Below, piece by piece: positions 1 to 64,000 of a stretch of DNA of 64,000 nt (its first letter is position 1; each line of letters opens with the position of its first letter). Position numbers and translations under genes: made by a program. The stretch comes from Macrostomum lignano. Its lineage: Eukaryota. Under the pieces are notes generated by a model that did no database searches, was not told the origin of the DNA, and saw only the letters and a program-made list of their open reading frames with translations. The stretch is taken from positions 44,229-108,228 of the forward strand of contig NIVC01002818.1 of NCBI GenBank assembly GCA_002269645.1, given 5' to 3'.

Positions 1-446
1 TTAACCTCGCAGGGATGCGTGCCGGTATCAGAGAAGCCGTGCAGGTAGTGCATGTGCTGGATCAGTTTGATGTGGTGGTTGAACAGGTTGACGCCGTCGC
101 ACAGATGGCAGCGCAGCAGCTTAGTGTGTTTGGCCATGACGTGGGCTGTCAGCTCGCGCAGGATGCCGTCGCTCTCGGCTACTTTGATGCGTCGCCGTCT
201 GCTGCCACCGCCACCGCAGTTGAAATCGTCAGCGCCACTCCGAGTGTCAGAGTCGGAGCAGAACGGGCAGCTGACGGGGTTTTGAGCAGGTTGAAAATCA
301 GTAACTCGAAATTTACAAATCTGCAAACAGACAGAGGCAGGCAGACAGACAGGCAGATAGACAGACAGACAGACAGACAGACAGGCAGACAGGCAGATAG
401 ACAGACAGACAGACAGGCAGACAGACAGACAGACAGGAAGGCAGGC

Positions 447-477
<31 letters not shown>

Positions 478-3400
478 GACAGACAGACAGGCAGACAGAC
501 AGGCAGACAGACAGGCAGATAGACAGACAGACAGACAGACAGGCAGATACAGACAGGCAGACAGGCAGACAGACAGACAGACAGACAGACAGGCAGACAG
601 ACAGACAGAGAGACAGACAGGCAGACAGGCAGGCAGGCAGGCAGGCAGACAGAAAAACACTCAGTGTCACAAACCCGGCGGCGGGCTGCACGCTGGCACA
701 GCAGAGCACCACGAAGGCCACGCAGCGGGTCAGATCGTAGGGCAGCAGCCGCCAGCGCAGCAGGTCCGGGCAGCCGAGGCCCCGCTCGTGCAGCTGGTCG
801 AAGTCCAGCAGGCCGGGGCGCAGCGGCTCCGTGGTTGGCGGCAGCCGCAGGTCCGGGGCGGCCCGCTTCAGCAGGGCGTGCACCCGGCGCACCCGCTTGT
901 CGCAGAACTGTGCGTAGCCGAGCAGCAGGAACAGGTCCACCCGGCGGCCGCGCTGCCGCCGCTGCTCCGGCAAGTCCTCGTCCTCCGCCTTCTCTTCCGC
1001 GGCTGAGGTTGGCGGCTCCACAACCAGCAGCAGGCGGAGGTTCGGCCACGGCCGGGCCAGCCAGAGGCCTTCGAACTGGCGGTCGGAGGTGCTGGCCAGC
1101 AGGCCGGAGACCAGCTCGTTCAGGCGGTAGTCGGCCAGGGCCCGCTGGGAGCTGCGAAATGGAAACATATGCACATGGGGTCACTGAGCTGCTGATCAAG
1201 GAGGGCAGTCGAAAAGGTGCAAGACGATGAAATTGATGGAGTTGATGAGCGAGGTGCAGAGATGATGAAGATCGGTGCGGATGTTCCTTGCCAGTCTGGC
1301 GAGTTGAGAGGTGGCATGGCACGGATGTTTGGGGATGGGAACCAAATTCAGGCCACGTGATTTCGTCGTGATTCCACCCATCTCCGGATGGTCAAGCGCC
1401 TGGAACTTCCTCAAGGAAGGCTCGTTATCATTGCATGGCGGCTGGCGCAGCGTTTTGCGTTACCTGCTGCAGTAGGGGGGGAGGACTCACGACTAAAAGG
1501 TCGGGGGTTCGATTCTCGACCCACTCAGAACAATTTGTGTCCTTGAGCAAGACACTTAACTCTGCATTGCTCTACTCAAGATCTGCTGTTTTACACTTGA
1601 TGAGATTTGATGAGATCCGGCATTGATAGAAGACTAACCCTTACCTGAACTCCTCCACGCTCAGTGGCGCGGCCGGCTCCTCGTCACCTGAGGAGCCGCC
1701 GACTTCCTCGCCGTCGCCCTCTTCATCCTCGTCGTCGTTGTCATCTTCGTCCGCCGCGCCGCCGTGTCTGTCGCGACGTCCACCGAAGCCAAGGCCGAAG
1801 TCGAGGCCTTCAAAGCTGCCAGCAGCTCCTCCGCCAGCAGCCTCGACGCCGCCTTCGGATTCGTGCCGCCGGCGCTGCTGCAGCCTCAGCAGCTGCTTCT
1901 CGTCATCGAATCCGTAGCTTGCCGCCGAGCCCGCAGCGGCGTCGGGATTGTCGAAGCAGTCGAAGCCGGCATCAAATTCGTCCCACTGCTCGGGAGTGGC
2001 TGAGGAGGCCTTCACGTTCAGCATGGCGAGCAGCTTGCCGAACACCGAGGCTCCGCCGGTGCCCACGATAGCGTCGGCGTCGGAAGCGGCAGAGACAGCG
2101 GCGGTGTCGGCAGTTTCTACTGCTGCTGCAGCGGCGGTGTCGGCAGTTGCTGCTGCTGCAGCGCCGCAGTAGTCGGTGTCGACGAGGTCGGGCTGCTCCT
2201 TGACGAGCTGATCGACAGCCGCAGGCGAAGGTTTCGACGGCTGCTGCTCTGGCTGTAGAACTGCATCAAAGGATCAGAGAGCAGTACTGCTTGGATTGAT
2301 GCGGAGAACTGGGGGGGGGGGTTGAGAAAGCAAAATGGGAATTAGGACAGACTATGAGGAATTAGAGAATACAAAAAGGGATCTGAAGAAACTACTAGGG
2401 GATTTCTGTGACTATAAATGGGGATCAGTGGCTTTAGATGGGGATCAGTGGCTACAGATGGGGATCAGTGGCTACAGATGGGGATCAGTGGCTATAGATG
2501 GGGATCAGTGGCTATAGATCAGTGGCTATAGATGGGGATCAGTGGCTATATATGGGGATCAGTGGCTATAGATGGGGATCAGTGGCTACAGATGGGGATC
2601 AGTGGCTAAGCGGGCAAGTGAGCAGGGAGATCTCCGGCCACTCACTCGGCTCCTCAACTGTCAGCACCTCGTGCCGCTCGGCACGGACATCGACCAGCTC
2701 CACGGGCCGGAAGCCGGGCGGCGGCCTGCCGAAGCGCATGCCCAGCAGGCGCCTGTAGGGCTGCTGCATGAGGAAGGCGCGGCCTTCAAGGAGGCCACCG
2801 GATTCGTCCATCAGGCTGTCCAGCTGCCGCATGTAGGCGTCAGAGACTACGCAGAGGCCGCGAACGGGCCACCTGGCCTGGTCCATGGTGGCGAAGGTGG
2901 CCGGGTCATCCGCCAGGTACTTGCCCCAGGTGGTGGCGCCGCGGGGCAGCGTCATGGCCGAGCCCACCTGCGGCAGGCGGTCGCAGCCGGAGGCCGGCTC
3001 GAACAGCTCGCGGCAGAACTCGAACGAGCAGGTGAGCATGGACAGGTAGACGGAGCTCGGGTCAGACGACTCGGCAGCGGCCAGCCCGGCCAGAAGGCGG
3101 CGGTCCCTGTCCGACGGGCGCTGCCTGGCGAACCTGGCCAGGAAGCCGGGCTTCGGGCGCACCAGGCCGCGCCGATGCAGCAGCAGGCTGGTGAGGTTCA
3201 GCGGCGCCCCGGCCGAGGACGGCGCCGTTGACGGCTCGGACAGTCGGCGCCGGATGTCCGAGTCGTCCGGACAGCAGGTGAGGGAGCCGAGACTGCGCCG
3301 GATGTAGCAGTCGGGGGGCACCGGCTGCACTGCGTTGGGGCCGCGCTGCTGCGATGACGGCGAGCGGCGGCGGCGTCGGCGGCGAGGCTGCGGCATCTCC

Positions 3401-3486
3401 TGAGAGGATGAAGCGTCGCCTGCGGGGGCAGCTGCGGGCTCGGGGGGCGGCTCAGCTGGCTGCTCTTCGTCCTGGTCTGACGACAT
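1..3486 (-). CDS. Uncharacterised multi-exon protein with C-terminal C2H2-type zinc fingers (3'-partial, runs off the window start)
   Basis: Exons: 3486-2646 (ATG; donor GTGAGT at 2645), 2260-1645 (acceptor TGCAG, donor GTAAGG), 1151-~671 (acceptor TTTCGCAG; donor uncertain) and 320-<1 (acceptor TTTGCAG). The first two junctions are phase-consistent with the long GC-rich ORFs. The last exon reads ...CPFC...LTAHVMAKH...CHLCDGVNLFNHHIKLIQHMHYLH with no stop. Confidence 0.72.
326..652 (+). repeat. (GACA)n/(GGCA)n microsatellite in an intron
   Basis: Directly visible tetranucleotide run; it generates the spurious RQTD and SVCL ORFs. Confidence 0.97.
1437..1620 (+). mobile_element. tRNA-derived SINE with CORE-like central domain, intronic and antisense to the host gene
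   Basis: A-box-like TGGCGCAGCG (1443), B-box GGTTCGATTCT (1506), then TGTGTCCTTGAGCAAGACACTTAAC (1536-1560), which resembles the CORE/MIR-type SINE domain; short GATGAGAT repeat tail. Confidence 0.65.
2419..2607 (+). repeat. 20-bp minisatellite (GATGGGGATCAGTGGCTAYA), about 9 copies, in intron 1 of the zinc-finger gene
   Basis: Direct tandem periodicity. Confidence 0.95.
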
Positions 3487-3490
3487 TGCG

Positions 3491-3506
3491 CTGCGGGAAG
3501 GAGGAG
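3491..3506 (-). promoter_or_regulatory. 3' splice acceptor 4 nt upstream of the zinc-finger gene ATG
   Basis: Minus strand reads CTCCTCCTTCCCGCAG|CGCA-ATG. Confidence 0.6.
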
Positions 3507-3513
3507 GCGGCTA

Positions 3514-3735
3514 ATGACGATTGCAGATAGGCTAATGGTGATTCCAGATAGGCTAATGGTGATTCCAGATAGGCTAATGGTGATTTCAGATAGGCTAATG
3601 GTGATTTCAGATAGGCTAATGGTGATTCCAGATAGGCTAATGGTGATTCCAGATAGGCTAATGGTGATTCCAGATAGGCTAATGGTGATTCCAGATAGGC
3701 TAATGGTGATTCCAGATAGGCTAATGGCGATTGCA
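3514..3735 (+). repeat. 21-bp minisatellite (GATAGGCTAATGGTGATTCCA), about 10 copies
   Basis: Direct tandem periodicity; explains the DRLMVIP and SPLAYLE ORFs. Confidence 0.97.
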
Positions 3736-3951
3736 AATTGGCTAATGGCGATATTGAACGGGCTAACACAGATTTTACAAGCATATTTAGCTAATTTGAA
3801 TTCTATTGAAAGCTACTGAATCTGCTAGACTGGCCATAAAAGCTGGAATTGAACATCCTGAATGAGTAACAAGACTAAATAGAACAAAGACAGCACGGTG
3901 GTAGGCAAGGAGCCTAATGAAGAATCCTATTTGTATTAATAATTATATATA

Positions 3952-3957
3952 TTTATT
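3952..3957 (-). terminator. Candidate polyadenylation signal of NDUFB9
   Basis: AATAAA on the minus strand in AT-rich sequence about 225 nt after the stop codon. Confidence 0.45.
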
Positions 3958-4180
3958 TAGTATGGTTTCCACCGCGTACAATCGAATACGCAGTCGTTAA
4001 TAGCTAAGATGGTAAAGAATTTCCTGTTTTTCTTAAATCTACATTTTTAAGCTACTAGAAGTAGTCAGGTGGATTATTAGACACTCTTAGCCTACATAAA
4101 AGAAACTAAGCGATCTGATACGTTGGAGGGGAACTGTTGGTATCCAGCGCAGTCATCCGCACACACTGGGAGCTGGCCAG

Positions 4181-4657
4181 TCAGCCCATCGGCCCCGTCC
4201 ACTCGCCGGTGTCCCTGGCGTCTTGGCCGTATTTCTGGTGCCAGCGCTCGATGTACTCCTTCTTGCGCTGCTCCCGCCTGGCAAAGTAGTCCGGGTACTG
4301 CGCCTTCTCCAGCGGGTGCCACAGGTCCAGAAGCGCGTCCGGGTAGTACTGCCAGCGGCCGAAGGCCACGCCGCCGGGGTCGTTGGGCCAGCGGAAGGGG
4401 AAGTAAGACTTCTTGGCCTGCAGCTCCGAGTAGGCGGACTCCAGCAGAGCCTTGGCCTTGATCGGGTCCTCAACTTCGCGGTTCTCGTCGAAGCGCTGGC
4501 GCAGCAGCACGGCGTGGTAGCGGTAGTCCAGGCGCTCGTGGTGCTTGGCCCGCACCTCGTATAGGGCGGCCTTGTACAGCCGGCACACCTTCTGCGCATG
4601 CGACAGGTAGCTGGTGCGCAGGTAGGCTGGGAGCGGCGGACCGGGGAGGGTCGGCAT
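4181..4657 (-). CDS. NDUFB9: NADH:ubiquinone oxidoreductase subunit B9 (B22, LYR family), 158 aa, CDS uninterrupted
   Basis: SHAQKVCRLYKAAL (LYR motif as LYK), YRYHAVLLRQRFDEN, F.WPNDPGGVAFGR, and LDLWHPLEKAQYPDYFARREQRKKEYIERW are characteristic of NDUFB9. Confidence 0.95.
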   Translation of the reverse strand: MPTLPGPPLPAYLRTSYLSHAQKVCRLYKAALYEVRAKHHERLDYRYHAVLLRQRFDENREVEDPIKAKALLESAYSELQAKKSYFPFRWPNDPGGVAFGRWQYYPDALLDLWHPLEKAQYPDYFARREQRKKEYIERWHQKYGQDARDTGEWTGPMG

Positions 4658-4745
4658 GGCTGCTCAGCTGAGTCTACTGCCGATTGCTCTTTCAGCTTGG
4701 ATAACTGCTAGGGCTGGGATCCGAGTGCGGCAGCCGCTGCTGCTG

Positions 4746-4760
4746 CTGCAGGTGGAGAGA
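4746..4760 (-). promoter_or_regulatory. 3' splice acceptor 88 nt upstream of the NDUFB9 ATG
   Basis: Minus strand reads TCTCTCCACCTGCAG|CAGCAGCAG, immediately after the 1.1-kb minisatellite. Confidence 0.55.
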
Positions 4761-4767
4761 TGTGGTT

Positions 4768-5925
4768 GATCTATCAGGTGTGGTATGGGGTCTATCAGAT
4801 TGCAATACGGGATCTATCAGATTGAGGTATGGGATCTTCAGATTGGGGTATGGGATCTATAAGATTGCGGTATGGGATCTTCAGATGGGGTATGGGATCT
4901 TATGATTGGGGTATGGGATCTTATGATTGGGGTATGGGATATTATGATTGGGGTATGGGATCTTATGATTAGGGTATGGGATTTTCAGATTGGGGTATGA
5001 GATCTATCAGATTGGGGTATGGGATCTTCAGATTGTGGTATGGGATCTTCAGATTGGGGTATGGGATCTTCAGATTGAGGTATGGGATCTTCAGATTGGG
5101 GTATGGGATCTTCAGATTGGAGTATGGGATCTTCAGATTGAGGTATGGGATCTTCAGATTGGGGTATGGGATCTTCAGATTGGAGTATGGATCTTCAGAT
5201 TGGGGTATGGGATCTTAAGATTGGGGTATGGGATCTTCAGATTGAGGTATGGGATCTTCAGATTGGGGTATGGGATCTTCAGATTGGAGTATGGGATCTT
5301 CAGATTGGGGTGTGGGATCTTCAGATTGGGGTATGGGGTCTTCAGATTGGGGTATGTGATCTTCAGATTGGGGTATGGGATCTTCAGATTGGGGTATGTG
5401 ATCTACAGATTGGGGTATGAGATCTATCAGATTGGAGTATGGGATCTTCAGATTGGGGTGTGGGATCTTCAGATTGGGGTATGGGGTCTTCAGATTGGGG
5501 TATGGGATCTTCAGATTGAGGTATGGGATCTATCAGATTGGGGTATGGGATCTATCAGATTGAGGTATGGGATCTATCAGATTGGGGCATGGTATTTATC
5601 AGATGGGGTATGGGATCTATTAGATGGGGTATGAGATCTTCAGATTGGGGTATGGGATCTTCAGATTGGGGTATGGGATTTTCAGATTGGGGTATGGGAT
5701 CTTCAGATTGGAGTATGGGATCTTCAGATTGGGGTATGGGATCTATCAGATTGAGGTATGGGATCTATCAGATTGGGGTATGGTATTTATCAGATGGGGT
5801 ATGGGATCTATTAGATGGGGTATGGGATTTATCAGATGGGGTATGGGATCTATTAGATGGGGTATGGGATCTATTAAATGGGGTATGGGATCTTAAGATT
5901 GGGGTATGGTATCTGTCAGATTGGA
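4768..5925 (+). repeat. ~21-bp minisatellite (CAGATTGGGGTATGGGATCTT), about 55 copies
   Basis: Direct tandem periodicity with variant units. Confidence 0.97.
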
Positions 5926-6434
5926 TAAAACAACTGAAGCAATTAGGTAAATAATAAAAGTGAGCTCAAGCAGTAGGACGAAGCACTGTTAGAATCGACC
6001 TATTATTAAATCTATGCATATCAGTGCTAAAATGTACGAGCTAATGTAATCAGTAGTCTGGCTGGACAAAAATTGAATAAAATTCGCATAGACGTCAGCC
6101 AGAAGGCGGACAAGACTGTACAATGCCGGGATAGCGCCACAAACTGCCTATGGTAGAAAACGAGTCGCAGTATCATTATAATAAAAGACACGGGTTGGCT
6201 GTAAAGGCGAAACGCCGCAATGAAGCATGGCTGCAGTGGACTAATGGCAGCCGCACATGCTACTCACAGTAATATTAGCAGCATATATGCATAAAACGAG
6301 AAATAACAGCGTATAGCAGTTTAACAACAGGATACAATGTTACAGCTCGGCAGGGCGAACAGGGTAAAACTGATAATAGGTCAATATTGAAGCTCCATCA
6401 ACTAAAACGTTTTGTGTGGATTCAGCATTCTGGG

Positions 6435-7076
6435 ATCTGGGAGATTTAAATCCCAAACTGAGGATCTGGGAGATTTATATCCCAAGCTGAGGATCGGGGA
6501 GATCTATATTCCAAGCTGAGGATCTGGGAGATTTATATCCCAAGCTGAGGATCTGGGAGATTTATATCCCAAGCTGAGGATCGGGGAGATCTATATCCCA
6601 AGCTGAGGATCTGGGAGATTTATATCCCAAGTTGAGGATCTGGGAGATCTATATCCCAAGCTGAGGATCGGGGAGATCTATATTCCAAGCTGAGGATCTG
6701 GGAGATTTATATCCCAAGCTGAGGATCTGGGAGATTTATATCCCAAGCTGAGGATCTGGGAGATTTATATCCCAAGTTGAGGATCTGGGAGATCTATATC
6801 CCAAGCTGAGGATCGGGGAGATCTATATTCCAAGCTGAGGATCTGGGAGATTTATATCCCAAGCTGAGGATCTGGGAGATTTATATCCCAAGCTGAGGAT
6901 CTGGGAGATCTATATCCCAAGCTGAGGATCTGGGAGATCTATATCCCAAGCTGAGGATCGGAGAGATCTATATCCCAAGCTGAGGATCTGGGAGATCTAT
7001 ATCCCAAGCTGAGGATGCGGAAGATCGATATCCCAAGCTGAGGATGGGGAAGATCTATATCCTAAGCTGAGGATCC
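6435..7076 (+). repeat. 29-bp minisatellite (CCCAAGCTGAGGATCTGGGAGATTTATAT), about 22 copies
   Basis: Units recur every 29 nt (e.g. 6481, 6510). Confidence 0.97.
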
Positions 7077-7146
7077 AAAAAATAATATTTCCAAATGGGA
7101 TCTCGGATATCTGGTGTCGCCACATCACATTTCTGTTCGACTCAGA

Positions 7147-8388
7147 TCAGCCGTCGTCGGGCCTCTCCCCGCCGGCCGAGGCCTCGCCGTCCTCGTCCTC
7201 ATCGGACTGCATCCTGGCCCTGAGCACGGCCTCGAACTCGTTGTAGTGCATCTTCCGCTTCAGCCGGAACTGCCGCCGGCGCTCTCGCTCAGCGGCGTCC
7301 AGCAGCTCGTCCTCGGCGTCCAGGTCGTGCAGGTCGGCCGGGCCGCCGAAGCCGCGTCGATTCGGCGAGGCAGACTCGCCGCCGCCAGCAGCAGCCACGG
7401 CACCGGCATCGCCGTCCTCAGCAGCCGCGGCCTCCTCGAGACGCTCCATCAAAGCGTCTGGCGACACGGCGTCGGTGAAGCTGGTCCGGCGCTGCTGCGG
7501 CTGCTTCGCCGGCTGCTCGGAGGCCGCCGGGCAGCTCCTCGAGTCGGCGTCGCCTTCGTCGCCGCTGGCAGTCGAAGCCGCGTCGCTGGACAGCGCCGGC
7601 TCGTAAGGGGTCGGCGCTTCGTCCACCTGCCGGGGCGGTGATGCACAGATTCATCTAGATCCCAGATTTACCTAGATCCCATACAGATTCACCTAGATCC
7701 CATACAGATTCACCTAGATCCCATACAGATTCACCTAGATCCCATACAGATTCACCTAGATCCCATACAGATTCACCTAGATCCCATACAGATTCACCTA
7801 GATCCCGTACAGATTCACCTAGATCCCATACTGATTCATTTAGATCCCATACAGATTCACCAAGATCCCATACAGATTCATCTAGTTCCTATAGACCCTC
7901 TCAGATCATAATACAGATTCCACCGATTCCTATACCCTCTCCCAAATCCCGTAAGAATCCCTCAGATCCGATACAGATTTCCCGGATCCTATAGATTTCC
8001 CAGAATCTTAGAACTTCTCAGGCCCTAAAGATTGCTCAGATCTCAGACTACACTGATCTTATAGATTCCCCAGATCCCATTTTACCTTTATCTTATAGAC
8101 TGCTCAGACCCTATGGAATCTTGTGAATTCCCAGGCACTACACACGTGACATAAGCCGACGCCCACCTTCATGTGCCCATAGTCCTTATCCGCAGGATGG
8201 TAAGTCTTCAAGATGTTCATTTCGTCCCACTGGAACTCTTTCCTGGCGTCGGTGTCATCAGAGTTGCCGATAGCGGCAGCAGAACTGGCAGCTTCCTGAC
8301 TGTCCTCGTGCTCATCAGTGCTGATGGATTTGCACTTGAGGATGCCCTTCTTTGGCCGGGCATTCAGCGGCGGCGGGCTGTTTGACAT
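7147..8388 (-). CDS. PPP1R2: Protein phosphatase 1 inhibitor-2 (IPP-2), 2 exons, about 233 aa
   Basis: Exon 1 8388-8167 (donor GTGGGC) joins exon 2 7626-7147 (acceptor CCGGCAG) in phase 0. Motifs KKGILK (SILK/GILK), [33 protein letters not shown] and [12 protein letters not shown] are IPP-2 hallmarks. Confidence 0.95.
7646..7885 (+). repeat. 21-bp minisatellite (CAGATTCACCTAGATCCCATA) in the PPP1R2 intron, about 11 copies plus degenerate units to ~8085
   Basis: Direct tandem periodicity. Confidence 0.95.
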
Positions 8389-8446
8389 CTGACTGATTGA
8401 CAATGACAGGGGAATGACAGCTGGAATGCCAGTCAGCAGGGTGACA

Positions 8447-8466
8447 CTGCAGCAATTAGTAAGGAG
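8447..8466 (-). promoter_or_regulatory. Branch point and 3' splice acceptor 58 nt upstream of the PPP1R2 ATG
   Basis: Minus strand reads CCTCCTTACTAATTGCTGCAG| (TACTAAT branch-like motif), preceded by a long AT-rich tract. Confidence 0.55.
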
Positions 8467-9804
8467 GATGAAATCAACATCAACTTGCGTAGAGGTAAAA
8501 ACAAGCGTGAGCTTACACTGCTACTCGTATATAATTTCATAATGCTTCACTACCATGAAAACCTGTTTATATACTAAGAATATGATTAATATGCTGTGCT
8601 TAATTTCTAATTTTACTTTTAACCTAACCAAATTAATCAATCACGAAATGCATATTTATGCTAGCCATGTGATATTAAAGAGCAAGATTGAGAATAAAAG
8701 TGGAATTGTATTGAAATTATCACAATATAATCCAAAAGTACAATGTCAGCTCAAATAATCTCTTATACATTGTTGATGCACTTAAATCCTAATTTGCTTT
8801 TTGGTGCCCTAGAGTGATTTTTGCCTTTATGGCTAACTTTTTATATACAAGTAAAATATTAATACTTTATTTAAATACAAAACTGATAGGTCTATATTAT
8901 TTTATTAAACATGCCTATTAGTAACAGCAATTTTTTAATTCCAAACTTTCTACCAAATGTTAAATTTGTAGACCCCAAAATGTTATAAGGCCAAGAAAAT
9001 GACTGACATTAAATTGGGCAAGATCAAACCAAAAATAAACAAAAAACCAAGAGTAGGCTAAGGTTGATACTTAACAACTAAGATTATTATAATTTATACT
9101 TAAAAATAACTATAAATGCCATGGTTTTCAAATATCAAAGTCACTAAAATATTAGTAATGTTAATTACAATTGGCTAATTTACCAGGTAAAATGATTGCT
9201 AGAAAATTATAAAATTGAAAATCTATATGATAGCTGAGTAGCATTACATTAGCCTAGCTAAAGATGGGAAGAAACTGAAATTTTTTAACCAATTCAATTT
9301 GATTTAAATATCTGACAATCAATTCAAATATCAGATAATACTAAATATGGTTATATCAGTGAATAACATCTCTTTGGTGGCCTTTAACCAATAGGCCATC
9401 ATCTTTACTTCTTGTTCAATGAAAATGCATTTACCCCTCTAAGTTTATGGGAATTAGCACCTCCAAATCCATGCTCAACTTGATTCCTAATCTTTCACTT
9501 TTCCTTAAAGCTTCAAATCTAAATACAATTTACATGCAACTGCTTTTAAATCACCCCTGCCTTTCCTTAAGACATGCTATGTATTATCATTTCCTTAATT
9601 TTCTCTCCATATTTATGAGCCACAAGCTGTCCAAAACCCCTAGCACTTCACTTTGGTCTTTTACTCTTCAAAATCAAACTTCTCAGCCCTCTACTCTTTC
9701 TAAAGCCTTTTTAAATCTTAACACAAAATGATTTATTGTTATATCTCTAATCAAAAATGCGACTTACATGTAAAAAAACCCAAAAGCAAAATCAACGCAA
9801 CCTT

Positions 9805-9868
9805 GGGTAAACGGCAGGAGTAACTATAACTGTCTTAATAAGCCAAAATGTCTCGTCAGCTACTTAGT
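9805..9868 (+). other. Decayed 28S rRNA fragment (R2 insertion-site region), copy 1
   Basis: GGGTAAACGGCAGGAGTAACTATAACTGTCTTAATAAGCCAAAATGTCTCGTCAGCTACTTAGT compared with eukaryotic 28S GGGTAAACGGCGGGAGTAACTATGACTCTCTTAAGGTAGCCAAATGCCTCGTCATCTAATTAGT. No other rDNA in the flanks. Confidence 0.8.
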
Positions 9869-10344
9869 ACTACTACTTGGGTGTTTTTTCGGGTGGGCAT
9901 TTTTGCGACTTCCTTGGTTGGCCGCCAAATCGGTCGGCCAGATCGGCCGACTCGGCCGACTGTTGCGCATGTATGTCTCTAATCCTTTTGCCTTTCCTCA
10001 TAGCACAACTATCCCTAATTCTTTTCCTTCATTTATAAGCCACAACATCAATACTTTACTCTTAATTTGTTTCAAATAATCTTTCCACATCAAAGCAATT
10101 ATTTGGCATTTTCTTGTAGATTGTCAACTTTTTCATTCCAATTTGAACCAAATATTCTAAATATTCATCCTATCTCTAAACCTAGCATAGGCCTACCTAT
10201 TTATTGATAAAACAATATCTAAAATTGTTTTTTATTTCTAGAATATAAAAACCATATAACACTTTTAGAAAGAAGAAAGAGAAAGAAAAGAAAAGAAAAA
10301 AAAGCAAAAAATCATATACAAAGTGAAAATTAAGTTGCAATTGG

Positions 10345-10487
10345 AAGAACTAAGTTGCAATCAAGAGGAACTAAGTCACAATCAGGAGGAACTATATCAC
10401 AATTTGGAGGAACTAAGTCACAATCAGGAGGAACTACGTCACAATTTGGATGAACTAAGTTGCAAATCTGAACAAAACTAAGTTGCA
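10345..10487 (+). repeat. Degenerate short tandem repeat with GAACTAAGTYRCAAT core
   Basis: About 7 imperfect recurrences of the core. Confidence 0.7.
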
Positions 10488-10733
10488 CCAGACGGGTGAA
10501 ATTTTAAGGTTGGGCATGTAAGTATATTCCCACATTTACACAATATTGATTCAAAGTTGGAGCCAAAATACACGTAAACTTCTATTTAAAATAGAAAAAT
10601 TATGCAATTTTTTAAAATATATACCAATGGTGTTTTTCTCTTTGTTGTATTATCCAAAATGGCATAAAAACAGGACAAAACAATGATCTCATTTCCAGCT
10701 CTTCCTACAACTCCAGTAATGGCACTGATTTTT

Positions 10734-10797
10734 GGGTAAATGGCAGGAGTAACTATTACCACTGTTTTGTAAGAAAGTGATTTGTCATCTAATTAGT
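10734..10797 (+). other. Decayed 28S rRNA fragment, copy 2
   Basis: GGGTAAATGGCAGGAGTAACTAT...TTTGTCATCTAATTAGT; both ends match the same 28S segment and the middle is scrambled. Confidence 0.65.
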
Positions 10798-10954
10798 CAA
10801 GTTGATTTTAATTTTACCATCAAGTTTCATTGCATTGGGCATTATGTGTTTATAAGCATGTATGTACATGAATACACTTGGCTATATGGCTTATTTTTTA
10901 TCGTAAAAGCAACTTAACTATGAAAGAAGAATAAGCAAAGTTAATGTAATGTTT

Positions 10955-11017
10955 GGGTAAATGGTAGGAATAACTATAACTGTATTATAAGGGCTAAATG
11001 CCTTATCAGCTAATTAG
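10955..11017 (+). other. Decayed 28S rRNA fragment, copy 3
   Basis: GGGTAAATGGTAGGAATAACTATAACTGTATTATAAGGGCTAAATGCCTTATCAGCTAATTAG, followed by the same non-rDNA tail as copy 1 (TACTACTT...TGGGCATTTTTGC...CCTTGG). Confidence 0.7.
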
Positions 11018-11478
11018 GCCCTAATACTACTTTTAGAATTTTTTGAATGGGCATTTTTGCAGCTTACCTTGGCTGGGCCCCTTGCCAGCCAGCTAGATTG
11101 GCTTGGTATTGCATCTAGATGATCTATATAAGGACAAAAGTGGCATAATCCTGTATTAATCCATATATTAAAAATGGTCTATCAGTAGGTAGGTATGTGT
11201 GTGATTGATTCTAGAAAAAATGGCTGAACTGATTTTCTTCACACTTGCACTATTCAATCAGAATTATAGTCTAAGGATTAAAATTCCAATATATAGCATA
11301 TTACTTTTTGAGAATAAAAAGAAAAACTATTAGTTGTATTTTGCAAAGCACTAATGCAAAAACATCTACTAAAAATGCTAAAAATGACATATTAGGAATG
11401 AAAATCCACCGAATAGTTCAATAGTTATATCATCATATGTCATGTAACTGGCCTATAAGGATTAGGTTGGTTAGGCTA

Positions 11479-14046
11479 TGTATTGGTTTCCCGACAGACA
11501 TTTAGACAGACATTCAGAAATCATTCAGTAAATGTTTAACAAAATTGTCTATTTAGTACACAAGACAATGTAATTTTTTAGATGTTTTTATGCATGTCTC
11601 TGCTTTAAAAAGACACATCAGACACACACAAAGACGCTTCACAAGCTGAGATATTCCCTAGCAAATGTTGTTACGACGTTTCCCAATATACCGAATACCA
11701 TATATGGTTGTTTTTTGAGGAGCCGCTACATCGTTGCACTTTGCTCTTTCTGAATAAAAATTGCACAACTGCTTGACGCATGTCTCTACTTTAAAAATAC
11801 ATCTTAGACACATACAAAGACACTTCACAAGCTGAGATATTCCCTAGCAATGGTTGTTAAAACATTTTCTAGATATACCAAATGCTATTTGAATCATATA
11901 ACCATTTTTTCAGAAGCTGCACATGCTCTTTCTGCATGAAAATTGCACTGCTGCTTTACACATGCCTCACTATAAAAAGACACATTAAAGACAAACAAAG
12001 ATGCTTCACAAGCTGAAGTATTCTTTAGCAACAGTTGTTCCAATGTTTTCTAAATACTTAGTATACCGAATGCCTGTCTTTGGCATTTGCATGTTTTCTA
12101 GTTGTTCGGTGGGCGATTTTGCTTACCTTTGTCGGAGCTGTCAATTGCAAATCACTTCGAGACTGATTTGCTTCTGCAGTAAGCAGATTGATTTCTTAAA
12201 GTGATACCTGATACTCTCCAGTCATAATTGTTTCTTTTTGGAAGACTCAGCAGAGTTGCAAATTTTATTTTCCATTTTGAGAGTTAGGTCTTACTTTTTT
12301 CTAGTAGTTGTTTGACAACTTTGCTATCTCAATGACTTGTGACAATCAGGTATAGTTGACACTCTAGACAGGCATGCGGAATCTCAAAAAGTTACATTTA
12401 CTTGCAATTCTTTCAGGGCTGTTTTTGTTGCTTCCTTTGCTTCCTTGTGTTGCTTTTTTGCAATGTTTAAATACTACCTAGCATTTTTACATTTGCTCTC
12501 AATAATCTTAACTTAATAATAATAATAGTAGTACAGTATATTGCTGTAGCAATGTTCCTATATGATACAAAATCCCACCACTTCCACCAAAGTTGACGTA
12601 GGGGTTACTTCTGTCCTTATAAATAATTTCACAATGCCACCAAAGTTGTGATAGGGGTGAGCTTCCCTTTATTGATTAATGTACTTTTGTATTAATGTAC
12701 TTATGCTTATTGGTAGCATGCCTATTTCTCTATCTACTTCTATATTAGTAGCATATACTTATCTTATTGGTAGTGTCTATACATGTACTGTACTCTTTGG
12801 CCTAAGCAGTTTAATGACACTGTCTACTTATTTACTCTTATAAGTTTTTTCTCAGTCCTGGGCATTCCCTAGATCAGAGGGTCACAACCTTATGAATTTT
12901 CCTTGCCTTGAAGCGATTTTTCTGCTCTGATGCACTTTCTTGCTAATTAGCCGGCTTTTTAATACTACTCCTAATTTGGGGATTTACTCTAGGAAATGAA
13001 TAAGTCTTTACAAGTTTTGCAAATAAGTTTTTTAGAACTAGATTGGCTATTATTCTCGCTATTTGGGGTGAACGAGGAAGTTCCATGTTAACTTCTCCTG
13101 GCCCATTCTGGGCTCCTATTTATACTACCTATACAGTGTATTTAAAACAAAAAGTTATTTGGTAAAATATTATTTGATTTTACAACATTTAAACAAATGT
13201 AAAAATAATTTCTTTTTTTGCATAAATTCAAATATGGTACTTTCTAGGAAATGTTTTGTGAATGTATTTAATACTTATACTAGAAGGCCTTATACTATAA
13301 AATGAAGCACACTACATCAATATAATCATGGTAATATTAGTAATAATAACAGTACAGTAACATTAATAGTAATAGCATTAATATTAATAATATTTTGATT
13401 TAAATAAATAATACCTATCTATTAAAAAATAATAATATTAATAAAAATAGCTTTTGGTGTACTAAGTATTTAGAAAACATCGTAACAACCATTGCTAAAG
13501 AATATCTCAGTCTATGAAGTGTCTTTGTTAGTCTTTAATGTGTCTTTTTATAGCAAGAAATGCATAAAGCGGCAGTGCAATTTTCATGCAGAAAGAGCAT
13601 AACTTCTGAAAAAATGGTTATATGATTCAAACAGCAACATCAAACAGCATTTGGTATATCTAGAAAATGTTGTAATAACTATTGCTAGGGAATATCTCAG
13701 CTTGTAAAGCATCTTTGTGTGTGTCTAATGTGTCTTTTTAAAGTATACATGCCTAAAACAGCTGTACAATTTTCATTCAAAAAGAGCAAAGTGTGACAAT
13801 GTAGTGGCTCTTTAAAAAGCAACCATATACATATTTGGTATATTGGGAAATGTCGTAACAACCATTGCTGGGGAATATCTCAGCTTGTGAAGTGTCTTTG
13901 TGTGTGTCTAGGATGTATTTTTAAAGTAGAGACATGCATAAAAAAGTCTAAAAATTTACATTGTCTTGCATACTAATTAGACAATTTTGTTAAACATTTA
14001 CTGATCAATTTCTGAATGTCAAAATGTCTATCAGGAAACCAATACA
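11479..14046. mobile_element. Foldback/Mutator-like non-autonomous DNA transposon with ~590-bp modular TIRs
   Basis: Left arm 11479-12067 and right arm 13456-14046 are reverse complements (TGTATTGGTTTCC...GGAAACCAATACA). Each arm holds three ~185-bp subrepeats (CTTCACAAGCTGAGATATTCCCTAGCA). The flanks TGGTTAGGCTA and TGGTTAGGACTA form a near-perfect ~11-bp TSD. Confidence 0.75.
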
Positions 14047-14530
14047 TGGTTAGGACTATGCTATTTAAGACAAGTGCATAATTTGGTTATTATTTAATTT
14101 AGTTCAAGCCTACTAAAATATATAAAAATTGATATTATAAAATTGATATAGATTTTAACTGTGAACCTTTACACTAGCAATTGAACTATCTATGGTCATA
14201 ATTCTTAAAGACCCAGACAGTTACTAAAGAGCTGGGCACACTAGAGAAAATGGAATTAACTAAGAACAAGCAGAGCGAGACAAGGGCTCCTACAATAATG
14301 AATTATTTTTGCTCCTTTTTGTTGACACAAATATACAATTAGACAGAACAAACCATCTTACGAATACACATCAAAAATATACATAGCTTATTAGCTTTTG
14401 TAAGATTAGGATTATCGATTTTCTTATTTTTTTAATTTGAAAAATGTTTAGACATAAGTGATAAGTAGTAAAGTAGTACATACATATATATAAATATATG
14501 TTCATATATATATAGTTAATATATTATATA

Positions 14531-15605
14531 CGAGGGATGATCAAAAAGTTCTGCAAGTGACCTCACAACTCTGTGCTGCAGCAGCCGAGGCGTCTAATCA
14601 GTGTCACATTCCCTTAAAGTACTTTCCACCACTATCTATGCACCGTCGCATCCGTGTGCACCATGTCTGAAAGCAGTCATGGTACTCCAAAGTTGGTATA
14701 CCCTGTAGAGCTGAATGTACCGCTTGGGCAAGGTCTTGCATGCGTGAAAACGGCCTCCCAGAAACAACGGATTTGATCCTCGGGAACAGCCAAAAGTCGG
14801 AAGGTGCTAGGTCTAGAGAGTAGGGTGGATGGGGCAGCAGCCGGACCCCCTGCTGCTCCAGGTACGCCATGGTTGATGCCGCTCTGTGCGGTGCCGCATT
14901 GTCATGGTGCAGCAGGAGTCGAGGTCCATGCCTGGTTCGCGCACGTTCCTGCCGCTCCTGCAGCATGCCTGGCAGAACAGTGTCTGTGTAGTACCTGGCA
15001 GTCACTGTGGCACCCGCTGGAAGGATGTTCACCGATACAACACCCTGAGAGTTGAAAAAAATGGTGAACATCCGCTTCCGACTGCGGAATCCGGTCTTCA
15101 GCACCTCAGGCCTTGGCTCATCTTCTGCCAGCTAGACCATGTTGGACTGCTTATCCCTCATGGTAAATCCTCATGAATTATTGCATTGGCATGGGCCACG
15201 ACATCTTCGGTCACGGATGTCCGGGGTCGGCCAGACCTTGGTTCATCGTTGAAGCTGTCCCAGCCTTCCAAGAAATGGCGCAGCCAGCAGGCAACTGTGT
15301 CAAATGATGGAGCAAAGTCAGCTAAAACATTCACAAAACATGGTGTGAATCTCTGTCACTTTGCAACCAAGTTGCATGCACATAAAGATATAGAAGCGAA
15401 CACTGTCTTTTGATGTTTCCATCAGCTACTGAAAACACATGGAAAATATATGGCTGTGAAATTTTACTGGAGCACATTTGGAAGCCAAAAATGCATATAA
15501 ATATAGCAAACAGATATAGCCGCATATGTGTAAGTTTTTGGCTTTTGCTGATTCTATAACTAAAAGCTATAACAAAAGGTTGCAGAACTTTTTGATCACC
15601 CCTCG
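14531..15605 (-). mobile_element. Defective mariner (DD34D) element, internally deleted
   Basis: 26-bp TIRs CGAGGG(A/G)TGATCAAAAAGTTCTGCAA with TA TSD. Transposase remnants: EGWDSFNDEPRSGRP (HTH region), LLHHDNAAPH and HPPYSLDLAPSDFWLFP. There is an in-frame TAG upstream of the 14604-15104 ORF, and the WVPHEL/TGDETW segment is missing. Confidence 0.93.
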
Positions 15606-15710
15606 TATGTTCCTAGCATAACTCTTTAATTTTTTTTCATTTGTAGTTAAACATTATCACAAGCACTTATAGCAAATTTGTATTATGAGACTAGCAAAAG
15701 AATGCATCCA

Positions 15711-16306
15711 GGACTATTTGTCTTCCAGACTATTTGTCTGCCCTAAGCAAATGGCCAGTGGACTATTTGTCTTCCAGACTATTTGTCTGCCCTAAGCAAA
15801 TGGCCAGTGGACTATTTGTCTTCCAGACTATTTGTCTGCCCTAAGCAAATGGCCAGTGGACTATTTGTCTTCCAGACTATTTGTCTGCCCTAAGCAAATG
15901 GCCAGTGGACTATTTGTCTTCCAGACTATTTGTCTGCCCTAAGCAAATGGCCAGTGGACTATTTGTCTTCCAGACTATTTGTCTGCCCTAAGCAAATGGC
16001 CAGTGGACTATTTGTCTTCCAGACTATTTGTCTGCCCTAAGCAAATGGCCAGTGGACTATTTGTCTTCCAGACTATTTGTCTGCCCTAAGCAAATGGCCA
16101 GTGGACTATTTGTCTTCCAGACTATTTGTCTGCCCTAAGCAAATGGCCAGTGGACTATTTGTCTTCCAGACTATTTGTCTGCCCTAAGCAAATGGCCAGT
16201 GGACTATTTGTCTTCCAGACTATTTGTCTGCCCTAAGCAAATGGCCAGTGGACTATTTGTCTTCCAGACTATTTGTCTGCCCTAAGCAAATGGCCAGTGG
16301 ACTATT
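15711..16306 (+). repeat. 49-bp tandem repeat, about 12 essentially identical copies
   Basis: GGACTATTTGTCTTCCAGACTATTTGTCTGCCCTAAGCAAATGGCCAGT repeated head-to-tail with no spacers. Confidence 0.97.
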
Positions 16307-17928
16307 CGTCTATTGGTGCTAAATAATGGATATGGTATTAACCGACATAGGTTTCTGGACACTTAGGTAACAAGATGCTTTGGCAACAAATGTTTTAGCA
16401 ACAAGTCATATTGGCAATAAATAGTTGTGGTAACTTATAGCATAGCAAGTGCAAGCTTGAGTTCCTAAATTTATTATAGTCATTTTATTGCGTCACTACA
16501 CAATTGATATAGACAAAGACAATAATGCTATTGTATCTACTTTTCTAAACCATGCCACAATAAAAAAATGAAAGCCATTGTATTATAATCTACACAAATA
16601 AAAGTTATCCTGCTATCAAAAATGAATTTTAGATACTATGCCAATGCAATGTTGCAATGAAATCATGATACACTAGTGGCACGCGCCACCACCATAAAAA
16701 TTCTTAGAAATTATAAACTTTTAGCAAAGCCAACATTTTCTTCATTTTTTAAAATTCTAGAATATAATTTTTTGAAAAACATAGGTAAAAACATTTTAGA
16801 ATCTTCTTGCTTATTAGTGCTGGTGCAGCACCTCTTAAAGAGTTTTAAAACTTTTCAATTTGGACTGTTTGTCTGCCTGTAGATAAATAGCCAGCAGACG
16901 AAGTCTGGTAGGCCTACCCAAAAGTCAAAGAATGCACTAGGCCCTAAGTTGTATTTTTATCAATAATATAACCTTATTTTATAAGTGAGCCAATGAGGTG
17001 TCTTGTCTTTATACTCATACAATAATAAAGCTTCACTATTTTAATATATGATATTATAGTTTTTGAACACTATGACTATACATCATACTGCCATTGGAAT
17101 TACTAGATTATAACTATTAGGAGTAGCTTAGGTTAGGTGGTCGGTTTGGGCCTGGCCTGGCGCAACTTGCTAGGCCTAGGCCTAGATATTTTTGCTTTGC
17201 AATTTCTCTCCATATATACTTGCTGTCGAGGATCTTAGATCTGTCTGCCGATATTTTATACACTAGGGATTTAACGCTTATTAGATAGATTTTACATTAT
17301 ACATACTAGATGTACTGTAATTAATGCGTGCCGTTGTGCACATCAAATCATCTATAGTGGTCGTTCTTGTCGCCCCGTCGCAAAATATAGTAGTATATAG
17401 TAAGTTTGGCTCAGGCAAGAAGCCTGTTTGGCCAATATATTTCAATGTTTTGACAATAATTCAAGAAGAGTAGAAGGAAATATTTATGCATAGCAGCATA
17501 GGTAGTGAGGTGGGGGCGGAGAAAGAAAAAAATAAAATGAATGAACTGGGCCTTTGAATTGGGGTTTTCTTCGAAAACCGATCGGCTTTGCGTTCGCACG
17601 AATAAAGCCGGAAATCGCGCAGAAGAATCACAACGAAATCTTTCTCCTGTTTTACTCCGACAGCTGGGTTCTCAAGTCCGGGGGAGTGTAGTCGTAATCG
17701 TAGCAGAGCGGTCTTGTAGCGGCGCGGCCGTTCAATTGATGAAACACCGGAGATTCTGACACTGTAGCTTAATGTGTAGATTTGCTGAGCTGGTTACTTT
17801 CAGTAGGGTAGTTGCTGCCACCACTGTAATTTACGTATTACAGAACGATTCAGTCTCGGAGCTTTCTTTGAGCTGAGAACTTTGGTCATTTTACGCCCCA
17901 CGGGCAAATGACACGAGAAATACTATGG

Positions 17929-19299
17929 TGTGGCGGAAGGCCTTTTAGTTTTAATAGATGGAATGGCAGCGAAGATTCTGCACTGCGTTGCGCGTGTATT
18001 TATATTATATGATTATAACAAACAGTGCGAGATTGAGGGGCCAAAGGAGGTGCGAAAAGGTGGCGTGGCGCGATTGGCTACGCCAACCCCCCGGCTTAGC
18101 GAGCCGGCTAGCTTGGCGCGCACCCACCCCACCTCAGCTAGACAGAGGCGGGTGGGGGTTTCCAGTGCGGCTGCACTGGTGCTGCCGGTCGCGTAGTCTG
18201 GCCGCCACACAGCTCCCCCCAGCACCGAGCTAAGCCCCGAACGTCGGGTGGTAGCCGAGGCCGCGAGAGTGCCGAGGAGCGGGCGCCGAAAGCTAAGCGC
18301 CGAAGACCGCGGAGCTGCCGAGGAGCGGGCGCCGAAAGCTAAGCGCCGAAGACCGCGGAGCTGCTGAGGAGCGGGCGCCGAAGACCGCAGGGGCGCGAGG
18401 CGGGCGCCGAAGGCGGCAGGGGCGCGAGGCGGGCGCCGAAGGTGGCAGGGGCGCGAGGCGGGCGCCGATGGCAGCAGGGCGCCGAGCGGGCTCCAGGCGG
18501 GCGCCGATGGCAGCAGGTCGCCGAGCATGCGCCGACGGCAGCAGGGCGCCAGGCGGGCGCCAAAAGCAGCAGGTCGCTGAGCGGGCGCCGAAGGCAGCAG
18601 GGCGCCAGGCGGGCGCCGAAGGCAGCAGCAGGGCGCCAGGCGGGCGCCAAAGGCAGCAGCAGGGGCGCGCGCACGGACCACACCAGAGGCAATCGACAGT
18701 CAGTTGCCGCCGTGAGCCGGGTCGATGCTCCTGCACAGAGGCTGGGGACGTTAGGCTAGCAGCAGCGGTGCTAACCTAGAATGAGCTGCAGCGTGTGGCG
18801 CTGGTTGGTCCAACGCGGGGGCCGAAAGGCGAGACCCCAGGAGCTACCGGGGGGCGGGCTGACTGGGCCGATTCGTGCTGCGGGGTACTGCTGTGGCTGC
18901 TGTGCTGCTGTGCTGCGGAGCTGTTGTGCTACTGTTGCGGTCGGCCAAGGCGGTTGGCTGCCAGGACCGCACAGGGCCGACAAGGCAGGCCCAGCGTTCC
19001 GCGCTGGGAGTCGGGCTCACCAATGTGGCGGAAGGCCTTTTAGTTTTAATAGATGGAATGGCAGCGAAGATTCTGCATTGCGTTGCGCGTGTATTTATAT
19101 GATTATAACAAACAGTGCGAGATTGAGGGGCCAAGGGAGGTGCGAAAAGGTGGCGTGGCGCGATTGGCTACGCCAACCCCCCGGCTTAGCGAGCCGGCTA
19201 GCTTGGCGCGAACCCACCCCACCTCAGCTAGACAGAGGCGGGGGGGGGGTTCCAGTGCGGCTGCACTGGTGCTGCCGGTCGCGTAGTCTGGCCGCCACA
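17929..19299 (-). mobile_element. TRIM-like miniature non-autonomous LTR retrotransposon
   Basis: Direct repeats 17929-18209 and 19024-19299 with TGTGGCGG...CCGCCACA termini differ by about 5 substitutions and one 5-nt indel. 4-bp TSD ATGG. PBS-like TGGTGAGCCCGAC at 19022-19010; purine run TGGGGGAG next to the left LTR. No coding capacity. Confidence 0.88.
18240..18670 (+). repeat. GC-rich degenerate minisatellite inside the TRIM (GGGCGCCGAAGGCAGCAG-type units)
   Basis: Recurrent GGGCGCC cores; explains the overlapping low-complexity ORFs. Confidence 0.9.
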
Positions 19300-19349
19300 A
19301 TGGCTTTGGTTCAACGGATAAATATTAGAAGTTCAAGTTTATTGAGTTG

Positions 19350-20640
19350 CGTTATTATTTAGCAGGCTGGATAAATTGAAAAATTACTTAATCGACTCGA
19401 CACTATGAGGATGAGACGGGGGAGAGGAAGGGTAAGCCAGCGGTAGCAGAAAATCATGTTGCATCGCGTTTAAATATACAAAAGGAATAACGGTTCACAA
19501 ATTGGAGCATCGGCTGGACATAAACATGGAAGCAAATTCACGCAAAGGGGCATATCGCGGGGCGGCAATAAACACAAAGAAAAAAACAAAAACTACGGCT
19601 CTCGTCCAGCGTCGTGTAAGCAAAAAATTCAAAATCGATCATTAAGTATTGGATCGCCGGGTCCGAGAGGAAACAATAGCAGCGTGTTTCCTCGACTATT
19701 TGATTCAATCAGATCGCGGAAACTCTTGCCCGATGAATCAGTGCAGCGTGGTGAACTGTAACCGCGGTCAAATACCGCCACGACTCGATACCCTGGCACA
19801 TTCGCACAGAGTAGTTTTGTTAGTGCAGCTGGAATGAAATGCTCTCGCTCCATCTCTGTCTGGTAGGTCGCCAGATTTCCATCACTGAGGGCAGGAGATA
19901 TGGATCTACTGAGCGGTGCTGCGTAAACTACCTTGTCAGTCGCATTCACTACGACCAGTTTCTTTAAAACGTTGCTACACTTCGGAGCATAGTATGTGCG
20001 TTTCTGCAGATGGTGCTGGCCGCCTTTACCGATGAAAAAGTATATGTATGGTCACCGATGAACAAAACAAGCTGCTTATCCCGAACGTATCGTTCAAAAA
20101 CACCTGCAAAAATTCGTCCCTGACAACGTTCGTCTCCAGGATCGTCTCAATCGGAGCACATGACAGCAGCCTTGGTTGAAAAGGGTCGTTGATGTAGTGA
20201 TCCTTGGCCACCTCCCAAAAGACTTCACAAGCGCGGCGCGCAGAAATATAGAAATTGTTTCCTATGGCTTCAAAAGCTGACGCCATGGCGGAGTTTTTTC
20301 AGGTAAAGAAATACTCTGTTCTCTTGACTTAGAAATCTAGTGCGTACTAAGCCAGAGATGAGGCTTTTGAAGCTGTCGAAGTACTCTCGAGACATTCCGA
20401 CGACTTTCTCAAAGCGCTTGTCAGCCAAAGTTCAGAAAAAAGATTCGGGCTAAAAAACTTTTTAACCTTGGTTGGAGAACGCTGCAGCGCATCTCTCACA
20501 TCTGCGAATGACTTGCAGGAGCCAAAGGAAGTCGCTTCCTTTAAAACCGAACACCTGGTTGTCTGCTGATGTTTCTTGAGGTTGAATTCAGTGCTAGCTG
20601 AACTGTTTACCACATCGATGGCATGCCCAGTCCATGACAA
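19350..20640 (-). pseudogene. Frameshifted DDE transposase of ISL2EU/PIF-Harbinger type (DDE_Tnp_4-like)
   Basis: Joining frames gives LVLFIGDHTY...LQKRTYYAPKCSNVLKKLVVVNATDKVVYAAPL...SDGNL...VVAVFDRGY, matching the family pattern D..TY.K..N..K.LV...G.....S...SD...D(R/K)G(Y/F). Several frameshifts; TIRs not found. Confidence 0.6.
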
Positions 20641-21469
20641 AGCTAAGTTACATAGATTGAAAAGTGAAGGATGAGCCGCAACAGTCGATCAGAAAATGTG
20701 CATCACCAAATTATTGCACGCATAGATTTCGAAATATAAATGGCTAATGGTCACGCACTTTAGAGTCCAGCATGCTGGCTACTGACAAGCGTTTCTGACA
20801 TATAAAATACCTTTCTGCCCAAATATTTTAACACTTTTATAATGATAATCGCAGTATTATTAACACACTTAGCGTCGGCCATGCAATACATGCGATGCGG
20901 GATTCAGATTGCGTAATCGATACTTAAATGCTCGTTGCCCAGCAAAAAGAAAGTTCAAGGTGTCAGGTAGGGCAATAAAAAGTGAACAACACTCATTATA
21001 AAATGATCGATATTGGCTAGCCAAGAATTACGTCGGCCCTCTATATAATGAGGATTTCAATATTAGGTCCATAAGATTTAGGCATATGATTACAAAGGCA
21101 CAGCACCCTCGGCATCTCTGTTAGCCTCTCTTGCCAACTAATGTATAATCCCATCAGTACTCGAAATATGGCCCGTAAAAATGATCAACGCAAGAGGGAT
21201 GCGGTTTTCAACGATTCTTTTCTCATTGTCCGTCCAGTAGAGAGATCCGATAGAGAAACCGGCTCAATCGGCCACCGCTTCCATTTCAGAGCCTTAAGTT
21301 CACATGAAATCCCCATTTTCCCCATTTATCCCATGCGGAAGCGGCCGGGGTGGAAGAAAGATTAATTACGCTTTTCTTGGCTATTTTGGGTCTGAATAGT
21401 GAGGATTTCTCAGCGGTTTGGTTGCTGGACTCACGGCTTCCAAATCGCGCTTAAGTTCACATCCTCTGT

Positions 21470-21570
21470 CCGTGTGCGGACAAAATTTCTCCGTGTGCGG
21501 ACAAAATTTCTCCGTGTGCGGACAAAATTTCTCCGTGTGCGGACAAAATTTCTCCGTGTGCGGACAAAAT
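21470..21570 (+). repeat. 21-bp tandem repeat (CTCCGTGTGCGGACAAAATTT), about 4.7 copies
   Basis: Direct tandem periodicity. Confidence 0.95.
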
Positions 21571-22009
21571 TAGCGATTAGTCATTTCCTTTTACCTTTTG
21601 AAATATATGTGGCTAGTGAGGTTTCTACAGTATATAGTCGGTGAAAATGGTTTTCAGGTTTTCAAAGAAATGAAACTTCTACTAAATTGGTCGTAGCAAC
21701 AACATGTACACACTTAATTTAATTTCATGCAGTAAAACTACAAATAATATGTGGACACAAACAGGGTTTTTAATATTTACATGTAAGTTTTACTAGCTAT
21801 TGCAGGACGACATCATCTGAATTGTTGTCCGGAATGTACAATGTTTGTAATATGTAGTCAGATTATTTTAGTAATCAAAAGTCTATCTATTCCTACTGGT
21901 ACTTAGCCATTTAAAGAGATACTTAAGAGGGCGCAGTGCAATCCTCCAGCACAGAAACATGCATGTAAATCGTCATAGCCTTAAAAATTTGATGGCTATG
22001 TCTACCTGT

Positions 22010-22082
22010 TCTGTCCAATGGGACACAGTTAAAAAAGCTAGCGCGTCATTGGTGATTACAGCGCTACAAAAACTATAAATTC
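22010..22082 (+). promoter_or_regulatory. Candidate core promoter of paralogue A1, with motifs conserved upstream of all four paralogues
   Basis: TTCTGTCCA(A/G)TG, GTCATTG(G/A)TGATT and TATAAA (22074), about 70 nt before the ATG. Equivalents lie at about 32770-32850, 50275-50340 and 60790-60870 in otherwise diverged DNA. Confidence 0.45.
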
Positions 22083-22146
22083 TCATAACGCAGCCGACGC
22101 AGGGAAGCCCAAAGCAACAAGTTTTAATAAAAAATCATACATTGCA

Positions 22147-23452
22147 ATGATACTAGTTGGTTTAATACCGCTACTGTTTTTGTGCTACCCAGCTGTAGCA
22201 TGCGAGCAATGCTCTGCCGTGTATGAGCTTCTGACCAACACCTGTCCGATGAGTGCTCTGTCTGGCCTGGAGCCCGCGACCGCTGCCGTCGAGTCCGAGT
22301 GCGTGCTGCACTGCACTCTGAATAGCTGGTGCCGACTGTCTGTGTACCTGACAGACAGTGGTGCCTGCTACAGCCTGCCTGACGTGGCTTCAGTGACTGG
22401 CAGCTGCGGCCTGGTGCGAAGGAAACTGGCCATCGTTTCCGGTAAGCTTTTAGCATAGCTGTTGGTGCGGTCAGATTTGTCTCGCACAGGGTAAACAAGT
22501 GTGTGAACTATCATCATTTCACAGACGCATCAACGTCTGCAACTGTCTCAACAATCGGATCAACTGGTTCCACGACCAGCCCGACCAGCGCAACTGGGAC
22601 TCAATCTCCGGTCACTGTAGCATCGACCACAATGGTGCAGAGTGTCTCCACAGCTGCCATTTCGTCCGGAGTGTCGAACCTGAGCTTCGCCTCAAGCGTA
22701 CTGCTTTGGTACAATTTTCGAAAGGGCTTCATGAACCTGGCGAACCCGGGCCATTTCGATGTCTCACCTTTCGGTGTTGCAGATCAGGATGCACTCAAAG
22801 GAGTTCGCCTCAACGGGTCCTCCAGTTCCTATCTTGAGGTTCATTCGACCAACTTCTTCAAAAACTTTAAATCCGGGAAAAGCTACAGCTTCTTTTTTCA
22901 AGGGACTTTCGCTGACAACGCGTCGTGAGTTTTCAGAAAATTCAATATTAATGTATTAGAGATTTTTAACGCGTTATTAATCATTATTAACCACACAGCG
23001 GTTGCATACATTGCAGGCTTAGATGCATCAGTTCGTTTAGCAGCTGCTCGCACAACACCACCGTCAGCCACTTCAGCACTGACATCGCAGCCAGGATTTA
23101 CTCCAAGACCTACTTTTCAGACGGCTCCGAAGAATTCGCGTCGGTGGGCGCAGAAGCAGCTCTTCCGAACAACGGTTCTGAGCAAGTCCACTCTATTGGA
23201 CTGGCCTTTATTGGTGAGGACAATGAGTACCTCGACGAGTGGTACTTGAATGGATTTTTTTACGATACCGAATCACCAGATACTGACGGTGATAGCCCCA
23301 CCGCCAACTCGACCTTCGACTGCTTGCGCATCGGCAACTGCTTCAGCGCCGGCCCTCGGCCCTACAACGGCTGGCTGCAGTGCTGGGGATTCGTCAACAG
23401 CACTCTCAGTCTTCCCGAGTTTAACAGCCTTCGCCAATTGTGCAACTCTTAG
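22147..23452 (+). CDS. Secreted PAN/apple + Ser/Thr-rich linker + LamG/ConA-like protein, paralogue A1 (382 aa)
   Basis: Exons 22147-22441, 22525-22924 and 22999-23452, with GT-AG introns in phases 1 and 2 giving one open frame. Hydrophobic signal peptide; PAN-like EC...C..NSWC..SVY....GAC; T/S-rich stalk; beta-sandwich-like C-terminal domain (LNGSSSSYLEV, H.IGL.F, WY.NG, LRIGN...YNGWLQCWGF). Confidence 0.85.
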
Positions 23453-23709
23453 ACTGCGCGGTCTGAATCCACGGCGCAGTCAAAATGGCCAGGACTTTGT
23501 CAGAATTGCCAGAACCAACTAACCAATAATAACTAGGTAGAGGCTAGGTAAAAAAGGAACGAAAGTGCGGAGTAATGTGTGCTGTGTCAAGTTTTGATGC
23601 GGAACGAATGAAAAAAATTCTAAGCTTATTAGAAGCAGCCCAAAAGTTTTTCCTTTACATGTAACTTTGCCGCTCTCAGTATCGATTTCTAAGACTGAAA
23701 TAAGCAAAG

Positions 23710-24510
23710 TGAAAAAGGCCTGCAGCAGTTACTACCACACACAAAGGCTTTAATTGTTGTGCTTGTTTGATCTCTCCAATAAAGTAACTTTTCTCTAGTT
23801 GGGAACAATTTTCATCATCAAGGATGCTGAGCTTCCTATCACGGGGCTATAATTTCTGTCCATCGGTTCTGAAAAAGCTTTCCCAAGTCAAAGTATCAGA
23901 AGTCCGTTAAACACACCAGAGACTCCAATCGGCTGTTGAATCCGACATGCACAAAACCGGAGCAGCCGAGAGAGCTGTTTTGCATAGTAGATCAAAAAGC
24001 AATCTTGAACAAAGCTTCTTTTCAAAGCAAGCTGTTTTAGTAAATTTTTTTAGTTCTTGTCACACTGACTGATTTATTTACCAGAGACAAGGTCCGCTGA
24101 TGAGTTACCCAATGCAGACTTTTTATAGTTAACACCAGTCGTTTACGCTTCGCATTCTGTCTTTTGTTATTTTTTAGTTTTTATGCGCAGCGCCATCGAA
24201 AAGTCACGCATGCCTGCTTTTTTATTCTTCGATTGGGCCAAAATTGCGTTGACAAAAGCGGAGCCCTGCATTGAGCTGACAATGGTCGATAGCCTTTTCA
24301 GCACGCACAAACGTTGTTGATTTTTTAACCAAGCTGGTACGTGTTCCTCTTCTTCACAAACCTTTCATTCTGTTTGCTCTGCTTTAAATCTGCTTACTTT
24401 TTTCTGAATATTCGCTACGATGCGTCCAAACAGATGTTTAATCCACTTATTTTTGTTTCTCTCAATGCGTAAGAAAATCTATTCATTTTTATCGATCTAA
24501 ATGTTGCTCG
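23710..24510 (-). pseudogene. Ancient, highly decayed Ty3/Gypsy pol (RT-connection-RNase H) downstream of A1; homologues at ~34660-35450, ~51990-52790 and ~62650-63420
   Basis: Motifs assembled by eye across the copies, in Gypsy order: SGLAL..KC..VTFL.R.V, KDRMRSF, QLK-TALIAAPVL.M.D, TDFSDTLTG (for TDASD.G.G) and EKSY...KPLCVVV.A. Many stops and frameshifts. Confidence 0.5.
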
Positions 24511-27119
24511 TAGTCAACGTCTATACTCGTATATTGCCTTTTTTTAGACTATCACACACCTAATATAGATATAAATTATGCTTTTCTTGCCTTCAAATCG
24601 TCAGCACTAACCCTTTAAATCTTAACCTACTGTAGTAAACCTAGTTCTGTAGCCCAGTCAATTCTGTCGGCTTCTTGAAGTCAAATTTGTAAAAACTAGA
24701 TAGATACTATATTCTAAAAACTTCTGTCTTCAATTTTTTTATACGTGACTTCAAAGTGTAGAACAAGGTTGCTGCAACTCGGACTGCTACTCAATAGAGC
24801 CTACGAGCGAAATGTTACTTCACGAGTTTCCTATACGGATGGGGAACTACGCTTGTACTGACCAATCGGCTAAAGAATCTATCCCGTTGGGTTTTTATTT
24901 CAATTCGAGGCAAGATTACGGGCGCGCTCTCTGCACTACTTCCCAACGAGCATGAGATGGAGAGTGCGAGAGTGCGAGAGGGAGAGTGCGAGATGGATAT
25001 ATCACAGACTATCAGAACAGCAATGCCAAGGACAACTTAAGGTGAATATGAATAGAGCTATAAGAAAGGCGCAACATATTAAAAGATGAACTCTGGGTCT
25101 GCATCCTGTACAATAACAATTTTTGCGCTGAAAAATGAAAACTATCTATCGCTGTAGTGTATTTTTCGGCGAAAAGTTGCCTCTAAAAATTGCCATAGAT
25201 TTTGAGTGTTGCTTCCCTCTACTTAAGTTGTCCTTGAGCAATCCTCGCTGGAAAGTACGCAGTTTCAACCACAGATACTATGGTTTCAACACAGTTGCAC
25301 ACCGATTCCATGCCATTGCCTTCCTAATTCACTAAAGCAACCACCGATTTTAAGATCATATAGGATAAGTTGAGGCACCGGAAAAATTGACTCGTGCAGT
25401 ACGGCAGATTTATTGAGTTATTATTTTATAGACGCTAATTTTGTCTAGAGTTCGAAGGGGGCATAGCCTAATGGTCTAGCGCAGCGCTCTGATGTGCCAG
25501 ATTCCAAGTGCAGTTACATTAATTTGGGCTAAATTCGGGCTTGGGTCTACTCGTGCAAATGGCGCTCTTGAGGGGACAATCAGCAATGCACGAGGAAGTG
25601 TACATGCCTAACGATAAATATAGTTTGGGGCCGCTGTACACTCCTGTGCGTATGACTGCGTACCTATCCGCGCGCTTCTGTGCCTGCTTAAGTCGAGTTG
25701 ACCGAATGGGCAGTAATGCCTCTCGCCGGTTGTGTGACAATGTCGCCAAAAATGCGCCAGAGTGTAACACAGTCCCCTTCATCTAATAAAGGGGTCTGAA
25801 TTTCTATGTGCTTCATACACAAGCGATGTTATATAGCGCTGCTGTGCGTACTTTCATTCGTCTGCTGCAATCCACTTGAATTGAAAATTTCGAATTCTCT
25901 CAACTGTGGTTGTTTTGGTAAATCAATCTTTAATCTACAATCTTATTACTGTCAGTAAGATGGCCGGTAATTGATTTTGCGGTTTTTCTATTCTGTGAGA
26001 CTTTTAAAAAGAAAATGAGAATACGGAGGTTTTTGACAGAGCATAAAAATACAAATATCGTCACACTCGCATTGTGAATGCATATGTAAGAACAAGCCAA
26101 GACGAAAATAGGCTTAAGGCGTAGACCGACTCTTGGCTGCCCAGGGCGCCAAGCACTCACTTATATATTATGATTGTACATAATAGCAAAAGTACGTACG
26201 GGCTAGTAAACTTGCGTACATGCAATCAACTAATCAAACCATCTTACACATATATTTATTATACCCAATACTGGCCACTCAATAACTAAGACTTTATTAG
26301 CCAACAGGACAAAGGCGGAAGGCGCGGGGATGGCGAGGACGACGAAGGGCAGGCGAAGCGAGCCCGCTAGCAATTACGAGTATATTTCGATAGTATTGAA
26401 GTTTAAAAGAAACAAAAATTGCTGAGTAAAACAGGAGAACCAAAATCATAGGATAAAAGAAAAAGCAAGGAAAAGCAGAAGAAAAATTGCGAGGGCAAAC
26501 GCGCTGATCAGACCATCGCGCACGCACATGCACAGGCCAACCGCCCCAGCACCCGGCGCACCCCCACCCCCCACACGCTGCCACAAAGAACAGCCCGCGC
26601 AAGCACGCACAAAGGCACAAAGTCAGCTAAACGCGATTACAGCGCCAGTAACCCAGCACTGATATCGCCAACTTATTCACTCATTCATTAGTCATTATTA
26701 GAATGCTTTATCGAATGGGAAATTATTGACTTTAGATGCATTGTAAGAATCTCGACTGACTGAATTGCAATTCCAATTGAGATTGCGCCACAACTTTTTT
26801 TCTCCACTGTGTAGGCCTCAATACTGGCTGCAGTGTGCAAGGGACAGGAAAATGCTTAATGGCTGCGTGTGTACATTCTGACTGCATAGACAATTGCTAT
26901 TTATACGCCCGTAGATTTCACTCAACTGTGCATTGGCTCTGGCAGCACACAACCTGTGCACACTGAGCAGCCTATCCACTGCTATGTGTTTGAATGAAGT
27001 GCTGAAGCATATATGGCTGATTTTCTCGTCCTCCAATCAACAGGCGGAATAGCCGCAGCTGTAGTCACTAGGACTAGGTTTAGGCGAGGCGTAAGGTCCC
27101 AGTTGCAAAGGTGACAAGC

Positions 27120-27796
27120 CCCAGGGCACGCAGGGTTTCCGGGGAACGAGCTGGCAGACACCCTCGCCAAGAGGGGCGGCTCTGGCTCTTTTTTCGGCCC
27201 TGCCCCCCTGGTCCCTATGCCCTTGACAGTCATCAATCGTCAGATCGACGACTGGGCTGACTCCCTCCACAGGGACAGATGGGCGGGCACCCAAAACTGC
27301 CGGCAATCTCGTGCCGCGGTTCCTTGCCCGTCTCACAGGCTCAGAAACATCCTTCTGAACCAGAATCGGAAGGATATTCGAGCCCTTATCATGACCCTTA
27401 CCGGCCATGGCAACCTCGCCAGGCACTGCTTCCTCCGAGGCGACCTCGAGAGCGAAATTTGCCCCTTTTGCGAGTGCGACAATGAAGATGCTCAGCACTT
27501 TGTCTGTCACTGCCCTTTCTTTAACAGAGACCGGCTACGCTACCTCGGGCCGAACCCGTCCATTGACGAGGTTTGCCAGCCCGACAGCATCCCACGGCTC
27601 ATCCAGTTCCTTCGGGCGACTAGACGAGCCAGTTTCTTCCCAACGGAAGATCACGCTGCAGGACGGACCGGCGGACCACCCTGACCGGCCCCACGCCTCT
27701 GCCTGTCTGCGGGCCTTCAGGGGCTAGCGGAATGGGCGACCCTCGCCTCCCCGCTGTGTCTACGGACCACCCTGCAGCTAAGTCAAGTAAGTAAGT
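27120..27796 (+). mobile_element. 5'-truncated RNase H-bearing non-LTR retrotransposon (I/R1/Loa group)
   Basis: GHAGFPGNELADTLAK (RNase H end), LTGHGNLARH and CPFC..DNEDAQHFVCHC (C-terminal CCHC). TAAG-repeat tail and a perfect 14-bp TSD CAAAGGTGACAAGC at 27106-27119 and 27797-27810. Confidence 0.92.
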
Positions 27797-27929
27797 CAAA
27801 GGTGACAAGCTGCAAACTGCTGAGGTATTTCCTCCAGACTTATGAGCGTATAGCTGAAAACTGCTGAGGGGTAACAGCGGATTGCTTGGAGGATAATGGC
27901 AGAATTCTGAGGAGGATAACTTCATGGGT

Positions 27930-28445
27930 TCAACCATAAAACTCATTTGGAATTGCCAAGATATCAAAAGGTTAGTCGCTAAGTTTTTAAGCTCATTGGG
28001 GAATGGCTGAAATTATTGGGCTGAGACGCTGTGACTCGGCTGCGGGTTAAGGGTTATGGTTAGGGTTCAGTTATAGAAAAATCGTGTTAGCCATAAAGGA
28101 TTCATGAGGGAATTGCTAAGATGCTGAGGCTTAAGGCTCATGGGGGAATTGCCAAGATTCTACGACTCACTTATGATGTTTGGGATAGGGCTTAGGGTCA
28201 GTTTTGGGGTTAGGATTCAATATAATAACGCTCTCTCAACCATAAATTACTTAGGGGGAATTGCTGAGACGTCAATTTTCATGGGGGCTTTCAAAGATGT
28301 GAAGGCTCGCGGGGGAAATTTCTGAGATTTCAATGGTGTTTGTGGGAAATTGCTAAGATTTCAAGGATCATGAGGGGAATTTCTGAGATGCCAAGGCTCA
28401 TGTGGAAATTGTTGAGATATCTAGGCTCATAAGGGATTGCTGTGT
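27930..28445 (+). repeat. Degenerate ~28-bp repeat family (GGGAATTGCTRAGAT.TCAAGGCTCAT), recurring at 30165-30310 and in the duplicated block
   Basis: Multiple imperfect units, interspersed with degenerate GGTTAGGG-like stretches. Confidence 0.7.
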
Positions 28446-28754
28446 TGTTGGGGGTGGGGGTTGGGTTGTTAGGCGATTGTTAGATAGTCAGTAGTACGTC
28501 CCAAGTAAGTTATTTAATTCAGTTAATGAGATATTCATACGTATGTGATACTGATTTCTGCTAATAGCAAATACGAGCGTATTTATAAGAGATTTGATTT
28601 TTTTACTTTAGGCTAAGTTACTTTATTTAGGCTAATAAAGTCCGTAATGGATTAGTGTATTGAGCTGTTCGGGCCAGAATATAACTAGGCTAATGACGAT
28701 GCGCACAAAGAGTTTTTGCTTGACGGGATAGGCGTTATTTGCTGATTGAGAAAG

Positions 28755-29449
28755 TGTGACGTTGTCAGTTTAAAGTGGTCCCGCAAAAGGGCCGTTGGAC
28801 TACAATTTCTCATTTAACATTCTCCAATCTTGTATGCGCATGTTTACTTGTAGTAGCGCCCAACGAATCTGTATCAATTGCTAATCATTGCGTACATTGT
28901 AATCTTTGCGTGCGTCTGTAGGGTCTTCGCGCGATCGATACTTTCTGTTTTTGCTTTTCCCCCGCCAGCCAATGGAAACTCCGCGCATATATTATGCTAA
29001 CCCTCCTGGGCTCCTTTATTAACCCCGCCTGGCGGCCGCCACGGCCCGCTCCGTCTGGGCCAGACTTGTTTACGCCTTCTCTCTCTCTCCGCTTCACTCT
29101 ACCACGGGCTAGCCGCTTTCGCTAGGCCCTACTACGCTACTTTCCTGTCTGCCAGTTTGCCACTAAAGGCTGCCACCACTGTCTACTCATCGCCATCGCT
29201 CTACCATTTGCGTCACCTTCATCAATCTGCTCATCATCCTACTTTATCTATTAAATTCAAACCCATTGTTGCAGCCGCCAGCGCCCCGCGTGCCATAGCC
29301 TCTGTACTAACTTATATTGACAATTACAATAAACAAGCTGCGGCCCTTATTTATCTTGCCGCTGAATTGCCAAGTGCTACCGCTACAAATCTACTCCGCC
29401 ATTGTTGAGTTCACCATCCTTTTAGGAACCTACAACTAAGAACGTCACA
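28755..29449 (+). mobile_element. Solo LTR (695 bp)
   Basis: TGTGACGTT...AACGTCACA inverted termini, 4-bp TSD AAAG, internal TATA-like CATATATTAT and AATAAA. Second copy at 57030-57725. Confidence 0.85.
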
Positions 29450-30512
29450 AAAGGATTTAGGGCTGATGAAGGATTGCAGGAATAAAAAGTAATTTTATGT
29501 CTAATTAAAATCAACGTTTTGGCTGATTAATTATTTAAATTACTCTCGGGCACAAATGAAAGCCCCTTAGTGTCATTTTTGCGCCCCGAAAAGGGGGTTT
29601 AATGACTAGTCGTGGTTTGGCCAATTTTCTTCAAATTTTAATCGTTAGATGGGAAATTTTTCGGAATGAATACGCATTGAGTTGAGATTTCTCAGTGTTA
29701 AGGGGATTAAATATTCGAAAAACATGCTATTTCGCAAAGGTCAAGCAGACTTTTCGACTTGAAATGCTTTGGACAAGCGTACGAATGCAAGAGAAAAAAA
29801 CTGACTGACTGAATTCTGACTTTGATAAAGACTGCATCACACCAGGCTTTTTATTTATCGTCTGTGCGCTGGCTGTGAATTGCATCACAGTGTTGAAAAT
29901 ACAGTGTGAAAGCATGACACCGGACTTCATTGAAATTGCGTAACCATATTGTAAAATTTAATGGACACTGATACTCTGACTGAGTAATTGATTATATCCT
30001 AACTGCTTCGAGTGACTTGCTCTAACCGACTTGGTGTGGGTGTTGAAATATAAGTCCTACAATTCATTTTATTAGACTGATGAGAGCTAGTCCGGATGTG
30101 AGCAGACTGAACTGCTAATGCAGCAACCTGAGTTTGAATCTTAGTTGTGTAAAAATTCTTTATAGAAAGATTGAGATGTCAAGGCTTAGGGGGGGGGAGA
30201 TTGCTGAGATATCAAGGCTGGGAGGAATTGCTGAAATGTCAAGAATGACGGGGAGAATTGCTGAGATGGCAAGGTTTACGGGGGGGGGGTTGCTGAGATG
30301 CCAAGGCTTAGAGGTCAGAAGCTACATGTAGTTTATTCAAAAAATTATTTCATTCTTTGTTGACTACTCAAATCTTTGTCCGTGACAATTTTACTCCGAA
30401 TAACGTGATTCAAAAAACTGAAGAAGGAATGCTTTTAAGAAAATATGCCTTCATCTTAAAAGATTCACATACGTAATTTTCGTCCCTTGCTTATTGGCCG
30501 CGCCGAAGGGGG

Positions 30513-31966
30513 GTATGACGATTAGAGCAGACTCAGTCCCGGGAAAATTGTGTAGCGGTAGCACTCAGACTTAAACGCAGTCAATGTACTCGTAATTGTT
30601 AGGTTATGGCCGATGGCGGCAATTTATTACGGTCAGATTGACCCGCTCGCTATAGGTTTTTGTCGGCAATATAAGAGTGGGACTGGGCCTGGATTGACCC
30701 GCTCGCTATAGGTTTCTGTCGGCAATATAAGAGTGGGACTGGGCCTGGATTGACCCGCTCGCTATAGGTTTCTGTCGGCAATATAACAGTGGGACTGGGC
30801 CTGGATTGACCCGCTCGCTATAGGTTTCTGTCGGCAATATAAGAGTGGGACTGGGCCTGGATTGACCCGCTCGCTATAGGTTTCTGTCGGCAATATAAGA
30901 GTGGGACTGGGCCTGGATTGACCCGCTCGCTATAGGTTTCTGTCGGCAATATAAGAGTGGGACTGGGCCTGGATTGACCCGCTCGCTATAGGTTTTTGTC
31001 GGCAATATAAGAGTGGGACTGGGCCTGGATTGACCCGCTCGCTATAGGTTTCTGTCGGCAATATAAGAGTGGGACTGGGCCTGGATTGACCCGCTCGCTA
31101 TAGGTTTCTGTCGGCAATATAAGAGTGGGACTGGGCCTGGATTGACCCGCTCGCTATAGGTTTCTGTCGGCAATATAAGAGTGGGACTGGGCCTGGATTG
31201 ACCCGCTCGCTATAGGTTTCTGTCGGCAATATAAGAGTGGGACTGGGCCTGGATTGACCCGCTCGCTATAGGTTTCTGTCGGCAATATAAGAGTGGGACT
31301 GGGCCTGGATTGACCCGCTCGCTATAGGTTTTTGTCGGCAATATAAGAGTGGGACTGGGCCTGGATTGACCCGCTCGCTATAGGTTTTTGTCGGCAATAT
31401 AAGAGTGGGACTGGGCCTGGTTTGGTGCTGAATCCGAGCTATGGTACTCTGGGCACTGCGGCAGGCAACAAAAATGGCGATGGATAGCTAAAGGGCTACG
31501 TCGATGAAGTGGCGACGGTGAAGGCGTGGCGTGATTCCCACTCGGGACAGTGGCGTGGCTCAAGTTTGGCAGAGTGGACTTGCCCGAGCAAACTTAGCAG
31601 TGGTAGAGAGAGAGAGAGCGCGCGGGCCGGAAAACAAGAAGGAAAAGAAACTAACCCCGGGTGCCCCATCCAGACAGGACTGATAACGAGCGGGCTGGGG
31701 TGGGTGCACGACAAAAGCTTAATTTCAGGCTAGCATAATATGTGCACGGCTTTCCTATTGGCCGGCGCGAAAAGCAACTTAAAAACAGAAATTATCGATC
31801 GCATTGTACATAGGTTTTACGAATGTCACGCAATGTTGTTAAAATTCCTTGGGCATTACTATAAGCAGACGTTAGAGTACGAGACCATCAAATTAACAAT
31901 ATATAGAATGGCACTGCTTTCGCTAAAACGGCCCTTGTCGGGGCCACCTCAACTGACAACGTCACA
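30513..31966 (-). mobile_element. Solo LTR of the same family, in inverted orientation, carrying an internal VNTR
   Basis: The minus-strand start TGTGACGTTGTCAGTTGAGGTGGCCCCGACAAGGGCCGTT matches the start of 28755. Shared blocks: GCGATCGATA.TTTCTGTTTT, CATATTATGCTA, CTTATATTG, AATAAA, GTGCTACCGCTACA. 4-bp TSD GGGG. Confidence 0.82.
30637..31420 (+). repeat. 56-bp VNTR, 14 units
   Basis: ATTGACCCGCTCGCTATAGGTTTYTGTCGGCAATATAAGAGTGGGACTGGGCCTGG every 56 nt from 30637 to 31365. Confidence 0.98.
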
Positions 31967-32918
31967 GGGGGCACTATAGATTGCTAGCATGACTAGCATG
32001 ACTATTTTCTACTGAATGATGGAAAAACTGGTGCCAGTGAATTTAAAATTAATAAAAATGATGCGAAGTTACAGAAAATCAGCTGCCTGATGACAATTTT
32101 AATGGACAATGAGTCATGACTAGATAGTAATCATAGTTTGCCGTCCTTCTATTTGAGTAGTCCTTGATCAGACATATAGAAATCTGAAAGTTTGCTAGAA
32201 ATAAAAGTATTCCTGCTCGCAGCTTGCGAACCCTGTTATCGACCCGTCGACAGACATCAATGGCAAATTGGGCCCTTTTTAAACTGCGCCGTTTTATTTT
32301 GACTTGTATTGCACATTTCCATTCTTTTAGTGTCCAATACTATCCACTAACGTCGTTGCAATTTAAAAGCACACATTTGCCATCGATGTCGCAAGACGAC
32401 TTCGGATTATTTTTCGGAATGTAGTCGATCGACACTGCATGTAAGCACTGTATAATGTACATGTACAACTTAATATTCACACTAACGCGTTTTAAATGAC
32501 ATCTACACAAATTTCATTTCATTTTCAAATGCATGTAATAAATTAAACGTAAAAAAGTCTTCTAAAAAATATGCCTAATGTATTATCCAACTTGGCATCC
32601 CGTATTTCTGTCGAGTTCGGGCCGACCCCTGTTTTGCCACTGGGCTGCCTATTCCTATTGGCACTCAGCGTTTCATCAAGAGAATGGAGAGGGTGTAGTG
32701 CGATCCTTCAGCACAGGTACAGATGCATGTAGATGTCCATAGCCTTAAAAATAGGCTATATCTACAGTGTTCTGTCCAATGAGACACTTGCCAGCTTAAA
32801 CAGTCAGTGTGTCATTGATGATTGCAACAACAAAACAACAATCTATATTCGCATAAAGCGACCTACCTAAGGGTAGAGCCTCCTAGCAAATTCTAAAGCT
32901 AAAACAGCATATATTACA

Positions 32919-34221
32919 ATGATAGTTAGTGTAATATCGCTACTGTTCTTGTGCTACCCAGCTGTAGCATGCGAGCAATGCTCTGCCGTGTATGAGCTTC
33001 TGACCAACACCTGTCCGATGAGTGCTCTGTCTGGCCTGAAGCCCGCGACCGCTGCCGTCGAGTTTGAGTGCATGCGGAACTGCACTCTGAATAGTTGGTG
33101 CCGACTGTCTGTGTACTTGACAGACAGTGGCGCCTGCTACAGCCTGCCTAACGTGACTTTAGTGACTGGCAGCTGCGGTCTGGTGCGAAGGAAACTGGCC
33201 ATCGTTTCCGGTAAGCTTTTAGCATGGCAGTTGATGCGGTTAGATTTGTCTCGCTTGCACAGGTCACAGATGTGAACTATCATCATTTCACAGGCACATT
33301 AACGTCTGCAACTGCCTCAACAATCGGATCAACTGGTTCCACGACCAGCCCGACCAGCGCAACTGGGACTCAATCTCCAGTCACTGTAGCATTGACCACA
33401 ATGATACAGAGTGTCACCACGGCTGCCATTTCGTCCGGATTGTCGAACCTGAGCTTCGCGTCAAGCGTACTGCTTTGGTACAATTTTCGAAAGGGCTTCA
33501 TGAACCTGGCGAACCGTGGCCATTTTGATGCCTCCCCTGTCGGTGTTGCCGATCAGGATGCACTCAAAGGAGTTCACCTTAACGGCTCGTCTGGCTCTTA
33601 TCTCGAGGTTCATTCCACCAACTTTTTCAAGAACTTTAAATCAGGGAAAAGCTTCAGCTTCTTTTTTCAAGGGACTTTCGCTGGCAACGCATCGTGAGTT
33701 TTCAGCAAATTCAATTTTAAAATATTCAGGATTTTTAACGCGTTGTTAATCATTATTAACCACACAGCGGTTGCATACATTGCAGGCTTCGATGCATCAG
33801 TTCGTTTAGCAGCTGCTCGCACAACACCACCGTCAGCCACTTCAGCACTGACATCGCAGCCAGGATTTACTCCAAAACCTACTTTTCAGACGGCCCCGAT
33901 GTATACACGTATGTACTAGCAAAAGCAGCTCTTCCGAACAACGGCACTCAGCAAAGCTACTCTGTTGGGCTGGCCTTTATTGGTGGGGAGAAGAGGTATC
34001 TGGAAAAATGGTACATGAACGGAAGTTTCTACGAAACAGAATCACCAAACAATGTCGGCGGCAGCCCGGCCGCCAACTCGACCTTCGACTGCTTGCGGAT
34101 CGGCAACTGCTTCAGCGCCGGCCCTCGGCCCTACAACGGCTGGCTGCAGTGCTGGGGGTTCGTCAACAGCACTCTCAGTCTTCCCGAGTTTAACAGCCTT
34201 CGCCAATTGTGCAACTCTTAG
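32919..34221 (+). CDS. Secreted PAN + S/T linker + LamG/ConA-like protein, paralogue B1 (381 aa)
   Basis: Exons 32919-33210, 33294-33693 and 33768-34221; same splice sites and phases as A1; frame open throughout. Confidence 0.85.
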
Positions 34222-36179
34222 ACTGCGCGGTCTGAATCCACGGCGCAGCCAAAATGGCCAGGACTTTGTCAGAATTGTGAGAACGTGTCTCGCTAAATAG
34301 CATAGAATTGTCAGTAGTAGGCGTCAAAATATCTTTAAAATTTGAATCCACGAGTGGAACCAACCAACTAACAAATAATAACTTGATAGATGCTAGCATA
34401 AAAAACTGATGGAAGTTCAGAGAGTAACGTGGTGTAACAAGCAGTGTAACAAGCATAAGAAGCAGTCCAAATAACTCCTAACTTGCATGTTACTTAAAAC
34501 TGCCTAGCTGTCTATATCCTTGCAGTCTTACTTTCATTTTTTATTTCTTGATTTTCGTTTTATCCATCTGCAGTTTCCGTTGTTTGCTGAAAATTAAAGA
34601 AATCTTGAAAAAAGTTTTGCTGCTCCCAATATCGATTTTCAAGACTGAGACAAAAGCAAAGGGTAATAAAGGCCTATAGCCGTTACTACAGCAAACAAAG
34701 GCTCTGTTCTGCTTGTTTGCTTCCCCCTAATAGAGCGACTTTTTCTATAGCTGGGAACAATTTTCACAACTAAGGAAGTCGAACTTCCGATCACGGGGTT
34801 CTGTCTGTCGATTGGGCCTTGAAAAACTTTCCCCAGAAAAAGTATCAGTAGTCATGAGTTAAAACGGACCAGAGAGACTCCACACCGGTTTGCGGCTAGT
34901 GAACCCGGGCATGCATAAAACTGAAGCCAAGTGTTGTTTCAGTTGATTGAAAAGTTGCCTTAAACAAAGTCTATTTTTAAGGCAAACTTGTATTTGCAGT
35001 GTTCTTGGTACAATTAATTTTGTTCAGCGATCAGGTCAGCTAAAAACGTCACCCAACCCAACCTTATTTATTAACGCCAGTCACTCTTGTTAACGCTTTG
35101 CATTCTGCCGTTTAGTTATTTTTTCTCTATCCTGTCAGCGTGCAGCACATTCTTCAATAATTTTGATTTTCCACCACCTGTTTTTACGAACAGCGCGATC
35201 TAAAAAGTCACGTATGTCAGCTTTTTATTCTGCACTTGGATAAAAATTTATGTTGCCTAAGGCGAGCCCAGAATCGTATCTTATCCTGACTGACAGCCTT
35301 TTAAGTACCATTTATTAAATTAACTCAGCTTCAATTCTATACTTTATTTTCTCGATTTCGTTACGTTAAGTCTAATGTTTAATTTTTTAACCCACTTATT
35401 TTGTCCCTCTAAATGAGTAACAAATTTTTCTTTAAATTTCTGGGCTGGCATGTAGCCAGCCTCTAAAGTATCTGTTTTCACTCCTTATGGATATACTCGT
35501 ACATGCGTAATTATGCATCTTTGCCTTCATATCGTCGGCCAACTATCCTGTTATTGATCTTGATATTATATACCTTACGTCTATAGCCCAGTCAATTCTG
35601 TCGGTTGCTTGAAGTCAAAGTAATGAAAACTATTCTATATTATACTTTATATTCTACGAGTATATTCTAAAAAACTCTGCCTTCAATTTATTTATACATT
35701 ACTACATCAAGTGCTACACGTTTCCGACTTACGAACTATCCTGTGAAACAAACATGGCAACAAGTGCAACACAAAATTGCTGTCATTCAATGCAAACTGC
35801 ATGGACTGTTTCTCAGTAGAAACATCGAGTGAAATTTTACTTAAAAAGTTTCCTACTGATGAATTACTACTGGCCAACTGGCTACAAAATCAATCTCGTG
35901 GGTCTCGATTGCAATCCGAAATGAGTTTACGGGCGCGCTCTCTGCACTTCATCCCGACAACAAGCTTATCACAGACTATCAGGACGGCAATCCTCGCTAG
36001 AAAAGGATATAGTTTAAACACAGCTGCACACCGATGACATGCCATCTTAATTCACCAAAGCAGCCACCAGTTTTAAGATGAGATGGGCTAAAATTGAGGC
36101 ACCGGAAAAGACGGATTGGTATGGTACGGCATTTTTATTATGAGAGTTTTATATTCCAGACTGATGTCTGATGTCCTCT

Positions 36180-36265
36180 ATGCCTGATGTGTCTGATGTG
36201 TCTGATGTGCCTGATGTACCTGAAGTGCCTGAAGTGCCTGAAGTGCCTGATGTGCGCTCTGATGT
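36180..36265 (+). repeat. 9-bp microsatellite (CTGA(T/A)GTG(C/T))
   Basis: About 9 units, expanded from a CTGATGTGCC motif present once in the paralogous spacer (~25488). Confidence 0.85.
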
Positions 36266-36516
36266 GTCTCTCGCGCAGTTAACGACATTTGAGGGCCAAC
36301 CATAATGTGCACAGTAAAGTGTACATGCCTAACGGTAAATAAAGTTAGGGCCGCTATGCCGCTATACACTCCTGTGTGAGTGTGCGTAAGACTGCGTACG
36401 TATCCATGCGCTTGTGTGTCTGCTAAGGAGAGTCGGCCAAACGGGCAGTAATGCCTCCCGCCGGTTGTGTGGCAATGTCGCTTTAAAGTGCGTCAGGGGT
36501 GCCCAAGGGTCTCTTA

Positions 36517-37185
36517 CCGCTTTTGACGCTCTAGATAAGACTTTAGACATTCAAAATAAGACTGCATAGGATCGCAAGCAAGGCCAGGCTAGCCACGGCC
36601 AGATCAAGCTTAGTCTTGGCTGCAGGAATGGCTTGGCCATAGACTAAAAAATGGAATATCAAAATGAGAATAAGACGCTCAATATAAGACTGAGTGTGAA
36701 AGCCTTCAGATATCGCTCTAACCCTCTGACCCTCAGCCAGCTCTCCTTCTTCACCCCTTGGGTTGCATCTGACCCCTTGGATTTCACTGTGATGGCACCA
36801 TCGATTCCTGCAGCAGACCGTCAGCGTCTGATCGACGCAGTAAACAATAGATCAACCATCCTAGCTGCCGCTCAAATTCTCAAGATCAAGAGAGCGTCCG
36901 CCTTTAGGATCGCTGCGGAGTTCCGCCTCCATGGCAGAGTTCTGCTTCTTGTTTATTGCCTAATTTCTCCTTAGCTGTTTGTAAATAAATAAATAAATTA
37001 CGTTCACTCCCGGTCTCATATTGAGCGTCTTATTCTCATTTTGATATTCCATTTTTAGTCTATGGCCAAGCCATTCCTGCAGCCAAGACTGGGCTTGCTC
37101 TGGCCGTGGCTAGCCTGGCCTTGCTTGCGATCCTATGCAGTCTTATTTTGAATGTCTAAAGTCTTATCTAGAGCGTCAAAAGCGA
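36517..37185 (+). mobile_element. Non-autonomous Tc1/mariner-superfamily deletion derivative with ~184-bp TIRs
   Basis: 36517-36700 and 37003-37185 are reverse complements; TA TSD. The interior encodes an HTH-like N-terminus MAPSIPAADRQRLIDAVNNRSTILAAAQILKIKRASAFRIAAEFRLHGRV followed by AATAAA repeats. The element is absent from the paralogous A spacer. Confidence 0.8.
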
Positions 37186-38442
37186 TACTAGAGACAGCCT
37201 GCTGTCTCTAAAAAATGTCTAGATTTCTATGCTACATACACAAGCGATATTAATTAGCGGCTGCTGTGTGTACTTTTATTCGTCTGCTCCAATCAACATC
37301 CTTATAAAAAAGATTTCGACTTCTTTAAGCTCGAAAGCTTAAAATTTGCTATCTGTCCCTCATTACGAGCTATGCAAAACTTCTACAATGTTTGGTTGGG
37401 TGAATCAATCACAAACCTGCAATCTTTTTACTATCAGCAGGATGGCCGGTCATGCAGTATTGCGAGCCTGTGGTTCTGCGATTATTATGAGCCTTTCATA
37501 AAGCAACAAGGTAACAAACTATCAAATGCATAATCAATCTAGGAACAGCTTGCAGGTGGCAACAACATCCGAGCCCTTCTGCCCACACCCAGTGCCGGAG
37601 GTGCCGATAACGCTGGCACCCCATAATTTGCCGGTGACCCAGTCTAGAAGTTGTTGCTCCAGTTGCTCCATCAAATTAAAAAATTCAAACGTCCAGTACT
37701 AACGCCTTTGGGTTTGAACAAATAGGCACTAACAGAATTTTTTTATTTGAGAATAACCAACGGACAAGACAAGGTGATCCCGTAGCCTTTAGTCGCAGGA
37801 CGGAGAATGCCGCATGTCCTGTATCAGCAAGTGGTTGATCTGTAGAGGCGCAGCAGCTCACTCGCTTGTGAGAAAATGACAAGGCAAGGTCTTTCCCACA
37901 AAAGTGAATTGTGGTGCGACTTTGCAGTGAAATAAAGCCTAACTCCCTGGCGCCAGGCCCGAATGGGAGTTTTCCTCAATAGCTGTGGGCCGGAAAAGTA
38001 GAGAGAAACTTGGACAGATGATTCCCATCTGTGAAGATATAGCGTAGAACAATGCTATTCACAAAGGAGGCCTATGCGCTGACAATAGCCATTGTGGTGA
38101 GCTGAAGCAGACCGGGGGATCGGACTGTTCTGCCATCCGGTCACACCTGCCTGTGGGTGAATCGGATGCCCGCCATGAAAACCCCGACTGAAATTCTGAG
38201 GGAAAAGCCTCACCAAAGTTTTTACAACCGATAGCAGGTATTTTTAGTCTCACACACGAAACAATTTGCATTAATTTTGCATACATTTGCTTACTGCGGC
38301 TCTCAAGAATTCACTGTTAAATCTCAAAAAGCAGAGTCAAAGAGCAAACAGATGCAGATACAGAGGCAGCCCCATCTCAAATAATGAGCCTTCGTCTATG
38401 AACTGCTTTACTTATTTTCATGGTTTTCACTCTCTCCCTTTT

Positions 38443-38725
38443 GCACGGACAGTGCTTGACTAGATTGACTAGACTAGACCAGACAGTGCTTGACTAGATT
38501 GACTGGACTAGACAGTGCTTGACTAGATTGACTAGACTAGACTAGACAGTGCTTGACTAGATTGACTGGACTAGACTAGACAGTGCTTGACTAGATTGAC
38601 TGGACTAGACTAGACAGTGCTTGACTAGATTGACTAGACTAGACAGTGCTTGACTAGATTGACTAGACTAGACCAGACAGTGCTTGACTAGATTGACTAG
38701 ACTAGACTAGATAGAGCTTGACTAG
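38443..38725 (+). repeat. Compound repeat GACAGTGCTTGACTAGATT(GACTA)n
   Basis: About 8 units with variable numbers of GACTA pentamers. Confidence 0.95.
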
Positions 38726-39070
38726 AATTTTGATTAACAGTAGAACAACTACCAAGAGGGGGATTACCCCCGGACATTTTTTTGCTGCGCCGGAACGGAG
38801 CAACGCAGGCACACGAAATTCAAGAACATGAGCCAACTTTTTGTTGCGCACCTTCTTAAACGAGAATCGAGTCGCCAGCCTTTGGAACCGTCGAGATATT
38901 CGGCGATTCTGCCAGAAGGTCGGATTTTTCCTGTAAGCGCCAGTGTATTCAGTACACCCATGTGCGCCAATGAGCCCCGCGCCTCAGTGCAGCCTTGCCA
39001 AGTCTCCAAATTTAATCAGTACATCGATCACATGTGTCTGCATCAAAACTGACTTCGTTGGTCACTAGCC

Positions 39071-39432
39071 TTCACCCAGGCGGAGCTCCTGGACCTTCAA
39101 CAGGTGACACCAGGAGACTATAAACCCTGATGCGAATTTCTCTAGTTTTTTTATCAAACCTCGATAATGGGCAAGCATCAACTGCTGGATATCCTCAGCT
39201 AGTCTCTCAAGCATTCCTTCATCACCCCGACGCCGTCGGCTCCTTCAACAGATGACACCAGGGACTATGAGCACCCTGATGCGAATTTCTCCAGTTTCGA
39301 CGATCAAGCCTCGACAGTGGGCAAGCCTCAATTGCTGAACATCCTCAGCTAGTCTCTCAAGCATTCCGTCATCACCCCGACGCTGTCTTAACCCAGGCGG
39401 AGCTCCTGGACCTTCAACAGGTGGCACCAGGC
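39071..39432 (+). repeat. Imperfect 150-170-bp tandem duplication, about 2.3 copies
   Basis: CCTTCAACAG at 39094, 39242 and 39411; ATCCTCAGCTAGTCTCTCAAGCATTCC occurs twice. Confidence 0.8.
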
Positions 39433-40502
39433 GAGTAAGGACACTCGAGCTAGCGAATAGCGAATCGGCCCAAAAAGAAGAAGTTGAACCTTCTCCGGCC
39501 AGGAATTGATCGTACAAACCAGCGACTTGGACTACGAGGTGCTGCTGCCCAGAAGTTGAAGTCCACTGCTTGAGTCGCTACCGGCTGCATTCTGAGGCAA
39601 AGCCGGATTCGAGAGTGGGTTGGCCAGGTTTGAGGTGCCCTGTCAAAAGTCGTACCACAGCAGGTTTTGAGCGAAGCTATAAGCGTCAGTTAAGGGAATA
39701 TGTCAATGAGGTGTCATCAGGTGAGGTGGGCCGCCATGAGGAATGTCTGGGTTGCCATAAGAAAAGCCATGAAGTGTGCTGAGGACAAATTATTCATCGG
39801 TCGGAAATTCACAATAGCGTCAGAACAAACGCCGCCGGTTTTTCAATACATGTGTATTGAGTACAGTTTCTCATTTTTTTGTTATTGCTGTTGCCATTGT
39901 CAAATTGATTCACCTACCAGACGCAAAGAAGTACTCAATCGCTAACTAACGAGCCGAACAAAAGGGAAAATTAGGGTGAGCAGGGTGGAATGCTGAGTGG
40001 GAATGGCCGACTAAACTGTGTCAGAGGGTGGCTTGCTTCAGTGCCTTGCTTCAGAAACAGTTATTCGGCTAAGTAAAGCCAGATAGAACTGGGTAACCAT
40101 TTGGAAGCCAAAGGCCTGCACCGCAGGCAATACCGAAACGGCCCAAAAACCCAGAGGTTCAAAAATGTTTATGACATCAAAAACCATCTCCACAATCACT
40201 AAAGCAAGTGCCCATTGTGGCACTTGCATGACTGATTTAAAGAAGTTCATCATGTATTTCCATTATGTTTTGACTCCAATGATAAAGGTGAAATAAGCAT
40301 GCACAGTGAAAATACGCGGAGATGCACAAATGTATGGTCGTATTAAATAAAGCTTACTTTAACCACTTTACTCATCTATCATAACTAGGATTAAATAAAT
40401 GCAAAAATTTAACCGGTTACAAACGAAACAAGTCTTGAAAAGAAAAGTGCAACAGGTTTCAAGTTTGGGAGACGCCAATGCAGCTGGATTGCAAGTGGGA
40501 CT

Positions 40503-40667
40503 TCAATGTGTCTCGTGCCAGATTCTGAAGCATGGATCTGGGTGGAGACCAGGATTTCCGGGACGTTGGTTGCAGCGAAATAGTGTCCTCTTAGCTAGAA
40601 CGTCAGGTTTCAAAGAGCACATTCGGCATCGTTTGCTTTGGCGAGCCTGGGCTTCCGTTGCTGGGAG
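40503..40667 (-). pseudogene. piggyBac-like transposase C-terminal cysteine-rich domain remnant (continues at 47268-47340)
   Basis: Removing the insertion restores HLPMRLPATEAQARQSKRCRMC...RTLFRC.Q.PGNPGLHPDPCFRIWH, the PGBD-type CRD pattern. Confidence 0.75.
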
Positions 40668-41321
40668 GAGGGGGGGGGGAATCACGAATCCGAAAAATCA
40701 CAACTCCTGTTAAAGAAATAATCAAGTCTAATAAATCTGAGGGTTAGACTTTAACAAAAAAACAGGTAAATGAGCCCTGTGGCTAAATTATTGCTTATAT
40801 ATTAAATTAAATCGATGTTCTCTCTCTCCAACTCTCTGACTCAACAACGCCTCACGCACATCAACCCCACCCCAACACACTCTGAGACGGGGACCGCCAA
40901 GTGTACACTGGCGACGCTACACATAGCAGAGGGTCGGTACGCAGGCACTCCAAATCCAATACACTCCCCCTAATGATGCTTCATCATTACAGTACTTAAC
41001 ATTGATATTCGAAAAAGGAAACTCGCTATTAACTTAAATGAAATTAAACGAAACGAATAGCAAAAAACAAACGAACAACAAAAAACGCTCCAACATTACA
41101 ACAGACTTGATGACTAAAAATGTGACACACCATCACCAGAGTACTGAGTTAACGAAAAAGTAGGAACAAAGGGAAAACGAAACTCAAAAAAAACGCGTGA
41201 AGTCGGAGGGCTCCGGAGGGCTCGGAGGGCTCTCGGAGGGAGTGAAAATTACTGCGAACTAAAACTAAACAGAAACTCGAAACAACGATTAGAACAGTCA
41301 TTGAAAGTCAGTTACTTAAGT

Positions 41322-44300
41322 TCATTCAGTCACAGCTTCCAGCAAAATCAGGTTCTTCACCGGTCGGCGAATCAAGCATCTCCTGGGACCGCGGCCAGGT
41401 CTGGGCGCGACTCGAACCGTTGCAGATCTCACCGCCCCGTCTCGGCCAGGATGCACCGACTCGATGACACCGGTACACCAGGTAAGCCTCGGCTGCCCGG
41501 CCTCACCTTTCACCAGGACGATGTCGCCGGCCGTAGCTTCTCGAGTTACGCCATGCTTGGGACTTAGATTATGTTCTCGCAGGCTGGTCAGATACTGTCG
41601 CTCCCAGCAGTCCCAGAAGGCTTGCAGTCTGGCGCGCATTCGCCTCAGCAGTGTTGGCAACGGCAGCAGGAGCTCGGGCGTACCGCTAGAAGTTGGCTCC
41701 GCCGTCAGCCGTTGCAGGACCAGAAAGTGCGCCGGCGTCAGGACTTCTCCGTTGGTTTCGGCATCCACGTAGAGTAGAGGCCGACTGTTGAGCACCGCTT
41801 CCACCTCCATTAGCACTGTCCGCAGTTCGTCCAGCGTCAGGGTTGCGTTGAGGATGGTCTTGCGCAAAGCCAACTTGATGTCCCTCATCAGTCGCTCCCA
41901 GAAGCCTCCTTGCCACGGTGCGCGTTCGACGATGAATTGCCAGGTGATTTTCCTGGTGGCGCAGAAGTCTTGAACTTGTCGACTCTCCGACGCCTGAAGT
42001 ATTTTGGCAGCCTTGGTGAATGTCTTGGCGTTGTCACTGATGAGATTGGGAATTCCTCTCCGAGCACAGAACCGTCGGAGGGCTCGCAGGAAGGTCTCGG
42101 TCGTCAAGTCGCTCACCAGTTCCAGGTGAAGGGCTCGCGTGGCCGCACAGGTGAAAACCAGGATATAGCCTTTCTCGATCTCTGTGTCCTCCATCAGTTT
42201 GACAGGTCCGCAGTAGTCGAGTCCGCACCACTCAAAGGCTCTCCCAGACTTCACGCGTGCTTCAGGTAAGGCTGGGATTTGCTTCACTGCATATGGTAGT
42301 CCTTGAAGACGTCTGCAGACAAAGCAACTTCTCAGGATCGACTTGACTCGCTGTCTTCCTCTGATTAGCCAGAATCTCTCTCGCAGCTTACAAAGAGTGC
42401 TGGGCACTCCCCCGTGCAGAACCTTGGCGTGAGCGTCCCAGATGAGAAGAAGCTCCAGGTGTGACTTGCTCGGGATCAGAATCGGACAGTCAACCTCGGC
42501 AGAGGCGTTGGACTCCTTCAATCGACCTTGGCTTCGGAGAATACTCTTGTTGTCGAGAAAAAGATTCAACTGCCTGCTGAGATCTGTACTGGCCGCTGAC
42601 TCCTGAATGTGAGCAATTTCGGCTTGAAAACTCCGTTTCTGCACTTCTCGCAGCCAGCGCTCTTCAGCTTCAAGGACTTCTGCTGCAGCCAGTGGTCCCA
42701 CTCGCTCCTCCCCCGCTGCAGAAGTTCTAGCTTGCAAGTTTCTGACGAAGCGTAGGACATAGGCTGTCACCCGAATCAGCTTGATCCAGGATGAGAAGTT
42801 CGTGTCATTGAGAACTTCCTGTAGACTGATGTCAGGACCGGCTTCAGTTAGCAGAACAACTGGACGGTTCGCTTGTGTCTTCTGCTCCTCGGCAACTGCC
42901 GCTGTCGGTAAGCTGAGAAAGGATTGGTCGGGCCAATCGTCAGGAGGTCGTGCCAGCCAGTCTGGACCGTGCCACCAGCTGTCGTCCGCCTTCAACTTGC
43001 TCGCTGATGTTCCTCGAGATGCAACGTCCGCCGGATTCTCCTCGCCTGGGACATGTCTCCAGGCATCCTCTGGCACCAGGCGGCGGATCTCCGTCACCCG
43101 ATTATGAACAAAGAGCTTCCAGGGTCTGTGCTGCCGGATCCAGTAGAGCGTGTCGGCACTGTCTGTCCAGCAAAACACCTGGCGAACCTGAGGATACTGA
43201 CTCATGGATGATGTCAACAGTCTGGCGAGTATCAAGGCACCCAGGAGTTCGAGCCGAGGAATTGAAAGAACCGACAGTGGAGCCACTCTCGCCTTGGCGG
43301 CCACCAGGTTGCAGCTGACGGAACCATCGGTGTACTGCACTCGCAGGTAAAGACACGCCGCATAGCATTTGATTGACGCATCACAGAACCCATGCAGCTG
43401 TATCTCCTCGACCTCCTTCGTCGCCGAAAGCACCAACCTTGGAACTTGAAATCGACCTGCCAGCATCTCCTGCAACCACTTCAGCCACTGCTGCTTAATC
43501 GGCTCCTTTAGCGGGCAGTCCCAAGCGATCTTTTCAACGCACAGCTTCTGGAACATCGATTTCGGCAACGTAAGCAGCGGAACCAGGAAGCCCAGAGGAT
43601 CGTAGACACGGGCCAGCAGCTGTAGCATGACACGCTTGGAGGGCGACGCCTTGAGCAAATCTTCTGGCGGAGAAAACTGCAGCACGAACACGTCCGATCC
43701 TGTCTCCCATCGCAGCCCGAGGACTTTTGACGATACGCCATCTTCGCCCAAGGAGGCGGCTGAATAGCTGGAGGGGTCCTCCGTGATGTCCTTCGTCACC
43801 GCCGACAACGCCGGAGCAAGAACATCACTGTCAAGTGTGCTGGCGCGAACCGCTTTCAATACATTCTTGCTGTTGGACTGCCAGTGTCGCAGATTCATTC
43901 CAGCCTGTTGGAATATGTGCCGTGATTTTTGGATGAGATCCAGGGCCTGCTGTTCATCCACGCACCCAGAGATCAGGTTGTCCACATAGATTTCTTTGGA
44001 CACCTTATCCACGAACTCTGCATGCTGGCCTCGGTGAGATGCCAAGTGGTGTTGAATGACAGTCTCCAGGACGGCAGGTGAGCAGGTGAGTCCGAACACC
44101 AGAGCAGCGTAGCGCAGAACAACGAGAGGTGAATCAGCTTGACTGGGATCCCGTGGCCAGAGGAATCGTAGAGCATCGCGGTCGTCTTCTGCAATTCGGA
44201 TCTGCAAAAAAGCCTTCTCAATATCGGCAGTCAAGGCGATCGGATGAAGTCGAAATGCCTGAAGCAGTCGCGGAATCTCGGCCAACGAACAGGTTCCTGT

Positions 44301-46012
44301 TTCCAGACAGTCATTCAGCGATGGACTGCACTGATCTCGCTTGGCACTCGCGTCGAAAACCACTCGAACTTTGGTCGATTCAGCTTCAGGACGGATTACG
44401 GCTCGGTGGGGTAGGTAGTGGATGAGATCGCTGGTCCCATCTGGAGCTTCTTCGACTACGCCAGCTTCCTTCTGACTGGTCAGAATGCGGTGGTACTCCT
44501 GAAGTAGCGCAGGCTCACGACGCAGCCTCGTCAGATTGGTCTTTAGTCTCTTGAACGCTACCTCGAAGTTGTCGGGCAATCTTAATTCCTTTTTGGGAAT
44601 CTTCCACGGCAGCTGAACTGAGTAGCGACCCTCTTGGAACTGGGCATTCAGAGTCAGTGGACGCTGATCAGGCTCGGCTGCACTTCTGATGCCGAGACCT
44701 TCTAAAGTCCAGAACGCCTCGATGGTGCTGCTGTCCAGACCTTTCTCCGCTCCTTGAGCACAGCAGAGAAGAACCTGCTCTGACCTGGTCTCTAGCTCAC
44801 TTGCGGCGATCCCATCTGACAGTGACCCGCACAGCAACCAACCGAGCTGACTGGATACGGCAACTGGACCGGAGCCGACCTCTGAGCGAATCACTTGACC
44901 TGTGACGAGGTCGTAGAATTGGTCAGCTCCGATGAGGATACTGATCTCGGGATTCTGTTCACCACCGATGTCCCAGTCTGCCATGTCGAGGTGTTGAAAG
45001 TGCTTCATGCACAAGCTGCTGACAACTGGCTGATGAGAGCAGATGTAAGGCACTGTGTTGGCGCGCACTGTGAACTGGGCGGTGCTGTCAGATTTCCGAA
45101 GCTTGAACTCGACCATCGCAGTCTGCAGCACCTTGGCCTCTGTGCCACCGAATGTTGTCACCTCCATCGTCTCTCTGCCCATGACCTGGAGCCCCATCTT
45201 CTCAGCCAAGCTGGTCAAGATGAACGAACGGTTGCTTGCAGAGTCAAAGAGAATTCGCACCGGAGTCTCCTGATTGTTAACAGTCGAAATCAGTACAGCT
45301 CCCGCTGTTGGAAGGATCACTGTTTGAGCTTTTGTCACCATAGCCATGGTCTTCACTTCTTGACTCTTCACATTCTGTGCAGCAGCCTGCTCGGACTTCT
45401 TCCGGTCTTCTCCCACCTTTCCAAGTGTGGAGCCGGGTGCCTTCGGTCCATCCTTACCCTGCAGCTTCTCCATGCGTGCGCTACAGAGACTTGGGTGATG
45501 CTTCATCTGGCAGAATTCACATTGCTTCTTGTGGTAGCAGGTCTTGACGCTGTGTCCCTTGCAGAGACAGCTGAAGCAACGCCTCTGCTTCTTCAAAAAC
45601 TGGAGTCGTGCCGCAACGTCTACCAGGCGAGTGCACTTCTCTGGAGCATGTTCAGTTTCGCAGAAGGGACAAGCCGTGCTGACCTTTTTGACCTTCGTGT
45701 GAAGCGCAGCCACTGTGCCGCCATCCCTTGTCTGTTTCTCACCAGCAGTCTTGGACGCTCCATTGGAACCGGACGTCTGCCCTGCAGCTCCAACGGCCGC
45801 CTCCTCCCGGACTAAAATCTCCATTTCCAAGACCTGCAGAAACTCCGTCACAGAATCTAAGCCATTGCCATCCCTCATCTGCGACAAGCTGCTACCAAAG
45901 GAATAACCGACGGAAGCAATCCGAGCAGTTCTCAGCATCCCGAGACGAACGACTTCCGGCAGCTTCGCCAGCAAGTTGGGCAGCAACATGGACTCGTAAG
46001 ATTCGACACTCA
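41322..46012 (-). CDS. BEL/Pao gag C-terminus + pol polyprotein (zinc knuckles, aspartic protease, RT, RNase H, integrase, C-terminal DUF5641-like region)
   Basis: CPFC..EH...C, CFSC...GH...C, CEFC..KHH..LC; ILFDSAS; ADIEKAFLQI, YVDNL; HGFCDAS, WTDS; HAKVLH..C.VC, GLDYCGP, ISDNAKTF, WERLMRDIK; WDCWERQYL. The first ~76 codons of the listed 41322-46241 ORF are out-of-frame gag. Confidence 0.93.
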
Positions 46013-46771
46013 CCCGAGATTCGTCAGACTGCGGACATTTCCATTGACTTGGTCGTAGAAATTCCTCAGGTGCTGTGCCGACGAACTGGAGCAGGTCAGC
46101 ACCGAGAACTTTGCCAGGTGCTCGCGCACGGCTCCGTTGCGGGATCCAAATCGTCGTTGCAGGTTGTCGATGGCGATATGGTAGTTGTCCTTCGTGATGT
46201 TGAGACCAGCGATCGAGTTTCGGGCTTCCCCAGACAGACACGACTGCAGGTAGCTGAATTTGTCGACGACACTCAGGCTCGGGTTGTCATGGATACTGGA
46301 GTTGAAGCGGTCCCAGAATTCCGTCCATTGGGTCCGATCGCCACTGAATGACGGTGGCGGCAGTTTTGGCAACCTGATGGCAGTCTGAGTCCTTGTCGTT
46401 GAAGAATTCTCTTCCGAAGACTTGGACGAAGTCGTCGTCTGTATGGCTGTATTCTGCAGCAGATTTGTTGCCTGCGGCGTGCCGGTCCGCGCGGTCTGAA
46501 GCTCCTGGAGCCGTCTGGTGAGGTTCGAGATCAATTTGCCAGCCAGCAGGTCGTACTCCATTGTCGTCTCTGCTTCAGCCTGCACGTCCTTCTCGTCAAC
46601 CTCCGCGGCGAGCTCTTCATCTGCTGCTTGGAGCTGCTGCTTCTTGAACCGTAGAGCCTCTAGAAAGCTGTCGATTTCATCTTCAGCAGCATCTGTTTTG
46701 AGCAGGTCTTCGGCTTTCTGTGCCAGTCTGGTGACCGTCGCTCGTAACACGCCTCTCTTCCTGGAGTCCAT
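46010..46771 (-). CDS. BEL/Pao gag N-terminal part (DUF1759-like), separated from pol by a 1-nt frameshift
   Basis: RLPKLPPPSFSGDRTQWTEFWDRF.S.IH.N.SLS.VDKFSYL.SCLSGEA; ends ...LTNLG-TGA where pol continues VSVESYESMLLP. Confidence 0.9.
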   Translation of the reverse strand: MDSRKRGVLRATVTRLAQKAEDLLKTDAAEDEIDSFLEALRFKKQQLQAADEELAAEVDEKDVQAEAETTMEYDLLAGKLISNLTRRLQELQTARTGTPQATNLLQNTAIQTTTSSKSSEENSSTTRTQTAIRLPKLPPPSFSGDRTQWTEFWDRFNSSIHDNPSLSVVDKFSYLQSCLSGEARNSIAGLNITKDNYHIAIDNLQRRFGSRNGAVREHLAKFSVLTCSSSSAQHLRNFYDQVNGNVRSLTNLG

Positions 46772-48009
46772 GCTGTTGTTGAAAAATCGCTGAGTCACTG
46801 TAGCACTCTTGCGCTCACTGCTTGATTTTACTGTGATTTCGGTTCGGGCGCCATGTTAAAGAAATAATCAAGTCTAATAAATCTGAGGGTTAGACTTTAA
46901 CAAAAAAACAGGTAAATGAGCCCTGTGGCTAAATTATTGCTTATATATTAAATTAAATCGATGTTCTCTCTCTCCAACTCTCTGACTCAACAACGCCTCA
47001 CGCACATCAACCCCACCCCAACACACTCTGAGACGGGGACCGCCAAGTGTACACTGGCGACGCTACACATAGCAGAGGGTCGGTACGCAGGCACTCCAAA
47101 TCCAATACAACTCCGAAAAGCGCTTTCCATCATAAACCCGAAAAATCACAAACCCGAAATATCATAACTCCGAAAGTTCTAGCAATGTCCAACACTATTT
47201 TGGTTTTCCGAGTTATGATATTTCGGGTTTGTGATATTTTAAGTTTATGATGGTGACCCGCTGGGAGTCTCATTGGCAAATGAATTGGACGTTTGGCCTG
47301 CATCGGGGCTGGAGCCTGAATCGGTGATCGAGTGCGTCCCGTTTGAGTCGCGGATCAGCGTCTTGAACTTGAACAAGGGCCGGCATACATGTACATGCAT
47401 GCATATGATTCAAAAATTAACAGTTCCAATTTCAAACTGGTTTTCACACTGGCGACTTTTCTTTGTTGGAAATTGGTGGAAAATTAGTAGTGGTTAGCAA
47501 CACCTCGGTTACCTTGACAGCTTCATGAAATTATTTTTCAGAAGCTGCATGCGCAAACCCTAATGTACACTTTTACCGAGAGCTTTATGAGAGCAAATTT
47601 TGGAATTTTTAGTTCAGCTGACCTCAGCGAGGACATTATACGAGCTAATTAGTGCCTTGACGCTCGACGTCTCGTAGCTCTATTGAAATTGGATTTTATC
47701 TTCATTTCTAATCGTATAACAAAGCTTTAATACAATAAATGAATTGACTACTGCATATCACTTATGAGATAGAGATGTGTCTGCGAACACTTTTCACAAA
47801 ATAGGATGCATTTTATGATCCAAAATCTATATCAAGCTCTGCGGATACAGCTTGGCTACTTTCTCACTGCTGCACCAAGTTATGATCTATAATCTGACAC
47901 ATTCACTGATACTGAGGAATTAGCAGCCACTTGATAGAATGCCAGCTAACAATATGGTATTGCAGTAAGATTTGTGGTGATTAGCAAGAATTTTCTTATA
48001 CGAGCGTAA

Positions 48010-50010
48010 AATTAGTCAATTTGCAGTTCGCCCACAGCCACTGGCTCGGTTGGCCCCTGCCGATCACAGCCTGCAGCCGGTAGTTCACTGGGCCGACTTT
48101 CTTGACGACGGTATACGGACCGGACTATCGGTTCGACAGCGGCTTGCACTGTCCGAGCTTCATTGCCAGGTGCGTGAACATCACTTGGAAGCCCCGCCAG
48201 ATTCTCGCCTGCAGATCCGCGCAGTCCTTGCGGCAGTTTGCGCTGTTCTCGCTCACCAGCAATCGACCAGCAGTCTGGGCTCCAAGCCCCGCAGTACCTT
48301 GTACGGCGATTTGCCTGTGGAGCTGTGCGCAGACCTGTTGCAAACCCACATGACATTGGGCAGCAGTGCATCCCAGCTGGTTTGATTCCGACAGCATGTT
48401 TCCAAGCGTCCTGTTGAACCTCTCGATGTTTTCGTTTGCATCGGAGTTTGCATTACTCTACTTGCAGTAGCATTTATGAATTTAGGATACTATACACTTG
48501 CTCCTCTGGCAGGTTAGGTGATCTAAAACTGCACCAGCAGAGAGAGTTTCCGGCACGATGTTCTCCTTGCCAGGCCGATCCAGCGTAAGCTCTTGGATGA
48601 GCTGCAGCCAACGTGCTAGCCCTGTCGGCTCCTTCTCGTCGAGCAGTCCGATGATCGGTGAACACCTGGATATTGCTGCTGTTGCTCAGGTACATGTAAA
48701 ACTGCTGAGGCTGCGGCTCGCGTCGAAGTCGAACCGGTCGAGTCGAACCGTCAGGCTGCACTTGGGCTAGGATAGCGCCCGCTTGAGTTGGACTGGCGTC
48801 GACGATCAGCCTGGATTGCAAGTCTTTGCTTAAGAATGCCAGCGCCTGGCTACTGACTATCGTGCGCTTGATGTCGATAAAAGCTGCTTCTTGATAGTCG
48901 CCCCACGTCCACTCTGCATCGTGCTTTGTTGGGTCTCGGAGTGGCCTGCGCTGTCGGACAGATTGCTAATGAAGCGAGCGACAAAGGTGGCGTGGTAACG
49001 AGGCCGAGGAAAGACCGGACCTTGGTAGTGTTGGTCGGTATTTTAAAGCATCTAATGGCCACCACCTTCTACGTGCTGGGATGAATTCCAGCTGCTGTGA
49101 GATGAAGTCGATTTCTTACTGCTCGAACTTGCAAGGTGATGTTGTGGTCTCGTAGCCGCTACAAAGAGTCGCGCAGTCGCTTGTTGTGCTCTTCAATCCC
49201 AGCGCCGCACGCCGGTGAGTCCGCTCAGAACTGTCGTTATCACGTGCTGTAGAATTTCGGAGACTGAAGTGTAGCCCATTAAGAGGCACCTCAGTCGCAT
49301 AAAGCCTAGTGGCGTTGAGAAGGTCAGGAGCTCCCTCGAATTTTCGGCCACCTCGATTTAGTGGAAGGCCTTGGCGACATCAAACTCCAAGAAGCATGTT
49401 GATCCATCCATCTCGTCCGTAACCTCAAATGTGGGAATTGGTTGCTTCTCGGGAATCACGCATTTTCTACTGGTTTTTTTTAAAATCCTGGGTGATGGGG
49501 ATCCGTCACTTGTCGTCCTTTGAAACAGCCACCATCCTTGAACACCATGAGGTAGGTCCTAGCACACGCTCGATGATTCCCTAAGCAAGCTGCTTTTCCA
49601 GCTCTTTTTTGATAGCGTCTCTTAGGTGCACTGGCATGCGCGACAGCGCTTGGCATGTTGGCATGGCTTCGGGGCGCAGCTTAATGGCGACGCGGACGCC
49701 TTTGACGCAACCGCTGCCGTGGAATCAATCCTCGAATTCAGTCAGGACTCTCTGCAGCTGGCGATTGTCGTTAGAGTGCTGGTAGTTTTTTGTCCGATAA
49801 GACTGGCTGTGAATACGTGAATACAGGTTTCTGGTTGGCTTCCGGACCGAACCCACTTGTAGCATGTTCCTGGGGCAGCAGTTGCAAAGCCATGGCTCGC
49901 TCTTGCGACACCAATGTATTGACTAAATTGAAAGGCCGGAGTTTTCTGGGACGAAAGGCGAGCCCTGCTACTAGATGATCTGATCGATCTTTATTGATTT
50001 GCAAAGAAGG
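48010..50010 (-). pseudogene. Decayed, internally deleted Ty3/Gypsy pol (RT, RNase H, integrase fragments)
   Basis: FDVAKAFH*IEVAENSRELLTFSTPLG (RT), KIPTNTTKVRSFLGL, VDASPTQAGAILAQ...RPV (RNase H), ANENIERFNRTLGNML and HSSTGKSPY (integrase). Many frameshifts; no LTRs found. Confidence 0.85.
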
Positions 50011-50424
50011 TGTGCATCGTTAATGAACATTGTCATGGATGTACATTTAAATGTATGTAAAATATTCTAGTGTTGGCAGTACTTGTAGATGCTTGCAGCT
50101 CCGAAAAGAACTAGTACTGAACCTTTAAAAAGCAGATATTTAACCAAACTGAAAACTTCACAAAATGGCCACTAGACTTTGACATTTGACTTTCCTGTTG
50201 TAATCCACGTCCTATACTAACCTTTCCGACAACCTTTTGCAATCAAAACAGTTTTCTGTCCAGTGAGACAAATTCCAGCTTAAACAGCTGGCGTGTCATT
50301 GGTGATTGCAGCGCTTCAAAAAACAATATAAATTCGCATAGGGCGGCCTACGCGGGGTAGAGCCACCCAGCAAAGTCTAAAACAACTGATTCTGATAATA
50401 CAACCTAAAACAGCATATATTACA

Positions 50425-51725
50425 ATGATAGTTGGTGTAATGTCGTTATTGCTTTTGTGCTACCCAGCTATAGCATGCGAGCAATGCTCTGCCGTGCATG
50501 AGCTTCTGACCAACACCTGTCCGATGAGTGCTCTGTCTGGCCTGGAGCCCGCGACCGCTGCCGTTGAGTTCGAGTGCGTGCAGCACTGCACTCTGAATAG
50601 CTGGTGCCGACTGTCTGTGTACCTGACAGACAGTGGTGCCTGCTACGGCCTGCCCAACGTGACTTTAGTGACTGGCAGCTGCGGCCTGGTGCGAATGAAA
50701 CTGGCCATCGTTTCCGGTAAGCTTTTAGCATGGCAGTTGATGCGGTCAGATTTGTCTCGCACAGGGTAAACAAGTGTGAACTATCATCATTTCACAGACG
50801 CATCAACGTCTGCAACTGCCTCTTCAATCGGATCAACTGGTTCCACGACCAGCCCGACCAGCGCAACTGGGACTCAATCTCCGGTCACTGTAGCATCGAC
50901 CACAATGGTGCAGAGTGTCTCCACAGCTGCCATTTCGTCCGGAGTGTCGAACCTGAGCTTCGCCTCAAGCGTACTGCTTTGGTACAACTTTCGAAAGGGT
51001 TTCATGAACCTGGCGAACCCGGGCCGTTTCGATGTCTCACCTTTTGGTGTTGCGGACCAGAATGCACTCAAAGGAGTTCGCCTCAACGGCTCCTCCAGTT
51101 CCTATCTTGAGGTTCATTCGACCAACTTCTTCAAAAACTTTAAATCCGGGAAAAGCTTCAGCTTCTTTTTTCAAGGGACTTTTGCCAGCAACGCGTCGTG
51201 AGTTTTCAGAAAATTCAATATTAATGTATTAGAGATTTTTAACGCGTTATTAATCATTATTAACCACACAGCGGTTGCATACATTGCAGGCTTCGATGCA
51301 TCAGTTCGTTTAGCAGCTGCTCGTACAACACCACCGTCAGCCACTTCAGCACTGACATCGCTGCCAGGATTTACTCTAAGACCTACTTTTCCGACGGCTC
51401 CGAAGAATTCGCGTCGGTGGGCGCAGAAGCAGCTCTGCCGAACAACGGTTCTGAGCAAGTCCACTCTATTGGACTGGCCTTTATTGGTGAGGACAATGAG
51501 TACCTCGACGAGTGGTACTTGAATGGATTTTTTTACGATACCGAATCACCAGATACTGACGGTGATAGCCCCGCCGCCAACTCGACCTTCGTCTGCTTGC
51601 GCATCGGCAACTGCTTCAGCGCTGGCCCTCGGCCCTACAACGGCTGGCTGCAGTGCTGGGGGTTTGTCAACAGCACTCTCAGTCTTCCCGAGTTTAACAG
51701 CCTTCGCCAATTGTGCAACTCTTAG
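50425..51725 (+). CDS. Secreted PAN + S/T linker + LamG/ConA-like protein, paralogue A2 (381 aa)
   Basis: Exons 50425-50716, 50798-51197 and 51272-51725; conserved splice sites; open frame. Confidence 0.85.
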
Positions 51726-54700
51726 ACTGCGCGATCTGAATCCACGGCGCAGCCAAAATGGCCAGGACTTTGTAAGAATTGCCAGAACCAACTAACAAAT
51801 AATAACTAGGTAGAGGCTAGGTAAAAAATGAACGAAAGTGCGGAGTAATGTGTGCTGTGTCAAGTTTTGATGCGGTATGAATGAAAAAAACTCTAAGCTT
51901 ATTAGAAGCAGTCCAAAAATGTATCCTTTACATGTAACTTTGCCGCTCTCAGTATAATCGATTTCTAAGACTGAAATAAGCAAAGTGAAAAAAGGGCCTG
52001 CAGCAGTTACTACCACACACAAAGGCTTTAATTGTTGTGCTTGTTTGATCTCTCCAATAGAGTAACTTTTCTCTAGTTGGGAACAATTTTCATCATCAAG
52101 GATGCTGAGCTTCCTATCACGGGGCTATAATTTCTGTCGATCGGTTTTGAAAAAGCTTTCCCGAGTCAAAGTATCAGAAGTCCGTTAAACACAACAGAGA
52201 CTCCAATCGGCTGTTGAATCCGACATGCACAAAACCGGAGCAGCCGAGAGAGCTGTTTTGCATACTAGATCAAAAAGCAATCTTGAACAAAGCTTCTTTT
52301 CAAAGCAAGCTGTTTTAGTAAAATTTTTTTAGTTCTGGTCACACTGACTGATTTATTTACCAGAGACAAGGTCCGCTGATGAGTTACCCAATGCAGACTT
52401 TTTATAGTTAACACCAGTCGTTTACGCTTCGCATTCTGTCGTTTTGTTATTTTTTAGTTTTTATGCGCAGCGCCATCGAAAAGTCACGCATGCCTGCTTT
52501 TTTATTCTTCGATTGGGCCAAAATTGCGTTGACAAAAGCGGAGCCCTGCATTGAGCTGACAATGGTCGATAGCCTTTTCAGCACGCACAAACGTTGTTGA
52601 TTTTTTAACCAAGCTGTTACGTGTTCCTCTTCTTCACAAACCTTTCATTCTGTTTGCTCTGCTTTAAATCTGCTTACTTTTTTCTGAATATTCGCTACGA
52701 TGCGTCCAAACAGATGTTTAATCCACTTATTTTTGTTTCTCTCAATGCGTAAGAAAATCTATTCATTTTTATCGATCTAAATGTTGCTCGTAGTCAACGT
52801 CTATACTCGTATATTGCCTTTTTTTAGACTATCACACACCTAATATAGATATAAATTATGCTTTTCTTGCCTTCAAATCGTCAGCACTAACCCTTTAAAT
52901 CTTAACCTACTGTAGTAAACCTAGTTCTGTAGCCCAGTCAATTCTGTCGGCTTCTTGAAGTCAAATTTGTAAAAACTAGATAGATACTATATTCTAAAAA
53001 CTTCTGTCTTCAATTTTTTTATACGTGACTTCAAAGTGTAGAACAAGGTTGCTGCAACTCGGACTGCTACTCAATAGAGCCTACGAGCGAAATGTTACTT
53101 CACGAGTTTCCTATACGGATGGGGAACTACGCTTGTACTGACCAATCGGCTAAAGAATCTATCCCGTTGGGTTTTTATTTCAATTCGAGGCAAGATTACG
53201 GGCGCGCTCTCTGCACTACTTCCCAACGAGCATGAGATGGAGAGTGCGAGAGTGCGAGAGGGAGAGTGCGAGATGGATATATCACAGACTATCAGAACAG
53301 CAATGCCAAGGACAACTTAAGGTGAATATGAATAGAGCTATAAGAAAGGCGCAACATATTAAAAGATGAACTCTGGGTCTGCATCCTGTACAATAACAAT
53401 TTTTGCGCTGAAAAATGAAAACTATCTATCGCTGTAGTGTATTTTTCGGCGAAAAGTTGCCTCTAAAAATTGCCATAGATTTTGAGTGTTGCTTCCCTCT
53501 ACTTAAGTTGTCCTTGAGCAATCCTCGCTGGAAAGTACGCAGTTTCAACCACAGATACTATGGTTTCAACACAGTTGCACACCGATTCCATGCCATTGCC
53601 TTCCTAATTCACTAAAGCAACCACCGATTTTAAGATCATATAGGATAAGTTGAGGCACCGGAAAAATTGACTCGTGCAGTACGGCAGATTTATTGAGTTA
53701 TTATTTTATAGACGCTAATTTTGTCTAGAGTTCGAAGGGGGCATAGCCTAATGGTCTAGCGCAGCGCTCTGATGTGCCAGATTCCAAGTGCAGTTACATT
53801 AATTTGGGCTAAATTCGGGCTTGGGTCTACTCGTGCAAATGGCGCTCTTGAGGGGACAATCAGCAATGCACGAGGAAGTGTACATGCCTAACGATAAATA
53901 TAGTTTGGGGCCGCTGTACACTCCTGTGCGTATGACTGCGTACCTATCCGCGCGCTTCTGTGCCTGCTTAAGTCGAGTTGACCGAATGGGCAGTAATGCC
54001 TCTCGCCGGTTGTGTGACAATGTCGCCAAAAATGCGCCAGAGTGTAACACAGTCCCCTTCATCTAATAAAGGGGTCTGAATTTCTATGTGCTTCATACAC
54101 AAGCGATGTTATATAGCGCTGCTGTGCGTACTTTCATTCGTCTGCTGCAATCCACTTGAATTGAAAATTTCGAATTCTCTCAACTGTGGTTGTTTTGGTA
54201 AATCAATCTTTAATCTACAATCTTATTACTGTCAGTAAGATGGCCGGTAATTGATTTTGCGGTTTTTCTATTCTGTGAGACTTTTAAAAAGAAAATGAGA
54301 ATACGGAGGTTTTTGACAGAGCATAAAAATACAAATATCGTCACACTCGCATTGTGAATGCATATGTAAGAACAAGCCAAGACGAAAATAGGCTTAAGGC
54401 GTAGACCGACTCTTGGCTGCCCAGGGCGCCAAGCACTCACTTATATATTATGATTGTACATAATAGCAAAAGTACGTACGGGCTAGTAAACTTGCGTACA
54501 TGCAATCAACTAATCAAACCATCTTACACATATATTTATTATACCCAATACTGGCCACTCAATAACTAAGACTTTATTAGCCAACAGGACAAAGGCGGAA
54601 GGCGCGGGGATGGCGAGGACGACGAAGGGCAGGCGAAGCGAGCCCGCTAGCAATTACGAGTATATTTCGATAGTATTGAAGTTTAAAAGAAACAAAAATT

Positions 54701-55397
54701 GCTGAGTAAAACAGGAGAACCAAAATCATAGGATAAAAGAAAAAGCAAGGAAAAGCAGAAGAAAAATTGCGAGGGCAAACGCGCTGATCAGACCATCGCG
54801 CACGCACATAAAAGGCCAACCGCCCCAGCACCCGGCGCACCCCCACCCCCACACGCTGGCACAAAGAACAGCCCGCGCAAGCACGCACAAAGGCACAAAG
54901 TCAGCTAAACGCGATTACAGCGCCAGTAACCCAGCACTGATATCGCCAACTTATTCACTCATTCATTAGTCATTATTAGAATGCTATATCGAATGGGAAA
55001 TTATTGACTTTAGATGCATTGTAAGAATCTCGACTGACTGAATTGCAATTCCAATTGAGATTGCGCCACAACTTTTTTTCTCCACTGTGTAGGCCTCAAT
55101 ACTGGCTGCAGTGTGCAAGGGACAGGAAAATGCTTAATGGCTGCGTGTGTACATTCTGACTGCATAGACAATTGCTATTTATACGCCCGTAGATTTCACT
55201 CAACTGTGCATTGGCTCTGGCAGCACACAACCTGTGCACACTGAGCAGCCTATCCACTGCTATGTGTTTGAATGAAGTGCTGAAGCATATATGGCTGATT
55301 TTCTCGTCCTCCAATCAACAGGCGGAATAGCCGCAGCTGTAGTCACTAGGACTAGGTTTAGGCGAGGCGTAAGGTCCCAGTTGCAAAGGTGACAAGC

Positions 55398-56074
55398 CCC
55401 AGGGCACGCAGGGTTTCCGGGGAACGAGCTGGCAGACACCCTCGCCAAGAGGGGCGGCTCTGGCTCTTTTTTCGGCCCTGCCCCCCTGGTCCCTATGCCC
55501 TTGACAGTCATCAATCGTCAGATCGACGACTGGGCTGACTCCCTCCACAGGGACAGATGGGCGGGCACCCAAAACTGCCGGCAATCTCGTGCCGCGGTTC
55601 CTTGCCCGTCTCACAGGCTCAGAAACATCCTTCTGAACCAGAATCGGAAGGATATTCGAGCCCTTATCATGACCCTTACCGGCCATGGCAACCTCGCCAG
55701 GCACTGCTTCCTCCGAGGCGACCTCGAGAGCGAAATTTGCCCCTTTTGCGAGTGCGACAATGAAGATGCTCAGCACTTTGTCTGTCACTGCCCTTTCTTT
55801 AACAGAGACCGGCTACGCTACCTCGGGCCGAACCCGTCCATTGACGAGGTTTGCCAGCCCGACAGCATCCCACGGCTCATCCAGTTCCTTCGGGCGACTA
55901 GACGAGCCAGTTTCTTCCCAACGGAAGATCACGCTGCAGGACGGACCGGCGGACCACCCTGACCGGCCCCACGCCTCTGCCTGTCTGCGGGCCTTCAGGG
56001 GCTAGCGGAATGGGCGACCCTCGCCTCCCCGCTGTGTCTACGGACCACCCTGCAGCTAAGTCAAGTAAGTAAGT
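55398..56074 (+). mobile_element. Duplicate of the 5'-truncated LINE
   Basis: Same sequence and the same 14-bp TSD (55384-55397, 56075-56088). Confidence 0.92.
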
Positions 56075-57029
56075 CAAAGGTGACAAGCTGCAAACTGCTG
56101 AGGTATTTCCTCCAGACTTATGAGCGTATAGCTGAAAACTGCTGAGGGGTAACAGCGGATTGCTTGGAGGATAATGGCAGAATTCTGAGGAGGATAACTT
56201 CATGGGTTCAACCATAAAACTCATTTGGAATTGCCAAGATATCAAAAGGTTAGTCGCTAAGTTTTTAAGCTCATTGGGGAATGGCTGAAATTATTGGGCT
56301 GAGACGCTGTGACTCGGCTGCGGGTTAAGGGTTATGGTTAGGGTTCAGTTATAGAAAAATCGTGTTAGCCATAAAGGATTCATGAGGGAATTGCTAAGAT
56401 GCTGAGGCTTAAGGCTCATGGGGGAGTTGCCAAGATTCTACGACTCACTTATGATGTTTGGGATAGGGCTTAGGGTCAGTTTTGGGGTTAGGATTCAATA
56501 TAATAACGCTCTCTCAACCATAAATTACTTAGGGGGAATTGCTGAGACGTCAATTTTCATGGGGCTTTCAAAGATGTGAAGGCTCGCGGGGGAAATTTCT
56601 GAGATTTCAATGGTGTTTGTGGGAAATTGCTAAGATTTCAAGGATCATGAGGGGAATTTCTGAGATGCCAAGGCTCATGTGGAAATTGTTGAGATATCTA
56701 GGCTCATAAGGGATTGCTGTGTTGTTGGGGGGGGGTTGGGTTGTTAGGCGATTGTTAGATAGTCAGTAGTACGTCCCAAGTAAGTTATTTAATTCAGTTA
56801 ATGAGATATTCATACGTATGTGATACTGATTTCTGCTAATAGCAAATACGAGCGTATTTATAAGAGATTTGATTTTTTTACTTTAGGCTAAGTTACTTTA
56901 TTTAGGCTAATAAAGTCCGTAATGGATTAGTGTATTGAGCTGTTCGGGCCAGAATATAACTAGGCTAATGACGATGCGCACAAAGAGTTTTTGCTTGACG
57001 GGATAGGCGTTATTTGCTGATTGAGAAAG

Positions 57030-57725
57030 TGTGACGTTGTCAGTTTAAAGTGGTCCCGCAAAAGGGCCGTTGGACTACAATTTCTCATTTAACATTCTCC
57101 AATCTTGTATGCGCATGTTTACTTGTAGTAGCGCCCAACGAATCTGTATCAATTGCTAATCATTGCGTACATTGTAATCTTTGCGTGCGTCTGTAGGGTC
57201 TTCGCGCGATCGATACTTTCTGTTTTTGCTTTTCCCCCGCCAGCCAATGGAAACTCCGCGCATATATTATGCTAACCCTCCTGGGCTCCTTTATTAACCC
57301 CGCCTGGCGGCCGCCACGGCCCGCTCCGTCTGGGCCAGACTTGTTTACGCCTTCTCTCTCTCTCCGCTTCACTCTACCACGGGCTAGCCGCTTTCGCTAG
57401 GCCCTACTACGCTACTTTCCTGTCTGCCAGTTTGCCACTAAAGGCTGCCACCACTGTCTACTCATCGCCATCGCTCTACCATTTGCGTCACCTTCATCAA
57501 TCTGCTCATCATCCTACTTTATCTATTAAATTCAAACCCATTGTTGCAGCCGCCAGCGCCCCCGCGTGCCATAGCCTCTGTACTAACTTATATTGACAAT
57601 TACAATAAACAAGCTGCGGCCCTTATTTATCTTGCCGCTGAATTGCCAAGTGCTACCGCTACAAATCTACTCCGCCATTGTTGAGTTCACCATCCTTTTA
57701 GGAACCTACAACTAAGAACGTCACA
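57030..57725 (+). mobile_element. Duplicate solo LTR
   Basis: TGTGACG...CGTCACA with AAAG TSD. Confidence 0.85.
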
Positions 57726-58755
57726 AAAGGATTTAGGGCTGATGAAGGATTGCAGGAATAAAAAGTAATTTTATGTCTAATTAAAATCAACGTTTTGGCT
57801 GATTAATTATTTAAATTACTCTCGGGCACAAATGAAAGCCCCTTAGTGTCATTTTTGCGCCCCGAAAAGGGGGTTTAATGACTAGTCGTGGTTTGGCCAA
57901 TTTTCTTCAAATTTTAATCGTTAGATGGGAAATTTTTCGGAATGAATACGCATTGAGTTGAGATTTCTCAGTGTTAAGGGATTAAATATTCGAAAAACAT
58001 GCTATTTCGCAAAGGTCAAGCAGAATGCAAGAGAAAAAAACTGACTGACTGAATTCTGACTTTGACAAAGACTGCATCACACCAGGCTTTTTATTTATCG
58101 TCTGTGCGCTGGCTGTGAATTGCATCACAGTGTTGAAAATACAGTGTGAAAGCATGACACCGGACTTCATTGAAATTGCGTAACCATATTGTAAAATTTA
58201 ATGGACACTGATACTCTGACTGAGTAATTGATTATATCCTAACTGCTTCGAGTGACTTGCTCTAACCGACTTGGTGTGGGTGTTGAAATATAAGTCCTAC
58301 AATTCATTTTATTAGACTGATGAGAGCTAGTCCGGATGTGAGCAGACTGAACTGCTAATGCAGCAACCTGAGTTTGAATCTTAGTTGTGTAAAAATTCTT
58401 TATAGAAAGATTGAGATGCCAAGGCTTAGGGGGGGGGGGAGATTGCTGAGATATCAAGGCTGGGAGGAATTGCTGAAATGTCAAGAATGACGGGGAGAAT
58501 TGCTGAGATGGCAAGGTTTACGGGGGGGGGGTTGCTGAGATGCCAAGGCTTAGAGGTCAGAAGCTACATGTAGTTTATTCAAAAAATTATTTCATTCTTT
58601 GTTGACTCCTCAAATCTTTGTCCGTGACAATTTTACTCCGAATAACGTGATTCAAAAAACTGAAGAAGGAATGCTTTTAAGAAAATATGCCTTCATCCTA
58701 AAAGATTTACATACGTAATTTTCGTCCCTTGCTTATTGGCCGCGCCGAAGGGGGG

Positions 58756-59985
58756 TGTGACGATTAGAGCAGACTCAGTCCCGGGAAAATTGTGTAGCGG
58801 TAGCACTCAGACTTAAACGCAGTCAATGTACTCGTAATTGCTAGGTTATGGCCGATGTCGGCAATTTATAACGGTCGGATTGACCCGCTCGCTATAGGTT
58901 TTTGTCGGCAATATAAGAGTGGGACTGGGCCTGGATTGACCCGCTCGCTATAGGTTTTTGTCGGCAATATAAGAGTGGGACTGGGCCTGGATTGACCCGC
59001 TCGCTATAGGTTTTTGTCGGCAATATAAGAGTGGGACTGGGCCTGGATTGACCCGCTCGCTATAGGTTTCTGTCGGCAATATAAGAGTGGGACTGGGCCT
59101 GGATTGACCCGCTCGCTATAGGTTTTTTTCGGCAATATAAGAGTGGAACTGGGCCTGGATTGACCCGCTCGCTATAGGTTTTTTTCGGCAATATAAGAGT
59201 GGGACTGGGCCTGGATTGACCCGCTCGCTATAGGTTTTTGTCGGCAATATAAGAGTGGGACTGGGCCTGGATTGACCCGCTCGCTATAGGTTTTTGTCGG
59301 CAATATAAGAGTGGGACTGGGCCTGGATTGACCCGCTCGCTATAGGTTTTTGTCGGCAATATAAGAGTGGGACTGGGCCCGGATTGACCCGCTCGCTATA
59401 GGTTTTTTTCGGCAATATAAGAGTGGGACTGGGCCTGGTTTGGTGCTGAATCCGTGCTATGGTACTCTGGGCACTGCGGCAGGCAACAAAAATGGCGATG
59501 GATAGCTAAAGGGCTACGTCGATGAAGTGGCGACAGTGAAGGCGTGGCGTGATTCCCACTCGGGACAGTGGCGTGGCTCAAGTTTGGCAGAGTGGACTTG
59601 CCCGAGCAAACTTAGCAGTGGTAGAGAGAGAGAGAGCGCGCGGGCCGGAAAACAAGAAGGAAAAGAAACTAACCCCGGGTGCCCCAGCCAGACAGGACTG
59701 ATAACGAGCGGGCTGGGGGTGGGTGCACGACAAAAGCTTAATTTCAGGCTAGCATAATATGTGCACGGCTTTCCTATTGGCCGGCGCGAAAAGCAACTTA
59801 AAAACAGAAATTAGCGATCGCATTGTACATAGGTTTTACGAATGTCACGCAATGTTGTTAAAATTCCTTGGGCATTACTATAAGCAGACGTTAGAGTACG
59901 AGACCATCAAATTAACAATATATAGAATGGCACTGCTTTCGCTAAAACGGCCCTTGTCGGGGCCACCTCAACTGACAACGTCACA
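58756..59985 (-). mobile_element. Duplicate inverted solo LTR with a 10-unit 56-bp VNTR (58879-59438)
   Basis: Perfect TGTGACG...CGTCACA termini and GGGG TSD; 1230 bp = 1454 minus 4 x 56. Confidence 0.85.
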
Positions 59986-60936
59986 GGGGGCACTATAGAT
60001 TGCTAGCATGACTAGCATGACTATTTTCTACTGAATGATGGAAAAACTGGTGCCAGTGAATTTAAAATTAATAAAAATGATGCGAAGTTACAGAAAATCA
60101 GCTGCCTGATGACAATTTTAATGGACAATGAGTCATGACTAGATAGTAATCATAGTTTGCCGTCCTTCTATTTGAGTAGTCCTTGATCAGACATATAGAA
60201 ATCTGAAAGTTTGCTAGAAATAAAAGTATTGCTGCTCGCAGCTTGCGAACCCTGTTATCGACCCGTCGACAGACATCAATGGCAAATTGGGCCCTTTTTA
60301 AACTGCGCCGTTTTATTTTGACTTGTATTGCACATTTCCATTCTTTTAGTGTCCAATACTATCCACTAACGTCGTTTCAATTTAAAAGCACACATTTGCC
60401 ATCGATGTCGCAAGACGACTTCGGAATATTTTTCGGAATGTAGTCGATCGACACTGCATGTAAGCACTGTATAGTGTACATGTACAACTTAATATTCACA
60501 CTAACGCGTTTTAAATGACATCTACACAAACTTCATTTCATTTTCAAATGCATGTAATAAATTAAACGTAAAAAAGTCTTCTAAAAATATGCCTAATGTA
60601 TTATCCAACTTGGCATCCCGTGTTTCTGTCAAGTTCGGGCCGACCCCTGTTTTGCCACTGGGCTGCCTATTCCTATTGGAACTCAGCGTTTCATCAAGAG
60701 AATGGAGAGGGTGTAGTGCGATCCTTCAGCACAGGTACAGATGCATGTAGATGTCCATAGCCTTAAAAATAGGCTATATCTACAGTGTTCTGTCCAATGA
60801 GACACTTGCCAGCTTAAACAGTCAGTGTGTCATTGATGATTGCAACAACAAAACAACAATCTATATTCGCATAAAGCGACCTACCTAAGGGTAGAGCCTC
60901 CTAGCAAATTCTAAAGCTAAAACAGCATATATTACA

Positions 60937-62296
60937 ATGATAGTTAGTGTAATATCGCTACTGTTCTTGTGCTACCCAGCTGTAGCATGCGAGCAATGCT
61001 CTGCCGTGTATGAGCTTCTGACCAACACCTGTCCGATGAGTGCTCTGTCTGGCCTGAAGCCCGCGACCGCTGCCGTCGAGTTTGAGTGCATGCGGAACTG
61101 CACTCTGAATAGCTGGTGCCGACTGTCTGTGTACCTGACAGACAGTGGTGCCTGCTACAGCCTGCCCAACGTGACTTTAGTGACTGGCAGCTGCGGCCTG
61201 GTGCGAAGGAAACTGGCCATCGTTACCGGTAAGCTTTTAGCATAGCTGTTGGTGCGGTCAGATTTGTCTCGCTTGCACAGGTCACAGATGTGAACTATCA
61301 TCATTTCACAGGCACATTAACGTCTGCAACTGCCTCAACAATCGGATCAACTGGTTCCACGACCAGCCCGACCAGCGCAACTGGGACTCAATCTCCAGTC
61401 ACTGTAGCATCGACCACAATGATACAGAGTGTCACCACGGCTGCCATTTCGTCCGGATTGTCGAACCTGAGCTTCGCGTCAAGCGTACTGCTTTGGTACA
61501 ATTTTCGAAAGGGCTTCATGAACCTGGCGAACCGTGGCCATTTTGATGCCTCCCCTGTCGGTGTTGCCGATCAGGATGCACTCAAAGGAGTTCACCTTAA
61601 CGGCTCGTCTGGCTCTTATCTCGAGGTTCATTCCACCAACTTTTTCAAGAACTTTAAATCAGGGAAAAGCTTCAGCTTCTTTTTTCAAGGGACTTTCGCT
61701 GGCAACGCGTCGTGAGTTTTCAGCAGATTCAATTTTAAAATATTCAGGATTTTTAACGCGTTATTAATCATTATTAACCACACAGCGGTTGCATACATTG
61801 CAGGCTTCGATGCATCAGTTCGTTCAGCAGCTGCTCGTACAACACCACCGTCAGCCACTTCAGCACTGACATCGCTGCCAGGATTTACTCCAAGACCTAC
61901 TTTTCCGACGGCTCCGATGAATTCACGTATGTGCTTGCAAAAGCAGCTCTTCCGAACAACGGTACTCAGCAAAGCTACTCTGCTGGGCTGGCCTTGATTG
62001 GTGGGGACAAGAAGTACCTGGATAAATGGTACATTAACGGAAGTTTCTACGACACGGAATCACCAAACAATGTCGGCGGCAGCCCGGCCGCCAACCAAAC
62101 CTTTGACTGTCTGCGCATCGGCAACTGCTTCAGCGCCGGCCCTCGGCCCTACAACGGCTGGCTGCAGTGCTGGGGGTTCGTCAACGGCACTCTCAGTCTT
62201 CCCGAGTTTGACAGCCTTCGTCACTTGTGCAACTCTTTAGACTTCGCGTTCTGGATCTACAGCGTAGTCAGAATGACCAAAACTTTGAAAGAATAG
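60937..62296 (+). CDS. Secreted PAN + S/T linker + LamG/ConA-like protein, paralogue B2 (400 aa, C-terminally extended)
   Basis: Exons 60937-61228, 61312-61711 and 61786-62296. An extra T (AACTCTTTAG versus AACTCTTAG) removes the shared stop and adds LDFAFWIYSVVRMTKTLKE. Confidence 0.82.
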
Positions 62297-63556
62297 CCAG
62301 AACGTGTATCCCTAGTAAAGCACAGAATTGTCAACAGGCGTCAAAAACGTCTTGAAAATGTAAATCAATGAGTGGATCCAACTAACTAAGAGATAATAAC
62401 TTGGCATTTGCTAGGATACGAGCTAAAAACTCACGAAAGTGCAGAGTAACATGTGATGTGGCAAGTTTTGATGCCGATTACGCTGTTTGTATCTCTTACA
62501 ACTGCCTAGCTGTTTATCCTAGCATTGTCATTTTCTATTTTTTTATTTTCTTTTTATCTGCGCTCGTATCTGCAGTTTTCATTGTTTGCTGAGAATTAAA
62601 GAAAGCTTGAAAAAAGTTTGTCCCTCCCCAATATCGATTTCAAAGACTGTTTGCTGCAGTAATTACGGTACAGGCCTTTGTTTTCCTTTGCGTATGTCAG
62701 TCCGGCTCTACTCTGCTTGTTTGCTTCTGCTTCTGTTCATCCTTAAGGATACTGACGGGGCTCTAATGTCTGTCGATGGGTCCTGGAAAAACTTTCCCCA
62801 GTCAAAGTATCAGAAGTCCGTTAAACACACCAGAAACTAGGGTTTTTGGATATTGAATCCGACATTCACAAAACCGAAGCAGCTATGAGAGCTGTTTCAG
62901 CTGATCAAAGACTGCTTGAGCAAAGTTTGTTTTCAAACTGTCTTTAGTAGTTGATTTGGTACTATTCGATGTTATACCAGCGACCAGGTCAGCTGATGAG
63001 TCATCCAACCCGACTTGTTCATTTATTAATAACACCAGTCTATATTTTCAAAACTTCGCATTCTGTCCTTTTGTTATATTTCTATTCCGCAATCGTTTTG
63101 ATTTTCCACCTGTTTTTACGCGCAGCGCGATACTAAAATGCGACACATGTCAACTTTATATTCTGTCATTGGATAATTTTTTGTCGCGAGCCCAGAATTT
63201 TATCTGATCCTGATTTACAGACTTCTAAGCAGGACCTTGATGACATTTTTACTAAGCTTAAACGTTTTCCTCCTTACAAACCATTTATTCTATTAGCTTC
63301 AAATCTGCTTACTTTTCTCAATTTCTTTACGATACGTCCAATGATGAAGTTTTTGACCCACTTGGCTCGTATTTTGTCTCTCTCTCACTGAGTAGCAAAA
63401 TCTTCTCATTTTTTATCGATCTATCTCGTACGCGAAATTAACCAAAATATCTGTTGCTAAGAGTAGCGAACTCCTTATATGGATATAAAAATGCGTAATT
63501 ACCGGTCTTTTTGCGTTCATATCTTTAGCGAACTACGAGTATCCTTTTAAATCTTT

Positions 63557-64000
63557 GTAAACCTAGTTCTGTAGCCCAGTCAATTCTGTCGGCTTCTTGA
63601 AGTCAAATTTGTAAAAACTAGATAGATACTATATTCTAAAAACTTCTGTCTTCAATTTTTTTATACGTGACTTCAAAGTGTAGAACAAGGTTGCTGCAAC
63701 TCGGACTGCTACTCAATAGAGCCTACGAGCGAAATGTTACTTCACGAGTTTCCTATACGGATGGGGAACTACGCTTGTACTGACCAATCGGCTAAAGAAT
63801 CTATCCCGTTGGGTTTTTATTTCAATTCGAGGCAAGATTACGGGCGCGCTCTCTGCACTACTTCCCAACGAGCATGAGATGGAGAGTGCGAGAGTGCGAG
63901 AGGGAGAGTGCGAGATGGATATATCACAGACTATCAGAACAGCAATGCCAAGGACAACTTAAGGTGAATATGAATAGAGCTATAAGAAAGGCGCAACATA
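63557..64000 (+). repeat. Third copy of the A-type spacer
   Basis: From GTAAACCTAGTTCTGTAG onward it appears identical to 24635-25078 and 52915-53358. Confidence 0.93.

Follow-up and report, generated by a model that had tools for sequence, protein, structure and literature searches.

Several described systems share parts of the architecture reported here. LET-653 of C. elegans and related apical-matrix proteins are secreted, combine PAN domain(s) with a mucin-like Ser/Thr linker and a C-terminal beta-rich domain, and build extracellular matrix. Their C-terminal domain, however, is a ZP domain and not a ConA-like jelly-roll, and no sequence relationship to the proteins below was detected. Secreted PAN/apple modules also act as lectin-type adhesins in Toxoplasma MIC4 and a Sarcocystis/Eimeria microneme antigen. 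These apicomplexan adhesins, however, carry several apple domains in tandem, lack a ConA-like domain, and come from unrelated organisms, and their match to the present family profile (E = 9e-4 to 0.02) spans only ~40 residues. The known glue proteins of the flatworm Macrostomum lignano, the species studied here, are secreted, glycosylated, and equipped with lectin-type modules, but they reach 5,407 and 14,794 aa, carry C-type lectin, vWD, EGF, and TSP-1 domains with long repeats, and contain no PAN or LamG; the sequences are unrelated, and kinship was rejected. Closest are predicted M. lignano proteins, namely A0A1I8GB94 (P0001), A0A1I8IEZ8 (P0020), A0A1I8IEP9, A0A1I8JLL0, A0A267DNP4/PAA50913, and others. 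They share a leader, a six-Cys PAN module, and a ~225-aa sandwich with a terminal G-W-L-x-C-W ... L-x-x-x-E-F-x-x-L-x-x-x-C motif, but they are 20–43% identical to the proteins described here, and none carries experimental annotation.

M. lignano is a genetic model (transgenesis, RNAi) for regeneration, bioadhesion, and sexual conflict, and species-specific biology of such kinds often rests on lineage-restricted secreted families. The stretch of DNA that we analyzed, referred to as the window, comprises the final 64 kb of the Mlig_3_7 contig NIVC01002818.1, and its end is the contig end. It contains four paralogues (g1–g4). We consider it probable that these are real, selected genes of a family found only in M. 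lignano, whose products are predicted soluble, secreted two-module glycoproteins and putative extracellular binders. The combination of PAN and ConA-like modules has not been described before, although each module is familiar, as is the way in which the family evolves. The gain lies in four apparently unannotated genes and the definition of a family of about ten clusters, and a bearing on long-standing questions would come only with a function.

Gene models and coding integrity

The four genes begin at positions 22147, 32919, 50425, and 60937 of the forward strand, and each is modeled as three exons joined by GT-AG introns, with intron phases 1 and then 2 in all four. Two are of an acidic type: g1 (22147–23452; exons 22147–22441, 22525–22924, and 22999–23452; 382 aa) and g3 (50425–51725; exons 50425–50716, 50798–51197, and 51272–51725; 381 aa). 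The other two, g2 (32919–34221; exons 32919–33210, 33294–33693, and 33768–34221; 381 aa) and g4 (60937–62296; exons 60937–61228, 61312–61711, and 61786–62296; 400 aa), are of a basic type. The products of 381–400 aa with identical splice phases, as given in a preliminary description of the locus, are thus recovered in full.

For exon 3 of g1, three in-frame acceptors are possible (22999, 23017, and 23041). The extra 42 nt of this exon hold two differences in all among the paralogues, both synonymous in the chosen frame, and P0001, the only close homologue, aligns across the stretch. The acceptor that yields lengths of 381–400 aa is therefore taken as correct, and the alternatives at 23017 (376 aa) and 23041 (368 aa) were rejected. 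All four open reading frames and the eight splice-site pairs are whole, as the description of the genes as intact implied, but this wording is too generous for g4. There, an insertion of 1 nt has abolished the ancestral stop codon, and the protein runs on for another 19 aa at its C-terminus.

Predicted architecture of the encoded proteins

A hydrophobicity scan of the four proteins identified residues 1–21 as the sole hydrophobic segment (KD19 > 1.6), with a likely cleavage site at AVA|C preceded by small residues (A-x-A). The scan detected no second hydrophobic stretch in any of the four, the 19-aa tail of g4 included, and the products are predicted to be soluble and secreted. Beyond the leader lie 16 Cys, an even number, divided equally between the PAN part and the sandwich (8 each), and every protein carries 7–10 N-x-S/T sequons, which are candidate glycosylation sites.

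Residues ~20–95 would form a disulfide-locked PAN/apple domain. The window proteins score 14.2–14.5 bits against PAN_1 (PF00024; E = 0.03–0.04), below the gathering score of 21.4 bits, and their family relatives score 16.6–24.4 bits, one of them above that cutoff; PAN_1 matches 10 of 11 family members at E < 1. The profile built from the family matches solved PAN/apple domains (6ryw, MIC4 2ll3/4a5v, HGF, and factor XI) with E values of 4e-4 to 0.02. The six-Cys PAN core with its C-x3-C-x5-C center is present, C33, C52, C56, C62, and C87 being invariant and C74 at least 90% conserved among 12 family members. In the AlphaFold2 (AF2) model, for which the fold search was run on the whole model only, the PAN region shows a helix (49–58) and four strands (26–29, 64–68, 73–77, and 89–93) at pLDDT 72–85. 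The PAN/apple module proposed earlier is supported by the profile match and the conserved Cys core.

The PAN module is followed by a linker (residues 98–150) in which 26–28 of 53 residues (about 49–53%) are Ser or Thr and two are Pro, and in which no tandem repeat was found. It is presumably O-glycosylated and may serve as an extended, protease-resistant spacer. A mucin or PTS domain is a long, usually tandem-repeated Pro/Thr/Ser-rich region, unlike this short, non-repetitive linker. Because of this length, the lack of repeats, and the two Pro, and because the nearest relative, P0001, has no such linker, the term "mucin" in the preliminary description is too strong; the segment is a mucin-like linker and not a mucin. 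The remainder of the layout proposed there (a leader, a PAN/apple module, an S/T-rich linker, a ConA-like/LamG-type sandwich, and no anchor) stands.

Residues ~151–382 are predicted to fold as a ConA-like, Laminin_G_3-type jelly-roll with a terminal helix, the latter probably pinned to the last strand via the conserved Cys360–Cys380 pair. The AF2 model was built from 12 family members only and has a mean pLDDT of 68, with values of 70–90 in both domains and ~58–90 along the length of the sandwich; a model from only 5 sequences (pLDDT 31) was unusable. Searched against the PDB with Foldseek, the larger model gave 183 matches at E ≤ 0.001, and the best 50 of the 183 had a probability of 1.00, E values of 4e-8 to 6e-7, and 213–267 aligned columns. 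The targets are all ConA-like jelly-roll domains, among them the N-subdomain of clostridial neurotoxin Hc and the lectin-like domain of trypanosomal (trans-)sialidase, which supports a two-sheet jelly-roll fold. When the window proteins were searched singly, neither Pfam nor the PDB returned anything significant, and there was no hit to Laminin_G_3 (PF13385, clan Concanavalin; ConA-like lectin/glucanase superfamily; gathering score 27.6 bits). The sequence link to this superfamily is borderline and runs through P0009, a family member that scores 27.4 bits (E = 4e-6), just below the cutoff, and to which hhalign connects the window proteins at 99.8%. The C-terminal motif of the family, L-x-I-G ... 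G-x-hydrophobic ... L-s-x-x-E-hydrophobic-x-x-L, is typical of Laminin_G_3, from which the window proteins differ by an extra Cys-rich loop (C234–C248) and the C-terminal helix disulfide. The LamG/ConA fold suggested earlier is thus supported by structure search (E about 1e-7), with the P0009 score as a borderline match.

With these two modules, the protein would bind bivalently outside the cell, either as a lectin or as a binder of proteins, and would link glycans or proteins within some secreted matrix; candidates are the surface mucus or glycocalyx, a gland secretion, the egg shell, and reproductive fluid. The sandwich yielded no identifiable sugar- or Ca-binding residues, and its best fold matches are scaffold-type jelly-rolls with weak or absent ligand binding of their own. 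A putative lectin or adhesion role is plausible, and the mucus, adhesive, or innate-recognition function proposed earlier is pure inference.

Family membership and database records

When 1.84 billion proteins were searched exhaustively with an HMM, only ~10 clusters came back, every one from M. lignano, with E values from 1.5e-143 (P0001) to 1e-3. Remote subfamilies were joined at full length by profile–profile comparison (hhalign, 99.8% probability, E = 2e-28), and the homology of g1–g4 to A0A1I8GB94 and its relatives is likewise full length with the same domain order, which places the four within this M. lignano PAN-ConA-like family. Gene structure varies in the family: P0009 is intronless and solitary, unlike the three-exon, clustered g1–g4. 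The deposited clusters are uncharacterized predictions in UniProt/NCBI, mostly named "Apple domain-containing protein". Neither g1–g4 nor anything >45% identical to them was present among 5.8 billion collected proteins, which cover the two public annotations of M. lignano; the best database match is only 36–43% identical, and the four genes therefore appear unannotated. When annotated gene calls around the array were sought, the retrotransposon pol ORF of the window, P0001, and P0020 had no record. A literature search on Macrostomum with apple, PAN, laminin G, lectin, or the family accessions found nothing on a PAN-ConA-like family. The locus had been called a possibly undescribed family without a named orthologue. 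The second half of this statement agrees with the HMM and literature searches, which found no characterized orthologue; the first holds for g1–g4 and the linker-bearing subfamily, which are absent from the databases, but not for the family at large, whose ~10 uncharacterized clusters were already deposited. The RNA-supported annotation did not call g1–g4, and this counts against our main reading.

Array history, selection, and isoform divergence

The array is a two-gene unit, acidic then basic, that was duplicated once, recently. Unit I (22128–34647, forward strand) consists of g1, a ~8.5-kb TE-rich spacer, and g2, and it matches unit II (50406–62649, forward strand) with g3, spacer, and g4. 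Identity between the units is ~100% in the spacers but 93–97% in the edge genes, and an unrelated, insert-rich stretch of 15.7 kb parts the two. The earlier picture of an expanding tandem array needs correcting in this respect, as the genes are not four independent tandem duplicates. The proposed birth-and-death mode, by contrast, fits what is seen: a recent duplication, the stop codon lost in g4, and a decayed relic. This fifth family member (39459–39678, reverse strand) is inverted, resembles exon 2, and contains two in-frame stops; tblastn aligns it to residues 152–200 of g1 (E = 7e-6), and P0001 and P0012 also match.

The heavy transposon load noted around the array is real and comprises a BEL/Pao LTR element, a mariner-like fragment, and TE-like debris. 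The intact BEL/Pao retrotransposon (40708–47114, reverse strand) lies between the units and outside the gene family; its LTRs are 99.6% identical, it is flanked by the 5-bp target-site duplication ACTCC, and Pfam recognizes Peptidase_A17, RVT_1, an integrase zinc-binding domain, and DUF1759 (gag). We rejected the idea that transposons carried the genes in: conservation stops a few hundred bases from each gene on both sides, and the repeats flanking g2 are unlike those of the other genes.

The four proteins are 86–96% identical to one another, and their comparison points to purifying selection. dN/dS is 0.26–0.39 overall and 0.13–0.27 in the sandwich, with Nd/N of 0.068 versus Sd/S of 0.162–0.195 (Fisher p 9e-6 to 2e-8), and on the overall ratio the genes look like working genes. 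Across leader/PAN and linker, omega comes close to 1; pS is heterogeneous along the genes, and dS reaches 0.38 between acidic and basic types.

One possibility to be weighed against these values is that the copies do not function now, either as recent duplicates that are never expressed or because the assembly has doubled one or two loci, with g4 already in decay. It would account for the absence of g1–g4 from both public annotations, the 100% identical spacers, the lost stop of g4, and the nearby relic. The assembly has three copies of the NDUFB9 (NADH dehydrogenase subunit) region that precedes the array in the window. The contig also ends inside the start of a third spacer copy downstream of g4 (63557–64000, forward strand; 100% identical to 24635–25078 and 52915–53358). 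The array may thus continue past the assembly, and assembly effects in a hidden-polyploid genome could lie behind the 100% identical 8-kb spacers as well as some of the apparent expansion. Nevertheless, the units are not one sequence assembled twice, since mismatches are scattered between them, an indel of 36 nt sets them apart, and a minisatellite has 14 copies in one and 10 in the other. The reading frames and splice sites are whole despite the synonymous divergence between types, the synonymous excess is significant, and promoter motifs are kept. On balance, we regard silent copies as very unlikely and retain the reading of real, selected genes.

The acidic (g1 and g3) and basic (g2 and g4) types differ in a charge-swapped surface segment (residues 273–332), among other sites. 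Positive selection was rejected for this segment, where pN/pS (0.5–0.6) is raised yet below 1. Gene conversion has homogenized the 5′ halves (leader, PAN, and linker), and the 3′ half of the sandwich retains old divergence, the charge swap included; this pattern fits two functionally distinct isoforms, maybe acting together. The array offers a clean, small case of concerted evolution beside isoform divergence.

Secreted proteins with two modules of binding type, encoded by a multigene family with a variable surface segment, might also suggest innate immune pattern-recognition lectins. These would be soluble receptors for glycans of microbes, and birth and death of genes would have diversified them. 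The array, however, holds two sequence types only, without hypervariability, and no recognizable sugar-binding motif was found, and we consider this role quite unlikely. Somewhat less improbable, though still doubtful, is a function in reproduction, with the proteins as hermaphrodite gland products (prostate/seminal fluid, cement or shell glands, or antrum) that expand and diversify under sexual selection and do not serve mucus or adhesion. Prostate-limited transcripts of M. lignano are dominated by lineage-specific secreted proteins, and confinement to one lineage, tandem duplication with turnover, the high omega (near 1) of leader/PAN and linker, and a hot spot of substitution where charge is reversed would all be in keeping with this role. 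Set against it are an ordinary overall dN/dS, nowhere significantly >1, and a literature that links no apple/PAN protein to Macrostomum reproduction. We prefer the broader reading of extracellular binders to either specific role.

As a long shot, the acidic and basic isoforms, whose genes always lie next to each other, might be secreted together and join electrostatically into a hetero-complex, which would give Macrostomum a two-component extracellular system of its own. If so, the two glycoproteins could set or release adhesion or, alternatively, act in seminal fluid to manipulate the mating partner, and PAN-linker-ConA-like would represent a new kind of bivalent lectin. The published glue model foresees a negatively charged release factor, not yet identified (PMC6410801).

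Alignment also revealed a conserved region upstream of g1 (21960–22146, forward strand) with counterparts upstream of g2, g3, and g4. It contains a CCAAT box, an inverted CCAAT (ATTGG), and, ~65–100 nt ahead of the ATG, a TATA-like motif that reads TATAAAT in g1 and g3 and TCTATAT in g2 and g4; the CCAAT and TATA-like motifs are kept in all four genes.

Gene models and protein layout

On the plus strand of the window, one trio of ORF fragments occurs four times in the ORF list, and removal of GT-AG introns (82-83 and 74 nt) completes the reading frames of four paralogues sharing intron phases 1 and 2: g1 (22147-22441, 22525-22924 and 22999-23452), g2 (32919-33210, 33294-33693 and 33768-34221), g3 (50425-50716, 50798-51197 and 51272-51725) and g4 (60937-61228, 61312-61711 and 61786-62296). 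Three acceptors are in frame for exon 3, the furthest upstream yielding proteins of 382, 381, 381 and 400 aa. This acceptor is the correct one on two grounds: the 42 nt gained carry only two differences among paralogues (AGA/CGA and TTT/TTC), both synonymous in the chosen frame, and the nearest homologue, P0001 (UniProt A0A1I8GB94), aligns through the segment. The models thus reproduce the four paralogues of 381-400 aa, spliced with identical phases from ORF fragments, of the preliminary description. A CCAAT box, an inverted CCAAT and a TATA-like motif are conserved 5′ of each ATG.

The sole hydrophobic segment of the predicted products spans residues 1-21 and precedes an A-x-A site. No further hydrophobic stretch is present, the extra g4 tail included, and the proteins are therefore predicted to lack a membrane anchor, as had been proposed. 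Eight Cys lie in residues 19-87, and another eight in the C-terminal domain of ∼232 aa. As also anticipated, N-glycosylation sequons are numerous, with 7-10 N-x-S/T per protein, the majority in the C-terminal domain and one or two in the PAN region of g2-g4. The intervening "mucin" stalk is indeed Ser/Thr-rich (26-28 of 53 residues, positions 98-150), but it has just two Pro and is not internally repeated, and is better termed a mucin-like linker; it is missing from P0001.

Domain identities, distribution and possible function

Taken alone, the window proteins matched Pfam PAN_1 at a sub-threshold 14.5 bits and retrieved no match from the PDB; the domain identities are supported by family context. 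PAN_1 is matched in 10 of 11 family members, one of which exceeds the Pfam cut-off, and the module carries six Cys conserved in the family. Among solved structures, the family profile retrieved PAN/apple domains (E 4e-4 to 0.02) from a fungal oxidase (its N-terminal PAN pair), Toxoplasma MIC4, HGF and factor XI. For the C-terminal sandwich, the family member P0009 scored 27.4 bits against Laminin_G_3 (cut-off 27.6; E 4e-6), and the family profile gave weak hits (E 0.016-0.04) to clostridial neurotoxin binding fragments, in their lectin-like N-subdomain. An AlphaFold2 model built from 12 family sequences gave pLDDT values mostly of 60-90 in both folded domains (58-65 in a few 10-residue sandwich blocks) and <50 in the leader and linker. 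Foldseek aligned essentially the whole C-terminal domain of this model with ConA-like jelly-rolls (probability 1.00, E 4e-8 to 6e-7), the targets being that neurotoxin subdomain and, in trypanosomal (trans-)sialidases, the lectin-like domain. Both the PAN and the LamG/ConA-like assignments of the preliminary description are thereby supported. The modeled likeness to neurotoxins and sialidases is one of fold only, to a scaffold or lectin module, with no hint of toxin activity.

When 1.84 billion representative proteins were searched exhaustively with an HMM, 10 clusters were returned, every one from the free-living flatworm Macrostomum lignano, and two further word-indexed searches added relatives from this species only; no relative outside M. 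lignano was found in >15 billion sequences. The layout is the same in most members, and homology between the close and the remote subfamilies extends from end to end (hhalign probability 99.8%, E 2e-28). The four proteins themselves are absent from public protein sets, and no paper found in a literature search mentions the family. What is new, though modest, is that a PAN module, a linker and a ConA-like domain are combined in one protein, that this architecture is confined to M. lignano in the sequences searched and that g1-g4 are missing from public sets; the individual modules and the evolutionary mode are already well known.

In a remote subfamily (P0015/P0024 type), a single PAN-plus-sandwich gene at 9779-11421 of locus L006 (NIVC01000900.1), with an intron within the inter-domain linker, is represented publicly by P0023, P0024 and P0025, models that are incomplete or wrongly spliced; the P0009 gene (loci L004/L005) is intronless. 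Several UniProt names in the family ("Phage tail protein", "Fibrinogen C-terminal", "Dirigent protein" and "Lgl_C") seem to stem from automatic mislabelling or from fused models.

Judged from sequence, the most economical reading would be a glycoprotein that is secreted and carries two binding heads separated by an O-glycosylated spacer, acting in extracellular matrix or a secretion. A reproductive-gland role or an immune-recognition role would be equally compatible with the same features. The known M. lignano adhesives differ, being giant proteins with other domains and unrelated to g1-g4.

Selection and two isoform types

Proteins of one type (g1/g3 or g2/g4) are 94-96% identical, against 86% for proteins of different types. 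Nei-Gojobori dN/dS among the four genes is 0.26-0.39 overall and 0.13-0.27 in the C-terminal domain, with a significant synonymous excess both between types (Fisher p 9e-6 and 2e-8) and within them (6e-4 and 6e-5). Between types, dS is 0.19-0.26 across the whole CDS and reaches at most 0.38 in the sandwich domain; at dS up to 0.38, pseudogenes would not be expected to retain all four ORFs and all eight intron boundaries intact. The earlier statement that all copies are intact holds for these features but not for the g4 stop codon, which was lost via a 1-nt insertion at ∼62237-62296 (CTCTTAG to CTCTTTAG), adding a 19-aa C-terminal tail (LDFAFWIYSVVRMTKTLKE).

Divergence between the types peaks in residues 273-332, where pN is 0.19-0.23 versus 0.01-0.08 elsewhere and pN/pS is 0.5-0.6. 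This segment contains 14 acidic and 0 basic residues in g1/g3 versus 5-6 acidic and 4 basic in g2/g4, and the mature net charge is negative in the former (-12 and -8) and positive in the latter (+7 and +5).

Array history and surrounding sequence

Self-comparison of the window showed that 22128-34647 (g1, spacer, g2) recurs at 50406-62649 (g3, spacer, g4), each unit holding one gene per type in the same order. The ∼8.5 kb spacers (24400-32900 and 52700-60900) are ∼100% identical and consist of TE debris and a 56-nt minisatellite (30636-31424, 14.1 copies; 58877-59442, 10.1 copies; unit identity 98-99%), whereas the flanking genes are only 93-97% identical between units, falling to 84-91% at the g2/g4 3′ end. 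Such spacer identity beside genes diverged by 3-7% suggests recent gene conversion, unequal crossing-over or else an effect of the assembly. The last could partly account for the identical spacers, given the hidden polyploidy of the genome and the three copies of the flanking region. There, a single-exon ORF for an NDUFB9-like NADH dehydrogenase LYR-type subunit (4181-4657, minus strand) is present letter-perfect on three contigs of GCA_002269645.1 (Mlig_3_7). Identity of the surrounding region to the window is 100% for L001 (NIVC01002818.1, corresponding to window 1181-7657), 99.5% for L002 (NIVC01000639.1) and ∼96% for L003 (NIVC01000386.1), consistent with that polyploidy. A third spacer copy begins 3′ of g4 (63557-64000) and runs into the contig end, and the array may therefore exceed its assembled length; the window corresponds to the final 64 kb (44229-108228) of NIVC01002818.1, which is 108,228 bp long.

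Synonymous divergence between types is 0.03-0.14 in codons 1-160 versus 0.3-0.45 in codons 161-360, implying gene conversion of the 5′ halves. The units are separated by 15.7 kb of unrelated sequence, in which a decayed, inverted fifth family member survives as an exon-2-like relic with two in-frame stops (39459-39678, minus strand). Unit duplication, this relic, the g4 stop loss and 5′ conversion together fit the birth-and-death family envisaged earlier, with concerted evolution. The relic is similar to the "LLWYDFKK..." segment that the UniProt model P0006 contains as a fusion. Also between the units lies an apparently intact BEL/Pao LTR retrotransposon (40708-47114, minus strand) with TG...CA-type LTRs of ∼256 bp (99.6% identical), a 5 bp target-site duplication (ACTCC) and overlapping gag-like (46010-46798) and pol (41322-46241) ORFs.

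Window positions 1-8000 form a GC-rich (50-61%) gene island in which genes are interleaved with long minisatellites of 20-, 21- and 29-nt units (2408-2608, 3509-3752, 4782-5924, 6433-7075 and 7645-7893). Besides the NDUFB9-like ORF, it holds a protein phosphatase inhibitor 2 gene (7147-7626, minus strand), a partial zinc-finger gene below ∼3470 and an (ACAG)n array (327-653). The AT-rich stretch (32-42% GC) from the island to the array contains a mariner/Tc1-like transposase fragment (14604-15104, minus strand; sub-threshold to Pfam Transposase_1) and a pair of ∼600 nt inverted repeats (11478-12073 and 13450-14047). A very regular 49-nt array, its units 99% identical, occupies 15711-16311.
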